In this document: positions 1-64,000 of the stretch, one piece after another | How positions within the stretch are numbered: position 1 is the first letter of the stretch | How the letters are laid out: the number at the start of each line of letters is the position of its first letter | Assembly: GCF_018977255.1 (NCBI RefSeq) | Contig: NW_024704742.1 | Coordinates: 124,560,001 to 124,624,000, forward strand | DNA: 64,000 bases | Reading direction: 5' to 3' | DNA from: Callorhinchus milii | Taxonomy: Eukaryota | The notes under the pieces: generated by a model | What the model saw: the letters and a program-made list of their open reading frames with translations, nothing else | Told to the model about the DNA's origin: nothing | Databases searched by the model: none | Program-made: the position numbers and the translations under genes

Positions 1-2682
1 GATTTTTGTTCTTATAGTTTACATTTTTTTAAAAGATTGTTTTCCCAGGAAGATATTATTTGGCAGAACATTTGCTACAGCAATGTTTACATCTGGATTT
101 TATACATTCTTTAATGCCTGTTCCCAGAGCTGGGTTTGAACTTAATTTTTTTAAAAGATGAACTTTTATGCATTAAAAAAAGTTTTTATAGAATCCTATT
201 GTCCTCCTCAAAATTAAAAGTTGTTTCTTATGCATCTATGAACTGGAGTTTGTTTATATCCCACACATGCTTGTGGTTTGTTTTGGCTGTGATTCACTAA
301 CAGTAAATGACAGTGATGTCCCTTTTATAAGTGATTGTAGATTGTAGGCACAAGAACTGAGAACAGCAAAGTCCTTCTGTAATGCACCTTGGGTGCTAAA
401 GCTAATTTTTTAAAATACATTCGTCAATGATTCCTAGCTTTAAGATTGAAACATCTGAGTGAGACATTCCTTTCGCTGCCAAATAGATTGACGGCGTGCG
501 CTTAATGTGTGCTAAAAGAAAAGTGGCTACACTGAGCTGCAAGAGAAATATTATCCTTTATTTTTGGATGTAATACAAAAATAATATTTTTGCAGCACAT
601 CCTACTGGAGGTTTAGCACAGGTACATTTAGTGATTTTTTGTGATAACTGTCTTTTATTTGTTCCACTATCTCCCCAGTATAGCAGAATCAAATGATGCT
701 GTCAAAACAAATACGTTTGATCTGTTATTGAAAAAACAAGGAAATTGCAACTAATTACTTTTTTCCTTCTCGCTCTTGCCAATTTTCTTTATCCCGAAAG
801 ATATTTTGTAAAATGGGGAGGAGGACAGCATGGATTTCAAGCTTCCTCACTGGGTAATGGCCTAAAAATAACACTAACATTTTAAAAAAAGTTTTAATGC
901 CTAAAATTGAAAAATGTTATGTTCTTGTACATTTAGTTTTTTTAAAAAGTCTTGATTCAGTGCAAGCAAGGCATGGTTGGAAGCCAAGCTGCTCCAGAAA
1001 ACAGAGCTGTTATTCAGCCCCAAACCACTAAGTATTGGGTAAAAATGACTGCAATTTCTGAATTTTATGAGAATTCATCTCTGTTGATAGACATCTCATC
1101 ACATACACAATTTATCCTCTCCCTTTAGTCCGTACTGATTTTCCATTATGCCTCTGCAACAGTTCCCTCTTGTGGTCAAAGTGCACACGTGCTCATGTGT
1201 TTGAGGTAAACACGATACTGTATGTTTTGGCCTCATAATAACAATCTTTACATTTGATATAACGTCTTTCTCACGAGAAGGACGTCTAAATTCACTGTAA
1301 GTTGTAGTACCTGTTCATTTTGTAGGGCTTTAGGGAAAAGAAAGTCTGCACCTTGGTATGCAGTGCAAAAAGCATTTGGTACCTCACTGCCCTTTTTAAT
1401 TGAGACTTTACTCTGAAATCAGATCTATTCCATCTGCGTAATATATGTGTAATATAATCCTGTTTTGAGGGTTTATTTCCCCCCAGATTTCCTTCATATT
1501 ATACCTTACAATGGTCTACACCAGCAAGTCACAAACAGCAATCAGATTGATTTAGATCACAGTCCCAAAGTCTAATCAGTGGTGAATCAAGTGAAACATT
1601 CGCAACAAACTGATGTGTAGTAAGGTGGCACAGCATGCCTGATCACCATCACCAGTGTGCGCTTTCCAATGGTAGAATACAGGCTTGTGCTCATGAATCC
1701 CACCTGGTGAGTTATTGACCCCAAGCAATCTATTGTGATGAATGTGGGCAGTAGGGGGGGCAGCCACTCACTCACAGGGAGGGACGCTTAATCTGCAGGA
1801 TAGTCAGCCCTGGCCTGTCTCATGCTGGTCATAGTGTAGAAGAGGACAAAAGGCAGATATATTGATTGAAAAGTTATCTTAAATCCAAGGTCAGCAACCA
1901 AATGTCCCTTTGAAGTGCAACAACACTATCAGCTGAATCAAGATTAAGCCCAAGAAAGTTAAACATCTTCTTAATCTGGAAACCACAGAATAAAATACGG
2001 CCCTCATTGACACAAGTGATTGTGCTCACAAAACCTTTCTCAAGGAATTAGCTAGCGTCTAGTCTCATCTATTTCAAGTATTCCTGTAAACAAAAATTGT
2101 CTAATCTGGGTGGAGAGCAGCAAATCATGAATCTATTGACAAGAAGGGGGCAGAGTCAGATCCCAATAAACAAAGATCAGAGACCCCAAATTCCTCATGA
2201 TTTTAGCTCTTTCTTAGCCTAAATCATGCAAAATTTTGGAAATTTCTCAAATTCAATCTTAATTTCGAAGGTGATTTTCTGCAGTTCTTAAAAAGTAAAC
2301 ATTTCTTTACACAAAGGTCATGAACATACTGAAAGCAATGCCCCCAGACCAAACATGTAGAATTGATTGAATGTTTGTAAGGGAGATGAAGAAACATTTG
2401 GGAAGGATATTGAGGGTTATGGAGAAACATTAGGGAAATGGGATTAAAATGATCAAGATTTGCTTTATATTTTATACAGTAAATTCAACACCCTGAATGG
2501 TATAATTCCTATTCCCTTAGCAGTTTATACTGAGGTGATTAATTCATTCAAAAAGGAGTTTGATAGATATTTGGTTGGGAACATAATTGAAGGATATGGA
2601 CTGAGATGATCAAATGTCTCATGGCACATGATAATTCATAGAGAGGAAGCGAATGGTGGGAGATGTTCTTTGCAATAACAAT

Positions 2683-3012
2683 AAAATAATCATTGTTGGA
2701 TTTGATAGAGTGCCTTATCACATCTTCAAGATGTCTCAAAGCGCTTCACAGAATATACTGTAAAGTGAATTGACTGTACACTTTGTGGGCGAAACGTGGC
2801 AGCCAATTGCACACAGCAGTGTCCCACAAATAGTCATGGATTGAGTGATCAAATTATTATTTTTTTAAGGAATAATTACCCCTGGAAAAGCGATCCACCA
2901 ATCAACTAACAACCTTGTTTCTACTTACTGCTAGGTAAACAGAGGCATGTGGAGTAAGGAAATTTGCCCAACATTTCGCCCTGCCAGGAATCGAACCCAG
3001 GTCTCTCGCTTG
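2683..3012 (-). mobile_element. tRNA-derived SINE family A
   Basis: Shared core gcgcttcacagaatatactgtaaagtgaattgactg and head ggaatcgaacccaggtctctcgc. Confidence 0.85.
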
Positions 3013-3825
3013 TGAAGTTTAATGTGGAGAAATGTGAAGTGATGCATTTTGGGAGGAAGAATGAGGAGAGGCAATATAAGCTGATGGTACAATCTTAAAG
3101 GGGATGAAGGAGCAGAGAGACCTGGGGGTTCATATAAGCAAATCTTTGAAGGTGACAGGACAGGTAGATAAAGCTGTTGAAAAAGCATACGGGATACTAG
3201 GCTTTATAAATAGGGGCATAGAATATATAAATCAGGAAGTTATGATGAACCTTTATAAACACTGGTTAGGCCTCAGCTAAAGTACTGTGTTCAGTTCTGG
3301 GCACCAGACTTTAGGAAGGAAGTCAAGGCATTGGAGAGTGTGCAAAGGGGATTTACCAGGATGGTACCAGGAATGAGGGACTTCAGCTGTCAGGAGAGGC
3401 GAGAGAAGCTGGGATTACTCTCCTTGGAGAAGAGAAGGCTAAGGAGAGACTTAATAGAAGTTTTCAAAATTAGGAGGGGATTCGATAGGGTGAACAAGGA
3501 GAAACTATTTCCATTGGCGGGTGGCTTGGTAACCCGAGGACACCAATTTAAAATAGTTGTTAAAAGAACCAGAGGGGAGGTGAGGAGAAATTTTTTCACA
3601 CAGTGAGTTGTTCGGATCTGGAATGCATTGCCTGAAAGGGGGATGGAAGCCGATTTGATAACAACTTTTAAGAGAAAAGTAGATAATTAATTGGGGAGGG
3701 CACGTTTGCAGCTATGGGCAGAATGGGGGAGTGGGATTGAGTGGGATTGATTTGGATAACTCTTTTCAAAGAGCCAACACAGCCAAATGGGCCCCTCTCT
3801 GCTGTATAATTCTATGATTTTATGT
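3013..3825 (+). mobile_element. CR1-type LINE 3' fragment (RT C-terminus and 3' UTR)
   Basis: ORF 3331-3606 ESVQRGFTRMVPGMR...LGLLSLEKRRLRRDLIEVFKI...RNFFTQ is the typical CR1 C-terminal segment. Confidence 0.92.
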
Positions 3826-5277
3826 AAGTAGCGTAGATGTGAAAATATTCTTTCATTTTACTTGGTTATTTCTGAGGAAGTATCTCTTCAGAAATTTTCC
3901 TCAGGAGATTAAAAGGGTAGGTGGAATCTTTTACTGGATATATTGTGCAAAGCTTATATTAGGAGCAGGCTGCCTGGAATGTAGAAATACCATTTGTTCA
4001 ACCAAAGCTGCTCGAGCATGTGGTAGGTTATGGGAAATTTCTGACTTAGGGTTTTTCCAAGCTTTCTGTGCTTACAGAAACCACCTGGGTCAAATTTGTG
4101 AGACATCTGTTCTCTTACAATTGACTCTAGTTACACCCTATTATTTTGTTAAGTTAAGCTACATAATATTATATATAAGCACATAGAAAGTCAATGACCT
4201 GGAGAGGGAAAATGGAGAAAAAGTGCTGTTGGAGAAAAAATATTAGAATCCTGCAAAAATACAAAATTATCTTTCTGTCCTGCTCTTTGAAATTAAATAT
4301 CCCCAAATTAAACAGTGTAAGAAACAAAAATAAAACTTTCATCAAATTACAGTAAAGAAGAGAGTAATGCAGCCACCTCAATAGCCAGTCTAACCCTAAT
4401 AATCACAGTGAGCAGGAATTGGAAGTAAGTGTATTAGAATATTGCTTCTGAAGTATAGGCCCAGGAAATAATAAATATAACACAACACATAATAAGTATA
4501 ACATTTGATAAAGGACCTTTGGAAGAACATCCCAAAGCGCTTCTCAAGATTCACTGTAAAGTGTTGTGACTGTGTATTTTTGTAGGCGTCATTGCATCCT
4601 AATGACACTTAACTTCACCATTTGCTCCTAGATTTAATAATTGTAATGTCAATTTAAATAATGAATTCCACAAGTCCACAATAACCCCTTTTTGCTGTTC
4701 AAAGTGAGGAATGTCAGTTCTATACACTTTTTTGCACCCAGTGTCATCATCAAACTCGCAGGTCAGAGAGAGCAATGGCAAATTGCTGATTATTCCCCCT
4801 TCTACACTACTTAAATGTGTGCTCTAATTGAAACCACAGGAAGGTTTCAATAATAATCCTTGCATTTAATAATAATCATTGCATTTGATATAGTGCCTTA
4901 TCACGTCTTCGAGACATCTCAAAGCTCTTCACTGAATATACTGTAAAGTGAATTGACTGCATATTTTGTGCACGAAACATGGCAATCAATTGCGTACAGC
5001 AGTGTCCCAGAAACAGTCGTGGTTGAGTGACCAAATTATTGGTCTGGTTTGATATCAATCACTGTACTGGTTTGATATTTGAATCTCCTGAATTATTACA
5101 GCTTCCCTGAAATTGGCCCACACATTATGAACTAAGTTGAAATGGCTGAACGAGAAAGACTGAGGAGTTGATCCTCCAAAGCTCAGCCAATGTATTGACA
5201 AGGGAGTATGAATGCATAATGGAAATTCCTGTCTTAAACTGCTACGGTCAGAAGATTTTATCAACAAGTTGAGCATC

Positions 5278-5500
5278 AGAGGTCTAAAATTAGTCTTAAG
5301 ACCATTGCCCTAAAATTTTAAATTGTACAGGATTTTGAATCTTAACTTGAAAGCTGTTTCTCTGACGTTCTTGAAAAAAATCTGTGGAAAACTGACTTCC
5401 AAATTAAGACTTGAAATTAAACATTTTCCAAAATACTGCACAATCTGAAATTTTATGTCATTGTCCTTAAGGTCTGGACCATGAGGCATTTCGGGTCTCT
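5278..5500. mobile_element. Old palindromic MITE-like element (related pieces near 2180-2300, 13245-13360, 18915-19050, 46830-46955)
   Basis: Arms taaaattttaaattgtacaggattttg and caaaatactgcacaatctgaaatttta are near reverse complements; shared core tcagtcttaa.ttgaa...ttttctg. Confidence 0.55.
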
Positions 5501-5699
5501 GGTGTCTTTGTCCACCAATGATCATTGTAGAATTAGTCGCTGAATACATAAATGAGAGAGAGGTTTTCATTCCATTGATTAAGGTTGGACCCAAATCCTA
5601 GAGACAGAAGAAAAACACGGGTATTTACTGTTCCCCAGCACTCAGACTGTTAAAAAGGTGCACGGCCACTGCATTGACCAAAATAAAATAATTACCAAC

Positions 5700-5816
5700 C
5701 CTCATTCCTTCCCAACGAGATATAGCTCGCAGAGGCCTCAAAGCACGTAATGTCCTGAGGGATCGCAGTGATTTGAAGGCTTGTATTCTGTTTCCTAACA
5801 TGCTGAGCCACCCTAT
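5700..5816 (-). CDS. Channel exon 19, DIII S4 ([39 protein letters not shown])
   Basis: [12 protein letters not shown] motif; tttctcttctag acceptor, AGG|gttggt donor; not in ORF track. Confidence 0.97.
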
Positions 5817-8800
5817 CTAGAAGAGAAAAACACAAAATAATGAAAATGATAGCAGAGTGCACAAATTAATTCCATGGGACGATTGGTAAGAAAACTGAAA
5901 TAACAGATGCCAAAGATGTGAAAAATAATTGGAAGTCTTGTTTCTAGTTGATAGTAAGTTGCAATGTGAATGCATGTTTTGCAAATACAATACTAGTCTG
6001 AAGTTCAAAATAACCCATCCGCAGCAAAAAAGAGTTTCCATTTGAACTTTTTGGATGTAAATGGGTAAAGCATTTAGAAATCATGTCCTACCTTTTAAAT
6101 ATACTTATGATATTTTTGAAATACAATAATAACCCTTGCATTTATAGAGAACCTCTCACATCAGGAAGAGGTCTTACAGTGCTTCACAGGATTTTAATGT
6201 AAAGTGTAGTGTCTTTGTATTTTGTTTTATTTTGTTTGTCTAAAAATCTGACCCCATCGGGTTTGAACTCGGTGCTACCAATTTCTGGAGAGTGTTGGGA
6301 GATTTTAAAACAATGGGGTGAAAAATAAAGTTAGGATCAGTTACAATAACACTACATACCCAATTTTTCACCCCAATGTTTGAAAAAAAATTCTCTTTGA
6401 TGAAGCAAAAGGGCATCAATATTGTTGGGTAATGTGATCTATTGCCATCAATGTGGTACAGTGCTGGGTCTGAGCAATATTGTTCCAAAGATGTGATTAC
6501 TGTAGGCTGTCTCTACTTAACAACTGCTTTTATGCACCACTATTCTATCCATTTGATTGCAAAACTATTTTTATACTGTGAAGTCTTAGTTATCCATCGT
6601 TACGCGTATCTGTTACTGTGAAAAAAACAGAAGGCGTGAAGCGTAAAAAACAAATTTAGAGATCTTCAATTTTTCTGGGTAAGATCTGTGAATGTTAATC
6701 TTTTTTTCTCTTGATATTTGGTTAGGTACGATAAATTCAAAAAGGAAGTTTGGACCACTGAATGTAGCATCATGCATTGGTGTAACTGGGTCACTTTATA
6801 AGAAGCTTTCCACTTTGTTACACACAGGGGAACATTGAGTGAAGGAGAGGCATTTTTTATGTGATCTGGAATTTACCTTCCAGATACCATGTAAATCTCC
6901 TGGAAGATGGTTTTGGCAACCCTGACAGAAGCTAGAAAAGAGGTTGCCTTTCTTAACTGTGGGCATGTCCTGTGCTTGTTTTGTTGGGTGGGAGGGAGGA
7001 CGGAGATACAAGAGAGTAGAAGGAAATAATTTGAAGATGGAGAAAATTTTTTATCAAAAGTGAAACGCCAAAAAAGTCAATATTATTAAAGAAATGTTAT
7101 TCAAATTATGATCACCAGGTAACAGATGAGTCACAATGTGATATGATACTCAATCAATAAGCTTATCTGGTTGAATAATGTAGAAGATGTAAGCATTTCA
7201 TATCTTTGGTTTCTCACGTTGTTTAAATGTGATATTGTATCAGGACCTACCCAGATGACAATCTATTTATAATGTTATTTGTAAAGATTTAAAAAAAAGA
7301 ATCCTCTATATAGAAATACATTATGGTCCAACCTTATGTTTATTTGATGCTTCAAGCCTGTGTGCTATAATTTTGTGCAGTAATTTGTTCAGTTTATTGT
7401 CAATTCCAGGCTGGTTCCCATATTTCTTTTCAAATAGCTTCTACTATTTCTCGAGTTTGGTAGTTTTACATTTTATTTTCACATTTTTAAATTGACATAA
7501 ATGTCTCAGGATTGACATAATTGTATTAATATTTATTCTTGTTTTAAACTCAAATTTGATTCCTGAGGAGAGTGCCAGGAAAAGTGAAACTTGATCAAAA
7601 GGTATCACGGCTTGTGACAGTGAAACATATAGACTGGTGTACAAATGTCAGCACAATGTGATTAGTGCATGGCTCTGAAGACCTGTACAAAGAGGTGTAG
7701 ATTATATTTCTATGTCACATAAAGGTAAAGTACTAATCCTAATAGTATAAACAATTAAAAGTACAGTCATCACTTTCTACTGATTAGTTTCAGGAAGTGA
7801 GGAAAATCTCTTTATGTTCAGCCAACGGTTAAGAATGCTGCCTTTACAAAACTATAATACATATAAAATAAACAGCCTCATTCCTGTCAGTATGGTGGTG
7901 CAGTACGTTAGTTGGGGTACTGAATTGCTGTGCCAATGCACCGCAAAATGTTGTGGCAATAGAGAGATTGCTACTGTGTCCTCCCACATTGTGAATACCT
8001 GACCTTGCTTGGGTCATTAGAGGGAGATCAGGCCTTCCTCCACAGGGAGGGAAAAACTAATCATCAACTCTTGACTGCCATTCGCCTCTAAATGATTGGA
8101 AACAAGTTCCATGTCCGCTCACTCTCTAATCTGGGGAAGAGTGTGAAATGCTTGGGGCCAAAGGAGGGGCAAAAATAGGTAAAACAAGAGAGGGGAGGCT
8201 GCAAAGAATTAAGTAATTAAAGAAGAAAAATGCTCTCATGGAGGATGTTCTTGATCAAAATAATTTCACTGGACTTCACAATAGTTCAGTTTACACAGAG
8301 TTAAACATCTGTCTTGAATGAGACAGTGCACTGTTGTGGCTATACTGCTGATCCACAAAATGTATATCAGGTGCTTCCTAGGACAATTTGCTACTTCAAA
8401 CAGATCTTACACAGTTTACATCTGCTAATAAATACATTACCCTGTAAGTACTGAATAAATTCCCTTCAACCAAGCAACCAGCACCTGAACTCTGTTATTT
8501 TGAAATGGTTCACATGTGCACGAGCTGAACGTTCTAAGCTTAAGAAACATGATCTAAGTAGTTACACTTGGAGTAAAAAGAAATGATCTGTAACATCCGT
8601 GAAAAGGTAAGCATCTTTAATATTACTCTCTGAAAAACGTTACGCCAAAATAAAAAAGCATGTACTCACCACAACAAGAAAAAAATCCAGTAATGTCCAG
8701 ACGTTTGTGAAATAATTTGTTAGGCCGAGACCTAATACCTTAAAAACCATTTCCATGTTGAAAAAGACAGTATAAAAATAATCCAGATTTTGCAGTGCTA

Positions 8801-11800
8801 ACTGGATCTTCACATTAGTGCGGGAATACTTATCATCTAAGGTCTAGAAGAGAGAAAAAAAAATTAAGCAATCCGCAACATTACGCCAACTTTGTGACCA
8901 TCATATTTTTCACATAAATGCGGGTCCAATTTTTACATTTCTTCTTTTGTACACTGACTTGGAATATGTTATATACCTGGTCCTTGGTTTGGCAACCTTG
9001 TTCAAAAAAAACTTCATTGCCTTAAAGAAATAATTGCATTAAAAATTGATCCAACAACAATTTACATTTATGTAGGGCCTTTTGTGTCGGAAAGATGTCT
9101 CAATGTGCAATATTTCATTAAAAGATTAAATGGATGATCCAAGTTGAATTCTGCTTAGAGATGAGCTTGGGTCAATTTTGTGTATTTCTTAATGCAATTT
9201 CTAAGTTAAGAAATCCAGATGTCTGGAACTCATGGCAACAGTGATGAGTACAATTTGATCTATTTTTGGAGCTGGGTTCTCTCAAGTCGGCGTGGTTATC
9301 TCATAAAGTCTCCAATTAAGAAATCCCATTAAGAAACGTAGCAAATTTGATCACAAGACTTGAATTTCAGTCTGAACATTCAGGCTTCCAATGAATGGCA
9401 AATTTCATCATTTACTGGGGAAACAGAGGATATTATAAATCAAAAATGAGTAAAATATTTCATAAGGAGAAATGCAACATTGGAATGGATTAGAAGGGAA
9501 AAGAACATTTGACAAGTTTTTTCATTGGAATGGATTAGAAGGGAAAAGGACACTTGACAAGTTTTTTCCAAACTATTTGCAAACAAAAACATTTTAGTTG
9601 GGCTATGTGCTCCTTAGAAGCAGTGCAATGCAAGAAATGGAGCAGTGCACATCTTCCAACTGTGGCCTGTGATTTGCTTTCCTTTTGGCAGGATTGATAA
9701 AAGCATCACCCGGTGCAACAATAAGTCATTCAGACCAGATGGTTGTAGGTTTGATATGTGTTCTGTGCTGAGTTGGCTGATCTCAACTGGGCCAACAGAT
9801 GCAGCTCTACAACTGGCCTCAATGCCTTTGAGCTAAGAAAAAGGAGGAACTCAAATTGTGTTCCTGCTTTTTATTACTATCGACTGTCCTCCGCTGCCCA
9901 TTAAGAACAAGTTCAGCTCTCTACAGTCTCCACAGTCAAATCTATGTCAGCCTGGCTCAGTTGGTAGCACTCTTGCCTCTGATTTAGAATGTTGTGGGTT
10001 TAAGACCTACATCAGGACTTTGAACTCATAATAATCCAAGCTGATAATAATAATCCAATGCAGTCCCGGGGATGTATTGTATTATTGGAGATGTCGTTCT
10101 TCACATGAGTTGTTAAAACTGAGGTCATGTCTGCCTCAGGTGAATGTTAAAGATCGCATGACTCTACTTGAAAAGTGAAGGGAGTTTCTCTCCGTGTCCT
10201 GGTCAACATTTATTTCATGGCTGTTTGTGAGACATTGCTGGATGCAAATGAGCTGCCCCATTTGTCTTCAAATACACAGTCCTCCATGGTAAATCCTGTG
10301 AAGAGCTATGGGACATCCTCTCAACAGGAAAAGTGCTATATCAAATGCAAGGATTATTATTGTATTATTATTAATAACAGTGATAATTATTATAATAACC
10401 CTTGGAACATTCAATTTTCAATTTGCACGTGACAACTAGCGTGAGTTACTGAAAGACTGCTGGTTCGTATGCAAATTGCAGCCCAGCAAGAGTTAGTGCT
10501 TTCATGAGTGGAGGAGGGAAACAAAGAGCATACATAGAGTTTGTATACAATATGCTCATTGATTCAGCCGTGAATCCGCTGACAATACCAACATGATACC
10601 CATCTTTGATGTGGGTCCAGCTCAAATCAACATTGATTGCACACGTATCATTTGATTTCTATCATGAAACATAGGTCACATTGAGTCTCATCTTAGATGT
10701 AATTCTACTCGCAAACACCACTATAAATGAGGTGCAGTTGATTTGAGTTGCCACCAACGATGCCTCACTAACTATAAAACTACTGCACCTCAGGGTACCT
10801 AGCACAAAAAATGTGCGAGATTGTGGCTGAAAGAAGCAAGACGGCACAGATATTAAAAGAATTTATGGCTGCAATAATTTTTTAATTGAAATTTCTGTTA
10901 CTCAGCTTCAAAGCATTAATGGAGTTCTGATATGTATTGAAAGAAGTTTGGACAAGAATGACTGTATCTTACGCATTATAACAAATCAGACCTTCAAATT
11001 ATAGTGCAAGGAGTTGAATTCTGTCTCTTTGTCTTAGGGGCTGAACTCCGTTTGTGACTGGGATTTACGGGGGCCAAATAATGGAGAACTCATTGACATA
11101 TAAAGAAAAAGTCAAGTGTTTTAATTACTCACTGTTTGATCTGGAGTGAAGTCATGCATTCACACCCACATGCATTCTGCAGTCATTTTACTTTTTTCTG
11201 TTACTACTAATAATAATCCTTGTATTTCATATAGCAGCTTATTACGTTGTTGAGACGTTTCAAAGCGCTTCACAGAATATATTGCAAAGTAGATTGACTG
11301 CATATTTTGTGGACGAAATAATAAATTTACAATGAGATGGTTTAATGTGTCCTAACTCCAAAAGAGTGCAATAGAGAGACTACGACAATTCTCTATGTGA
11401 TGAATTGCCAACCTAAGCTGCACTCTGAGAGCCTATGAGAAGCAGTGGCCAGTGGTTGTCACATTGAAAGGAAGGACAAATTGGAAGGAGTGCTCTGTGG
11501 TCACTCCAAATGGCTGATAGTTACTGGCTATGTGATAACAATAGTCAACAACAACAATAACTTGTATTTATATAGTACACTACAAGCAGGGTAGCATCTC
11601 AGAGCACTTGGTCAATAACAATAATAATAATAATCCTTGCATTTGATAGAGCTGGGAGCAGGTTGCCTGTCCTCCAGCCACCCTAGGGCTCTGTAAAGAT
11701 TCTTACAAGTTACAGCACAGAAGGAGGCCATTTGTCTCACTGAGTCCAGGTCAGTCTCCATTCCAAGGAGAGGTTTGGATGAAGAAGGTCCCTCATCCCA

Positions 11801-14800
11801 ATTGATTTCACCCATCCACAATATTAAGCTCTGTGAGATGCTGGCACCTGTGAAGGGCGCTATATAAATGCAAGTGGCTGTTGTCACCGGTCGGGCCTTC
11901 AGCTTCTCTGCCCCACCCTTTGGAGCTCCATCCCCCAGTGCCTTTGTCTTACTCCCTTCCTTGCCTTCTTCAAAACATATCTCAAAACTCTCCAATTCGA
12001 CTGCACATTCGACCACCCTCCTACCAGTAACCTGCCCTCCAACCCCTGATCCCAACCCCCTGCTTGGGTCCAAATCTCTGACTGTCCAGTGCCTTAGGAC
12101 GTCCAAATGTAATTTATTGTGGTTGTTGTATTCATCCTACCACCACAGGATCATTTTTTTTAAAGAGTGTCCTGGCCTCAACCACCCTTGCTTATTACGT
12201 GCTCCAGTTGTTAATTACCCTGCAGGTAAAGAAATACTTCCTGGTGTCTGTCTTGAAATTGCCCTTTTTGCAACTCTCAACTCAATTCCTGTAGGTCCGC
12301 TATCTTGGTGCATCTAAAAGTATTGTTTTGAATTTGCTTTTGAATCCCATTTAAAATTGTATACAATTCTATCAGGTCCCCTCTGAGATGTCTCCTTTCA
12401 AGACTGAAGATCCCTATCTTATCTAATTGTTCTTTGAGGCTCATTCCTCTAACATTGGAGCTCAGCCTCACCTTTCTCCTCTTCACTGCCTTTAGGTCCG
12501 GGCAGAGACCTTATGTCACAGTGACAATGCAGTACTCTAAGTGCAGACTGTCCGTTCAGTATACTGTACAACTTGAGTATAACTTTTGGGATCTGGACAG
12601 AACTAATTTGGCAATATAGCTGAGCATCATGTCTGCCTTGTTTATTATTATTGTTAATTAAGTTGTTCATGTATTATTAATTCTGCTTCAACCATGGCTT
12701 TAATACGGGAGGCCTGGAAAAGGGAAATGAAGGAAAACGGATAGTTTTAAACTCATCAATACAGAATATTTTGTTTCTTTCTATTGGAATAATGAATTGC
12801 TTCTCAGACTGTTACTATTTTGTCCCCTGGTCGTACGTTGCCTGTTCCAGATTTACATAAGAACATAGGAATGTGCAGGACTGGTGCATCTGGACAGTTA
12901 AAAAAATCCTCTACTCAATCTCTCATAGCCTTCGGTAGATTTCTTCGCCAAATAGTTATCTAATTCCCTCGAATTTGTTGACAAAAACTGCCTCCATCAA
13001 TCTGCCTCCCTGGGTAATCCATTCCTCATATTCACCACTCTTTGTGCAAAGCAGATAGAGTTTAAATTGTTCACCACCCCTCTTCAGAGAGTTATGAGTC
13101 CACGCCATCTTTTTTTGCTAAACGTGTGAATACGATGAACATATTCATGAGCCAAAATTGCGGTATTCATCAATACATTATGGGGGAGAAATTCCACTTA
13201 GTCCTACATTTACTATTTTTATAAAGCAATTTAGTGCAGAACATGGTAAATTGTTGATTTCAGTCTTAACTATGAAACCAGTTTTCTGTGGTTCTTAAAA
13301 GGACTTCGGCCTCAAAATTAAGACTGTATTTACAAATTTGTCAAATTCTGGTCACTGAAATCCATATCTTTAAATTCAAATGGACATTCTCTCCATGTGT
13401 TCATTAAACAATTATAATTTGGTCACTCAACCACGACTGTTTGTGGGACACTGCTGTGCACAATTGGCTGCCGAGTTTTGCACACAAAATATCATCAATT
13501 CACTTTACAATATATTCTGTGAGGCGCTTTGAGACCGCTCGAAGACGTGAAAAGCGCTATGTCAAATGCAAGAATCATTATTATTAAAGAATGAAATTAA
13601 AATGCATTTTGAAATAAGAAATACAAATAATGCTTGATATAGTGCCTTATCATTTATTAAAACATCTCAAAGTGAGCGTGGTGACTTCATCTCATAGGTA
13701 AATGTAGCAACCGATATGTACGCAGCAATGTCTCACAGTCAGCAATGAAGTGATTGTCTTTTATCCTGGGGAGTTACTGGTCAGGACACTGGAGAAACTC
13801 CTATGCTGTTCTTTTCGAATACTTGCTAAATCTTTAACACTGAATCTAACAAGCCCACCTGAAGAGTCAGATAGAACCTTGGTTTAATGTCTCATTTGAA
13901 GGACAGCACCTGCAACAATACAAGCTCCACCAGTGCTGTAGTGGAGTGTCAGCCTAGACTATGAACTCAAAGTTTCGATGATGGGCTTGAATCCACAACC
14001 TTCTGACTCAGAGGCGAAAGTGCTGCTAACTGAGCCTGTCAGTTTATTGCACTCACTAGGGACCAGGGAGCAATGGAAAAGTTTGGGCCCATTCTAGAGC
14101 AAAGCAATAGCTAATGTTGGGAATAGTGTATTTGTTATTATATTGCTTCAGAATTAGGAGGAGGTTCAAGATTGACTGATAAATTGCAAATTAAAGTCAG
14201 ATTGTGGTGAGGGATAAAAATGGGTTGTACGGCAGGAAATTCAATTTAATTTCTAAAATAATATCAACATGTGTGTACACATCACTGGCACTTTCATTCA
14301 GATAAATACCATACAGTAATATAACAAAAACAACAACAATTTACATTTATATAGTTTCTTTCATATTGGAAGCACATCTCAAAGTGCTTCACACAGCTGA
14401 CTGGGAGCCTGAGCTGGGCAGAAGGTGGGGAGCTGAGGAGGGTAGGGAAGAGGGGGCTAAAGGTCACCAAAAGTGCAGTAAAAAAAAAGGTCTTGAGGCA
14501 GGCTTTAAAGGTGTAAAGCGGTGGGAGGGTGTTGACACAGCAATGTCCCGCAAACAGTCGTGGGACAATTTTTTTNAAGAGGTATTATTGTCCCCGGAAA
14601 GCGATCCACCAAATCGACTAACAACCAGATTCCTGCTAGGTAAACAGAGGTGTGTGGAGTAAGGAGACTTGCCTAAGGTTTTGCCCCATATATAAATCCA
14701 AGTTGTTGTGGTTATAAGTGTTGGAGACAACAAAGGCTTTTGTTTGAACATATTACTTACCAGTGTTACTGTGCTGAGAAGTATAACAAAAAGGACGGCT

Positions 14801-17800
14801 GCATCAAACACACGATTATTCACCACTGTGAACATTAGATTCCTCACTGCCAGAAACACCTTTCCCACGAATGTTGCAGTAAGTGCATCACAACAGTTGC
14901 ACTTTTCAGTGCAAATAACTGGGAAGCAGGGGTCCATGATTTTGTTTTTGTTAATTTTCTCCTCGTTTGCTTCATCTTCAATCGATATGACGTCTTTATC
15001 ATCCTTTATTTTGTTACTTTCACTGCAAGGTTCTCTGTTCACACATTTTGATGTCTGTGGGTTGTTTTTTCCTTGGGTTTCTGTTTCCATTTCCTGCTGC
15101 ACTTCCTCCAAAGTCTCCAGCTAAGGTAAGAATGGAATTACAAATTACACCACCTCATGGCATAGACTAATTGGGCGAAATGTTTCTGTGCTGTATCATT
15201 CTACGTAATTCTATATGTAGTTCTATCTCAGATATATAAAGAAACAATCTCTAAATTATTGGATCAGGTCACAAACCAACTCTTCCAAAATGCTAATCTG
15301 AGTAATAAGATGTGAGCCACTTATCTCCTTATTCAGAAAGTGATCTGGTTTACAATGTGAATGGAACACCTTTCCATTCCAAGCACCCAATGTCAGCATT
15401 ACGGACTCCTAGGGCCAGGTTTAGCAGTGCTTTAGGGTTAAGTTCCTTCTTATCTGCTGCACAATTTAGTCTAATTTGTGACAGTTTCAAACCAGTTGAG
15501 TTAAAGTATTTGTTAAATTGCACCTTCTGGTTTGTGAATATGTGAATTATTCGTACCAGTCTATATCAGTAACTACTAAGATGATAATAATCCTTGCATT
15601 TGATATAATGCCTTATCACGTGTTTGAGACGTCTCAAAGCGCTTCACAAAATATCCTGTAAAGTGAGTTGATTGTATGTTTCTCAATGGTTTGAAATAAA
15701 TCAAAATATTAATTTAAACAAAGGTCACCATAAAATTATACTCTATATCCTTATACTAGATATTTTTCATGTGATTTTATATTACCATCACAACAGCTGA
15801 TCCATTTTCATACTTCCGGCCACCTCCTGCTGGATCACAAAGCGCACTAACAGTAGGGACTTCACCCTTAACCTTCCCTATCGGAGGGAGTACATGGCCA
15901 TGGGAAAATGTTGGCAAAGCTGTTGGTTCAACAGTGCTTGAAGATTTTACCTCATCATTTGCATCTACGAAAAAAAGCAAGCAAACAAGGAAAGTTTTAA
16001 ATGATACAAAACTACACACAGAGGCTATGTTTGCTATGGAAGATTGGCAAAGCTCTGTACATTGTTAAATTCATAACTGAATTTTAATAATTTCCATTCT
16101 GTGAGAACTTTTACCAATGAAATATGATTCTATTTAAAGTAGCAATGGACTACTACTGTACTAATACCAGATAAATATCAGTAGAGGGATGTATGTACTA
16201 TGCTATCTGATACAAATATTAGACATTTATTCATATTGAAGGGTCAATAGGTAAGACAACTTGCACTGATGATGCTCCATTGTAATGCTCCAGCGTCCAC
16301 ATTATCCTTAAGTTTACAAGAATCTTTGATAGTCTCAGTACTGTTTCAGTGAATGCTGAGTCAAAACAATGATTGAGGGAATTGGGGTAACAAAGTGCAT
16401 TGCAGAAACGATGTGGTGTGTTGTGAAATAGTTGGATCCAGATTTGTGTCTGAAAATCCCCACATACTGAGTCCCCAATGCCAGAGAATCATCAAGTGTG
16501 GTCTTGATAATTCTCTGGCATTGGAAAGACAACCTGCATGTCTCCAGACAGAGGGAGGAAACAACTGAAGTAGATGCTTCCAATGGTCACACAGAGGGCT
16601 TAGGTGGGTTGCAAAAGACATCTGTTTTCCTGGTAGGTACAGTGAATCTGCCTGAGAAATCTACAGACTGATTTTTATTTTTGTTGTTAAGATGATCAAA
16701 GGATATGCTAATGTTTTGTGCTGCAGGGATATCTCCAGGGGCTCTTCAAAGTTTAGGATACTTTAGGAAACCTTACTGATTTAAAACTTGAGTACTCAAA
16801 TACTCATTTTACAATGAACAAATGTACATAACAAAAATCAGAATCTTTCTATTACCCCAAGGAAACTGATCAAAATTTAAAACAGCAGAATCTATTTGTG
16901 TCAACGTGATAAAACACTGATATATGAAACGATGCTCTTACTGGTAGTACATTTCGGTGGACCTGTACTGCAATCTGCAAGAGGTGCATTGCCTGCATCT
17001 GAGGAGTTATTTTTATCCTCTGGCTGTATTTTGCCCGAAAATGGTATCTGTGATTTTCGACATGTCAATACAAGTAAAACATTCTTAAACATTTGTTTCA
17101 TTTCAGAGGGTTCTTCGTCCGTTGCATTTGCTGTCAGTGTATCTCCAGAAAAAAAATTAAGCAGCAAAGCCAAGAACAAGTTTAACACCTGAAGAATAAA
17201 AAGTATACAGGACATGTTAAATACATTGCTACACTATCTACTATAATAATAATAATAATAATCATTTCATTTGATACAGTGCCTTATGATGTATTTGAGT
17301 TGTCTCAAAACACTTCACAGAATATACTGTAAAGTGAATTAACTGTATAGTTTGTGGGTGAAATGCTGCAGCCAATTACACACAACAATGTTCCAAAACG
17401 ATCGTGGATTGAGTGACCAAATTATTATTATGATTTTTTTTGAAGAGATTATTCCCCCAAAAAAGCGATCCGCCAATCGACCGACTATCGGGTTCCCTTT
17501 CCGGGTAAGGAAACTTGCCTAATATTTCGCCCTGCCCAGGAATCGAACCCAGGTCCTCTCGCTTGCGAGGCGAGTGTTCTAACCAATTTGCTACAGGACC
17601 CCACATTATTTGTATTCTACACATATGTGTGGTTCAAAAATAAGATTTTGAAACTATTATCAAAACAGAACATTTGGTGTTTGTTTTTGTCAGCTAGATG
17701 TCTGATTCATATGTAGTTTCGATACCATTGAGCCAACTAACACACAATAAATTAAAAAAATCTACAGTTTATATCTATATTTAAAAAAACCATGTTTAGC

Positions 17801-20800
17801 GGATTGATACATTGTTGAAATAACTGCAATGCAACTTTTAGTTATAATTCAGGTTAAACTAAATATGATATTTTATCAGTTATATGGCACACACCATGCA
17901 TTAGTATTTCGCAGAATGTCTTACCAAAAAATTCCCAGCTATGTACGTGAGCAAGAACAACGGGACGCAAAAATACATCTTTGAGCAGCGCATACAGTCA
18001 TACAATGGTTCTATCCATTCACCACATAAGATCCGAAACACCATGATAAAGGAGTTGTAAAATCCTGTGAAATTCCACCTTGGTATTTCATTGCCAGAGA
18101 ATGCTTCCTATAATAACACAATGTCACGTGAAAACATGGGATAATAAAAGACAAAAAAGATGGAACTCAAGCATAGGAGGTTAAGGATCATATCTAATAC
18201 AGGTCGAAGTTTTCAAAATGACGAACGTTTTGATTAGTTAAATAAAGAGAGACTATTTCCACTGATGAGTCAGTAAGAAGACATAAATTGAATTTGATGG
18301 AAAATATCAAAGCATTTGTTTCATTAGCAACATTAAACATATATCACCAAATTATTTCATAAGGGTCATAAATTATTTCATAAGTCCTCCCCCTCCCCCT
18401 GACTCGGTCCCGGGATCCGTTACTGTGAAGCGCTCTGAGATGCCGTCTGGCGTTGAGGGCGCTGTATAAATCCAAGTTGTTGTTGTTGTTGTTATGGGAG
18501 GGGAGAGCAGGAGTTGTGGAGGGTGGGAGGGGAGAAATGGATAAACGACCAAATGTGGTTGAAAAGATAGATCTATAGGTGGGTTTCACAGGGGGGAAGG
18601 AGGGAATGAGCCCAAGGAACTCTCATCTAGAGGGACTGGGACCAAAGGTTAGATAATGGTTGGATCATTTACTGTAAAATGTGGATTTTTATAATGCACT
18701 TACTGCATGTGCATAATCATGTCCAACAAGCTGCATTCCGATTACAGTGAAAATATAAATAACAATGATAACTATAACTGTCAAATTTCCCATCTCTCTC
18801 ATCGATTTGAATATAATGGTGATCAGTATGTTCAGCGTTCTCCAGTTCTTTGCCAGTTTGAAGACTCTAAGCTGTTTACAAAGAGAAAGAAAACATTCAG
18901 AATAATGTGAATTTTGAGAGGCTCCTGAGGACCGAAATTATTCATCATCTTAAATTCAGGCAACCGTCTTAAAATTTAAGATTGTGTAGAATTTAAGAAA
19001 ATCTTTGATTAGTCTTAATTTGAAAGTCAATTTTCTGCAGTTCTTCATACGGACACTGACAACTCAGTAACTTAGTAAAGTAACACTGCCAACTCAGTGA
19101 TATATTTGATGTTGATCACATTGAATGTATCCAGTTGTGCCATAACCAGATTCCCTGACATCATTCTCACTGGTGATCTCAATCAACTTGAATCATTGTC
19201 TTTATGTATGACAGAAGTCAGCTGGCAGTTAAAGAGGTGCCGGTAACATAACTTCAGAGTAACTATTATCTTGCTAACCCCCAGCTTTGCTAGTGCTGTC
19301 ACTGAGAACAGTGCCAGAGGTGCATCTCCAGCAAATCCATGTACATGCAGTGTGCCAAACTAATGTGCTGCTAATTTATCCCCAATAAGGAATAAATTAA
19401 GCAGCACATTGAGGGCGACAGGACCTAATTGTCAGATTGCTGGATGTAACAAGCTTCATACTGAGATTTGGTTCTATGTTTTCCAAGACCCCTTTTTCCA
19501 TAGCAATATTGGGGGTATTTTTAAAGTAACAAAAAATCCTCTTGAAGCTAGTCTGTTATTAATGCTTTATATTAATGGCATTAACTTTCTGAAGTGGAAT
19601 CTCCCTCGCATTCCTCCACCCACCCACCACCCCGTTCCAATTTATGATCAAGACAACTTGGTAGAAGCAACACAGCACTGATTTTATTAACTTAAGCAAA
19701 TGAATGACAAAAATGAAAAGCACAGCATTTGATTTAATACTCAGGTTGCAAAAATGTATCCTTTATAAATTTTTTAAACTTCAAATTTTGTGTAAAGTGC
19801 TGTTTGTGCTTTTGCCAGATACTGTATTTAACTTTCAGCCTTGTTCCCAGGTCACGCTGTCCTCAACTTTATCAAAAATCAACCCACAATGACTTTAGAA
19901 TGCAACCAAACATTGTTCTTGGCATTTTGAGTTGATTTTCTCACTGATATGTATCAATATAATTCAGAATATCAGAACAGGAGGAAGCCATTCAGGTAGT
20001 CAAGCCTGTTTATTAGCTCACAGCAGATTTTTAAATCCAATTCCCCACCTTTCCAAATCACTTTTAGTACCCCTTACTTCCTAAATGACTATCTTTCTCT
20101 ATTAAACGTCTTCACTGATTCTGCAGAGATCTAGTTAGACAGAGTTGGCACAGTTATACAGTAATTTCACAATGAGAGAATGACTTTGATACATTGCATG
20201 CCTCTTAATTCAGGGGGACATGGATTTAAAATTAGAACTAAAATCAGATAGCTAAAACTGAGGTCAGGAAGCATTTCTTCTCTCAGAGGATTGTGAAAAT
20301 GTGGAATGTTTTGCCTCAGAAAACTGTAGAGGTTAAATCCATAGGCATGTTTATAAGCAAGTTAAACAGATAGTAGAGGCATTCAGGGATTATGGCAGGG
20401 ATATATCTGTCCCAATCTAATAAACTGATGAAACTGAATGGCCTCCTCCTTTTCCTCTTTTCTAAAAGGAAGCTCTGAAGTCACAAGCACCATTTTGACT
20501 AGAAAATTGGAGTTTACTGAAACACTTGCTGCAAATGAGCCCATTTTCCTGCATGTTCAGAATACTGTACAGAACTTGCTTCAGACACATATGCTATTCT
20601 GAATTAAAACAATGATCCTATATAGAATTATACAGAATGATATGATACAGAACAGGCTATTTAGCCCAACTAGTCTGTGCTGTCATTGTACTCCATTTGA
20701 GCCTCCATCCATTCCCTTCTCCTTTACACCTTATTCCCTCTCCCTCATATATACACTCCTTGGGATCCCTCTGGGATGCACCCAATACAGCTAAATATTT

Positions 20801-23800
20801 GTTTGAATATTTTTGTAACATTTTGAAAAAAATGTTTTACATCATCAATAATTTAATATTTTTGAATATCTCCAATTTCTCCATTCTGTATATTTTTCTC
20901 CATTTAATATTACAGATGGCAGATTTTCCTTCTTGCTGTATCATTCTGACTACTGGTTTGCAATTTGCTTGTAGTGGCTTCCACAACACCGGTGAATCAT
21001 ATTGACCACAGCAAGCAAAACACTTGCTTCCTAATTTTATTTTTGTATTGCCTGTTTTGATATCGATACAAAGCTCTAAGTGCAAAGGGTAGAGGTTGGG
21101 TTGAATGGACTGCTTCCATGCTGTGTCACTCTATGTCATTTCTCAAGGTTGTCATACGAGTTAATGATCAGCTATGAAATATTAACATGGATAATCAATT
21201 TAATGACCTTATGATAACTGTGACATCGATGGGTCTCCATCTCAGCTGCTGTGTGGCTTCCAGTTCTAATCGAGTTATCCCCCAAAGTGACATTCAAATA
21301 TTACAATGAATAATGAGTTAGAATTCCTAACTCTTATGGCTGTTTCAGATCCAACCAGTGCAGAAATTGGGGGAATTACACCTGACATAAATATTGGCTA
21401 GCTCCACTGCTCTGTTTGATGATAATAATTATCACATCACCCATTGCAATTTTCACTCTATATTAATTTACGATTTCAGGCAAGAATAAATCATTCAGCT
21501 CACCCATCTAACTTCACAACAAATTCCTTCAACGCATCAACTACATCATCTGATAACATCATCTAATACTTTTCATTTCCAGGAACTTGTCCAAATCCGT
21601 ACTGAAACCATTAATGGTTCCTTTTATAATATATTGTATTTCAATAAAACATTTATAATCTGGTTTCAGAGAATTGACACCATTATTTGAATACTGTCCA
21701 GCAGCAAAATGCATTGGATTTATATCAGAACAAATGTATAAAAGCTTTATACAAACAAATACTAAGGACTTACCATTCTCAGCGATCGTATCATAGAGAG
21801 TTTGAGTGTTGGAATATTTATTGTGGAAAGTGCCCATTCCAAGCAACTCAGAAGAACAATGATAAAATCAAAAGCATTCCATCCATTTTGCACATATGGT
21901 AGAGGATTCAGTGCTGTTATTTTTAAAATAGCTTCAATTACAAAAATGATTGATAAAACCTGCATTAGACAAAAAATAAAAGAGTATTAATAAAAATAAA
22001 AATAAATTGATACACACAATAATCACAAAGCCTGGGTCAATTGGTAGCACTCTCACTCTGAGATAGAAGTTTTTGGGTTCAAGCCCCACGTCGGGACTTT
22101 GAGCTTAAATTGCCAAGGCTTTCACTCCAATGCAGGGTGTGCTACATTGTAAGAGATGCCGTCCTTTGGATGAGAGGTTAAAGATCCCATGGCACAATTC
22201 AAAAAGGGAAGGGAGTTGAGTTTCTCACAATGTCCTGACTGACATAAAATAATTGGCCAAATAAGAATTGGTCATTCACTTCATGGCTCTTTGTGGGACA
22301 TTGCTGCATACAAAAACTTGTCTGTCACGTTTGTCTACAAAGTGCATAGTCACAACACTTCACAGTAACACTTCCCTGTGAAATGCCTTAAGAAATTATC
22401 CCAACACGAAAGATGTTATACCAAATGGAAGGATTATTATTATTATTTATGACTCTTACTAAAAACTGAGTACAGCAAGAATTGTTTCTTGGTAGAGGGG
22501 AAGGACATTGAAAATAAATTAAAATCGAATCTGTAGAACAGGCTTAAAGGACTGATTGGCCTCCTGCTGTTCTTGATTTGTTCCTAAGAGGTAGCGAGAC
22601 GCATTTCTAGAGAGAAGATTGAGGGGTTTGGGTGAAAAGTTATGTAGATGGGGTTGAGGACCAAAAAAAGAGAGGCTGGTTGGGGCTTCTTGTCCTTTTC
22701 CTGTTCCAAAAAATTCCCATGATCTTAAATGTATTGGATAGGAACCGTGTAACTGAATCTAAAGCCGAGAGGTTTAAGTATTACACCCATGTTCACTGAA
22801 CTATGAGAAATATTATTTGAGAGATCTGACTTCTTATCCTTCTTGAAAATTACGCAAACCTTTTTGAATTAAAGGATCACACCCCTAATACTACTGCATT
22901 ATATCACATCTGCCACAAGGTCAAGCTACTGAAAAATTGCTCAATTGAGTGAAAGTTCTCACTTTATAGCTTGGATAAAAGCCCAAAAATGAGCGTGTAT
23001 ATGAAGAATGAAAATGTGCCGTAAGCTAAAAGATCCTTCAATTTAGTGAATATAAATGTTTTTGGGGTGTCCCTGATTTTAAAATGAACCTAAAAACTGT
23101 TTCTTCAAAAACTGGAACAAATATTTTCCAAAATTCACCTATTTTTTAAAAAAAATTCAGAATTTTCTGAGAAAGTAATATATTTCGCCATGCGGAAGGC
23201 AAAATGATTTGGATAATTCCAATATAGTTTTTCTCTGATAAAATATATTTACACATCTGTATCCAGTTATGTTAAGAGAGCTTTGTGCACCTCACTATCA
23301 TTCTGAAACCCCATCCAAAGATAATAAAAGTTTAGGATTTTCTATTTTTTCAGGTCTTTCTATTTACAGAAATGTGTTTTTTCACATTCCGCAATGTTAA
23401 ACACTGCTTTTTTTACTTTAAACATATACTTTCTGAACAAGCCTATGATGGAAAACATGTTTTGTTTCACAAAACCTATAGCAGAACATCTCCCTCCCAG
23501 TGTTAGCAGCTGATGAAAGAAAGTTCTTCTGACCCTGTTCATAGCTCTTTCCAGTAACAAGTTGGATAACATAGGCTGGATAGTGTTACATAATATCCCT
23601 TCTATTATATTGCTGGAAGCAAAACAATGGGAATTCCGAAATCAGGTTTTTAATGTCAATGCCACACGATCATAGCATGAAAAATTTCTAAGATATTTCA
23701 AGGGACCACTGGGGAGTAAAGTTGGTATGAATTAATTGTGCTGCAATGTAGTGGGCAAATCAAAGCTGTTCTGTAGGGTGATATCAGGAGCAAAGTTCCA

Positions 23801-26800
23801 GGGCAACTCTCACTGACCCAACTCTGATTTATACTGCACTACGGAGAACCTTGAAATATAAACACAGCACAAAAGGAGATAATAAGTTGAGGTCGTCGGG
23901 TGGCAATTTAAACCTCAAGACGGGGCAAGTTTTATTCCCTTTTGGTGAGATGCTTACGTTTGCTGACAGTTGGGTTACAGTGAAGAGTGGCTGATAATAG
24001 ACTGAAATACTTTTGTATCTTATTAATTGAACTGCAGAGATCAATGTTTACCAAATAGCCCAGGATAATAGAATATCTTGTTATATTGTGCTTTACTTAC
24101 AGTGTTCCCTTTTTCTAGTGCATTAGAGTAAGGTGCCTTATAGTAGTCTATCGACAGCAAAAGAGTATTTATTAGGATGCAGATTGTAATAACGCCTTCG
24201 AAAAGCGAGTGTGAAACAAATATCACTAGATAATGCTGGATGTTTAGAAAAGCTGGGCAACAGGTCCAGGAGCAAAACTTTTTAGTCAATCTTCTTTTGA
24301 ACATATTCCATTTTGAGGTTGTTTTTGTTTGGCGCTCTCCATCTTCGTCTGCAAGAAAAAGAGATGTTAACACAACTGAAAAATTGTTGCTTTGGCTTGC
24401 TTTGTGCTGTAGATTTGAATTCATCTGTAACAGGGTTTAAACCCAATAGCAAATATATTTATGTAAAATTATTTTAAATATCATTTTAGTAGAAATCTAT
24501 AATTTTACAGATTGCTTTGCTCCCCACCACCTGCTCCTCCAGGTTTCTCCCCTTCTTTCTGTGCGTAACACATACAGAGGTGGCCTGCCATAAAATGGTT
24601 TATTATTGAGACTAAAATTCCACAAGGGTATTCAATGATAAATGGGGCATCACAGTTAATTCTGACCATACTTGATAACGTCACACTTATGTTTACCAGG
24701 AAGTGCACTGGATAGTGAGTCGAAGTGGAGACAATGCCTCATTTTTGCCCTCCCAGAATACTGATGCTACCAGCAATGCCCCCTCCATTTCCTGAATGGA
24801 GTTAGTTAATTCCAAATTAGGGAACTTACCTGGCCTACGTGTCTCAGACACCCAACACTGTCTCAGTACCACCTAACACTGTTCATTTACCCATTGGTTC
24901 ACTGGATCAATCATCCTCACAACTATGCATGATGGTTTTATATCCGTTCAGGTGTCACTTCATCAGATTCAGAACATCTAGGTAATGTTCCTCTTATAGA
25001 GCATTTTTTTCAATTGAAAGCATTCTTTTCACAAACTCATTACCCCCACACTCACCTGGCTCCAATGTCTTCCTATCCCCACAACTTATCAAGTTTAAGA
25101 TCCACATCATTATCTTAAATGCCTCTATGGCGTATCCCCATCCTACCTCTGCAATCTCCTTCTGACCCTATTCCCCAGCCATTCCTTCTGGTCTGCCAAC
25201 TCTAGCCTGCTTTTTGCCACAATGGGGGGAATGAGCTATCAGGCACTTTGTCCCTGCCCTATGGAACTCTTTTCCAAAATCCCTCTAATGGTACTCTCCC
25301 ACTCTTTCTCTTTGATTGCAGCTTTAGACACATTCACCCCTGACCGCAGCTCCATCCCACTGTCTTTGGTGAAGAGTCGAGATGTTTTCCATAGATGTAA
25401 AGTGCTATTTGACTGTAGATTGTTGTTGCTGTTGTTTCAAGGTAAAGTGCTGAAGGCATAGAAACATAGGAACAGAAGGCGGTCATTCAGCTTGTTGGGC
25501 CTGTTTATCTTTGAAGTTCCATTTCCCTTTCCTCCATCCTCTTTGATACTTTAACTTCCCAACTATCTAACTATCTTCCTTTTAAACATACCCACTGACC
25601 ACAAAATACATACTCCACTTTACAGTTATTTTGTGAAGTGCTTTGAGACAACCTCTCGACATGAAAGGTCCAATTTAAAATGTAAGGACTTTTTTTATTG
25701 ATTCTATTCTGCTTTGATGAGCTTGTGAGGGCAATGCTTTCTACTAATGTCAAATTCAATCATGATGCTTTTCCACAGACAGCCACATATATGACAAATG
25801 CCAAAACGCAAATAGGAATGAATGATATGCAGATATATGAAACTGAACTCACTGAATTGGGAGATTTCTGTTGCCCATGATGCTACAGACTCCACAGAGA
25901 AACCCATGCTTAATCGTTTCCCATACAGACGAAATTTCTCTCTTGGATTCAGATTGCTGTTTTTCTTTTGCTAGAAAAGAACATTGAGCAAAGTCTAAAA
26001 TGCTTATGCATGTTATTATACCTGCTTACACATGTATTTGCAAATGCTGCACAACACAGCAGTTTTTACACATGATTTACACATGACGAGGAACAGACCA
26101 ACAATAACTGGAAATGGTAAAACAAAAGCTCCTTTACTGCCATCTAGTGGCTGCTCTGCAGTTTTTTGTTTCTTAATCAGGTTGTGTTCATATGCAATAA
26201 GAATAAATTTAACAATTCGTTATTTTTGTTTGTCCTTATTTTCTGCCTGCTTTTGGTTTCCACTCATGTTACACAAATAAAGGGTAAACAGGAGTGAGCC
26301 AGGCAGACAGGCAAACTATTCCCAGCAATAAAAACATGCAGATGCTGGAAACCTTCTGAAACTTGGCTGTGATATTTGAAAAGCCAATCTATTTTTTTCT
26401 TTTAATTGCTGATTGACCTGCTGTGGATTTTCAACATTTCTGTTTTTGTTTCAAGACTCGCTCAGTGTCACTGGGAAATCTATGTTCAGTCTGCAAGAAA
26501 TGCCTGGAGTCACCTGCTGATTTTCTCTCCTTCCAAGTCATCCACTTCTCTCAATAAGATCAACTCACTATTTAATAGCTCAAATCAGATCAGCTCTCAC
26601 TGTGGAGAGAGTTGTGGGGCTGAACCTATATGCCACCATCCCAGGTCGGTGCAAACCCTTGACTTGGATACAAACACCTTGGGACAGCCTTCCGACGTGA
26701 AAGGCGCTATACAAATATAATTTGTTGTTATTGTTGTGGCACATCTATAATAGTACAATAAAAAATTGCGCCAATTCATATGTTTAAAACGTTCCTCCAG

Positions 26801-29800
26801 TGCATATGTCCACATGCAAGGATTACTATAATTATTATTTTATTTTTAAAAAGCACATATGTTGCAAATAGACCATCACCGGAAGCTCATATGATTAACT
26901 TTTTGTGTGGTGCTGGACCTTACCATCTTTTCCTTCTTACGTCGCAATTCCAAAATCCTTTCTTCTTCTTCCTTTGCTTCTTGCTTTCTCTTCGCTTCCT
27001 TTTCATAGGAGGCCGCCACTACCGCCAGCACCAGGTTCACTATGTAGTGAGCGCCGAACATGACAACGACGATGAAGAATATAATGTAATATGCTCCACT
27101 GGCACGGAGCACCTGAAACATATTCGAGAAATGTAGATGAATCTAAATGCTGAGCAAAAGCGTGAGACTTTTAGAATGCCAACCTGACTCGGTTGATTGG
27201 ATCAGAAAGTTGTGGGTTCAAGCCCCTCATCAAGACTTTGAGCTCCCAACCTCGGTGGCACTTTAATGTAGTGCTGGAGGAGCCTGTTCAGAATGACTTT
27301 ACAGGTCCCATGGTACTATTTTAAAAGACAAGGTAGTTTCCCCTGGTGTTTTACCAATCAATCCTGCAGTTACAAAATTGATCATTTACTTCCCACCTTT
27401 TGTGGACGTCTGCTAAGTTCATCTAGAAATACGCAGTTTGCAATAATGTTTGTGAAGCACTCTAAGATGCTATCTTGCATGAAGGGTGTGGTATAAATGC
27501 ACGTTGTTCTTGTTGTTGAAGCAGTATGAGATGTTTTGATGTCAGCTATACCAAATGCAAGGATTATCATTGTAGGACAAAAGTCTAATCTATGTCAATT
27601 GCAAGATTCTTAAGTATTGACATTGAAAAAGTGTTGTTTGCAATGGGATTCGCTATTCATGACTAAGCATTATTAATGAGGAATGCTGCTGGTGACCCCC
27701 AGTTTGTCATCTTTGACTTGCAGGCGCCTCATTCCAAAGCAAGTGAAGCAGATTGAAGGATTCCAGTGAGTCGGCTGTGATATACGGCAGGCTACCATCA
27801 GGATTCCCTCGCAGTAAGATTGAGTCATTATGTGCGAATCCTGTCACAAACCACTGGTTTTTGGCCCCAATGTCATTATGCAAATTTCTGGTCTATTGCC
27901 CATTGACTGAAGGTAACCTTTACGTAATTATATAGCCACAATTATTGTTGACATCTATCTAGTCAGTGGAGCTGTTTTCACTGGAACAGAGTTTAACAGA
28001 AGATCCAAAGAAGGTCTTCAAAGGGTCTCAGTGGATAATACTGCTGAATGAACTGTTGGTTAATTGGTTAACAAGGGTACATTAGGTCAGGAATGTCATT
28101 GGAAACGTTAAGGGGTAAGTTAGAAGAAATGTTTTCACTCAGAGGATTGTTAGTATATGCAATGCTTTATTACAAATTGAGACTACGGATGTTTAATAGA
28201 GGATTGTATAAATATTTTTAAAAAGATAGTGTTTTATAGGGGAAAGAGCAGGGAATTGGGACTAGAGTATTTAGTTCCAGTTGAGGATTGGCGCCAAAGG
28301 AAGCTTGATGAACTGAACGGCTTGTGCTGTAAAGTCTACAATTTTACAATCTTTGCTTTTTAGTTTTCTTTAAAAACAAGGTTTGACTGATAATTTTATT
28401 GATATTTATTATATTACTTCATGTATTTTTTTACCCATGATTGTTGACACCTCTGACAAAACATCGCTCAGCCAGCATTGTACAGCAGAGAGGTTTGAAC
28501 ACATAACCTTCTGACTCAGAGGCGAGAATGCCACTAACTGAGCCAAGATGACATCAGGTTTTAAATTAATGAGCAAGCTGCATTGTTTTTATGAAAGAAT
28601 ACTACAATTGGCTACTCTTCTGGTCACAGATTTCTCGTTGGAATACATACCAAGTTATATGTGTTTTCCCAGTAGTCGAGTGTGATGAGCTGAAAGGCTG
28701 TGATTAATGCCCATCCAATATTATCAAAATTTGTATATCCATTGTTTGGATTATGTCCTATGCCAGGGAGACATGTAAAGTTTGTGGGACACCTCCTGTA
28801 AACAAAAGTGTTATACAGCTTCATTTCCGATATAATCTCTGCAGGTGATCAATTAAGATTAGCAAAGAAGCGAAAGGACCCGTGTTCAATTCCCGGGAGG
28901 GGGAAACCTAGGCAAATTTCCTTACTCCACACACCTCTGTTTACTCAACAATAAGTAAGAACACAGTTATCAGTCAATGGGCGGATTGCTTTCCGGGGAT
29001 AATAATCCGTCCAAATAAAAAAAAGGTGTCAATCAATCCAAAGCTGTTTGTGGGACATGGCTGTGCGCAATTGGCTGCCTCAGTTTGCCCACAAAATTGC
29101 ACAGTCACCACACATTATAGTATATTCTATGAATCTCTCAACAACAACAACAAAATTAGATTTGTAAAGCATCTTTTACGTCGGGAGGACGTCCCAAGGC
29201 ACTGAGCAGTCGGGGATCAGGACCCGAGCGTGGGGAGGAGCTGCGTTGGAATGAGGGAGGGAGCAAGGTGAAGGGATTGTGGAATGGAGTTCCAAAGGGT
29301 GGGGGCAGAGAGGCTGAAAGCCCAGGCGCCGATGGTAGGGCGGGCGACATGGAGCAGGCCGAAGCCTGCTGAGCAGAGGGAGTGGACAGGTTGATAGGGG
29401 TTCAGCAGGTCAGAGGTAGGAGGGGGTAAGGCCGTGGAGGGTCTTGAAAGTGAGGATGAGGATTTTGAATTTTCTATCCTCTGAGGGATGGAGAACCAGT
29501 GGAGCCAGGTGAGGATGGGGATGATGGGGTTACGGAGCCTGGTGCAGGAGAGGATATGAGCTGAAGAATTCTGGATGATCTGCAGCTTGTGGAGGGAAGA
29601 GTTGGGGAGGCCGACAAGGAGGGAGTTTCCGTAGTTGAGCCTTGAGTTGACAAATGTATGTATGAGGGTTTCAGCAGCCTGAGGGGTGAGGCAGTGGTGG
29701 AGTCGGGCAATGTTGCAGAGGTGGGGAAGGCAGAGCGGGTCATGGCATGGATATAATAATAATAATAATAATCCTTGCCTTTGATATAGCGCTTTTCACA

Positions 29801-32800
29801 TCTTCCAGATGTCTCAAAGGGCTTCACAGAATAGACTGTAAAGTGAATTGACTGTATATTTGTGGGTGAAATGCGGCAGCCAATTGCGCACAGCAGTGTC
29901 CCACAAACAGTCATGGATTGAAGTGACCAATTTATTATTGTTTTATTTTCTTGAGGGATTATTATCAGGCATGTGGAGTAAGGAAACTTGCCCAAGGTTT
30001 CGCCCTGACCTGCCGGGAATCGAAACACTAAGCCACAGGACTCCACATGGTGAGAAAGGACAGTTGAGATACCCTGGCTTGGTGAGGTGGAGTGTGCAAC
30101 CGTGGATGCTGAAGCTGCCAGTGCCTGAGGTGCTGAGGCGCTGGCGCAAGCTAATCAAGAGTGCCTCGGTCTTACTGACATTCAGCTGTAGAAAGTTATC
30201 TCTCATCCAGGATTTGATGTCTGACAGAAAGTCTGTCAGGATATCACTTGTCCTGGAATCAACGGTGGCGCACCCTTGATGGAGTACTGTAGCTCAGTGG
30301 TTAGAGCACCCACCTTGCAAGCGAGAGACCTGGGTTTGATTCCCTGCAGGACAAAACCCTGGGCAAGTTTCCTTGACTGATAATAATCCCTCAAGAAAAA
30401 AACAATAATAATTTGGTCACTCAATCAATGACTGTTTGTGGAACACTGCTGTCTGCAATTGGCTGCCACGTTTCGCCCACAAATATACAGTCAATTCACT
30501 TTACAGTATATTCTGTGAAGCGCTGTGAGATATCTAGAAGATGTGAAAAGCGCTATATCAAATGCAAGGATTATTATTATGATTATTACTAATGTTTTTT
30601 GCTGTGCATTACATTGCTATATTTTATGTTCGGTACCCCAATCTCGTTCAAGTGTATCATTGAGAGAGAGCAATGATTACAATAACTTGAATTTGAATTT
30701 TTTCATGGTGCATATTATTTATTTATACTTGTTTGAAAGAATGAAGGATATGGTACCGTGGCCTTGGTACCTTGGTTGTGTAATGGCACATTAGACAGTT
30801 TTAGCAAACTCTTCACTTATTGACTGGACAAGATTCCTGCAAATCATGATAAACAGCATCTGCTTACCACTTGCAGTATGCTTAGACACCCAATCAGCTA
30901 CAGCAACCACAGTGAAACACCTAAACAAACAGGAAATGAGGCATTTGACCCTATAAGTTACGGGGGCAGGAATTACACCAGCAGAGCCGATCATAAAATA
31001 ACCAACAATGGCACCAAAAAAAGCAGGAAGGCCATATTTACAGAGCAGGAGATGTTCTGATTGTGTAGGAGGCCATAGTCAGTAGGTCAGCATTGTTTGG
31101 AAGAAGCTCAAGTTCACCTAACGTACACAAGGAGGAACTTCTTGAGGGAGGTTGTGAGGTGGCTGAATACAATTTCCACACAAAAAACAGAAGATTTGAA
31201 AACATTTCAACAATGATGGAAAACATCAAGAAGAGGATTGCGTTCAGCAGGCTAGGAATGCAACCGGAGGAGAGCCACAACAGCTGAAGTTGGTTCTGTT
31301 GTTCAGCCTGGTTATCAGCTGATGACTGACTCTGGTAAGGAACAGCTGATTTCTTGTCATGTTTTCAACATTATTGTGGACAGTCAGAAAGTTTAGCATC
31401 TATCATTTTGTTTTTGATCAGCTGGGTATCTGATATGAAAATTCATTACCATGCTTAAGAATATCCAACCAGACTGAGAGTTCCACATATGTACATGGAA
31501 GTTTCCCTGTGTCTATAATGAAATACACATCTCTATTCCTGGGGGGATGCATCCTTTCTATCTAACGCAGAGTGTGCTTTTGGGTTTTGTTGGAGATTAT
31601 CCAGCTAAAACTGTCAAGTTCACTACTAAAAGCATTGTCTAGCCAGTTTCCTGCTGCTTGTTCAGCGAGGACCACCCTACTTGTCAGCACTTTAGTTTGC
31701 AGGGTTAATAGGAGCTGAATGGGAAGAATCGCTACTCCGGTGACTGTCCTGCCCCTATATCTATTAATTCTGGCATCTATTAATAGTAAGGAATCAAAAA
31801 CACAGGACGTAAATAGAAATTAGTAAAAAAGTAACTCCACAACAAATGACAATAAAAAATGTTACTTATAGAAGTTGTAAATGTTTGGAATGATCCACAA
31901 GGTAAGATAATAGTGACAAACCCACAGAACAATTCAAAATACAATTAAATGCTTTGCTAATTAGATTAATGCAGTCTCAAGATTGAGTCCCCAAATCTTG
32001 GGTCTTGTCAACCTGTATTTAAAACGTTCTGGAGTTAGGTAAGCAAAGTGTGGCCTTCCAGGGAGAGCGTGTACATTCCATTCCAAATACTGGGAAATAT
32101 CCATGTGTGGATGAAATGCATCTATGGAACTCTCAGTTTGGTTGGGCTACTCTTAATTGGTATTGGGTTTCCATATGTTTCAAACACTCAGCTGACCAAA
32201 AGAAACAGAACCAGTTTCAATTGGCCAAATGGCCTATTCTCCCCACTGTTAGTTACAATCTTTTAGAGAAGGGCAAAACATTAACTGTGTTGATGTTATG
32301 CATTTATGTTACATATTAACAGTTTGACATTTCAAGCACACCACACATCAAATAATATTGTAACAAATTTGCTTTAATACATTACTGTTATATCCCTTTT
32401 CTCTCTATGGATGACTCAGGTCCATTTCGCAAAACACATTAGCACACTCGGGAACTCACAACTAAGACAAACAATAAGCACTGCTGTTTCAGCGCAGGGA
32501 CGAAAACTACTGTGATTCTCGGACCTCACTCCCGCAGGAGCATGAGAGTGGCACATAGCACATGACATTTCCACCTTCACTGGTCAAAAGCAAATTAAAA
32601 AGGCCATGCTAGTAGGCTGATCAAGAAATCAATGCAGGAGCAGGTGAGTAAGAAAGTTAATAGGTTACATTTCAAAGTAAGAATGTTCAAGTAAAACCAA
32701 GTTAGTCACAGTTCTACTGATATTATTATTATTATCTGCCTCACTCATACCAGCCAGACTTGTGACCGGCTAACATTGAAAGGATCATGAGTGGAGTCCT

Positions 32801-33875
32801 CAACCTGGGGAAGGGGTGGACATTGCCAACTGTTTCCTCATTGAAATAATGGAAGTTCTTGCTGTAATATAAGATGTTAAGATTACATTTGGGCTGGTAC
32901 CTCAGGTGCTAACAGCATCACTCTACATGAATGCACATTCCTCATGGAGCTAGTGCAGAACCTCAGTGCCTTGTTCAGCTCTCAACTATCCTTTCAATTT
33001 CACATTCATGCTTTGACCCATTCAGCTTTCCCTGCCACTGCAACATTGCCCATCTCCACCACTACCACTCCCCTAGGGCCACCGTGACCCTTATCCATGC
33101 TTTTATTATGTCCAGGTTTGGCTATGCTAACTCTCTTTAACGGACTTCTCAACTCTTCTCTCCACGAACTGCAGACCATTCAGAACTTTGCAGCTCATGT
33201 TCTCTCCCAAACTAGGCTTCATGAGTCTATCATCCCTATCCTTGCCTGGCTTCACTAGCAACTCATGCCTCTGAGATTGAGTTCAAGATCCTCGTCCTCA
33301 CTTTTCAATCCCTCAATACACACCCTATATCTGTGATCTTTTAAAACCTTATCAACCTGCTTACTCCCTCCACTGAGAAAGCACTGACCTGCTTCACATC
33401 TCCACCATCAGTGGTTGGGCTTTCAGCCTTCCTGCCCCACTCTCTGGAACTCTTGTCCCTTCGCCTCACCCCTTCCCTCACCTACTTCAAGGTCCATCTG
33501 AAGACCTTCCTCTTCAACATCTTCAGTCATCTTCCTACCCCCACCCTCTTGGCGTCTACCTCTTCAGAATACATCCCCCAGCTCTGGTGCAAACCTTCAG
33601 TTGTCCAGCACCTTGGGACTTACTCCCATCATGAAAGGTGCTATATAAATCCAATTTGTTGTTACTGTTGTTATTGTTCTTCATGTACATCATCAGATGG
33701 AATGCCTGCATTTCCTACACTTACAAAAAGCCAATGGTGGCAATAATATTGTCACTTTCTTTCCATTTTTCTGAAAATGGAACTTCTACAAAGTGTTATT
33801 CAATTACTTCCACAAAATGGTTCACAACCTTTTAGCAATATTAAGAGAGAGGGAAGGTCCTGCCATATTAACAGC

Positions 33876-33937
<62 letters not shown>

Positions 33938-36900
33938 CCTTGCACTTGATATAGTGCTTTTCACGTCGGGAGGACGTCCCAAAGTGCTTCACAGAACACA
34001 CTGTAAAGTGAATTGACTGTATATTTGTGGGCGAATGCGGCAGCCAATTACGCACAGCAATGTCCCACAAACAGTCGTAGATTGAAAATGACCAATTAAT
34101 TATTGTTTTTGGTTTTGGAGGGATTATTATTAGGTGTGTGGAGTAAGGAAACTTGCCCAAGGTTTCGTCCTGCCTGGAATTGAACTCAGGTCTCTCGCTT
34201 GCAAAGCGAGTGCTCTAACCACTGAGCTACAGGATTCCAAATAGCTACAGCATATTAATTGATAACAATGAATAATTTTATTTCTTACCTTGTGAAATAT
34301 ACATCTACTTCCTTTAGCATAATTGGTAGGCTTTAATAATCATCACAATTTTTAAAAATAATAATCTCGCTTGATAGCTTATAGCTCCCAAAGTCTATGT
34401 ATTGGTCACAAAATACTCACCCAGTGCCTGTTCCATTTCCACAAACCATAGTGTCAACATCTTTAGTCACCAGCCAGTTAGCTGTGAAATAGACAAGGTA
34501 GATTTTTATAAAAAGGACAATGTAAAAATATTCTGCTTACAGCATTTTATTTTCAGAAAAATAAATGGATCTTGATTTTTGTTAAGTAACTGTTTCCCTG
34601 ATTTACACTTCACATAACTATGACATTGGTCAACTTTTGATAAGCAGAATTGGTAATGGCATCACCCATTGCTCCTCAGAAAGTTTGAGCTTTGAAATTC
34701 TAGCCTGTGCTGACGTCAACCTGCAGTAGTTGCAGTAGTGCTGCCACAATTGGCCTCACCGCCCAGCTTAGATAGACAGGGTTCTCACTTCTAATTGATA
34801 TCAGCGCTCTCCCTCCTCCGCTCCCCCACCGTGTTGACGTTGTATACAGACAGGATCAATGTGGCCTGATATATCCAATAACAACAACAAATTACATTTG
34901 TATAGTGCTTTTCACGTCAGGAAGACGTCCCAAGGTGCTGGACAATCAGGGATCCGCACCAGAGCTGGTTGTTGGGATCAGGAGGGATGGAGGGAGGGGA
35001 GGGGATCATATCCCTATGATTGAATAGCCCACAACACTCATTAAGTACTGGATGTCATATGTAGAGTCACTGCCTTCAGGGGAGAGAAATTTGCAACAAT
35101 AGATATCTAGTGTTGCCCAATTATGTAACATAATAAAATTATCCTACAGTAATGGTTAATAAATAGGGATGTATCTAATGAATTAGGATAACAACCCATC
35201 TGCAACATTTGCAGGTTGGGTTAAAACCACGTGCAAGTGAATATGCACAGAGGAAATTATAGGTGCCTTTTGATTATAAAAATAGCAAACAATGCGAAGG
35301 ATCCCATGAGATTCTTTAAATTGTACATTGGTTAATTACATAATAATGGGCACTTATAATTTCTTGGATTACCTAATTTGCAAATTTTTCACATGGGTTG
35401 TTGACCCAAACTGGGAAATTAAAATTGCAATACAAAATGCACTTACTTTGGTTTTGAATATAAGTGTACCATTCTTCATCAGTAATATTAATCCCATTTG
35501 CTAGATTTTTAATGCACTTGTGTTTCAACACGCCTTTGAAAATCTGAAGACCAAACAATGCAATGATCAATAGGACAAACAGCATGAGAAGGAGAACCTC
35601 CATCAGCAGCCTGGCAGACTTGAATATAGCACCAATGATGGTCTTTAGCCCTGTAGAAACAGAGAAATACATTTCACACTTACAGTGAACAAAGTTCAGG
35701 AAAGGGATGTCATGTTTTTATCATCCAAATAATAATAGACCCTAAATTATAGGCATTGAATTAACCATCTTCAGTACTTCTGAGCTGTTAATACATATTT
35801 GCATATCATGGCTATACTCACTATTAATTAACTGTCAGTATCATAATTCATTTTAATGGAAAATTGGTTGAAATGATTTAGCTTTTGCACTATCATTGGA
35901 AATAAACCACTGATCTCTGGTGAAAAGGTGTGACTAAAAGAAGACATTTTTTACTGAGACTTAATTGTATGTTCCAACACCAATACCAAATTACATTTGC
36001 ATAGCGTCTTTCATGTCGGGAGGACGTCCCAAGGCATTCCAATGAAAAATACATAGCACAGGAAGAATCTGCTAAGAAATCTCCTATTTTACATTTTATA
36101 CTATCTTAATCGTAGAATTTTTAAAAATAACCTTTTTCATATTAAATTCATTTGACTTCCATTTTCATTGATTCTTGTGGGACATTGCTGGTAGAGATGG
36201 CCTCCATTTTTGCGAATATAACCCATTCTATATTAAACAAAGTGATACAATAATGTTTATAATTATATAATGCCTTTCACGTGAGGAGGAAGTCGTAAGG
36301 CTTACTCACGTGGCTGGGCATAAAAGCAGGGTGGGGGTCAGGGTGTGAGCTGAATAATAATAATAATAATCCTTACATTTGATATAGCGCTTTTCACGTC
36401 GGGAGGACGGGGAAAGAGGGAGGAGGGAGGTGGGAAAGATGACTGAAAGCATGGTCAAGGAGGTAAATCATTAAACACGAGTTTCGTATGTATAATTTTT
36501 TATTTCCACATCATTGTTCCTCTTTTTGATTGAGCCCTTTAATTTAGATTTGGTCTGCTTTGCTGTTCCCATGAAAGTTAAAGAACACTTTTTCTCCACC
36601 CCCTTCCTCTCCCTTCCTCCTCCCACCCCATCCACCCACCCACATCCAACACTATTTCAAACAAATATTTCTCCCAGTTATTCTGTTTCACGTTCCCTTC
36701 TCATCCAAATTCACTCCCAAATGCAAATTAGTTGTCTATTCATATTGTTGTTTGATGTATGTTGACGTAGATTGATTGCTATATTTGCCTGCATGATATT
36801 TGCTTAATTTCCAATGAATCTCTTTTTATAATGCGCTTTGAGGTATTTTCTTTTATGTGAGCAGTTCTACATGCTGGACACAAGAATTCAGAGATATTAA

Positions 36901-39900
36901 ATGAAAGGGCAGGCATGGTGTTGGAATTAAACAAACTGTAACATTTAATAAACTGGTTGAACCGGTTTGATAGCCTCCTCCTGGTCCGGTTGTCCTGTTT
37001 TCCTATGTTCCTAAATTATTTTATTAAAATATAATGCTAATATTTAATACAATATGGAATGTTTCACTATTGTTGCCCAACTAGATCCTCTCTCTGTCAG
37101 GGTTTTGTCCAACAGAATTAACATGTCTACAACTCTAAACCTGATTGAAGAGCCACAAAGGATCATCAGCCATCAGTAATGGGTTGGATTACTGCAGGGC
37201 TGTCTGGTTTGCCAGATGTGCATAGTCAGAGCCAGTTCAATCCCAGGGAGACACTGATTCCCTTTAGACATTGTAATCATTTTATCAAGCTTGAAAGGTG
37301 AAAAGCTAAGATCTTACTGAAACTACAAGCCTCAATTAAACCAACTGAGTGAGTGACTCAACAAACTATTTTATATTTTATATTGGGTTGAATTTAAAAA
37401 TGAATGCAGTTTTGTTGACCACTCTTTATATTTGAAAAATGTGAAATACAAGTATTTAGTTATCTAATTGTGAAATTAAATATAGTGCAGTTATTTTATT
37501 AAACTGTAAAAAAATCACTTCTGCATTCAGTTCTTTTTCTCGTTATCACTTTAAACTCTGTCACATTCCTATATAATGTACCGATTAAAATGATTGCATG
37601 GTGCCTCTTCATGCAACTGTGACAGCTTTGAGCTCATAGTCCAGGTTGACATACTGCTATACTTTCTCTGATAAAGTGCAGAGAAGCTCAAGGCCCGACC
37701 GCCGATGGTGGGGTGGGCCGGGTGGGGAGCGTGAAGCAGGACGGAGAAGGGAGTGGCAGGTTGACATGGGTTTCGTAGGTCACAGAGGTAGGAGGCAGCA
37801 AGGCCGAGGAGGGTCTTGAAGGCGAGGACGAAGATTTTGAATTCTATCCTCTGGGGGATGGGAAGCCAGTGGAGCCGGGCGAGGGTGGGATTCATAAGGT
37901 TACGGAGCCTGCTGCGGGCGAGGACATGGATGATCTGCAGATACACTTGTATAATGTTGAAGTTATTGAAGTTATGTTTTGTTGGAATTATAAAGGAAGC
38001 CGTTGAACAAAGAGTTACATTTAGGCAAGAAAAAGGCTGCAAAGGTATGTGGGAAAGTTGACATGAGAGAACAAAGGGAAATAAATGAACAATAAAGAGA
38101 TCTTCCTGGGCCAAATCAGACAAGAAAAGGCAAAACACAGACTGGTGAATGTTGCAAAGTCTGTAAATTGTTTAACAGCACTGAAACAAAGGAACCTCAG
38201 TTGAGAATAAGATAATCCTGCATTCCATGAGATAAGTACAGAAGAGGCGGTACATTTTATGTTGTGTTGGAATGTGGCTTAGCCTAGATAAAGTGCCAAT
38301 AGTCAGTGCTTAATTTCTTACAGCGATTTTTAGGTGCAAAAAGGATCAAGGTTGTTTTTAACAATTGTCTGACAGTTTCCTTTGAAGTTTGTTTGGAGTT
38401 TCAAGATGAGATGGGACATCTAGCAGTTCAGCAAAATTCTGCTCTGAAACAAGTGTTCAACGTCTGAGAGAGAATGAGTTGAGAAAGTTCAGAGAAAGTG
38501 AGAGAGAGAAGTTGAGATGATTCAGTGAAACAAGTTAGAGAAAGGCCTTTAAAGTGATAAACCACTCTAACTGCTCTCATCCTTCAGATAAGAAGATAAA
38601 CCAAGGTCCTGGCTGCCTGTTCAAACAGATGTTAAAGACCGCAATGCACTATTCGAAAAGAGAAGGTCCTTTCTCCCAGTGTGCTGACCAACAACATCCC
38701 CAGATAAAATGGATCATTCACTTCATCCCTGTTTGTGGGACATTACTGTGTGCATATTGATTGCTGCATAAGACCACAAAATAGAGCATCACATGCCTGA
38801 TAATAATCTCTCAAGAAAAAAAAGTTGTTCCTTTTCAATCCACGACTGTTTATGGGAAACTGCTGTGTGCAATTGGCTGCCACGTATCACCCACAAATAT
38901 ACAGTCAATTCACTTTACAGTATAATCTATGAAGCACTTTGAGACGTCTAGAAGAAGTGAAAAGTGCTACCAAATGCAAGGATTATTATTATTATCATTA
39001 CACTTTACAGTAAATCCTTTGAAGAGACTTCCTCCTGATGTGAAAAGGCGCTATACCAAAAGCAAACGTTATTACTACTAAGCAAATGCATGAAAGTCCA
39101 TTTAATCTTTCGTATAGAGAAAGAAAAGAAAGATTGTGTTGTCAGAATTTATGTTAGGGAAAAGTCTGTTGAAGGCAACATAAGAGTGAACTATCTGCAA
39201 GATGTAAGGAATTAGTGACGGGGAGACAATGCAACAACAAATTACATTTGTATAGCACTTTTCACATTGGGAGGACATCCCAAGGCGCCAATAGTCAAGG
39301 ATTTGCACCCGAGCTTAGGGTTGGGATCAGAATGGGTGGAGGGCAGAGAGGGTAGGAAGGTGACCGACGATGTGGTTGAAGAGGAGGGTCTTGAGACAGG
39401 CATTGGAGGAAGCAAGGGAAGGGATGAGGTGAAGGGACTGTAGAATTTACACCTCCAATGTTATTGGTGAGCCAGAATGTTTGGTCAATGCGAGAAAAAA
39501 TCATAAGAGATCAGAAAGGGAGATGATGCAACATTCCAGAGAACAGTTTCTGTTGGATAACCTGACCTGTTACCAGAGCTGATTATAGACTTCAAATAAT
39601 CTGGATAATCAAATGTTACTGCTAATTTTTCACTATCCTGCTTTAAGATTAACTTTTTGCCGATACTGAGCAAAAAAAACTTACTTAATAAAATAGCTAT
39701 TTAATAAAATCTTACTTAATAAAATAGTTTTGCTATATTATTGTGTTTGTTATACTATTATACACATTATACACATTATACTATTATATTACACATGATT
39801 TACTATTATACACATTATATACTATTAGATTGTTTTGAAATACAATTATACTATTCACAAACTTTCTGGGAAAGATACTATACTAGGTGCACTGACAGTT

Positions 39901-42900
39901 TAAAACCTTGTGGGGGAGTAAAGAGTCAAAATCTTTAGTTACAACTCAGATATAAGTTGAACTCAGACTTTTTTGATATCACTAGATTAATAAAAACACC
40001 AACACCCAAGCACATTTTAACAAAACTTGCTCAATGCCAACTTCCACATGCAGTATAATGAACGGTGTCCAGGATGTGTACCAAGTTAAAGGATAAATGC
40101 TCTTATTAGTTTTATGGTATTCAGCATTACGTATATTTTTTATTCCTACAAACATCAATTAAGAAATCATCATACTGTATATGAAAAAAATTCAGTTGAA
40201 TTGTCATTGTCAGGGGCCTGATGTATGCTCATAGCTAAAATTAGCAATCTTTTCAGCTAAATCTTTACAATGGCAAATGTCATTATAAAGCCTACAAGAA
40301 ATACCTTTTTTTGTGCCTACAAGAAATGTCACCGTTATGCTGCTAAAATAAACGCTGTTATGTGCAATGCTACACACAGTGGATAAAAAAAGCAGCAGTT
40401 CTGCAACAGGTTTTATTAGCAGTGACTCAGTCGAGTGATGGGAAATTGTGCAGACAACTGGCCTAAGTCATGATCGAATCATGGGATCCTTGTTCTGAAA
40501 TCCCAGGGGTACTTTGTGGAGTGGGTTGCCTACAGAATTCCCTGTTAGCAACTTGGAGTGAATCATATTAGTGACTCCCTTGCAAACTGCTACTTTTTCA
40601 ATCCCAGTGTTGGCATATTCTCACCAGGTAAAATAGCAATCATCTTTAGAGCTCGAAATGCTCTTAATGCAGATAGTCCGGGAATTTGAGGAAATGCCAG
40701 TGTCAGATACCTGCAAAAGATTTTTTAAAATTATTATGAGTTACAGTAAGAATCCTCTCTGATTTTTTCCAGTGGGCATGATTAACCCTCAGTTAGATAA
40801 TGTGGTATAATTTGTGGCAGTTTCTAACAGGATTTCTTAATCAGGAAAATGGACCCTCCAATATGGTGCTGGGGGAAGCCCATTACATTATGGAGATGCT
40901 GTCCTTCAGGTGAAACTTCAGACCAGATCCCGTCTACCTGTTAAGATGGATGTTAAAGATCCCATGAAAATGCTACTTGAAAAGGTAGTAGAGTTTCTTG
41001 CACTGTGCACAAAATTAGCTGTTGAATTTGCCTACAAAATGTAATCACTTCACTTTGCAGTTAGTCCCGTGAAGTGCTTTGAGATGGTCTTCAGACACAA
41101 AACGTGCTCTCTCAAATGCAAGGATTTTTTTATTATTTATATTATAGGACAGTGACGTGAGAGCTCTGCATTGTCATAGATGTCATCCGTTAGGTAAAAT
41201 ATTGAACTGAGGTTGAATCTGGCTGTTCGTGTGGACCTTAAAGATCCCATGGCACAATTTAAAAACAGAAGGGAGCTTCTCCTGGTGTTCTGGCTAAAAA
41301 ACCCTAAATAAATAAATTGGTCATGACTTTTTGTGGGACATTTATTGTTTGTGACATTAATCATGTTCGATCGCTTCGTTAAACCTTCACACATCAATTA
41401 AAAAACGAACAGAACAGACAAGAAAGAGCAGGAAAGTGAGACTTACGCCAATAGGATTACAGTGAAGTCCAACCAGTTCCAGGCATTCCGGAGGTAAGAA
41501 AATGTATGTAGAGCAAAGCCTCGGGCAAGCACCTTAATAATTACTTCAACCGTATATATAAATGTAAAGAGGTAACTAAAACGGAGATAAAGACAGCATT
41601 CAGACAATGTAAACATTAAATCAAGCATTACAATTCACCAGAAGCTGATATTTCTGATGCAGTTCACAATTAACAACAGTGTGTAAAAAAAATATTATTT
41701 TTGCAATCCAATTGCAATCTTTACAGTTAAGACTGAATCCAACAATTTGCCAAATTCTGGATGCTCTGAAATGGTACATTAATAGATTACATTTAGATCC
41801 AGGTGAAACTTCTCCCTAATGGAGGATTAGGGAGATAATTTCAATAAGATCCTCTCTGAGCTTTCTCTTTTCCAGTGTAGGGAAATCTCAGAGGGATATT
41901 TACTCCTTTAAACTGTAGCTTCTGATGAAGGGTCATGGACCCGAAACTTTGACTCACTTTCCTTTCTCCATAGTTGCTGCCTGACCTGCTGAGTCTTCCC
42001 AGTGAGTTCTGTTTTTGATATGGTTTATAAATACTGTTGTAAAAAGAGCGGCCTTTCAGTACAGGATGCACAGACCAGATTAAATAGAGGGGTATCATGG
42101 CACATCACTACATGCCATGAAGCGTTTGTGACATGTAAATATCAGGTTACTATAATGCAACCTGTCTTCTTGCTTTCATTATAAGAAATAAACACCTGAT
42201 CCATGGCTGGCAGCAAGTTTCAAGGGAGCAATACAACTGAGTGATTCATCAACAACATCAGATTACATTTGGATAGTGCCTTTCATTTCGGGCGGACGTC
42301 CCAAGGCGCTGGACAGTCAAGGATTTGATCCGAGCTGGGGGTTGGGATCAGGAGGGGTGGAGGGCCAGGAGGGTGAGGTCAGGGGGGGAACCGATTGTTA
42401 AAATTCAGATTGTTATACATTATGCAAGTGAAGTGAGAATCCCCTGCAGACACTGATGATCCAATGACGCCTCTCACTTCACAAGCACAAATGCCGAATT
42501 ATAACTTTACATTTTTTCCTTTTAGTTATGTAAAATTCATTTTTCAAAAGTAACATGTCATTTACTTTATTAATCATTAACTACTGGAGATACTGAGTAT
42601 GGTAGAGGAAGGATAAATAAAGGATATTAATGATTCAACCTAGAAGAAACCTTATATACTATCATAAATATCATAAATATTTTCTTCTTTTAAAAGAATG
42701 TAAGAAAATACTATATATAATATATTTAATAATACTGTATACAAATAAAAGGAAACATGTAATGCAATACATATTAAGTATACTTACTCTATAAAATAAA
42801 GATTTGTATTTAACGCCAGTAGTAACATATTCACAAAGATTGTTCCAATGATCACTAAATTGAAAATTGTAAAGACCTATTAAGGAAAATGAGGATTACA

Positions 42901-45900
42901 AAGTTCATTTTATAAGTGTGTATATTATACAGTATTGGGCACTTGCTGTATTAAAATGAAACCAGCTCAATGACTTGGAGTAATTTATATGCTAGCAATT
43001 GTTATCTTTATTTTATTTTCTAGGGCAAATGCTTGATAGTCTTAAAATGATCTATTCCTAGAAACATTGTGACACCAATGAGGGTCTATTTAACAGGATT
43101 ATTGTGGTACTAGGGGCAATAATGTTAATTTTTGTTGTACTTCATCAGAACACTCAATTTCCAGCCTCCAACTTTGAATACTTAATAACATAAAAATGAG
43201 GAAACATCTTTCACCCCTATTCAACTCACTCCATTGTCCAGATATTGTTTGGGACTAACCTCAGCTGGAGATAGAACCAATTTAATTTTACTATTGAAGA
43301 GAACTTAAATATTTGAAAGAAAGGTTTGTATTTTGCAACGGCACAGCTGTCAACACATTAATATTACTGGATTGCTTCTCAGCAACAAAGCAGTACACCA
43401 GAAAGCAGTTCAACTTATTAGAGTTTGATGGTTAACTGTTATTCAACTTCAACTTACTTTTATGGCAAGTCTGTGATAAAGCGCATGACAACATGTATGA
43501 CACCAGCACTTCAGAAACAGTTTTTTCAAATTACGCAACTTATAAGTTACAAACTCATTTTGTCAAAAGGAAGGATAACAAACCGTTTCGACTAAAAAGG
43601 ATATTGATGTGTCATTGCACGAACTGTAATTTTCCTCACTGGATGAGTGTGAGCAAACAAAAAGAGAGACTTGCTGGTGTTGAAGCGAAACAAATACTGG
43701 GCACTAAATCTTGTGGATATCACACAGTAGGTCTGAAAAACAATGTATAATATTAGAGGAAACATCATCAGTTACCTAGCAAGTTAGCATTAGATATAGG
43801 AGAGTAGATGGCAGGCTGGCCGTGGGTTACAAGTTAGGAATTCAAGTGAATGTTACAGTAAGCTGTTTACAGAACACCAAATGATTGAATTACTTTTTTC
43901 AATTCACGACCAGACATTTTGAACACTGTAAAATAAACACCATTGTTTTAATAAAACTGTCATGCAGCAAGTGTTTAAATATGTTGGAGTGATGGACACA
44001 ATTGAAAGATAATTACGTTGGAATTTAAGGTTTATGGCAATGACATAGTATTACAGCTCTTCGGTTTCTGTGCCACAATATATTAGCAGTCACTTTGCCT
44101 ATGAATTCCTGAGGAAATGTGTTGCAACACATATTATGAAATTTAGGCATTTTACTCAAATTGAAATGGCTGAATTTATTTTGATTTTTTTTCTATTGTC
44201 ACCTTTCACACAATGTGTACTGAACCATCTCCGCACGCACATACAACTGAATCCAGCTTCCCTCTTCACATGGCTTATTGCTGCTGAGAATGAAGTGGCT
44301 TTGCACCTGGTAGTATAATTGCAGCATAAAGAGTTATGATAATTTCAAAAGTTCTTTGGTGGTTCATTTGATCAAATTAGGTGGTTTCTTTCTGCTTTTC
44401 ATGCAGTTACAATGTGGCTACATATATTGCAGGACACCCTTAGGAGGGGATGTCCTGATAGTTTAATTGGAAACCTTATATGTCATTAATTTGATAGGCG
44501 TCCACTGATAGGTAGCAATCTCATCTCTGGATCATGAAGCTTGTGGACTGAAGCCCCACATTGAGACTGGGACTTATAGGTTCAACTGACACCTTAGTGC
44601 CCAGCGTTGAAGGTGTCATCCTTTAGACAACATGGTAAACTGAGGACTATTTGCCTGCATTCATTTGGACAGTAAAGAAGCTATGCGTTGACACTACTGA
44701 AACACAGAAGAGAATTTCCCCTGATATCCTGTCCAAGTTTCCTTACTCCTCATGTCTCTCTTTACCTAACAGCAAGTAGGAACCCAGTTGTTAGTGATTC
44801 GCAGATCGCTTTCCGGGGTAATAATCCCGAAAAGAAAATGCCGTCACTCAATCCACGACTGTTTGTGGGACATTGCTGTGCACAATTGGCTGTCATGTTT
44901 CACCCACAAATTACACAATCCACCCACTTTACAATATATCCTGTGAAGCACTTTGATACGTCTCAACAACATGACAAGGCGCTAAATCAAATGCAAAGAT
45001 TATTATTATAAAGAAAAGTGAGCCTATCACCCCCATACCCCAGTGGATTAAATTCAATTATTCTCATTTTAAATGTCTGGATGGTGTCAATCCATCCTAT
45101 CTCTCAGACCTCCTGCAACTCTACTGTCCTGGCTGTCCTCTCTGATCAATGAACACCTTCGTATCCTCTGCCTAATCTACCCCACCATGGATGGTTGAGC
45201 ATTCAAGAAATTTGCTCCCACTCTCTGGAATTCTACCTTCATCCTGCCTTTCCTTCTTCACCTTCAAAACCTGCCTTAAGATCTACCTTTTCAATTACAC
45301 TTTCAGCTTCCTCCTCCATCCCTACAAATTCACATTCCCAGCTATATAAATATGTTTTAATTGTAAAACATCTCAAAGTACGTCACAGATAATTGCTGTA
45401 AAGTGAGGTGACTAGGTATTTGTAGGTGAATGCAACAGCTAATTTGTACACAGCATGAAGTGAATAACCAATATATCTGAGGGAATATTGGCCCCTTTTT
45501 TCAAATAGTATTGTGGGATCTTTTACATCTACCTGAATAGGCAGATAGGACCATCTAATTTGAAAAATGACACCTCCAATATTGCAGCACTCCTCCAGCA
45601 CTGCACTTGAGTACCACTGTACACTTTGAAAGTCGATCTCACAAGGTTTCCCACATTAATGTTGAAAGAGACTGGCTCACATAGCTGCCATGCTCAGGGC
45701 ATCAGGGGAGATGTAGGCCAATTGCAAGCCATTATGGGCGTCCACATTTTGCTCACACAGCCCAGCTGCTTCTCATGCTCACAGATAAGGTTTTTTTCTG
45801 TTGTGTAGATCTTCGGACTTATCGAAATCCAAAAGTAGATTCTCTGCCTACAAAGGTTTGAACTGACAACATTCTGATACAGAAGTGAGAGTGCTTGTAA

Positions 45901-48900
45901 CTGAGCGAGATGACATCTGGCTATATACCAATGAACCAGGGCAGAAGATAGCCGGTTTCTTTCTTTTAAGATATCTTAATTATATATCCCCTGTTCAGTT
46001 GCAGGATTAACATCGCCTTGTCTTCATCGGATTCCTGGTTGTAAGGGATCTGTCTCTGGAGCACAGGTTCAGGTTTGTGAAACTCAAGTTTGGGGGAGAA
46101 ACCAGGAAGTATTTCTTTACATGTAGGGCACAAAACAACTGGCAAGATTACCAGAAAGAGTGATTGATGTCAAGACCTGGGGTCATTTAAGGTACATACT
46201 CCATGCACCTGATATTAATCCCTCAAGAAAAAAAACAATATTAAAGTTGGTCACTTCAATCCACGACTGTGTGTGGGACACTGCTGTGGCAATTGGCTGC
46301 TGTGTTTTGCCCACAAACATACAGTCAATTCACTTTATATATTCTGTGAAGCGCTTTGAGACGTCCAGAAGATGTGAAAAGCACTATATCAAAAGCAAGG
46401 ATTATTATTATTATATTATTATTACTTCAATGTTGTTATGGAAACATGATAGCATTGGTATTTTGGAAAATTAAGTCAAATGTATCAAAGCAGTTGCTTC
46501 ATCCAAGCTTCTCATGTGAGCCTCTGATACTTGTTTTGTGTACAATGGTTGCATGTGGAGTTCAGAAACTATGAGTCCAACTGGATCACATACTTTGCTG
46601 TGCTTGTTTCCCAGTTCAGAGCATACCACATTTCTCAGTCCAACATGTTGAACTGGGTTTATATTTTTGTCTATAATGATTATTGCTGGTCTGATTGAAC
46701 CATTATGTGAGCTAATCTATACACTGATGGGTTTGTTTAAAGTTTTATTTTCAGTGCCTATTCTGGAGGAAGAAATTTCTCCTGCGTCTAGACTGACAAT
46801 GTTTTCTTAGCATCTTAATGAGTAAAAAAAATGGCAAATTGTTAAATTCAGTCTTAAATTTGAAGCCGTTTTTCTGAAGGTTTTTTTCAGAACTAGGGAA
46901 AATTGGTTCAAAATTCAGATTGAATTTAAGAGTTTACCAAATTCTGCATGCCCTGAAGTGCTAAGGAAATAGTGAAAGCCTATGGTCAGCTAAAATATCT
47001 GCCTTCCGTTCTCCCCAAGATTCCAAAAGTTCAATTTTCTTCTACCATTGACATGAAGCTGCTGCAAATTTAAGGTTTACTGAGGTGTTCAAACCAATGG
47101 GCTGTTATTCAAAGTCTAACATCATAATCTTGCCCACCAACCCCTCTATATCTCCACCCATCCATTCAGGGCTTATTACTCCTCGTGTCATGCAAGGAAC
47201 TCTAGATAAGATGTGCCAGTCAAAACACTCACAGGATTTCCAATCTGTTGTTACTTATATATATAGGATTTCTTAGTGTCTTGATTTCAATTAATGCAAC
47301 TTGAGAAGTTCATGCCTTATTACGTCATCGAGACATCTTAAAGTGCTTCACAGGATTTTACTGTGAGGTGTAATGACTGTGTATTTATAGGCAAACATGA
47401 CAGGCAATGTTGAACACAGTAATTTGTCACAAACAGCCATGTTTGTCAAATTTTATTTGGGAGAAATAGTGGGAGAAACACCCTACTCATTTTTAAATAT
47501 TGCTCAGTAGTTGTGGGATCTTTAACATCCATGTGAACAAGCATAGAGGACCTCATTCAAAACATCTCATTCAAAAGGCGGCACCTCTGACAATGCACTG
47601 AAGTGTTAGCCTGGACTGTTAGTTCAAAATCCTGATGTTGTGCTTGATCCCATAACCTTCCCACTCAAAGGTGAGAGGCTGATCTGGCTCATATGGTGTT
47701 AAATCCTAACACAGACACAATGGGCCAAAGGCCTGATTCTCTGTGTGTGTAACACTCTGTAATGCTTTCCTCCTTCACACTGTTCTATTGCTCTTGCATC
47801 AGTATTTTCTAAAATTGGGGAAGTTTCCATTAAATCTCAAATTATTCATGACTTTAAAAGATCTGGAAAGATCCGATATGACTATGTGCATGATATGTTA
47901 ATCTTACTCATCTCTGGCCAAGAACACTTCTGTCATTCATCTGCCATCACCTTGGATATTTCCAAAGCATAGTCAGGATTTTGTACTATGCACGTATTAT
48001 CATCCAATGGTTTTCCATCAAAGATATGTTTAAAGCTATCAAGTTTCCTCTTAAATAGCTCTATCTGTTCTGCTGTTGATTGTTCGTTCTCTGGCTAATT
48101 TTCTTTCAACTCAAGGGTAAATTAGCGCAAAATACTAAATAAAGCTCTGGGTCTGGAAAATTTATTATAAGACATCAAGAAAGATTAGCTTTTATGCAGC
48201 ATAACATAGTTATAATTATCATTGAATATATTTTCAATATTCACGTATTAATTCAGATTATAGCAAGTTTGTGGAAAGTTACAGATATTTACATTTTTCA
48301 AAAGCCAGTTTAACCAATGCAAAGATATCTTGAAATAATATGTAAGTATCAAACTCTGCATGTTGATTCAAGTTGCAGTATTAAATTTAGTGGAAATTTA
48401 CAGTGGTAAGTTATGAATCGTATGTCATAATTAGTGACATTCAGACAGCAGCACAAGCAACAAGTAACTGCAAGGGGTTGGATAAAGTACTTTTATTTAT
48501 TCTTTTGTTCATGTTGCCTTTCTGTAATAATCCTGCCCACTGCCTGACGCATACCTTCTCAAAGCTTAAGTAAGATATACAATGCTGCTTATATAAGCAT
48601 CATATACAAGCGCTCCAGGACACTGTCCCACCGTGAAGGGTGCTATATAAATGAAAGTTGTTGTTGTTATAAATGTGGTCATTCCCTTATGGTTATTTGT
48701 GGAACATTGCTGTGCACAGATTGTTTACCTATTACACTACACAGTCTTTGCAGGAAATGCTGTAAAGTACTTTGAGACGTTTCGACGATGTGTTAAGACA
48801 TATCAAATGCAAGGATTGTTACACGCTTAAGGAAGTTGCACTGATCAGAATAAATTTGAAGCATTTCAACATTTTTTAAATGAGATAGCATGAACCATGA

Positions 48901-51900
48901 TAAAAGAATGAAAATAATAATAATAATCCTTGCATTTGATATAGTGCCTTATCACGTCTTCTAGACGTCTCAAAGCGCTTCACAGAATACATTGTAAAGT
49001 GAATTGACTGTATATTTGTGGGAGAAACATGGCTGCCAATTGCACACAGAAGTGCCTCACAAACAGTCGTGGATTGAAGTGACCAATTTATTATTGTTTT
49101 TTTCTTCTGGAGGGATTATTATCAGGCATATGGAGTATGGAAACTTGCCCAAGGTTTCGCCCTGCTGGAAAATGAACCCAAGTGTCTTGCTTGCGAGGCG
49201 AGTGCTCTGACCACAGAGCTACAGGACTCCACAAGAAGGCACTATTATTATTGCTAGATTGTGGTCAAAACTTTTCATTGATGTTTTTATACATTGAACA
49301 CAAATTATATCTGTAAAGGGATACTTCATTCAGGTCACTGATTGTGTCTCCACAATTTTTTTGAAAACGTACATCGAATAATTTACATTGTACAAAAGTT
49401 GCACCTGCTCTCTCACAAACAGTTGCAGAGGTCATGAGTTGGGTCCCATGTACTGTACATTATGACAGATTGTTCTTAGTTTTCCAGGAACTAAGCCTGC
49501 TTTGAAACTTCCCGACAGCTTCTTTCAACATCATGCTGGAATCATGCTTCAAAGACTTCAATGCCCTTTTGTTCAATTTCTTCTTTTGCGTGTTTATTTC
49601 CAATTTCTATATTTATCAACTGTCTGACAAGGGTTCCAACATAATAATATGGTTCAGCCAATATATACTGTAACTGGGATCAACATATTGGCATAAAATA
49701 TTGCCATTGTTTCAAGACGTAAAGCGCTCTGGGACGCTATCCCGCGTGAAGGTTCTACATAAATGCAAGTTGTTGTTGTATTTTTGAATCGATTAAACTG
49801 GCTTTTGAAACATGTTCCTTCTATCTAAGCAACAATCGCTTCCAGATTCTCTATTCTGACCAAAAGACATTATCTGGACATTCCCTCTGAACTGTCTGAA
49901 GGATGTTTTAACATTTATTTCCACGTTACATTGTTAGAGAGTGCAGTACCAATATGCCTGTCAAACACCAACATTAGAACAGACTTTTAATAAAAGCCAC
50001 AGTCCATGAGCAAAACAATAATAATAATCCTTGCATTTGATATAGAGCGTTATTATGTTGTCCAGACTATTAAAACAAACTGCAAATGTAAATGTCCCCA
50101 ATTATGAAGTTCCCCCAGAACATTAACTTGCATTTTTTGCCTTCACATCCTGACTGAATTGCAATCCAAACGCTCAATTCCTTATGTTAGATTTAATAAT
50201 AATAATCCTTGCATTTCCAAACAATAATGGGTTTTGCCCACAAATATACAGTCAATTCACTTTACAGCATATTTTGAGACGTCTAGAAGAGGTGAAAAGC
50301 GCTAGATCGAATGCAAGGATTATTATTGACATTATTATTGCATTTGATTCGCAGCATTTGCAACTTTTTTGAAAAAAAAATAAAAACGTGGTATCTGTTT
50401 CCCATGCAAGGGGGAAAAAAAAGAATGCATGTACGGATAATAAACTTTACGATATATCAAATCGAAAAAAAAAAGTGTTTTTTTTTTGGTTTGCAACCCA
50501 ACCCATTGACTGCTTACAAAACCATTGCAACTACTCGGACTCGATAGTTTGTTGCACCGAATCAGCTGACTGCCAGCACCCTATGAGCCCCCTCCCTCCC
50601 TCTCTCTCTCCCTCCCTCCCTCCCTTTGCTGCAGTTCTTTGCAAAGTTCGTCGCCGGGTTTTAAGGGATGGGAGTTGTAGTGACGCACTAGTTAAATGAC
50701 GGCCGAGGTACAGTACTTTTTATTGGTAATATTGAGGGCATTTAAGCATTGCACTGAGACACGGCGGGCGGGGAGCGCTGCACGGCCGCTGTGCAGGGAG
50801 CAGTGGAACCCTGTGCTGGCTCCGGGCTCCGGGCGGGTGATTGACACATCAGCACCTGGTGCTCGCGCCCTCCCCCCCCACCGACCTCAGCTGTCAATCA
50901 GCGCCTCCCGCCCCGCCCCCCCGCAGCTGTCAATCAGCGCCTCCCGCCTCGCCCCCCCGCAGCTGTCAATCAGCGCCTCCCGCCCCGCCCCCCCCGCAGC
51001 TGTCAATCAGCGCCTCCCGCCCCGCCCCCCCGCAGCTGTCAATCACCTGGTGGGTACAGCTCCAGCTCCATTTAATAATAATAATAATAATCCTTAATAA
51101 AATTATCCTTAATAATAATAATAATAATTTGTGCCTCTCTGCAGCTCAGAAAGCGCAGAGCTCACACCCGGGGAGTTTGAATTCACCCCGTTTTATTCTG
51201 ACTCTCCAATGCAGGGCGGGTGGGGGGGGTGGCGGGGGGGTCCCGGCTGCATTGTCGGAGGTGCCGTCCTTTGGGTGAGACGTTAAAACGAGGGTGAGCG
51301 TTAAAGATTCCCATGGCACTATTCGACAAGGGAAAGGAGCGTCTCCCAGTCTCAGGACCGACAATCCCCTCCCGGAAAGTTAACCATTCACCGCATTTGC
51401 CGACAAATAACGTGAGAGTCATACTTTGCCTACAAATACTTGTGAAGAGCTTTGAGACACCTTGGTGAGGTGAAGAGGCACCATATGAAATACAAGGTTT
51501 ATTATTACCACTTTGACTGTGCTTTTGACCACCTATTTCTATTCCCCCTCCCCGCCCACCCCCACACATACAAAAAAAAAATTCAGCCCTCCTCAGCCTT
51601 TTTTAGAGCATGTGAGACGTTCTCCCAACATGAAAGACTCCATATAAGTTTAAATTGTATTTTTGCAAGGACTTACAGAAGGGATAGATAATGGAAAGCA
51701 GGTCGAAGAGGTATATTTTGAGATGTGTGGTGGGAGCTTGTCAGAGGGATTCCTGTAATTGGAGACCTGCGTTCTCCGGGATTTGGTGACCAGGGTACGT
51801 TCCTTCTTGGGGAGAGAGTGTGCATTTCATAATGAACAAATGGAAACCCTACCTAAAGTTGGACCCTGTCAAATGGTGCTTCGGTATAATGCTTTGGTCC

Positions 51901-54900
51901 ATTTATAATGTGACTGTACAGTGGCCCCACATTATACCAGAATTGTAGTGCAGTTGTGACCTGGGAATTCTGACCAGTAGCCATTTTTACATCACTACCC
52001 ATTATAATGTAATTATCACTCCAAACCACTGAGATATATGGAATTATCGTTAGCTTGTCTCAAAGATTCTTAAGCTTGTGATGGGTTTGTTGAACACCTG
52101 GCTGAACAAGGAAGAAAATATATTGGTGCTTCCACTTAGAATCGTGGTGGGCACCAAACTCAGAAAGTTTACTATCACAGCATAATAAACTTTAGATAAC
52201 TTACTGCTTTGTGTGCAAACACTATGTGTGTTAGACCTTTAAATTTAAACACATTGAAGTTGTTTTTGTTGTCGTTTCCTCTCTTACAACGGTATTGTCG
52301 TTCTCATTTGCAGAGTATGTTTTGGCTCCAAAATTACTTGTTGTTCTGAGTGACTTATTCTTTCCTATGGAAACTTCTTCCTTAGCTTTGAAGCTGGTTG
52401 TCTGTAAATTATTTGAAGAACTACAAAAAGGTGGCTTTGACCTTTTTTTGATTCCTAACCTCAGGACTCCTATGCTGCAAAAGCTGGATGTTGAGTATCT
52501 GTTGAATTGAGGGTCAGCCTTCGTGGAATGGTAATAAGTCAGCAAAAAAGAGACAGGTAGAGGAAAGGAGGAGAAGAAAGAAAGGAAAAAAACAGTAACA
52601 AAGTACTGTAGATTGTCACTGAGTAACCATAGTGACAGATCATTACTGTTATCCGTTCTTCATTGAGATGCTTTCATACATCAGCACACAGAAACGCTTA
52701 ATAATAATAATCCTTGCATTTGATATAGCGCTTTTCACAACTTCTAGATGTCTCAAAGCGCTTCACAGAATAGATTGTAAAGTGAATTGACTGTATATTT
52801 GTGGGCGAAATGTGGCAGCCAATTGCGCACAGCAATGTGCCACAAACAGTTGTGGATTGAAGTGACCAATTTATTATTTTTTTCTTGAGGGTCTATCATC
52901 AGGCGTGTGGAATAAGGAAACTTACCCAAGGTTTCACCCTGCCAGGAATCGAACCTAGGTCTCTCCAGCCCTGAGTGTGAGTTGGGATACTGCTGGAGTC
53001 TAACCAGCTAAAAACACATAGCTTGCCATTGATAGCACTGTCTGGCAAACTTTCCCTTCCTTATGAAACTACGTAGGGCTTTGGCTTGTAGGGTCAACAT
53101 TAACCGAGTGGAAGGATTCCCTGCCACCAGTGACTGGTCTTCTGTTCCACGTCCTGCTGATGAGCCAGAAGGTCTTGGATGTCATCAGCAGTGCCCTGTA
53201 ATACTGTGGAACCCCCTGGCTCAGGAACTGGACTACCGAGATGTCGATTCCGATATTCCGTTGCCAATCGTGTCACCTTGGAGCCAGTTCAGCTCCCCCA
53301 AGGAGTGCTTGTGTGGAATGTAAACACCAGTGAGGACCAGTTGGGCTGAATGACTTATTTCCTTGTAATATTACTCTGTGAAGTTCTATGTAAACTGTAT
53401 GTATACATTGTAATGAGACTAGCTCTCTCTTGGTCCCTTGATGATGCTACATAATAATTCTATCTTTTTATTTGGATTGCTTTTTGGTGTTTACCATACT
53501 GTAGCACTGTAGATGAGTGACAAGAATCTGGTTCATGATCGATAATAATTAACTATGGAATTAAGTCAAGGAGAAATAGTAAAAACATCCAGCTTGGTTG
53601 AGGCCAGGACACTAAACTCATTTAAAATAAGAGCTTGATGTGGTGATGGGAGGATGGCTAGGTAGGTATTCTAGAAGGATAAGATCAGATGGGCCTTCTA
53701 CAACCAAACTGCTCTTGTGAATGGCATTAAATTCAATTTCAATCAAAGGGATTCTTAGTACCTTCCAATAATATTTGTAAATTTTGCCACAAAATTGTGG
53801 TTTTGACAGTGAATATTGTACGTCAGTCTGGCTCAATTGTAGCACTTTCGCCTCCGAGTCAGAAGGTTGTGGGTTCAAGCCCCACATCAGGATTTGGAAC
53901 CCATATAGTTTAAGATGACGCTCCATTGCAGTGCTGGGGATGTGCTGCTGGAGGTTGTTGGAGGTCTAGTCTTTCCGATGTGGTGTTAAATCAAGGTCGC
54001 ATCTGCCTGTTCAGACGGATGATGAAGATCCCTATTAGAAAAGATAAGGGAGTTCCTCCTAGTGTCCTGTCCAACAATCTCCCAAATAAAAATTGGTCAC
54101 TCATTCTGTGGCTGTTTGTGTGACATTGCTGTGCGCAAATTGGCTGCAACTTTCACCCACAAAAACACAAACGGTCTTTATACACTTTATAGAATATCCT
54201 ATGATATCCTATAGCATTCTTCTGATGTGAAAGGCTATACTAAATGTAAGGTTTATTATTGACATAGCTGGTTCTGGATTTAAAACAGATGCTCTCTGTT
54301 AAATTGAGAGCATTTGATTATAAATTGACAGGCAGAAAATGATGTACAGTATTCCAAATGTGACCTCACTGGTGATGTATGTATACAAGCTTAGATTTAT
54401 TTCTTTCATCTCTTAGCCACATGTGTAACCTAGTACTGTATGTGATTTGCTTGGTTTTTCATTGACTGGAAACTATATTTGCACCAAAATCCTTTTCCTT
54501 CTACATCTCTGCTAGTGGATAACCATTCTTCCTTGTACTCACTCATTATTTTGTGCTGTCTAAATCAAAATATTTTCTTAAAGTACCGTCATGTTTTCTG
54601 CAAACTGTTGGTGTATCTTGCATTAATTCTGTTTTTTATTTTTTAAAACAGGTATCAGTGCTGTATTTTGCCAGGAGTGCTGAGTTGTCAGGAGTTCGTT
54701 CTGAAACACTTTCTGTGCCACAACAATTAACCTCTATGCAACTCTGGGAGAAAATAGTTAATAAACACCCAAGGTAGAAAACAAATGCCATATCCTTCAA
54801 TATGTTGAAGGATCCTACTTATCTTGACTGATTTATTCAATTTAAACTGCTAGAACATTTTACTGTCTAAGAACTGTTGTAAAATTAAGGAATTAAATAT

Positions 54901-55956
54901 ATTTTTTCTGAATATTGTATATTACTGGCTAAATAAAAATGGTAGTTTATGTGTCAGCCTGGATCTGTTTGTAGCACCCTCGCCTCTGAGTCAGAAGGTC
55001 CATGATTTTGAACTCATATAGTCTTATCTGACACTCCAGTGGAGCGCTGGAGGTGTGCTGCATTGGTGGATATACTATCCTTCAAATGAGATGTTAAAAC
55101 ACGGTTGTCTTCCTGTTCAAGTGGATATTACAGATCCCATGGCACAATTTGAAAAGAGAATTTTCCCACTGCCCCACCCATTTAATCCTCAAAATACATG
55201 GCTGTTTGTGGGATATTGCTGGGTACAAATTAGCCACTGTGTTCACCTACAAGTGCCACCGAACAATACACTAATTCCTGTGAAGAGCCATGAAACATCC
55301 TCCTGAAGTGAAAGGTGCTATATCAAATTGAAGGATTCTTATTATTATTAAGGCAGATCCTGCTGACCTCACACCATAACCTTTTTTTTTGTGAGACAAA
55401 TATCTTGCTACATTGTGTGCTCATACCTTCTGGAAAACCGTGAATTTCCTTAAGCATTATTGACTCACACCGGTAGGGAACAATCCAGTCACAACAACAG
55501 CAACAACAACTTGCATTTATATAGCGCCCCCTCAGGCAGGGTGGCGTCCAACAGTGCTTGTATCCACTTTATATCGCGTGTTAAAAAATAATGATGAATT
55601 GCTGTTATTTCCTGTTTTTTCCTTACCTGCCCAACAGTCTCATTGCCATAAGGGATCACGTCCTTCTTGCAGTTCGTCAGGAATATATCCTCCTGGGAGA
55701 TCAAATTCTGTTCCTCCAGCCAGGCGACGAGATTGCAGTCATCCCCCCTCTCAGTGGGGGCTAGCTTTTGGGATACGTATGCAGGTATGTCCAACTTCTC
55801 CTCAAATATGGGATCAATCACAGCAGGACGCACGTTATAATTCCTGATTGATTCTTTAATTTTAGCCAGGTCCAATGATTCAGTTGATCCCTGATGTTTG
55901 AACTTCCCTTTTTGTCTGCTTCCTCGTAGTCTGGAGTCTCTGTTATAAGGAGCCAT
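5700..55956 (-). CDS. Voltage-gated sodium channel alpha subunit, Nav2 (DSC1/BSC1/NaCP60E-like) type; 19 coding exons in window, incomplete at 3' end (continues below position 1)
   Basis: Exons join in frame to 1111 codons covering N-terminus, DI S1-S6, DII S1-S6 and DIII S1-S4. All introns are GT-AG except one AT-AC. Pore motifs are TLDYWEN (DI) and CGEWIEP (DII). Confidence 0.93.
8670..8843 (-). CDS. Channel exon 18, DIII S2-S3 (TLDDKYSR...FNMEMVFK...[15 protein letters not shown])
   Basis: 174-nt phase 0-0 exon, YFTNxWxxLDF motif; not in ORF track. Confidence 0.97.
9167..9357. mobile_element. Short element with about 40-bp imperfect terminal inverted repeats (MITE-like)
   Basis: cttgggtcaattttgtgtatttcttaatgcaatttct versus reverse complement of agaaatcccattaagaaacgtagcaaatttgatcacaag. 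Confidence 0.5.
9478..9567. repeat. Direct tandem duplication, 45 bp x2
   Basis: cattggaatggattagaagggaaaag(a/g)aca(t/c)ttgacaagtttttt repeated. Confidence 0.9.
9945..10375 (+). mobile_element. Deu-domain SINE (SacSINE1/AmnSINE1-like), family B
   Basis: tRNA-like head gtcagcctggctcagttggtagcactc; central GTTAAA..GAGG...TTAAAGATC.CATG..CT..TT.GAA core; shared 3' tail. Confidence 0.75.
12170..12625 (-). mobile_element. Degenerate CR1 LINE fragment
   Basis: ORF 12277-12486 ...[23 protein letters not shown]. Confidence 0.8.
13622..14037 (-). mobile_element. Deu-domain SINE family B
   Basis: Reverse match to head (gtgctgctaactgagc, ttctgactcagaggcg) and core. Confidence 0.72.
14761..15120 (-). 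CDS. Channel exon 17, II-III linker end and DIII S1 (LETLEEVQ...DPCFP...[22 protein letters not shown])
   Basis: PCFP and FxxxxLFVILLS motifs; donor CTG|gtaagt. Confidence 0.95.
15786..15964 (-). CDS. Channel exon 16, II-III linker ([14 protein letters not shown]...ENGSAVVM)
   Basis: ttttttcgtag acceptor, ATG|gtaata donor; phase 1-0 bridges exons 15 and 17. Confidence 0.78.
16942..17188 (-). CDS. Channel exon 15, DII S6b and start of II-III linker ([16 protein letters not shown]...KCTT)
   Basis: [10 protein letters not shown] motif; donor A|gtaaga, phase 1. Confidence 0.93.
17243..17601 (-). mobile_element. tRNA-derived SINE family A
   Basis: Same head and core; (AAT)n tail. Confidence 0.88.
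17925..18107 (-). CDS. Channel exon 14, DII pore loop and S6a ([40 protein letters not shown]...AGNFL)
   Basis: Filter Glu in CGEWIE; PRW motif; phase 0-0; not in supplied ORF track. Confidence 0.98.
18704..18871 (-). CDS. Channel exon 13, DII S4b-S5 ([17 protein letters not shown]...GNLT...[12 protein letters not shown])
   Basis: [14 protein letters not shown] motif; phase 0-0; not in supplied ORF track. Confidence 0.97.
21774..21959 (-). CDS. Channel exon 12, DII S2-S4a ([13 protein letters not shown]...[10 protein letters not shown]...LSMIRSLRM)
   Basis: GWNxFDFIIV motif; phase 0-0. Confidence 0.97.
22030..22445 (+). mobile_element. Deu-domain SINE family B
   Basis: Head and gatgccgtcctttggatgag...aaagatcccatggcac core. 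Confidence 0.75.
24101..24348 (-). CDS. Channel exon 11, end of I-II linker and DII S1 (...[10 protein letters not shown]...[21 protein letters not shown]...GNT)
   Basis: WxCC and ITICIxxNTL motifs; AG/GT bounded. Confidence 0.96.
25853..25970 (-). CDS. Channel exon 10, I-II linker ([39 protein letters not shown])
   Basis: ttcttttctag acceptor, A|gtgagt donor; phase 0-1 bridges exons 9 and 11 exactly. Confidence 0.8.
26924..27112 (-). CDS. Channel exon 9, DI S6 ([39 protein letters not shown]...KEKM)
   Basis: NLxLAVVAxSY motif; phase 0-0; donor ATG|gtaagg. Confidence 0.95.
28651..28795 (-). CDS. Channel exon 8, DI pore loop (RCPTNFTC...[34 protein letters not shown])
   Basis: NPNxGYTxFD motif and filter Asp in TLDYWEN; AG/GT bounded. 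Confidence 0.98.
29139..30276 (-). mobile_element. L2 LINE fragment interrupted by a SINE (insert 29752-30045)
   Basis: Both halves are collinear with the L2 copy at 61769-62540; [18 protein letters not shown]. Confidence 0.85.
29752..30045 (-). mobile_element. tRNA-derived SINE family A
   Basis: Reverse-complement match to 30281-30589. Confidence 0.88.
30281..30589 (+). mobile_element. tRNA-derived SINE, family A (A-box TAGCTCAGTGG, B-box-like GGTTTGATTCC, 3' GCAAGGA(TTA)n tail)
   Basis: Full-length copy; many related copies in window. Confidence 0.9.
32990..33670 (+). mobile_element. Degenerate L2 LINE 3' fragment
   Basis: [30 protein letters not shown] tail. Confidence 0.8.
33877..33937. 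repeat. (AAT)n microsatellite, about 20 units, derived from SINE tail
   Basis: Direct reading. Confidence 0.95.
33877..34238 (-). mobile_element. tRNA-derived SINE family A with expanded tail
   Basis: Same head and core. Confidence 0.88.
34421..34481 (-). CDS. Channel exon 7, DI turret ([19 protein letters not shown])
   Basis: atttcacag acceptor, GG|gtgagt donor, CGN motif, phase 1-2. Confidence 0.92.
35447..35650 (-). CDS. Channel exon 6, DI S4-5 linker, S5 and turret ([12 protein letters not shown]...[15 protein letters not shown]...IQNQ)
   Basis: AG/GT bounded, GLKTI and [16 protein letters not shown] motifs. Confidence 0.97.
37668..37945 (-). mobile_element. L2 LINE fragment
   Basis: [27 protein letters not shown]. 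Confidence 0.85.
39750..39830. repeat. AT-rich low-complexity minisatellite (TATACACAT/TATACTAT units)
   Basis: Direct reading. Confidence 0.7.
40625..40710 (-). CDS. Channel exon 5, DI S3-S4 ([28 protein letters not shown])
   Basis: ttttgcag acceptor, G|gtgaga donor, S4 RxxRxxK pattern, phase 2-1. Confidence 0.95.
41447..41575 (-). CDS. Channel exon 4, DI S2-S3 ([20 protein letters not shown]...[16 protein letters not shown])
   Basis: AG/GT bounded, 129 nt, E..K and WNWLDF motifs. Confidence 0.97.
42788..42868 (-). CDS. Channel exon 3, DI S1 ([26 protein letters not shown])
   Basis: AC acceptor, donor GA|gtaagt, hydrophobic S1, phase 2-2. Confidence 0.93.
42869..43604 (-). other. U12-type (minor spliceosome) AT-AC intron, 736 nt
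   Basis: 5' ATATCCTTTT; branch site TTTTCCTTAAT about 10 nt before terminal AC; only this junction keeps the frame. Confidence 0.93.
43605..43732 (-). CDS. Channel exon 2 ([43 protein letters not shown])
   Basis: Acceptor tttttcag; conserved Nav pre-S1 segment; ends at U12 donor ATATCCTTT. Confidence 0.95.
48913..49230 (-). mobile_element. tRNA-derived SINE family A
   Basis: Same head and core. Confidence 0.88.
50669..50681 (-). promoter_or_regulatory. ACTACAAyTCCCA promoter motif (ZNF143/THAP11-associated)
   Basis: Plus-strand TGGGAGTTGTAGT = ACTACAACTCCCA, 14 nt before the MOCS2A ATG. Confidence 0.7.
50696..50707 (+). CDS. MOCS2: MOCS2 exon 1 coding part (MTAE)
   Basis: ATG ACG GCC GAG|gtacag in CpG island; phase 0 joins exon 2. 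Confidence 0.8.
50696..55764 (+). CDS. MOCS2: Molybdopterin synthase sulfur-carrier (small) subunit MOCS2A, complete, 86 aa; exons 50696-50707, 54652-54773, 55638-55764
   Basis: Spliced translation [97 protein letters not shown] and the C-terminal PPxSGG di-glycine are MoaD/MOCS2A hallmarks. GT-AG sites in compatible phases. Confidence 0.96.
50888..51045. repeat. GC-rich minisatellite, 36-37 bp unit CAGCTGTCAATCAGCGCCTCCCGCCCCGCCCCCCCG, about 4.4 copies
   Basis: CAGCTGTCAATCA at 50888, 50924, 50960, 50997, 51033. Confidence 0.95.
51140..51510 (+). mobile_element. Deu-domain SINE family B (CpG-retaining copy beside the CpG island)
   Basis: ggaggtgccgtcctttgggtgagacgttaaaacgagg...ttaaagattcccatggcactattcg. 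Confidence 0.75.
52700..52966 (-). mobile_element. tRNA-derived SINE family A (5'-truncated head)
   Basis: Same core. Confidence 0.85.
53820..54260 (+). mobile_element. Deu-domain SINE family B
   Basis: Head tggctcaattgtagcactttcgcctccgagtcagaaggttgtgggttcaagcccc plus core and tail. Confidence 0.78.
54652..54773 (+). CDS. MOCS2: MOCS2 exon 2 ([40 protein letters not shown])
   Basis: T-rich acceptor aaaacag, AG|gtagaa donor, MOCS2A similarity. Confidence 0.96.
54952..55350 (+). mobile_element. Deu-domain SINE family B
   Basis: Same head, core and tail. Confidence 0.75.
55627..55956 (-). CDS. Nav2-like channel, putative coding exon 1 (MAPYNR...[35 protein letters not shown]...NETVGQ)
   Basis: ATG at 55956 preceded by acceptor ttttgtggttgcag (exon would start at 55977); 110 open codons; strong phase-0 donor CAG|GTAAGG matching phase-0 exon 2. 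T-ESL and DPxFExxxxIP resemble conserved Nav N-terminal motifs. Overlaps MOCS2 exon 3 antisense. Confidence 0.65.
55638..55784 (+). CDS. MOCS2: MOCS2 exon 3 (MOCS2A C-terminus, stop 55762-55764, then 20 nt spacer)
   Basis: Acceptor cccaacag, donor CAG|gtatgt, LAVRQEY...[14 protein letters not shown]. Confidence 0.96.
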
Positions 55957-56644
55957 ACTGTTCTGTATGTAGCTTCACTGCAACCACAAAACATTAGTAA
56001 AAAATGAATGCAGTAAGTAATACATTTAAAAAAAAGTTAATTGCCAATGTTTTAAAGTATTATAGTAATAATAATAAACCTAACATTTGGTGGAGCACTT
56101 TTCACACTTTTCACATTCACTTTACATTGTAAAATTCAGTGACTTTGTGTTTTGTGGGTGAACACGACAGCTAATTTGTGCACAACAGTGTCCCACAAAC
56201 AGCCATGAAGTGAATGACCAATTTTATTTGGTGGGATACTGAGAGAAATTCCCTTCTCTTTTCCATGGGATCTTTAATATCCACCTGAACAGGCAGACAG
56301 GGCCTCAGATTAACTTCTCATCTGATGGATGGTATCTCCAACAATGCAGCACATCCCCAGCACTGCATTGTAGGCCTCGAATAAGGGGAACTTTCCTTTG
56401 TAAAGTGTGGGATGTCAGGATTTGACTATGGAACATTTTCCACTCTTTGACCTGTTTTTATTTGATTTAACACACACGAACAGCACGTGCAACACATGCA
56501 CAACACAGCCATCGCCATGATAAAAAAGTATTCAAACCTTTGCAACCATAAATCTACAGATATCAAATTCATACGGTAGATGTGCTTCACTGTTCATAAT
56601 TAGACATTGTACGAGTGGTCTCAATCAGAGAACTTGGTTCTCCC

Positions 56645-57140
56645 AACAACAACTTGGATTTACGTAGCGCCCCTCAAACAGGGTAGTGTCCCAGAGCGCT
56701 TGACAGTGGCAGACCACGACGCTGAGCCAGGGGGTGGGGGAGGTGAACTTAGGCACAGTTGGAGAGGAAGGTCTTTAGGCCCAACCTGAAAATGGAGAAG
56801 CAAGGTGGAGGGATAGAAGTAAAGTGTTCCAGAGTTTTGCGGCCTTGTGGCTGAAAGCGCGGTCACTGATGATGGAATGGAGGGCACAAGGCACATGCAG
56901 AGAGCCGGAGCCAGTCCGGAGGCAGCGGGTGGTGGGTTGGGGAGTGCCAGGGCCTGAAGGGATTTGAAGACGAGTGTGACGATATTGAAATTGATCTGTT
57001 TGGCAACAGGGAGCCAGTGGACCTTGGCTAGAACTGGTGTGGTGGAGGTACAGAGTTTAGTATGGGTGAGTATGCAGGCAGTGGAAATTTGGATCAGTTG
57101 GATTTTGTCGATGGTGGAGCTGGGGAGACCGGTGTCTGGG
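56645..57140 (-). mobile_element. L2 LINE 3' fragment in MOCS2 intron 3
   Basis: ORF 56660-57205 TPVLAKVHWLPVAKQINFNIVTLVFKSL; TTG tail. Confidence 0.8.
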
Positions 57141-57253
57141 AACAGTAAGAATTGCACAAAGAAGATTCCTGTAAAGATCACCGATGCAGTCCAAAAGGGA
57201 GACATTGATAGATTTTGTGATTTACACAGTTGTATCTTTTTTTTTCAGTGACC

Positions 57254-57374
57254 ATGCATGAGAGTGACGATGAGCCCAAGGACTTGATAAAAGTGACCTA
57301 TGAGAAGCTTTCCGCCGATGAAGTTTCAGAGTCAGTAAAATCTCCATCTTGTGGAGCTGTGTCTTTGTTTATAG
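57254..57374 (+). CDS. MOCS2: Molybdopterin synthase catalytic (large) subunit MOCS2B, first coding exon (exon 4 begins 57249); further exons not found in window
   Basis: MHESDDEPKDLIKVTYEKLSADEVSESVKSPSCGAVSLFIG matches the MoaE/MOCS2B EKLSxDEV...SPxCGAxSLFxG segment; tttttcag acceptor, G|gtaagt donor. Confidence 0.95.
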
Positions 57375-57821
57375 GTAAGTTCTACAACTAGAATTCCTGC
57401 CTGGTGTGGCTATTGGCATACTTTGTATTCTTATTCTTGGATTACTTTCTCTTTTCAAATAGTGTCCCGGGATCTAAAATGTTCACCCGCACAAACAGAT
57501 GGGCACTTCGTTTAAAATCTCATTTGAAGGATGGGATTTGAGACAATGCATCTCTTCCCCAGCTCTGCACTGGAATGATAGCCTATACTATGAGCTCCAA
57601 GCCCTGATGTGCGGCCTGAACCCACAACATTCTGACCTAGAGTTGAGAGTGCTACCAACTGAACTAGGCTTACACATAAACACAATAGCAAACAATGGCT
57701 CAAACAATGTTTAAAGTTTGCAGTTTTTCCAATTCATTTTTTTAAATACACTTTCACATTTTTGCGTTTCCTAAAATATCTTACACAATTTTCAAGTGTG
57801 CAAAAATACGCTGGAATATCA

Positions 57822-58230
57822 TTCAGCTTTAGTGGTAGTACTCTTCCCCTCTTGAGTCAGAAGGTTGTGGGTTCAAGCCCCACAAAGGCATTTTAGGCTA
57901 ACACTCTGATACAGTGCTGAGAGATAATGCTGCACTGTCCAAGGTATTGTCCTTGAACTAAGGTCCAATTTGCCTAAGAAGATGGATGTTGAAGGCCCCA
58001 TGACACTACTGAAAAAGAGAAGGAAATTTCTTCTGGTATCCTTCCCAACATTGCCCTAAATATAATTAGTCAGTCACTTCATAGCTGTCACTTGTTTGTT
58101 TATGGGACATTGCTGTGTGCAAATTGGTGACAACATTTATCTGCAATAAATGCTACAACACTTCATGGATGAAGTGCTTTGAGACATCTTGGTAACGAGG
58201 TAAGGTGCTAAATCAAATGCGACGATTTTT
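57822..58230 (+). mobile_element. Deu-domain SINE family B
   Basis: Same head, core and tail. Confidence 0.72.
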
Positions 58231-60129
58231 TAAAAAATAGCTCCGAAGTATGAGAGATAGTAGCATTTGTGTTTTGCATATAGTTAAGAGTTGTTGAGGG
58301 ATGCAGAAATATTTAATGAGAAAAGGGAAACCAAGTTTCTTATTGGCTGCTTGGGGAAGGAAAAGGAAGCTGTAATTTGGGTCGTTTTATTGACATTCAT
58401 TTTCATCAGCATATTCTTATCATTGTTGTCTCCACATCACATGAAATGTGCTGCAAAAGTGGCAGCCAAGTTGTTCTTGAATATCTTGATTGACTTTGAT
58501 ACTTATCCCAACTTGCAGCTTTAGATGCTCAGATTCTTTCTCCACTTATTACTTTCTCTCTATCACTGCTGGGACTTGGTAAAAGCTCTGAGACTACCTT
58601 AATATCTCGCACAAAGCAAAAGATGAGATCCTGGTATGTAGCTGCTGGGAGTTTATATGTAAATTTGTGTCCATTACTGGCATTTGCTCTCTGCTCTGTT
58701 GTAGTAGCTTCAGGTGTCTTTCCTACATCTGATTTACAGAGGTATCTGTAATGTACTTATACAATGCAGCACCTAGAGTCTAGTTCCAAAAATATAATCT
58801 GGGATAATAATCATAAATCACATGAAGCGCTTTGGAATGTCCTCCTGCCATGCAAGGCGCTATAACAAACAGAATGTTATTATTATTATTATTTAAGCAT
58901 AGCTGCTATTAGTATTTCTCCCGAATGATTTGAATGCACTTCTTGATAAAGAAACTAACTAAAGGCACTGCATAGCTGTCAAAATCAAATCATTGGCAAC
59001 AGTCCAAGTTGTGAAGAAAACACTGAAATGGAGACCAGCATATTTTTGAAATAATGTGTCAACAGATTTAGGTCACTTTGTGTGAACCTGCGAGTCTCAT
59101 TAAAAATATATGAAGTCTGACTTGTCTGTTGGTCACATGCTCATCGTAGTTTTTCTATGGCTGGCTGTCATCCTAGATTGTGGTGATGTAATTGTCCTAC
59201 CCCCTGTCTGTTGGAAGAATGGTATAGTAGAAACATCATGAATAAGTCTGTGTTAGTGACTGCCCTCTTGGGGATGTGGGTGGGAGGGGGTGGTAATTAG
59301 GGTTTCCTTGGAGCCGAATAGAACATTGACAAGAGTGTGTTGGAGTGGGCCCCCATTCATTTAAGGCACTGATCATTGAAGAGCAGCCAGCCTGGCTCTT
59401 TGGCAGGACTTCAAAAGGCAGATCAGTCATAGAGGACATGCATTCTTCCCATTCGGTTCCTGTTAACTCTGCAAGACAAAGTTCTAAGATGGTCCAAGCT
59501 GGATAAGCAGCAGCCAGCACCCTCAAGCTATGTGGTTTTAGTTGGTTGAATTCTGGAGCACACTCTGGATATTGACCTTGGCTTTTGCAACCTGCACCTA
59601 ATTCTCTTCTGAATTGGATAAGCAGGAAAAGGGGGAGAGTAGGTTTTCCATGCATAGGGAAATTTCCATGCATAGATGACATGTATATGTGGAACTCTCA
59701 ATCTAGTTTGGATACTCTTAAGCATAGTGGATGGGTTTCCATGTATGTTATGTCTGGATGACTCCCCCCTGCGCAAAGTAAACTTGTTATAACTTTAATT
59801 TCTTGGAATTATAAATAAAAAAATAAGATTGTGGATTTCCGAGAGACAAAAGTTGTTTATGACTTCAAAACAAACGTATATGCATTGTTTTTCACAGAGC
59901 CTATTATTTTGTGTGTGATTTTAGTGTTTACGATAAAAATTGTGGGGGAAGCAACTAGAATAGAAATGAATACAAAGGTGGAGGATCTTCAAGAAAAGAA
60001 GACAGGATGGAAATGTTCCTCCGCCAAATATAAAGCTGTATAACCACATTTATAGCCAATCTCACTGTTTATATGTATTTATAGGCAAGAATTTGTGTTT
60101 GAATGATCAGTGGGTAAATAAATACATGG

Positions 60130-60515
60130 AGTGCTGGTGACCCACAAGATCACAGAATTAGTCTGGATGAAGAAGGTCCTTCGGCCCATTATATCTCATC
60201 CCTCCAGAACACCCACCCTACCAGCCCCCATTACCTCACCAAGTTGCTTTTCAAATGTCTTGTGTCCTGGCCTCCACCACCATTCCTGGCAGCCTGTTCC
60301 AGTCATTGATTACTCTCTATGTAAAGGAAAACTTTCTGGATACATTTTTTCAGTCCTGAAATTGCCCTTAATAACTTTAAACCTATGTCCTCTTGTTCGA
60401 TCCTGAAAGATTATTCTGGATTTTCTTTTTCAATCCCATTTAAAATTGTGTACATCTCTATGAGATCCAATCTGAGTCACCTTCTCTCAAGACAGAAGAA
60501 TCCTAGCTTCTAATT
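60130..60515 (-). mobile_element. Degenerate CR1 LINE 3' fragment
   Basis: Nucleotide similarity to 12170-12430 (gaaattgccct...cccatttaaaattgt...tcaagac.gaaga.c.cta). Confidence 0.65.
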
Positions 60516-61768
60516 GTTGCACATAGGTCGGTAGAAAGGTCTCAGGTTTGATCCCTAGTTTTTACTGAGTTAGCTGATCTATGTCGGGGTGGCAGTGTAG
60601 TACTGTAGAATCCCTGAGTTAGGGAGGAAACATATCAGGTTGAGTTTGTGCTTACTAATATTAATCAGTGATTAACTCTCTCCGTCCCCCTCCCTCCCTA
60701 ATTAAAAAATATGTGTGTGGAGACAATGATGAGGCCATGATCAGGCTTGGATGCTTATTCTAGATTTATTTGTGTTGGGGTTCAAAACAGACAAGCCTGA
60801 TGCTTTTTATCCTGTACACATTCGCCACAAATTTAACAATATTTAAAATTGCAAAACCAAATATTATTCGGTAAATATAATAATCTTTGCATTTGATATA
60901 GCACCTTTCACGTCAGTAGAATGATTCAAAGCATTCACTGTACAGTGCAGTGACTGTGCATTTTTGGAGCTGGACGAATGATAGGGTGCTACAATGTGCC
61001 ATTGATTTTTATTCACTGTTTCTGCTCTTTTAGTTTTGTTCAAATAATCTAAATTTAAATTGTTGCTGAGGGAATGTGTAAGATATGAACCAGCCACCAT
61101 TCATTTAAAATAATCAGCTGCACTATTTGATGTAGATAAGAAACTTGTCAGTTGGTTGTGGGAGTTTTATAGTTAGTCACCTAAGCTAGTTGTGATGAGC
61201 AAGATCACGCAATAGGAATGATATCGATGAATGCACAATAGCTTTATATTTGGCAAGTTGCTATGTTTTTTAGCTTGTCAGATTTGGAAAGCAACTTGGG
61301 CCTACCTAGTTTGTTTTTGGAGGCTTCCAGCCCTGACATTGTTAAAAGTTTCTGAAGTGAATTGCAGCACTGGATGTGTGCTGTGTTTAAGCAATACTGT
61401 CACACCTAATAGGGGCAGTGACTGCGCTATTATTGACATTGCAAACAATAGTTTTTAATCACAGTTGTTCAAATCCAGGATTGTTAACAATCACTCTTTT
61501 CTGTAAATGCTAAAGCAGCATCCATTATTTATTTACAAATTTCCATTGAATACTTTCTCAGATCATGTTTCGAGTCTAAAATATAAAATTTCATTCACAG
61601 TTTGCATTTGTTTACACTTGGTTTGAATTATTGAAGAGATGACAAGTGTAGTTACCCTTTGCATATGAAAACAGTATAATGTTGGCATGTCCGCCCTGTC
61701 ATTGAGAATTTATTTTAGGAGCGCTGCATGTACCTATTTTGCAATTCTAAAGTAAATTCTGTATATTC

Positions 61769-62830
61769 AACAACAACAAACAACAACAAAAGTACATTTG
61801 TATAATGCCTTTCACGTCGGAGGACATCCCAAGGCACTGGACAGACAAAGTTTCGGACCTGAGCTGGGGATCAAGGTTGGGGAGGGTGGAGGGCAGGGGG
61901 GGAAGCAGGGAGATCGAAAGCAGGGGACGTGAAGCAGGCCAGAGCCCGCTGAGCGAAGTGTGCGAGCAGGATGGTAGGGAGTTAGGAGGTTGCAGAGGTA
62001 AGGGAGTGCGCTTTGAAGGTGAGTACCAGGATCTTGAACTGTATCCTCTGGATGAGGGGAAGCCAGTGGAGTCGGGCGAGGATGGAGGTAATAGGGTCAG
62101 GAGCGTGGTGCAGTGTTCTGGATGATCTGCAGCCTGTGGAAGGAGGAGTTAGGGAGGCCGACAAGCAATGAGTTTGCATAGTTGAGCCTTGATGTAATGA
62201 AAGCATGTATGAGGGTTTCGGTGGCCTGCGGTGTGAGACAGTGGCGGAGGCGGGCGACGTTGCGGAGGTGGGGGAAGGCAGAGCGGGTCATGGCGCAGAT
62301 GTGGGGTAAAAGGATAATTGAAGGTCAAACAAGGCCCCAAGGTTCCGGACTGGCTTAGCAAGGTGGGGTGTGCAACCATGGATGGTGATGCTGTCAGCGC
62401 CTGAGATGAGGAGGCGCTGACAGGAGCCAATCAGGAGAGCCTCAGTCTTCATGACGTTCAACTGAAGAAAGTTAGCTCTCATCCAGGACTTGATGTCCGA
62501 CAGACATTCTGTCAGCACAGCAGTGGTCCTGGAGTCGAGGGTGGAGGCAGAGAGGTAGAGTTGGGTGTCATCCGCATACATGTGGAAGTTGACCCCATGT
62601 CTGCGGATGATGTCACCAAGAGGGAGCATATAGATATTATAGAGGAGGGAATCAAGGACAGAGCCCTGAGAAACGCCGCACGAGACGGTGCGGGGGATAG
62701 ATGAGAAACCGTTTGTGGAGATGAAGTGGAGGTGGTGTGAGAGGTATGATCTTAACCAATCAAGGACAGAGCCGTGAAGGTTGAGGTGAGAGGAGAGGCA
62801 GTGGATGAGGATAGAGTGATCGAAAGTGTT
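61769..62830 (-). mobile_element. L2-type LINE 3' fragment with RT domain
   Basis: ORF 62288-62854 contains GVSQGSVL...FHMYADDTQLY and WMRANFLQLN; downstream LARLHWLP...IQFKIL; (TTG)n tail. Confidence 0.93.
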
Positions 62831-64000
62831 GATATAATGTTCTCTGTAGAACATTTATCCTGGTATTACCCTGCAAGAAAATCTCTCCTCTGGAGTTGCC
62901 TGTCATGAGATAGATGCTATAAAAAAATCTGTCTCTCCTTCTCTTCCTGTCATATGCAGCTGACCTACCGTGAATGACAAAGTGCAGAACATTTTGCAGT
63001 GGTAGTGAACTAACCATATGACCAAAAACAAAGCAGAACCTATAAATTCTTAGAAGAGCTTTGAAAAAGAGAAATTGTGAAAGGCATGAAATGCAAACGA
63101 GAGAATAATATTAATAATAATAATCCTTGCATTGGATATAGTGTCATTTGTGGCAAGAAGACGTCTCAAAGAGCTTCACAGGATATACTGTAAAGTGGAC
63201 TTGATAGGCAGAATGGGCTGTTTCTGTGGAGTAGGATTCAGTGAAGAACTTTAGAAAATAAAACACAATAACTGGATAGTGTGCTCCCGTGCTGAAACAG
63301 CATTGAACGATACACCCATTTTTAGATGGTGCTTTGTTTGGTAGAACTCCTTGATTGTGGCACTCAGCTCCGATATTGTATTTTTAAAGTCACGATATTG
63401 TGCATGAAAATAAGAAGATAATAGGAACACATCTTAATTTCTGTTTCTCAAGCATTATCCTCTTTGTAAATTACAAATCCATAATGCATTCAGCTGAGGG
63501 AGGAATTGCTATTTGAAGGAATAAAATGTTTTGCTTTTCAACGCACGTGTGATTCTGATCCATTTTTATAATTAAATCTTGCCTTTGATGTGCTAAAATT
63601 GTTTTTTTAAAAAAACGTTTGATTACAATTCCCACAGCCTTAAATTAAATTCATCCACCATTGACATTCTGCGCAATTCCATTTACTTCATTTTTAAACA
63701 TTTTAATAAGCTCACGAATAGCAGAAAGCTTGTCAGATTATTATTGAACCAAGAACAAGCAAGATATAAAATGAACAAATGCAAATATGTAATGAAATAG
63801 GCTCCTAAAGACCAACAGATACAAAATAAATTTGATTTAGTGAAACAAATCAAATGCATTCATTACAGATTTATTGACCAAAACTATCAATGGTCCATTC
63901 ATCCGAACCCCATCTGCTTCTTTCAGATCACATGCTCTTACTTCTACAGGCCAAATACTAAACCCAGTAAATCTTTGATCCATGGGACTGTAATAGTTAT

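Follow-up and report, generated by a model that had tools for sequence, protein, structure and literature searches.

A complete Nav2 channel gene in the elephant shark and a tentative link to lateral-line electroreception

The elephant shark (Callorhinchus milii) carries in its genome a complete four-domain channel gene of the Nav2 type, with a DEEA selectivity filter, spliced RNA in at least one sequencing run and strong conservation across vertebrates, and it is likely that the gene encodes an intact, functional vertebrate Nav2 working as a Ca2+-permeable channel. The presence of Nav2 in this species was already published in 2017, as known to us through reviews, and the point made by a first-pass annotation of this DNA is therefore not new; within the searchable literature, we found no report of Nav2 in bichirs, sturgeons, paddlefish or salamanders, of the pattern of lineages without a match, of latch loss, of the altered DI S4 charge or of sturgeon transcript enrichment. 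We tentatively propose that Nav2 is an overlooked, Ca2+-permeable part of the ancestral lateral-line electroreceptor, which may have lost its fast-inactivation latch in the vertebrate ancestor and persisted in lampreys, cartilaginous fishes, bichirs, sturgeons, coelacanth and salamanders, disappearing along with ampullary electroreception from hagfish, neopterygian fishes, frogs and amniotes.

Results

The window analysed here is a stretch of 64,000 nucleotides whose left edge cuts the gene, which lies on the minus strand (as do all coordinates below); exons 1–19 are inside the window and exons 20–25 beyond it. Joined in silico, the 25 exons amount to 5,190 nt and encode 1,729 residues without an internal stop, the single stop being terminal, as expected from the annotation's description of the gene as intact; none of 2,000 random concatenations with the same exon lengths was stop-free. 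The range given by the annotation, 5700–43732, has exact limits (exon 2 starts at the upper one, exon 19 ends at the lower) but misses exon 1 (55627–55956), which holds the start codon and N-terminus, is in frame with a GT donor and matches lamprey P0037 by tblastn (E 2e-8). In a pairwise comparison with lamprey Nav2, the first 160 aa score E 1e-27, and the N-terminal region is identical at 52 of 170 positions. The splice sites, described as good, are GT-AG in 23 of the 24 introns; the exception, intron 2 (42869–43604), is AT-AC, with the donor ATATCCTTT and a branch-point-like CCTTAAT near its 3' end, and we assign it, by the consensus, to the U12-type introns of the minor spliceosome. SCN genes, too, have an AT-AC intron close to their 5' end.

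Domain I comprises the pre-S1 region in exon 2 (43605–43732) and, after it, exons 3 (S1; 42788–42868), 4 (S2–S3; 41447–41575), 5 (S4, with three basic residues; 40625–40710), 6 (S5 and turret; 35447–35650), 7 (turret; 34421–34481), 8 (pore loop, with the filter Asp380 codon at 28677; 28651–28795) and 9 (S6; 26924–27112), followed by the I–II linker in exon 10 (25853–25970). Domain II occupies exons 11 (S1; 24101–24348), 12 (S2–S4; 21774–21959), 13 (S4–S5; 18704–18871), 14 (pore loop, with the filter Glu721 codon at 18020; 17925–18107) and 15 (S6 and II–III linker; 16942–17188). The linker extends through exon 16 (15786–15964) into exon 17 (14761–15120), which lacks an ankyrin-binding motif and reaches DIII S1, and exons 18 (DIII S2–S3; 8670–8843) and 19 (DIII S4; 5700–5816) precede intron 19 (1–5699), in which the gene leaves the window. 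Exons 20–25 (contig positions 124557854 down to 124538526) supply the DIII pore Glu1206, Leu1276 at the latch of the III–IV linker, the DIV Ala1502, the IQ motif and the stop. The four motifs quoted by the annotation map to the minus strand at 43672, 28692, 18038 and 5729; the DI filter motif among them, offered as a Nav2 signature, is not diagnostic alone, being carried also by solved Nav1.5 chains.

The DIII and DIV pore exons, which the annotation had pointed to for a decision, read E and A, and the filter (D380, E721, E1206, A1502) is therefore DEEA. By the published definition, Nav2 filters lack Lys in DII and DIII and take the forms DEEA, DEES, DEEG or DEET (PMC6259924), and the elephant shark filter is one of these; vertebrate Nav1 is defined by DEKA, and here domain III has Glu. 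All 39 readable proteins of the vertebrate Nav2 class have this Glu, whereas 98 of the 101 in the Nav1 class have Lys. All four 6-TM domains are present, each with a charged S4 and a Nav2-type pore motif, together with the C-terminal IQ motif, and Pfam Ion_trans recognises four stretches on the public model P0007.

In our trees, which include one partial invertebrate Nav1 and no Cav outgroup, the vertebrate set falls on the Nav2 side, apart from Nav1, with support of 100/100 that concerns this placement and not the position inside Nav2. An AU test (LG+G4, no mixture model) rejects grouping with vertebrate Nav1 at p 0.0044. The gene's Nav2 assignment, its filter, its intact state and its vertebrate origin are all borne out, and the Nav1-plus-DEKA outcome is not. 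The public records, which carry SCN4A-, SCN9A-, SCN8A- or SCN1A-like names, and per-domain identities to Nav1 (46–49%) only slightly below those to invertebrate Nav2 (47–55%) might suggest a diverged vertebrate paralogue of Nav1 in which the domain III Glu had returned. This reading is barely credible: the AU test rejects it, as do the trees, the pore motifs are of Nav2 type in all four domains, none of five Nav2 sequences contains the ankyrin-binding motif by a pattern that recovers three of three Nav1 controls, and five further last-exon loci, which are Nav1-like, sit on other contigs. Compared with vertebrate Nav1.x (SCN1A–SCN11A), with which it shares the four-domain architecture, the elephant shark protein thus has Glu in place of the domain III Lys, lacks both the IFM latch and the ankyrin-binding motif, and belongs to a separate clade. 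As a practical matter, databases conceal vertebrate Nav2 under Nav1 names; the lamprey orthologue P0036, deposited as 'sodium channel Nav2', bears its own.

The insect channels DSC1/NaCP60E, cockroach BSC1 and honeybee CaV4 share the DEEA filter, Nav2 pore motifs and IQ motif with the elephant shark gene, and the fly protein is about 49–55% identical per domain. They differ in the III–IV latch, which is MFL in insects and TLL in the elephant shark (the xFL form being usual in arthropods but non-defining), in DI S4, which has four basic residues in insects and three in vertebrate Nav2, and in the domain IV pore, where the insect Gly is Ala in cartilaginous fishes. Of 26 vertebrate Nav2 species, 24 lack the latch Phe, with Leu or Val in its place, and two elasmobranch models have it. 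Phe occupies the site in 44 of the 48 motif matches from the invertebrate-Nav2-like class and in 94 of the 95 from the Nav1 class; Leu occurs there in a Nav2-like protein of Hydra as well.

Within vertebrates, the transmembrane domains are 85–90% identical to horn shark, 64–74% to bichir and 53–68% to lamprey, with identity in the II–III linker falling to 22–57%. Spliced contigs from a single run (X1) connect Nav2 exons: contig 2 covers exon 9 and has a 118-nt unlisted middle equal in length to exon 10, and contig 1 includes exon 14 and has an unlisted 169-nt part that the length of exon 13 fits. Exon 14 is skipped in P0007, and a form without the DII pore exon was rejected as the sole form because contig 1 includes that exon. 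The gene's long stem branch (0.65–0.81), the lost latch Phe, the one charge fewer in DI S4, the many partial public models (six without the DII pore segment) and the salamander models, which are 3' halves whose 5' halves were not found, could together describe a decaying remnant or a non-conducting protein. We consider this quite improbable, since the 25 exons are free of stops and frameshifts, the acidic filter residues are invariant at all readable positions in 29 rows, all 13 rows readable at the DI S4 14-mer, lamprey to sturgeon, have the same sequence there, and the DII pore exon is in spliced RNA; a pseudogene was likewise rejected, there being no broken splice sites. An AlphaFold model of a salamander half-channel (pLDDT 45.6) was discarded.

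The last exon is 98–100% identical to C. milii records and was found in five of 12 sequencing-run rows, none of these five being recorded as RNA. Six rows guessed to be RNA and without this exon are blank and carry no evidential weight.

Named species with an orthologue number 28, among them bichirs, sturgeons (with two copies), paddlefish and salamanders; four near-tie proteins (P0309, P0329, P0330 and P0333) of the 53 first classed as vertebrate Nav2 are left out of this tally. Orthologue searches returned no Nav2 match from teleosts, gars, bowfin, frogs, amniotes or hagfish, nor from lungfish or caecilians, although the latter two are electroreceptive. A profile search of 50%-identity representatives yielded no further vertebrate Nav2 lineage among the best 150, and, since relatives above 50% identity are merged in that set, it is unable to demonstrate absence. 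Five of seven new near-tie candidates were looked up and proved to be one Hydra protein, one diplonemid protein and three matches at 27–28%; the ESM Atlas gave general Nav/Cav clusters only.

Discussion

The annotation's mention of Nav2 in some early-diverging vertebrates agrees with reviews, according to which Zakon et al. (2017) reported a single Nav2 gene each in Australian ghostshark, coelacanth and lampreys. As far as these reviews relay it, their elephant shark gene is the one described here, judged by its last exon, and it shares a clade with the lamprey sequence deposited as Nav2 (AUY61917). The same reviews have Nav2 lacking in ray-finned fishes and tetrapods, or in bony vertebrates, whereas we find orthologues in bichir, sturgeon, paddlefish and salamander; the stated loss therefore looks too broad and would shift to neopterygians, frogs and amniotes.

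By analogy with characterised invertebrate orthologues, it is very likely that depolarisation would open a slowly gating pore through which Ca2+ passes at least as well as Na+. Expressed Nav2 channels show slow gating with Ca2+ and Na+ permeation (PMC6259924), and we infer Ca2+ permeability of the vertebrate channel from these and from its filter; no recording of a vertebrate Nav2 was found in the searchable literature. Because Leu or Val replaces the latch Phe, fast inactivation would, on balance, be weaker than in insect Nav2, and the vertebrate channel would therefore give a sustained inward Ca2+/Na+ current. In honeybee CaV4, changing MFL to AAA abolishes inactivation (PMC10983803); Leu keeps the latch hydrophobic, and inactivation may therefore persist.

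The distribution of Nav2 resembles that of vertebrates retaining ancestral electric-field sensing, and its most likely single site, itself a tentative choice, would lie within the lateral line, in its non-neuronal sensory epithelium, with ampullary electroreceptors foremost, where its current would act alongside Cav1.3. That channel is a possible functional analogue, also providing sustained voltage-gated Ca2+ entry and also enriched in sturgeon lateral-line organs, but it belongs to a different family and has an established electroreceptor role, whereas that of Nav2 is hypothetical. In sturgeon, a transcript named NACP60E (TRINITY_DN91069_c5_g1), one among 2,074 enriched genes, shows log2 fold changes over epithelium of 3.57 in ampullary organ (about 12-fold) and 2.63 in neuromast (about 6-fold) and was assigned to the genes shared by the two organs (difference of neuromast minus ampullary -0.94, FDR 0.027; PMC7720607 Table S1), its label being only the name of the best database hit and its orthology putative. 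That table has no row named SCN, and no voltage-gated sodium channel appears in the list of genes enriched in the paddlefish lateral line.

It is possible that the same channel serves a non-neural tissue of some other kind (ciliated epithelium, gill, gonad or sperm, or skin) and that the electroreceptive match arises because genomes that evolve slowly hold on to old genes. Most of the lineages with Nav2 do evolve slowly, and the missing lungfish and caecilian matches fit this explanation, as do the cilium genes in which the sturgeon 'common' set is rich and a review that places vertebrate Nav2 expression only outside the nervous system, in unnamed tissues. However, gars and bowfin, also slow-evolving, have no match, salamanders, on a long branch, have one, and the sturgeon transcript stands above its level in general epithelium in ampullary organ and neuromast alike. 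An olfactory or other chemosensory role, as in fly DSC1, whose knock-downs have poor smell, is unlikely. Sturgeon ampullary samples include olfactory (OMP), lens and neuronal transcripts (PMC7720607), and OMP is strongly enriched in them (log2 -3.8, neuromast versus ampullary), as carry-over would predict, but the NACP60E-named transcript, unlike OMP, is only about 2-fold apart between the organs and raised in neuromasts, and this role leaves the loss in teleosts, frogs and amniotes unexplained.

A lateral-line or electroreceptor role for vertebrate Nav2 is thus a tentative but testable hypothesis. It points to a candidate tissue and predicts a change in gating, with sturgeon, catshark and axolotl as tractable animals, and it opens both the channel's function and the set of channels that make up electroreceptors to direct test. 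As a point of comparison, KCNA5 is enriched in both sturgeon organs (log2 3.66 ampullary, 3.03 neuromast; PMC7720607 Table S1), and its in situ signal in paddlefish is ampullary-only (PMC5429088).

Gene structure and transcription

The Callorhinchus milii gene is a real, intact and spliced Nav2. Its 25 exons, located in the window and in flanks fetched from the same genome (80 kb to the left, 40 kb to the right) with shark, coelacanth and lamprey proteins as guides, run on the minus strand from window position 55956 to G000:C1:124538526 (C. milii contig coordinates) and encode 1,729 residues in 5,190 nt. The only stop is the terminal one, compared with a control in which 0 of 2,000 random concatenations lacked a stop, and the first-pass annotation was thus right that the gene is no evident pseudogene. 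The four motifs it quoted are found on the minus strand within the range it proposed, but exon 1, backed by lamprey Nav2, falls outside that range. Likewise, the splice sites it called good are GT-AG in 23 of the 24 introns, the exception being intron 2, which is AT-AC with a donor of the minor class. The selectivity filter reads D380, E721, E1206 and A1502, so that the pore positions of DIII and DIV, left for later reading, include no Lys in DIII. The single N of the window (14576) sits in intron 17 and leaves the coding sequence untouched.

Four sequencing runs were compared with window 14600-29000, a comparison that covers exons 9-17. In run X1, the pieces of a 1,430-nt contig map to exons 12, 14, 15, 16 and 17, and an unlisted part of 169 nt occupies the place of exon 13 (168 nt). 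A second contig, of 597 nt, joins exons 11 and 9 around a 118-nt middle equal in length to exon 10; runs X2 and X3 span introns and are DNA-like. Splicing of C. milii Nav2 RNA is therefore demonstrated in one run. The longer contig also continues for 110 nt of intron sequence after the exon 17 donor (window 14651-14760), which reflects either incompletely spliced RNA or an alternative terminus.

The public C. milii model (P0007) contains neither exons 1-3 nor the DII pore exon (exon 14, window 17925-18107), which at 183 nt and phase 0-0 can be skipped without loss of frame, and which is present in the 1,430-nt contig. This model, labelled SCN4Aa-like, begins in an intronic stretch (window 44205-44309). 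The DII pore segment is also missing from models of Heptranchias, Pristis, Hemitrygon, Hypanus and Huso, an omission that may be either an artefact or a genuine splice form.

Phylogenetic placement and earlier reports

The last exon matches ten C. milii records at 98-100%, named SCN9A-like, SCN4Aa-like or plain sodium channel, and in the genome itself finds one exact locus and five further loci at 38-60%, four of which carry a Nav1-type DIV motif. Sixty proteins were aligned, of which 35 entered a quick LG+G4 tree and 19 a careful mixture-model tree. In both trees the gene belongs to a clade of vertebrate sequences that has support 100 and falls on the side of invertebrate Nav2, separate from Nav1; the sampling holds one partial invertebrate Nav1 and no Cav outgroup, and the stem branch is long. 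In AU tests that left the mixture model out, a grouping with vertebrate Nav1 is rejected whether it is imposed on the vertebrate clade as a whole (p 0.0044), on the axolotl protein (p 1e-100) or on bichir and sturgeon together (p 1.6e-5), which bears out the Nav2 membership first proposed.

The earlier reports of Nav2 in early-diverging vertebrates that the first-pass annotation mentioned are cited by Fux et al., 2018 (PMC6259924), who, after Zakon et al., 2017, give ghostshark, coelacanth and lampreys a single Nav2 gene each, with expression in tissues other than the nervous system. One lamprey match carries the deposited name Nav2. The presence of Nav2 in C. milii is already known. The chief interest lies instead in a wider distribution, a shared loss of the latch Phe and a lateral-line lead. 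Ray-finned fishes and tetrapods are described as without Nav2 in the same paper (PMC6259924), as are bony vertebrates in a 2023 review (PMC10120453), and zebrafish loss is mentioned in a 2025 paper (PMC12021243). The searchable literature, outside which most subscription papers lie, gave no report of Nav2 in bichirs, sturgeons or salamanders (for one query, 30 of 113 matches were listed).

Distribution across vertebrates

Three homologue searches gave 343 proteins (the best 120, 120 and 105 matches listed), 53 of which score best against vertebrate Nav2 references. With four unnamed near-ties left out of the tally, named Nav2-class proteins among the matches listed come from at least 28 species: 13 cartilaginous fishes, coelacanth, 2 bichirs, 5 sturgeons/paddlefish, 4 lampreys and 3 salamanders. 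The whole filter can be read in ten jawed species, Polypterus, Erpetoichthys and Acipenser ruthenus among them, as DEEA, and in three lampreys as DEEG. The salamander models span only linker, DIII, DIV and tail (one of them interrupted by unrelated sequence), and the salamander gene is thus known here from partial models. Teleosts, frogs and amniotes show no Nav2-class match among those listed, though their Nav1 proteins are listed; gars, bowfin, hagfish, lungfish and caecilians contribute no Nav2-class match and no protein at all among the matches listed, and may be absent from the database.

In sterlet and in beluga alike, two copies lie on separate large contigs (P0029, P0345, P0033, P0347), probably from the sturgeon genome duplication. 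The position following the DI filter Asp, where an aromatic residue is a toxin-contact site in Nav1, holds Arg in bichirs and His in sturgeons (orthologues P0027, P0030, P0029, P0033), and Tyr or Phe in the remaining vertebrate orthologues. In the salamander orthologues (P0043, P0044, P0124), which form a long branch, one Arg of DIV S4 is replaced by Leu. At the position that follows the DIV filter Ala, all 13 cartilaginous fishes compared (C. milii last exon, G000:C1:124538532, and 12 shark/ray orthologues) have Ala instead of Gly.

Predicted gating and the lateral-line lead

At the latch, 24 of 26 species carry Leu or Val at the position aligned to the IFM Phe, the exceptions being two elasmobranch models with Phe, whose linker differs in sequence and may be a modelling patch. 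Phe occupies the latch in 44/48 motif matches of the invertebrate-Nav2-like class and 94/95 of the Nav1 class, and honeybee CaV4 inactivation depends on an MFL motif, according to PMC10983803. Vertebrate Nav2 carries three basic residues in DI S4, compared with four in invertebrate Nav2 and Nav1 rows, within a 14-mer identical in 13/13 readable rows; an IQ motif is present, and no ankyrin motif was found. From these sequence features we infer that vertebrate Nav2 would be permeable to Ca2+, gate slowly and show weakened fast inactivation.

The six Nav2-bearing groups are all electroreceptive; lungfish and caecilians, electroreceptive as well, contribute no Nav2-class match among those listed. 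Part of the support for this comes from PMC5429088, according to which neopterygians, anurans and amniotes have lost electroreception and hagfish lack it. In the portion of Siberian sturgeon data available (PMC7720607, Table S1; 2,074 enriched genes), a transcript named NACP60E, by best database match, is lateral-line-enriched (log2 3.57 in ampullary organs and 2.63 in neuromasts versus epithelium; difference -0.94, FDR 0.027, class 'common') and no other voltage-gated sodium channel name was met there; the samples include olfactory, lens and liver transcripts. KCNA5 (log2 3.66, 3.03) and KCNAB3 share this class yet are restricted to ampullary organs in paddlefish by in situ, so the 'common' class leaves ampullary specificity possible. 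The paddlefish list holds no Nav2/NACP60E-like entry, the catshark paper, in the text available, makes no mention of a Nav2 gene, and the searchable literature, outside which most subscription papers lie, gave no paper linking Nav2 to electroreceptors (for one query, 30 of 113 matches were listed). That vertebrate Nav2 is part of electroreceptors is a tentative and somewhat unlikely reading.

Genomic neighbourhood

The gene sits between MOCS2 (MoaE match, G000:C1:124630648, plus strand) and follistatin (flanking locus L006, minus strand), followed by NDUFS4. Human chromosome 5 has MOCS2, FST and NDUFS4 in the same order with no known channel between, and the MOCS2-FST interval offers an address for checking Nav2 loss in other genomes. 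LINE-type fragments with a Pfam reverse transcriptase match lie at window 62291-62854 (minus strand) and in two further loci (L014:3609-4880 and 6995-8581; L007:1094-1594); window 3259-3606, with no such match, is by its resemblance probably another. An abundant short interspersed repeat occurs at window 2680-3000 and many further intronic places; of 40 candidates scored out of 5,925, 39 are additional sites with 85-88% identity.

What the first reader, a model, noticed from the sequence alone, without database searches (positions are those of the whole stretch)
50580..57374. Head-to-head interleaving: MOCS2 promoter and exons 1-2 sit in channel intron 1, so the channel promoter would lie inside the MOCS2 transcription unit
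If channel exon 1 is real, the units overlap by at least 5.3 kb (50696-55977). The acceptor at 55978-55979 implies a further non-coding channel exon within MOCS2 intron 3 or beyond. Polymerases would run towards each other and the mature mRNAs share 147 nt of perfect complementarity (all of MOCS2 exon 3). Inference: scope for transcriptional interference, dsRNA, ADAR editing or endo-siRNA, and possibly a constraint on loss of the channel gene.
Basis: inference. Interest (0 to 1): 0.7.

Follow-up and report, generated by a model that had tools for sequence, protein, structure and literature searches.

The report
Nav2–MOCS2 head-to-head pair, overlap unproven
In the elephant shark an ancient ion-channel gene (Nav2) lies head to head with the metabolic gene MOCS2; the channel's first exon is unknown and is more likely just outside MOCS2 than inside it, although an unusually exon-like stretch running backwards across MOCS2 exon 3 keeps the overlap possible.

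Summary
The geometry is right; the interleaving is unproven. MOCS2 exons 1-4 (+ strand) are spliced in RNA-like contigs. The minus-strand channel is elephant-shark Nav2 (DEEA filter). Its most upstream homology-supported exon (48094-47951) has no ATG, so a further exon is needed.

Such patterns are rare by chance. However, it resembles none of 177 Nav-family N-termini and is in no gene model retrieved. Its major-class donor also fits exon 48094 poorly: that exon lacks a major-class acceptor, unlike 23 of 23 other channel acceptors scored.

A rival lies left of MOCS2. The only GTATCC-type (minor-spliceosome-like) donor in 82 kb is at 49324, in frame with an ATG, and a branch-like site sits 15 nt before 48094. 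That would make an ordinary divergent pair. It is imperfect, and one DNA run has a frameshifting insertion there.

Available RNA could not test the channel's 5' end. Odds: divergent 0.45, interleaved 0.25. Interference, dsRNA and editing remain speculation. The scan noted the Nav2 gene and this overlap before only in this genome.

The parts
50400..51400 (.). CpG-rich island holding the MOCS2 promoter and exon 1
   Evidence: CpG obs/exp 0.61-0.80 in 400-nt windows starting 50201-51201; GC up to 0.64
50670..50681 (-). ACTACAACTCCC, an exact match to the ACTACANNTCCC motif over-represented in bidirectional promoters
   Evidence: motif described in PMC3082894 (passages)
50633..50707 (+). MOCS2 exon 1 (5' end at or left of 50633; MOCS2A ATG 50696)
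   Evidence: contig of run X3 from 50633 joined to exon 2; joint seen in X1, X9, X10
54652..54773 (+). MOCS2 exon 2
   Evidence: RNA-like contigs; open frame with exons 1 and 3; ThiS E=0.083
55638..55784 (+). MOCS2 exon 3 (147 nt): MOCS2A C-terminus ending GG; the MOCS2B frame is also open from an ATA at 55685 into exon 4
   Evidence: contigs; ThiS E=6.8e-5; frames
57249..57374 (+). MOCS2 exon 4 with MOCS2B ATG at 57254
   Evidence: contigs; MoaE E=0.013
55627..55977 (-).
   Evidence: donor 12.1, acceptor 5.9; single copy in the genome; rare by chance; no homology
49325..49435 (-). Candidate exon B: ATG 49435, 37 codons, minor-spliceosome-like donor GAA|GTATCCCTT at 49324, phase 0; unverified
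   Evidence: 1-nt insertion at 49355 in DNA-like run X11
48110..48117 (-). U12-like branch sequence CCCTTGAG, 15 nt before the AG of exon 48094, with no pyrimidine tract
48095..48175 (-). In-frame ATG (48175) and 27 codons with two stops (TAA 48124, TAG 48097) directly upstream of exon 48094; weak likeness to the Nav F-x-x-F-T-x-E motif
   Evidence: both stops present in DNA-like run X11
47951..48094 (-). Nav2 exon encoding the second half of the conserved N-terminus (GKPLDD); no ATG; donor phase 0
   Evidence: adds 5.9-6.0 bits over the next exon alone on two N-terminal profiles; best hit is an insect DSC1-like channel segment, E=0.087 among 177
43605..43732 (-). Nav2 exon TYCVIS..., U2 acceptor phase 0, followed by an AT-AC intron
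   Evidence: 72-76% identical to shark orthologues; donor ATATCCTTT at 43604

Best explanation
Nav2 and MOCS2 lie head to head, and the channel's coding sequence likely starts left of the MOCS2 promoter, so that the two genes would be an ordinary divergent pair rather than interleaved. The likeliest route is a short first coding exon ending at 49325, joined by a minor-spliceosome (U12, GT-AG) intron to exon 48094-47951. That gives about 85 residues before the TYCV exon. Transcription would start in or just left of the shared CpG island, or at a tissue-specific site in the 1.2 kb between. Shown: gene order and strands, MOCS2 splicing, Nav2 identity, the missing ATG and the missing U2 acceptor at 48094. 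Inferred: the U12 intron, exon B, the start site. On this reading the open antisense frame over MOCS2 exon 3 is a coincidence, helped by C-rich codons left by the MOCS2A/MOCS2B double frame.
For: 1) In-frame acceptors of exon 48094 downstream of the stop score -1.9 to -11.1; 23 of 23 other channel U2 acceptors scored give 3.4-12.3, with pyrimidine fraction 0.55-0.90 against 0.40 here. U12 introns lack a pyrimidine tract and have a branch site close to the 3' end (PMC3584512, passages). 2) A branch-like CCCTTGAG lies 15 nt before the AG; about 0.017 expected by chance for 33 positions. 3) The only GTATCC[CT][CT] on the minus strand between -22000 and 60000 is at 49324; 0.038 expected in 2.5 kb from the local rate of 9 in 588 kb. 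It is in phase with an ATG frame. 4) 37+48=85 residues, against 88-89 for the first exon of three Nav1 paralogues in this genome. 5) This gene has another U12 intron, and sodium-channel genes carry U12 introns (PMC1557818, passages). 6) The island carries an exact ACTACANNTCCC motif. 7) Candidate A adds no score to N-terminal profiles: 40.4 vs 40.9 and 48.9 vs 50.0 bits with and without it. 8) C-ending codons in MOCS2 exon 3 (15 of 41 vs 21 of 173 elsewhere) cluster in the part where the MOCS2B frame is open (11 of 25 vs 4 of 16), so they need no antisense gene.
Against: The donor has C at +7 where four AT-AC donors of this genome have T, and A at -1 where T is preferred. The branch site is imperfect and 15 nt away against an optimum of 11-13. 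DNA-like run X11 has a 1-nt insertion at 49355 that shifts exon B's frame; a later ATG at 49374 would then be in frame, but a varying essential exon is awkward unless the reference has a homopolymer error. Exon B has no homology to Nav N-termini, an unremarkable codon score (38% of 477 intronic open stretches score as high) and no good U2 acceptor in its open frame (-0.4 at best). Candidate A is hard to dismiss as chance. The splice matrices were recalled approximations, and all probabilities are post hoc.
Confidence: 0.45

Rival explanations
1. Interleaved genes. Exon 55977-55627 is a real Nav2 coding exon fed by a non-coding exon and promoter inside or beyond MOCS2 intron 3. It joins exon 48094 through a weak acceptor, or joins the good phase-0 U2 acceptor at 43732 directly as an alternative N-terminus. 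MOCS2 exon 3 would then be read as protein on both strands and the promoters would be convergent.
For: Strong donor (12.1) and an acceptor (5.9) within the range of true ones, with a branch-like CTAAT about 20 nt upstream. Phase 0 matches both downstream exons. Not a repeat. 0 equal hits in 3 Mb of simulated DNA. In real DNA outside repeats (940 kb, both strands) 8 other loci passed relaxed thresholds: 1 is a known Nav2 exon, 1 an Ig exon, 6 have no clear Pfam match and may be real exons or chance. Among 28 real intron ends only this one has an antisense donor of 11 or more. Whole-exon codon score is above 97% of 477 intronic open stretches. Its first residues weakly echo the P-F-T-R-E-S motif (0.18 expected over the exon). 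No variant inside it in run X11.
Against: No homologue among 72 candidates of 194-2000 aa (weak evidence by the tool's own warning), none in the Atlas above 0.77, PDB or Pfam, and best E=5 against 177 Nav-family N-termini. It lacks the conserved first-half motif (best 23-column score 2.8 against 11-44 for true ones). None of 24 chondrichthyan gene models retrieved contains it, though none has a credible N-terminus either. The 57 codons outside MOCS2 exon 3 score no better than 22% of intronic stretches. An open antisense frame over exon 3 is expected with P=0.12-0.42 from the MOCS2A peptide alone. A U2 donor needs a U2 acceptor, which 48094 lacks.
Confidence: 0.25
2. The ancestral first coding exon ran from ATG 48175 to 47951 and its 5' part has decayed (two stops). 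The channel now starts at some other unrecognised point, makes an N-terminally shortened protein, or is a young 5'-broken gene.
For: In-frame ATG and an LR*FTLE stretch resembling the conserved motif (0.04 expected in 30 windows). This read-through scores as well as any model on the profiles (42.1 and 51.2 bits). Good U2 acceptors at 48146 (6.7) and nearby lead into closed frames. Both stops are present in run X11.
Against: Motif-to-PL[ED] distance is 37 residues against 47-96 in 24 homologues. The 24 exon blocks aligned to a shark orthologue show no lesion inside exons, so two stops in 27 codons do not fit whole-gene decay. Codon score is intron-like.
Confidence: 0.15
3. Exon 55977-55627 is used, but in an antisense RNA that is not the channel mRNA (a non-coding or read-through transcript from within MOCS2 or from the integrin-alpha gene beyond it), while the channel starts left of MOCS2.
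For: Good splice sites without channel homology. An integrin-alpha gene lies on the same strand to the right. Cis-antisense pairs most often join a coding and a non-coding RNA (PMC1449890, passages).
Against: It does not explain why the frame is open for 110 codons from an ATG.
Confidence: 0.1

Closest known systems
Vertebrate Nav2 of ghostshark, coelacanth and lampreys (Zakon et al. 2017; not held, seen only as cited in PMC6259924, passages and section 20)
   Same: Same gene: DEEA filter residues, 100% match to Callorhinchus milii models.
   Different: Its first exon and its relation to MOCS2 are not described in anything read; the retrieved gene models lack the N-terminus.
Bidirectionally promoted (divergent) gene pairs with CpG islands and ZNF143-linked motifs (PMC1449890, PMC3082894; passages)
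   Same: Head-to-head layout, CpG island, exact ACTACANNTCCC motif. Human MOCS2 has a named divergent transcript, MOCS2-DT (name seen in PMC12534706, one passage).
   Different: No channel start site is mapped; one partner is broadly expressed and the other reportedly restricted, which may need a separate promoter.
Head-to-head overlapping cis-antisense pairs (PMC1449890, passages)
   Same: The class is common.
   Different: Here both partners would be protein-coding over the same 124 nt in exact codon register, which is far rarer (own knowledge); the shared exon is unverified.
Bicistronic MOCS2 (PMC9607355, passages)
   Same: MOCS2A in exons 1-3 ending GG; MOCS2B in a second frame. An ATA at 55685 gives exactly the 77-nt overlap reported for human.
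   Different: That codon is ATA, not ATG; the first MOCS2B ATG is at 57254, preceded by an ATG-CAG-TGA mini-ORF across the exon 3/4 junction.

Membership tests
Head-to-head cis-antisense pair | Two units on opposite strands | tested here: met
   MOCS2 +; Nav2 -
Head-to-head cis-antisense pair | At least 20 nt of exon shared by both mature RNAs | tested here: inconclusive
   147 nt if 55977-55627 is an exon; statistics favour it, homology and acceptor type do not
Head-to-head cis-antisense pair | Channel start site downstream of the MOCS2 start site | not testable with these tools
   Only contigs available; they cannot show starts or strand
Bidirectional promoter pair | CpG island and bidirectional-promoter motif | tested here: met
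Bidirectional promoter pair | Divergent start sites under 1 kb apart | not testable with these tools
   Channel start site unknown; candidate ATG 49435 is 1.2 kb from 50633
U12-type GT-AG intron (49324-48095) | No polypyrimidine tract at the 3' end | tested here: met
   pyrimidine fraction 0.40, score -11.1
U12-type GT-AG intron (49324-48095) | Conserved 5' splice site | tested here: inconclusive
   GTATCC matches; +7 is C where four AT-AC donors here have T; -1 is A, T preferred
U12-type GT-AG intron (49324-48095) | Branch sequence 10-20 nt from the 3' end | tested here: inconclusive
   CCCTTGAG at 15 nt, weaker than TTCCTTAAT of the gene's AT-AC intron
Nav2 (DSC1/BSC1-type) channel | Selectivity filter D-E-E-A in a four-domain Nav-like channel | tested here: met
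   ITLDYW, LCGEW, ATFEGW, TTAAAW; four Ion_trans stretches in the shark orthologue
Nav2 (DSC1/BSC1-type) channel | N-terminal F-x-x-F-T-x-E-S-L motif before the PLE[ED] motif | tested here: inconclusive
   No minus-strand open frame from 48100 to 70600 reaches the range of true motifs (best 9.3 vs 11-44)
Bicistronic MOCS2 | ThiS-like and MoaE ORFs on one spliced RNA | tested here: met

The most novel reading that the evidence does not exclude
A vertebrate exon read as protein on both strands and in up to three frames: MOCS2A and a MOCS2B extension on the + strand, and the Nav2 channel N-terminus on the - strand in exact codon register. The channel promoter would sit inside MOCS2 and fire towards the housekeeping promoter, so that the two genes exclude each other or form a 147-bp duplex in the cells that express the channel.
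Probability: 0.22. Interest if true: 0.8.

Novelty: new member of a known kind. Interest (0 to 1): 0.38.

Why it matters
If the divergent reading holds, the locus is ordinary, but the analysis still gives a testable first exon and a second minor intron for a vertebrate Nav2 whose public models all lack the N-terminus; cloning the channel for physiology needs that. If the interleaved reading holds, it would be a rare case of antisense double coding in a conserved vertebrate enzyme, with built-in convergent transcription. One RT-PCR in a Nav2-expressing tissue, or one alignment of shark genomes, decides between them.

Tried and rejected
RNA: no listed holder is on record as RNA; 10 of 14 runs are guessed RNA and hold 0.13-0.29 of the words of 55627-55977, about what MOCS2 exon 3 alone supplies. 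Seven of those 10 were laid. The bin holding channel exon 43732-43605 had no cover in 4 of 4, and the bins for exon 48094-47951 and for 55795-56069 had none in 3 of 3. Because the undisputed channel exons are also uncovered, this says nothing about candidate A or B. No difference inside MOCS2 exon 3 was listed for these runs; contigs drop rare variants, so editing is untested.

Homology: a profile of three Nav1 first exons found neither candidate A nor exon 48094 above noise among 4558 frames; profiles of 28 and 9 N-termini did not either (its exon-3 frame was off by one and was redone). A search with the shark N-terminal region returned 2 proteins, neither with a credible start. Lamprey and paddlefish models begin inside domain I. 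Exact look-up of candidate A peptides: 0 of 2 in the collection. Metagenome scan for MOCS2A exon 3 gave 13 loci at 45-64% identity; they were not examined further.

C-ending codons in exon 3 were considered as a sign of antisense coding and rejected, since the MOCS2B frame explains them. A possible donor at 50517 for a non-coding channel exon scored under 4 and is changed in run X11 at low depth. The sigma-70 scan is irrelevant for a vertebrate.

Literature: Zakon et al. 2017 is not held, so its text and supplements, which may give tissues and the 5' sequence, were not seen. Searches listed no paper on Nav2 with MOCS2; subscription journals are not covered. No structure or complex prediction was run.


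Full report
Identity. Channel exons of the window match Callorhinchus milii protein models at 100%. The filter residues are D, E, E, A, which defines Nav2 according to PMC6259924 (passages and section 20 read); that review cites a single Nav2 in ghostshark, coelacanth and lampreys, expressed outside the nervous system. The gene runs on the minus strand from about 48094 to -21471, and 24 blocks aligned to a shark orthologue show no lesion inside exons. A follistatin N-terminal domain lies just past its 3' end, and an integrin-alpha exon lies on the minus strand near 89.8 kb. The order is FST, Nav2, MOCS2, integrin alpha. That humans keep this block without the channel is recalled; only a LOC257396-FST intergenic label was seen.

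MOCS2. Contigs of runs guessed to be RNA join 50633-50707, 54652-54773, 55638-55784 and 57249-57374 (X3 has all four, X2 and X7 exons 2-4, X6 exons 3-4; first joint in 3 of 3 runs, second in 2 of 3). Exons 1-3 give MOCS2A (ThiS); exon 4 onward gives MoaE.

The problem. Exon 48094-47951 is a real part of the channel N-terminus: it adds about 6 bits over the next exon on two profiles, and its best hit among 177 N-termini is the matching segment of an insect DSC1-like channel (E=0.087). It has no ATG, and a TAG lies directly before it. That stop and a second one at 48124 are present in an independent DNA-like run. An upstream coding exon is therefore needed. None of 24 chondrichthyan models retrieved supplies one.

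55977-55627 has an acceptor scoring 5.9, ATG 55956, 110 open codons and a donor scoring 12.1 in phase 0 (matrices are recalled approximations). It is single-copy. Chance is low: 0 equal and 7 relaxed hits in 3 Mb of simulated DNA; P=0.002 to 0.047 when only intron 3 is simulated; 8 other non-repeat loci at relaxed thresholds in 940 kb of real DNA, of which 2 are identified exons and 6 are unclassified. Thresholds were chosen after the fact. Against it: no homologue, no gain on N-terminal profiles, and no match to the conserved first-half motif (a shorter 9-column test gives 0.18 expected). The 57 codons outside MOCS2 exon 3 have an undiagnostic codon score. The overlap part scores well, but it is the reverse complement of C-rich codons (15 of 41 end in C). 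These cluster where the MOCS2B frame is open (11 of 25), from an ATA that gives the 77-nt overlap reported for human MOCS2 (PMC9607355, passages). Given the MOCS2A peptide, an open antisense frame over exon 3 has P=0.12-0.42.

The acceptor argument. All 23 other U2 acceptors scored in the channel lie between 3.4 and 12.3. The in-frame AGs of exon 48094 score -1.9 to -11.1, and the good acceptor nearby (48146, 6.7) leads into closed frames. A U2 donor such as candidate A's therefore has no good landing site on this exon. It could still join 43732 directly, which is phase 0 and U2.

Candidate B. U12 introns lack a pyrimidine tract and have a branch site near the 3' end (PMC3584512 and PMC1557818, passages; the consensus figures were not visible, so I calibrated on four AT-AC donors of this genome). 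CCCTTGAG lies 15 nt before the AG at 48095. The only GTATCC[CT][CT] on the minus strand in 82 kb is at 49324, in phase with ATG 49435. Chance expectations are 0.017 and 0.038. The resulting 85 residues match the 88-89 of three Nav1 paralogues. The island carries an exact ACTACANNTCCC motif. Weaknesses: C at +7, A at -1, an imperfect branch site, no homology, an ordinary codon score, and a one-base insertion at 49355 in run X11. With that base a later ATG (49374) is in frame. Exon B does not exclude a non-coding exon further right, but nothing points to one.

Third reading. An in-frame ATG at 48175 with an LR*FTLE stretch may be the decayed start of the ancestral exon (0.04 expected by chance; spacing 37 against 47-96 in 24 homologues). 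This could be true together with A or B.

Mechanistic claims. If A is real, convergent transcription and 147 nt of complementarity follow from geometry. Interference, dsRNA, editing and siRNA need co-expression in one nucleus, which could not be examined. Overlap as a brake on channel loss is weak: the channel body could be deleted without touching MOCS2, and Nav2 is reported missing from mammals.

Verdict. Observation partly confirmed; interpretation undecided. Divergent pair with a start left of MOCS2 0.45; interleaved 0.25; decayed start 0.15; separate antisense RNA 0.10. These odds are my judgement, not a computed result. Both divergent and head-to-head overlapping pairs are common classes (PMC1449890, passages); only the double-coding version would be remarkable. 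Interest 0.38.

Noticed in passing
P0039 (Polyodon spathula model): A 159-residue paddlefish model is 64-75% identical to chondrichthyan and lamprey Nav2 domain I and at most 50% to the other Nav-family proteins listed: a Nav2 piece in a ray-finned fish, where the review read says Nav2 is absent. Earlier scan notes report bichirs, sturgeons and salamanders too.
   Followed up: partly
window 55685-57256 (+): The MOCS2B frame is open from an ATA at the position giving the human 77-nt overlap to ATG 57254; an ATG-CAG-TGA mini-ORF spans the exon 3/4 junction 2 nt before that ATG. MOCS2B may start by re-initiation or at a non-AUG codon.
   Followed up: partly
window 55464-55847 (+): A third frame across MOCS2 exon 3 is also open for 127 codons, so all three sense frames and one antisense frame are largely stop-free here.
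   Followed up: partly
window 49606-49325 (-): The frame of candidate exon B extends upstream for 94 codons with a single stop at 49462, in purine-rich sequence; it may be an older, longer exon.
   Followed up: partly
window 55675-55724: Contigs of runs X9 and X10 break inside MOCS2 exon 3, which may mark an allele, an error or editing; contigs cannot tell.
   Followed up: no
window 43604-42868 (-): AT-AC intron with donor ATATCCTTT and branch TTCCTTAAT, at the same position as in three Nav1 paralogues; probably one reason why public models miss the N-terminus.
   Followed up: yes
window 50897-51050: Four to five tandem copies of a roughly 33-nt GC-rich unit containing CAGCTGTCAATCA in MOCS2 intron 1, within the CpG island.
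   Followed up: no
G000:C1:124530417-124530605 (-), L015: Follistatin N-terminal domain about 8 kb beyond the channel's last exon; Nav2 occupies the side of MOCS2 where human has a divergent transcript (position recalled).
   Followed up: partly

Follow-up and report, generated by a model that had tools for sequence, protein, structure and literature searches.

The strand opposite MOCS2 exon 3 in a chimaera very probably encodes the start of a Nav2-type ion channel

In the chimaera Callorhinchus milii, identified as the source of the DNA by 99% protein hits, a little-known ion channel very probably begins on the strand opposite exon 3 of MOCS2, which encodes the working end of a molybdenum-cofactor enzyme. 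Within the window (the whole 64-kb stretch analysed) MOCS2 and the channel gene would lie head to head and interleaved, with the first coding exon of the channel covering MOCS2 exon 3 and gained antisense to it in the vertebrate stem, a reading to which we give a probability of roughly 0.87. As a lamprey channel has a related start, this double use of DNA seems to be about as old as the vertebrates.

Results

The plus strand carries the end of MOCS2A that the initial annotation had placed there. Read to its GG-stop at 55639-55764 (+), it scores above the Pfam cut-off for ThiS and matches human MOCS2A 5mpo_A (E 4.5e-15), and the sulfur-carrier feature of MOCS2A/MoaD, a ThiS-family sequence with terminal Gly-Gly, is present. 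In the genome, one MOCS2 locus and a single copy of each exon tested were found. The parts of the gene in the window are:

50501-51500 (no strand), CpG-rich region at the MOCS2 start, in channel intron 1 (CpG o/e 0.72)
50696-50707 (+), coding part of MOCS2 exon 1 with the MOCS2A ATG, in channel intron 1; yields an 86-aa MOCS2A
54652-54773 (+), MOCS2 exon 2, in channel intron 1 (sequence, contigs, joined model)
55638-55784 (+), MOCS2 exon 3, entirely within the channel exon (spliced contigs; given as 55636-55781 in the contig table because junction letters are shared)
57249-57375 (+), MOCS2 exon 4, with the MOCS2B ATG at 57254 (contigs, sequence)

The exons after exon 4 lie beyond the window. 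Fourteen sequencing runs are listed, none of them on record as RNA; the ten guessed to be RNA contain 0.11-0.26 of the words. Among the contig pieces listed from four runs guessed to be RNA, exons 2 and 3 are bridged in two runs and exons 3 and 4 in three, and the exon 1 junction is absent. Taking these runs as RNA, the MOCS2 transcript of this species is spliced, and bicistronic with MOCS2B. The same unstranded contigs include no listed piece over 55785-55956 or channel exons 2-5, but the listing is swamped by repeats, with a further 883 joints and 82,597 pieces outside it, and so speaks neither for nor against channel transcription; splicing and translation of the channel here are predicted from the DNA.

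The features of the channel on the minus strand, and of its overlap with MOCS2, are:

55957-56000 (-), leader of 21 nt, preceded by a candidate acceptor with its AG at 55979-55978 and by a branch-point-like CTAAT (putatively used)
55627-55956 (-), probable coding exon 1 of the Nav2 channel, 110 codons from an ATG at 55956 to a phase-0 donor (frame, homologues)
55638-55764 (both strands), DNA coding both ways in codon/anticodon register: last 41 codons of MOCS2A with a split codon and the stop (+), channel codons 65-107 (-)
55621-55626 (-), channel intron-1 donor GTAAGG, its complement within the pyrimidine tract of the MOCS2 exon-3 acceptor
43605-43732 (-), channel coding exon 2 (sequence, joined model)
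42869-43604 (-), U12-type AT-AC intron, phase 2, with donor ATATCCTT, branch TTCCTTAAT and AC acceptor
42788-42868 (-), channel coding exon 3 (sequence, joined model)
41447-41575 (-), channel coding exon 4 (sequence, joined model)

The minus-strand structure proposed initially was reproduced: the 110-codon frame from the ATG (55956-55627) is free of stops and ends in CAG|GTAAGG, and it joins channel exon 2 in frame, exons 1-4 being stop-free over 668 nt. An upstream acceptor had also been claimed, and a candidate is seen 21 nt before the ATG with its branch-point-like CTAAT, implying a non-coding exon further upstream. The start exon of the RefSeq model (44309-44205) was rejected because that model omits the conserved channel exons 2 and 3.

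As many as 127 bases lie in both coding frames, in opposite directions and, as claimed, in exact codon/anticodon register, and each of the two frames is intact and supported by homology. The earlier description can be refined, since the whole of MOCS2 exon 3 with both its splice sites falls within the channel exon; channel codons 1-58 fall in MOCS2 intron 3. By eye, MOCS2 exon 3 does avoid the codons that were singled out (8 Leu codons, zero TTA, CTA or TCA), in contrast to MOCS2 exon 2, which uses TCA twice and TTA once. The chance that exon 3 by itself leaves the antisense frame free of stops is 0.08-0.19 (channel codon usage, 879 codons), and such a frame is weak evidence for coding; in adjacent intron DNA (43734-50500, -) 1.5% of 64-codon windows are stop-free. 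What is decisive for channel exon 1 is homology rather than the odds of an open frame.

This homology comes from a full-length lamprey RefSeq Nav2 model (P0023). The N-terminus of P0023 is homologous to the frame from end to end and continues directly into the exon-2 peptide. Against 131 long-protein N-termini, the frame profile matched P0023 only (57.9 bits; next 2.8), and in the converse direction tblastn from Met1 placed P0023 residues 1-118 at 55956-55654 and nowhere else in the window (E 6e-12; next 0.30). The joined channel exons 1-4 are colinear with P0023 from Met1, and the junction of exons 1 and 2 is in the same place. The lamprey isoforms X1 and X2 differ by one Gln precisely there, which suggests read support for the junction. 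This N-terminal link comes from RefSeq models of one lamprey species, and three other lamprey models (P0024, P0028 and P0137) are without the homologous N-terminus. When lamprey residues 1-230 were modelled with AlphaFold, the stretch from exon 1 came out with block pLDDT values of 34-58 and two weak helices; in most of the top hits the match to Nav covers about 115 columns, the length from exon 2 onward.

Two Logan proteins, P0005 and P0002, known as proteins alone, apart from their DNA and context, and assumed to be orthologues, retain the start, the frame and a donor-like end (MAP at the start, Val-Arg, GTAAGR-like, at the end), with 58-63% identity to the frame. In the non-overlapped codons 1-58 the identity is 36/58 and 36/57, respectively (about 62%). 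Together with the lamprey model, these homologues support the central proposal of the initial annotation, a channel first coding exon that probably overlaps MOCS2A.

The channel substitutions carry the imprint of the MOCS2A frame. Channel substitutions able to be silent for MOCS2A make up 8/14, 10/17 and 14/28 in the overlap, against 4/22, 1/21 and 5/39 of that type in codons 1-58 and 17-28% in other channel exons (37/133, 40/143 and 38/147 for sharks and ray, 28/163 for lamprey), an excess with Fisher p values of 0.007-0.03 and 3e-4. MOCS2A constrains the substitutions of the channel in the overlap. Changes forced on MOCS2A fall at 1/27 human-shared residues versus 4/12 elsewhere, and at 1/27 versus 5/12 in a second comparison; in lamprey, incompatibility affects 7 of the 27 positions that are invariant in MOCS2A (p 0.14).

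Other searches added little. Neither the frame nor its profile brought up a meaningful match in Pfam, PDB sequences or the Atlas, and a match to a bacterial NRPS, P0004 (E 4e-5), was set aside as chance. A word-indexed search for longer relatives scored 0 of 72 candidates and missed the lamprey protein, which indicates that it is insensitive for this frame. None of 24 public jawed-vertebrate channel models (14 species) has exon 1; they differ among themselves and most are without exon 2.

The assignment to the Nav2 type held. In the tree (FastTree, 18 proteins, 1257 columns, a set leaving out vertebrate Nav1) the channel is sister to those of sharks, bichir and the named lamprey Nav2 (support 1.0), apart from para/Nav1. 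The selectivity filter is DEEA, not DEKA, as in Nav2 channels; its D, E and A were taken from RefSeq model P0009, in which the domain II exon is missing, and the domain II E from 17904-18107 of the window. By tree position and filter residues this is the same gene as the DEEA-type Nav2 of Lethenteron camtschaticum (AUY61917.1).

Discussion

According to the present data, MOCS2 would be transcribed on the plus strand from the CpG-rich region at 50.5-51.5 kb, and the Nav2 channel on the minus strand from a promoter somewhere beyond 55980. The channel transcript would splice into an exon with 330 coding bases, which take in MOCS2 exon 3, and then lose an 11.9-kb intron containing MOCS2 exons 1 and 2, as well as the AT-AC intron, so that the 127 bases would be translated in both directions. 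MOCS2A, homologous to bacterial MoaD, would be the older frame, and the channel may have acquired its first exon in the vertebrate stem from the strand antisense to MOCS2 exon 3 and intron 3. We infer this direction and date from the ancestral MOCS2A frame, by which the channel segment would have been overprinted before the split of lamprey and jawed fish. The frames could coexist because the free third codon positions of MOCS2A are first positions of the channel, whose cytoplasmic N-terminus would tolerate the permitted exchanges, and restricted expression of the channel may avoid clashes. That both frames of this new exon are still translated in chimaeras, sharks and lampreys alike is a tentative proposal, to which we would give somewhat less than even odds.

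A rather unlikely variant concerns the origin and leaves present function unchanged: it accepts the overlap, but would make the 5' half of the exon the ancestral Nav first exon, much diverged, with only the 3' half overprinted on MOCS2. To the eye, PFTRES and DPxLE.G..P of invertebrates are echoed in the same order by the start P-Y/F-x-R/K-x-S and by the stretch DPIFE..L.IP, and the best hhalign alignment pairs DPIFE..L.IP with DPxLE.G..P. However, against invertebrate Nav N-termini hhalign gave a probability of 0.7% and a score of 14.4, below 7 of 30 column-shuffled controls, and with invertebrate N-terminus HMMs on four frame sequences 76-376 of 500 shuffles scored as well. Thus, the likeness to Nav T-x-ESL and DPxLE motifs noted initially did not rise above shuffled controls, and profile, HMM and window searches detected no homology of the channel N-terminus to invertebrate Nav1 or Nav2 N-termini. 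This variant also needs an old channel exon to have come to sit within a MOCS2 intron. The exon therefore seems to be a novelty of vertebrate Nav2 and not a standard Nav exon.

It is highly improbable that the exon is a former channel start now out of use, the gene being silent or in decay or the isoform rare, with only MOCS2A translated here. Channel transcripts are absent among the contig pieces listed, and certain lineages have lost Nav2, with zebrafish as an example in the available part of PMC12021243. However, the frame, the donor, the AT-AC intron and exons 1-4 are all intact, only 2 of the 21 alignments listed to a shark orthologue across the window contain a stop, both beyond the exon edge, and conserving an intronic frame needs ongoing selection. 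Barely credible is a passive antisense shadow, left open by the three codons that MOCS2A avoids, with the channel starting from another exon: the open-frame odds over exon 3, the differing starts of the public jawed-vertebrate models, the ease with which frame-0 antisense ORFs arise under some codon usages (according to the accessible text of PMC11266595) and the overlap identity of 24-27/41 residues, which MOCS2A constraint could produce at a dS of about 0.8-1.2 in a simulation, would all fit it, but this caveat of the initial annotation leaves unexplained why codons 1-58, inside MOCS2 intron 3, are conserved with the same start in two other species, and why the lamprey channel opens with homologous sequence that joins exon 2; outside the frame, the window has no match to the lamprey N-terminus or to any of eight invertebrate ones.

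We compared the overlap with known systems. THRA/NR1D1 is a vertebrate opposite-strand exon overlap of protein-coding genes. As in the vertebrate overlaps surveyed, two protein-coding genes have exonic DNA in common on opposite strands; the difference is that here an entire internal exon would be translated on both strands in register, and its signature extends as far as lamprey. In the available parts of these surveys, opposite-strand coding overlaps are rare (51 of 615 human opposite-strand pairs) and mostly lineage-specific, head-to-head ones being least conserved, and 1-5 exon/exon overlaps are conserved between human and fish (PMC2335118, PMC2151771, PMC2330155); double-strand coding is described as rare and short-lived in vertebrate nuclear genes and common in viruses (PMC2330155, PMC2151771). 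In human bicistronic MOCS2, by the excerpted account, MOCS2A and MOCS2B have 77 bp of exon 3 in common on the same strand, as two subunits of one enzyme (PMC9607355). The chimaera has the same exon and the same MOCS2A tail with its essential double glycine (27/39 residues identical), but MOCS2A here overlaps an unrelated gene on the other strand, and MOCS2B starts at an ATG in exon 4.

Vertebrate Nav2 is reported in ghostshark, coelacanth and lampreys in the available text of PMC6259924 (citing Zakon et al. 2017), which mentions neither this first coding exon nor its MOCS2 overlap; our literature search, with Zakon et al. 2017 outside it, found no account of the overlap. Nav genes have a U12 AT-AC intron, for instance SCN9A c.377 in the portion of PMC9199108 available, and that of the channel is alike in type, in phase 2 and in following the second coding exon. 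Such an intron helps to explain why predictors lose the channel 5' end. Exon 1 would supply the missing N-terminus of jawed-vertebrate Nav2; from the 24 public models, all without it, a full-length clone for current recording could not be made.

The vertebrate stem is about 500 million years old. If the overlap is as proposed, a nuclear coding overlap would have been kept for that time, missed by annotation and released only where Nav2 was lost, coupling an ion channel to the catalytic tail of an essential subunit of an enzyme. Lineages keeping and losing Nav2, and MOCS2 exon 2 set against exon 3, would be natural controls with which overprinting and dual constraint become measurable over deep time.

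Results

Protein matches at 99% assign the window to Callorhinchus milii. The 110-codon frame that the initial annotation placed on the minus strand is open as claimed, running from its ATG to a CAG/GTAAGG donor without a stop (55956-55627, -). The tail of MOCS2A, a molybdenum-cofactor subunit, is likewise coded on the plus strand from 55639 to GG-stop, in exact codon/anticodon register with that frame. The MOCS2 gene has the following exons:

50696 (+), MOCS2 exon 1
54652-54773 (+), MOCS2 exon 2
55638-55784 (+), MOCS2 exon 3, contained whole, both splice sites included, in the minus frame
57249-57375 (+), MOCS2 exon 4, with further exons past the window end

This model gives a MOCS2A of 86 residues. 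Among the pieces listed, contigs from four runs guessed to be RNA bridged exons 2-3 in two runs and exons 3-4 in three. Genome searches in which only the best candidates are scored found one ThiS-family match and one MoaE locus, with a further MoaE match on a different contig that was weak (E 2.2). MOCS2 intron 1 carries a GC-rich 36-bp tandem repeat (50888-51045; 4.4 copies, 96% matches).

When the minus frame was searched against 1.84 billion cluster representatives, three matches were obtained: two Logan clusters, P0005 (63% identity) and P0002 (58%), and one bacterial protein, discounted as chance. Both Logan proteins begin at the same MAP as the minus frame, and Val-Arg follows in them at the position of the chimaera donor. 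Codons 1-58 are identical at 36/58 (P0005) and 36/57 (P0002) positions, and their conservation is without a plus-strand coding cause, because they fall within MOCS2 intron 3. A profile built from the minus frame and the two Logan proteins was searched against the N-terminal 220 residues of a set of 131 long channel proteins and matched a single N-terminus, that of P0023, the Lethenteron reissneri RefSeq Nav2 model (57.9 bits; runner-up 2.8). Residues 1-118 of P0023 in turn had the minus frame, starting at the ATG, as their sole match in the window (E 6e-12). Chimaera exons 1-4 can be joined without a stop, in agreement with the proposed in-frame junction to exon 2, and their colinearity with the lamprey protein, with coinciding junctions, supports at the level of sequence the assignment of the minus frame as first channel exon. 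At precisely the exon 1/2 junction, a single glutamine distinguishes the lamprey isoforms X1 and X2, from which we infer read support there.

Counting against this assignment, the exon is absent from all 24 public models in 14 jawed species and from three other lamprey models. The public models of jawed species are mutually inconsistent, and the chimaera RefSeq model leaves out conserved exons 2 and 3. The intron after exon 2 is of the AT-AC type, described in the accessible part of PMC9199108 as poorly handled by splice predictors. This U12-type intron spans 42869-43604 (-), and its donor is read through or bypassed in the models for Heterodontus and Hemiscyllium. The domain II pore exon (17904-18107, -) is intact in the window and absent from P0009 (chimaera RefSeq) and P0013 (Heptranchias). 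The channel has a DEEA filter and clusters with a protein named lamprey Nav2 in a tree without vertebrate Nav1; the lamprey models P0023 and P0024 have DEEG at the filter positions, as opposed to DEEA in jawed fish and invertebrate Nav2.

In this register, channel first positions are MOCS2A third positions. Potentially MOCS2A-silent channel substitutions made up 8/14 (P0005), 10/17 (P0002) and 14/28 (lamprey) at codons 66-106, and 4/22, 1/21 and 5/39 at codons 1-58. In other channel exons (7-10 alignments each, five columns cut per end, antisense-stop sites excluded) the same class amounted to 37/133, 40/143 and 38/147 in two sharks and a ray, which are approximate controls for P0002 and P0005, and to 28/163 in lamprey; the overlap differed from these exons with Fisher p 0.007-0.03 and 3e-4. 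P0005 and P0002 look to be still under MOCS2A constraint, since changes forced on MOCS2A affect 1/27 human-shared residues versus 4/12 or 5/12 variable ones. In lamprey the figures are 7/27 versus 6/12 (p 0.14), and the forced changes include a proline that the human protein shares with its staphylococcal and E. coli counterparts; at this segment lamprey may carry a divergent MOCS2A or a relic. For the reverse effect, a possible suppression of synonymous change in MOCS2A, the 24-27 identical residues of 41 are compatible with a passive shadow at dS 0.8-1.2.

Discussion

We consider the dual coding of the minus frame and the MOCS2A tail real with a probability of about 0.87, and the two-strand overlap at MOCS2 exon 3 is very probably old. 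MOCS2A is the older frame, as its tail is homologous to bacterial MoaD. The overlap would predate the split between lampreys and jawed fish, because the lamprey segment is homologous to the antisense reading of that tail. The resemblance to ordinary Nav N-termini noted in the initial annotation did not hold: hhalign gave a probability of 0.7%, with 7/30 shuffles higher, and HMM scores were equalled by 76-376 of 500 shuffles. We prefer a first exon that is, quite probably, wholly new; one whose first half is old and diverged is the less likely reading. Fold prediction gives low confidence to the exon-1 part, which is consistent with, without proving, a tolerant cytoplasmic segment.

MOCS2 would be transcribed rightwards, starting in a CpG-rich region within channel intron 1, and the channel leftwards from a putative promoter past 55980. 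A candidate acceptor lies 21 nt ahead of the channel ATG, and therefore a non-coding exon may exist further upstream. The mature RNAs would be complementary across 147 bases, and a presumably narrow expression of the channel would make polymerase collisions and duplexes less frequent. The channel donor is complementary to a portion of the MOCS2 pyrimidine tract (CCTTACCTG, 55618-55637), 11 nt before the acceptor, so that the splice signals of the two genes share DNA; the same stretch is also branch-point-like, though unusually near the AG. Beyond the window end, at the equivalent of 68501-70000 within a MOCS2 intron, the DNA (L003) is moderately CpG-rich (o/e 0.58-0.70), possibly the site of the channel promoter or merely a repeat. 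Short interspersed repeats occur in many copies in channel intron 1 (44800-56300) and are abundant in contigs of the four runs guessed to be RNA; fragments resembling reverse transcriptase were seen by eye at about 3080-3600, 29200-30300 and 61750-62850.

As far as the accessible text of these papers goes, vertebrate Nav2 has been reported in ghostshark, coelacanth and lampreys (PMC6259924) and was lost in zebrafish (PMC12021243), and in surveys coding overlaps between opposite strands proved uncommon and weakly conserved (PMC2335118, PMC2151771, PMC2330155). The accessible parts of PMC8192821 and PMC11266595 hold no mention of the MOCS2/channel locus, and no published description of a MOCS2/Nav2 overlap was found in a search that most subscription papers lay outside. 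Its novelty to the literature is thus probable rather than established; very probably, it is a new instance of a known, rare kind of overlap.

The MOCS2B frame is open from exon 3 (55652-55784, +) into exon 4 (57249-57375), with its first ATG at 57254, so that three frames are open across 55685-55764. An ATA lies at 55685, and the last sense codon of MOCS2A ends 77 nt further on; the same-strand overlap given for human MOCS2 exon 3 in the available portion of PMC9607355 has that length. If near-cognate initiation of MOCS2B were used, 55685-55764 would be triple-coding.
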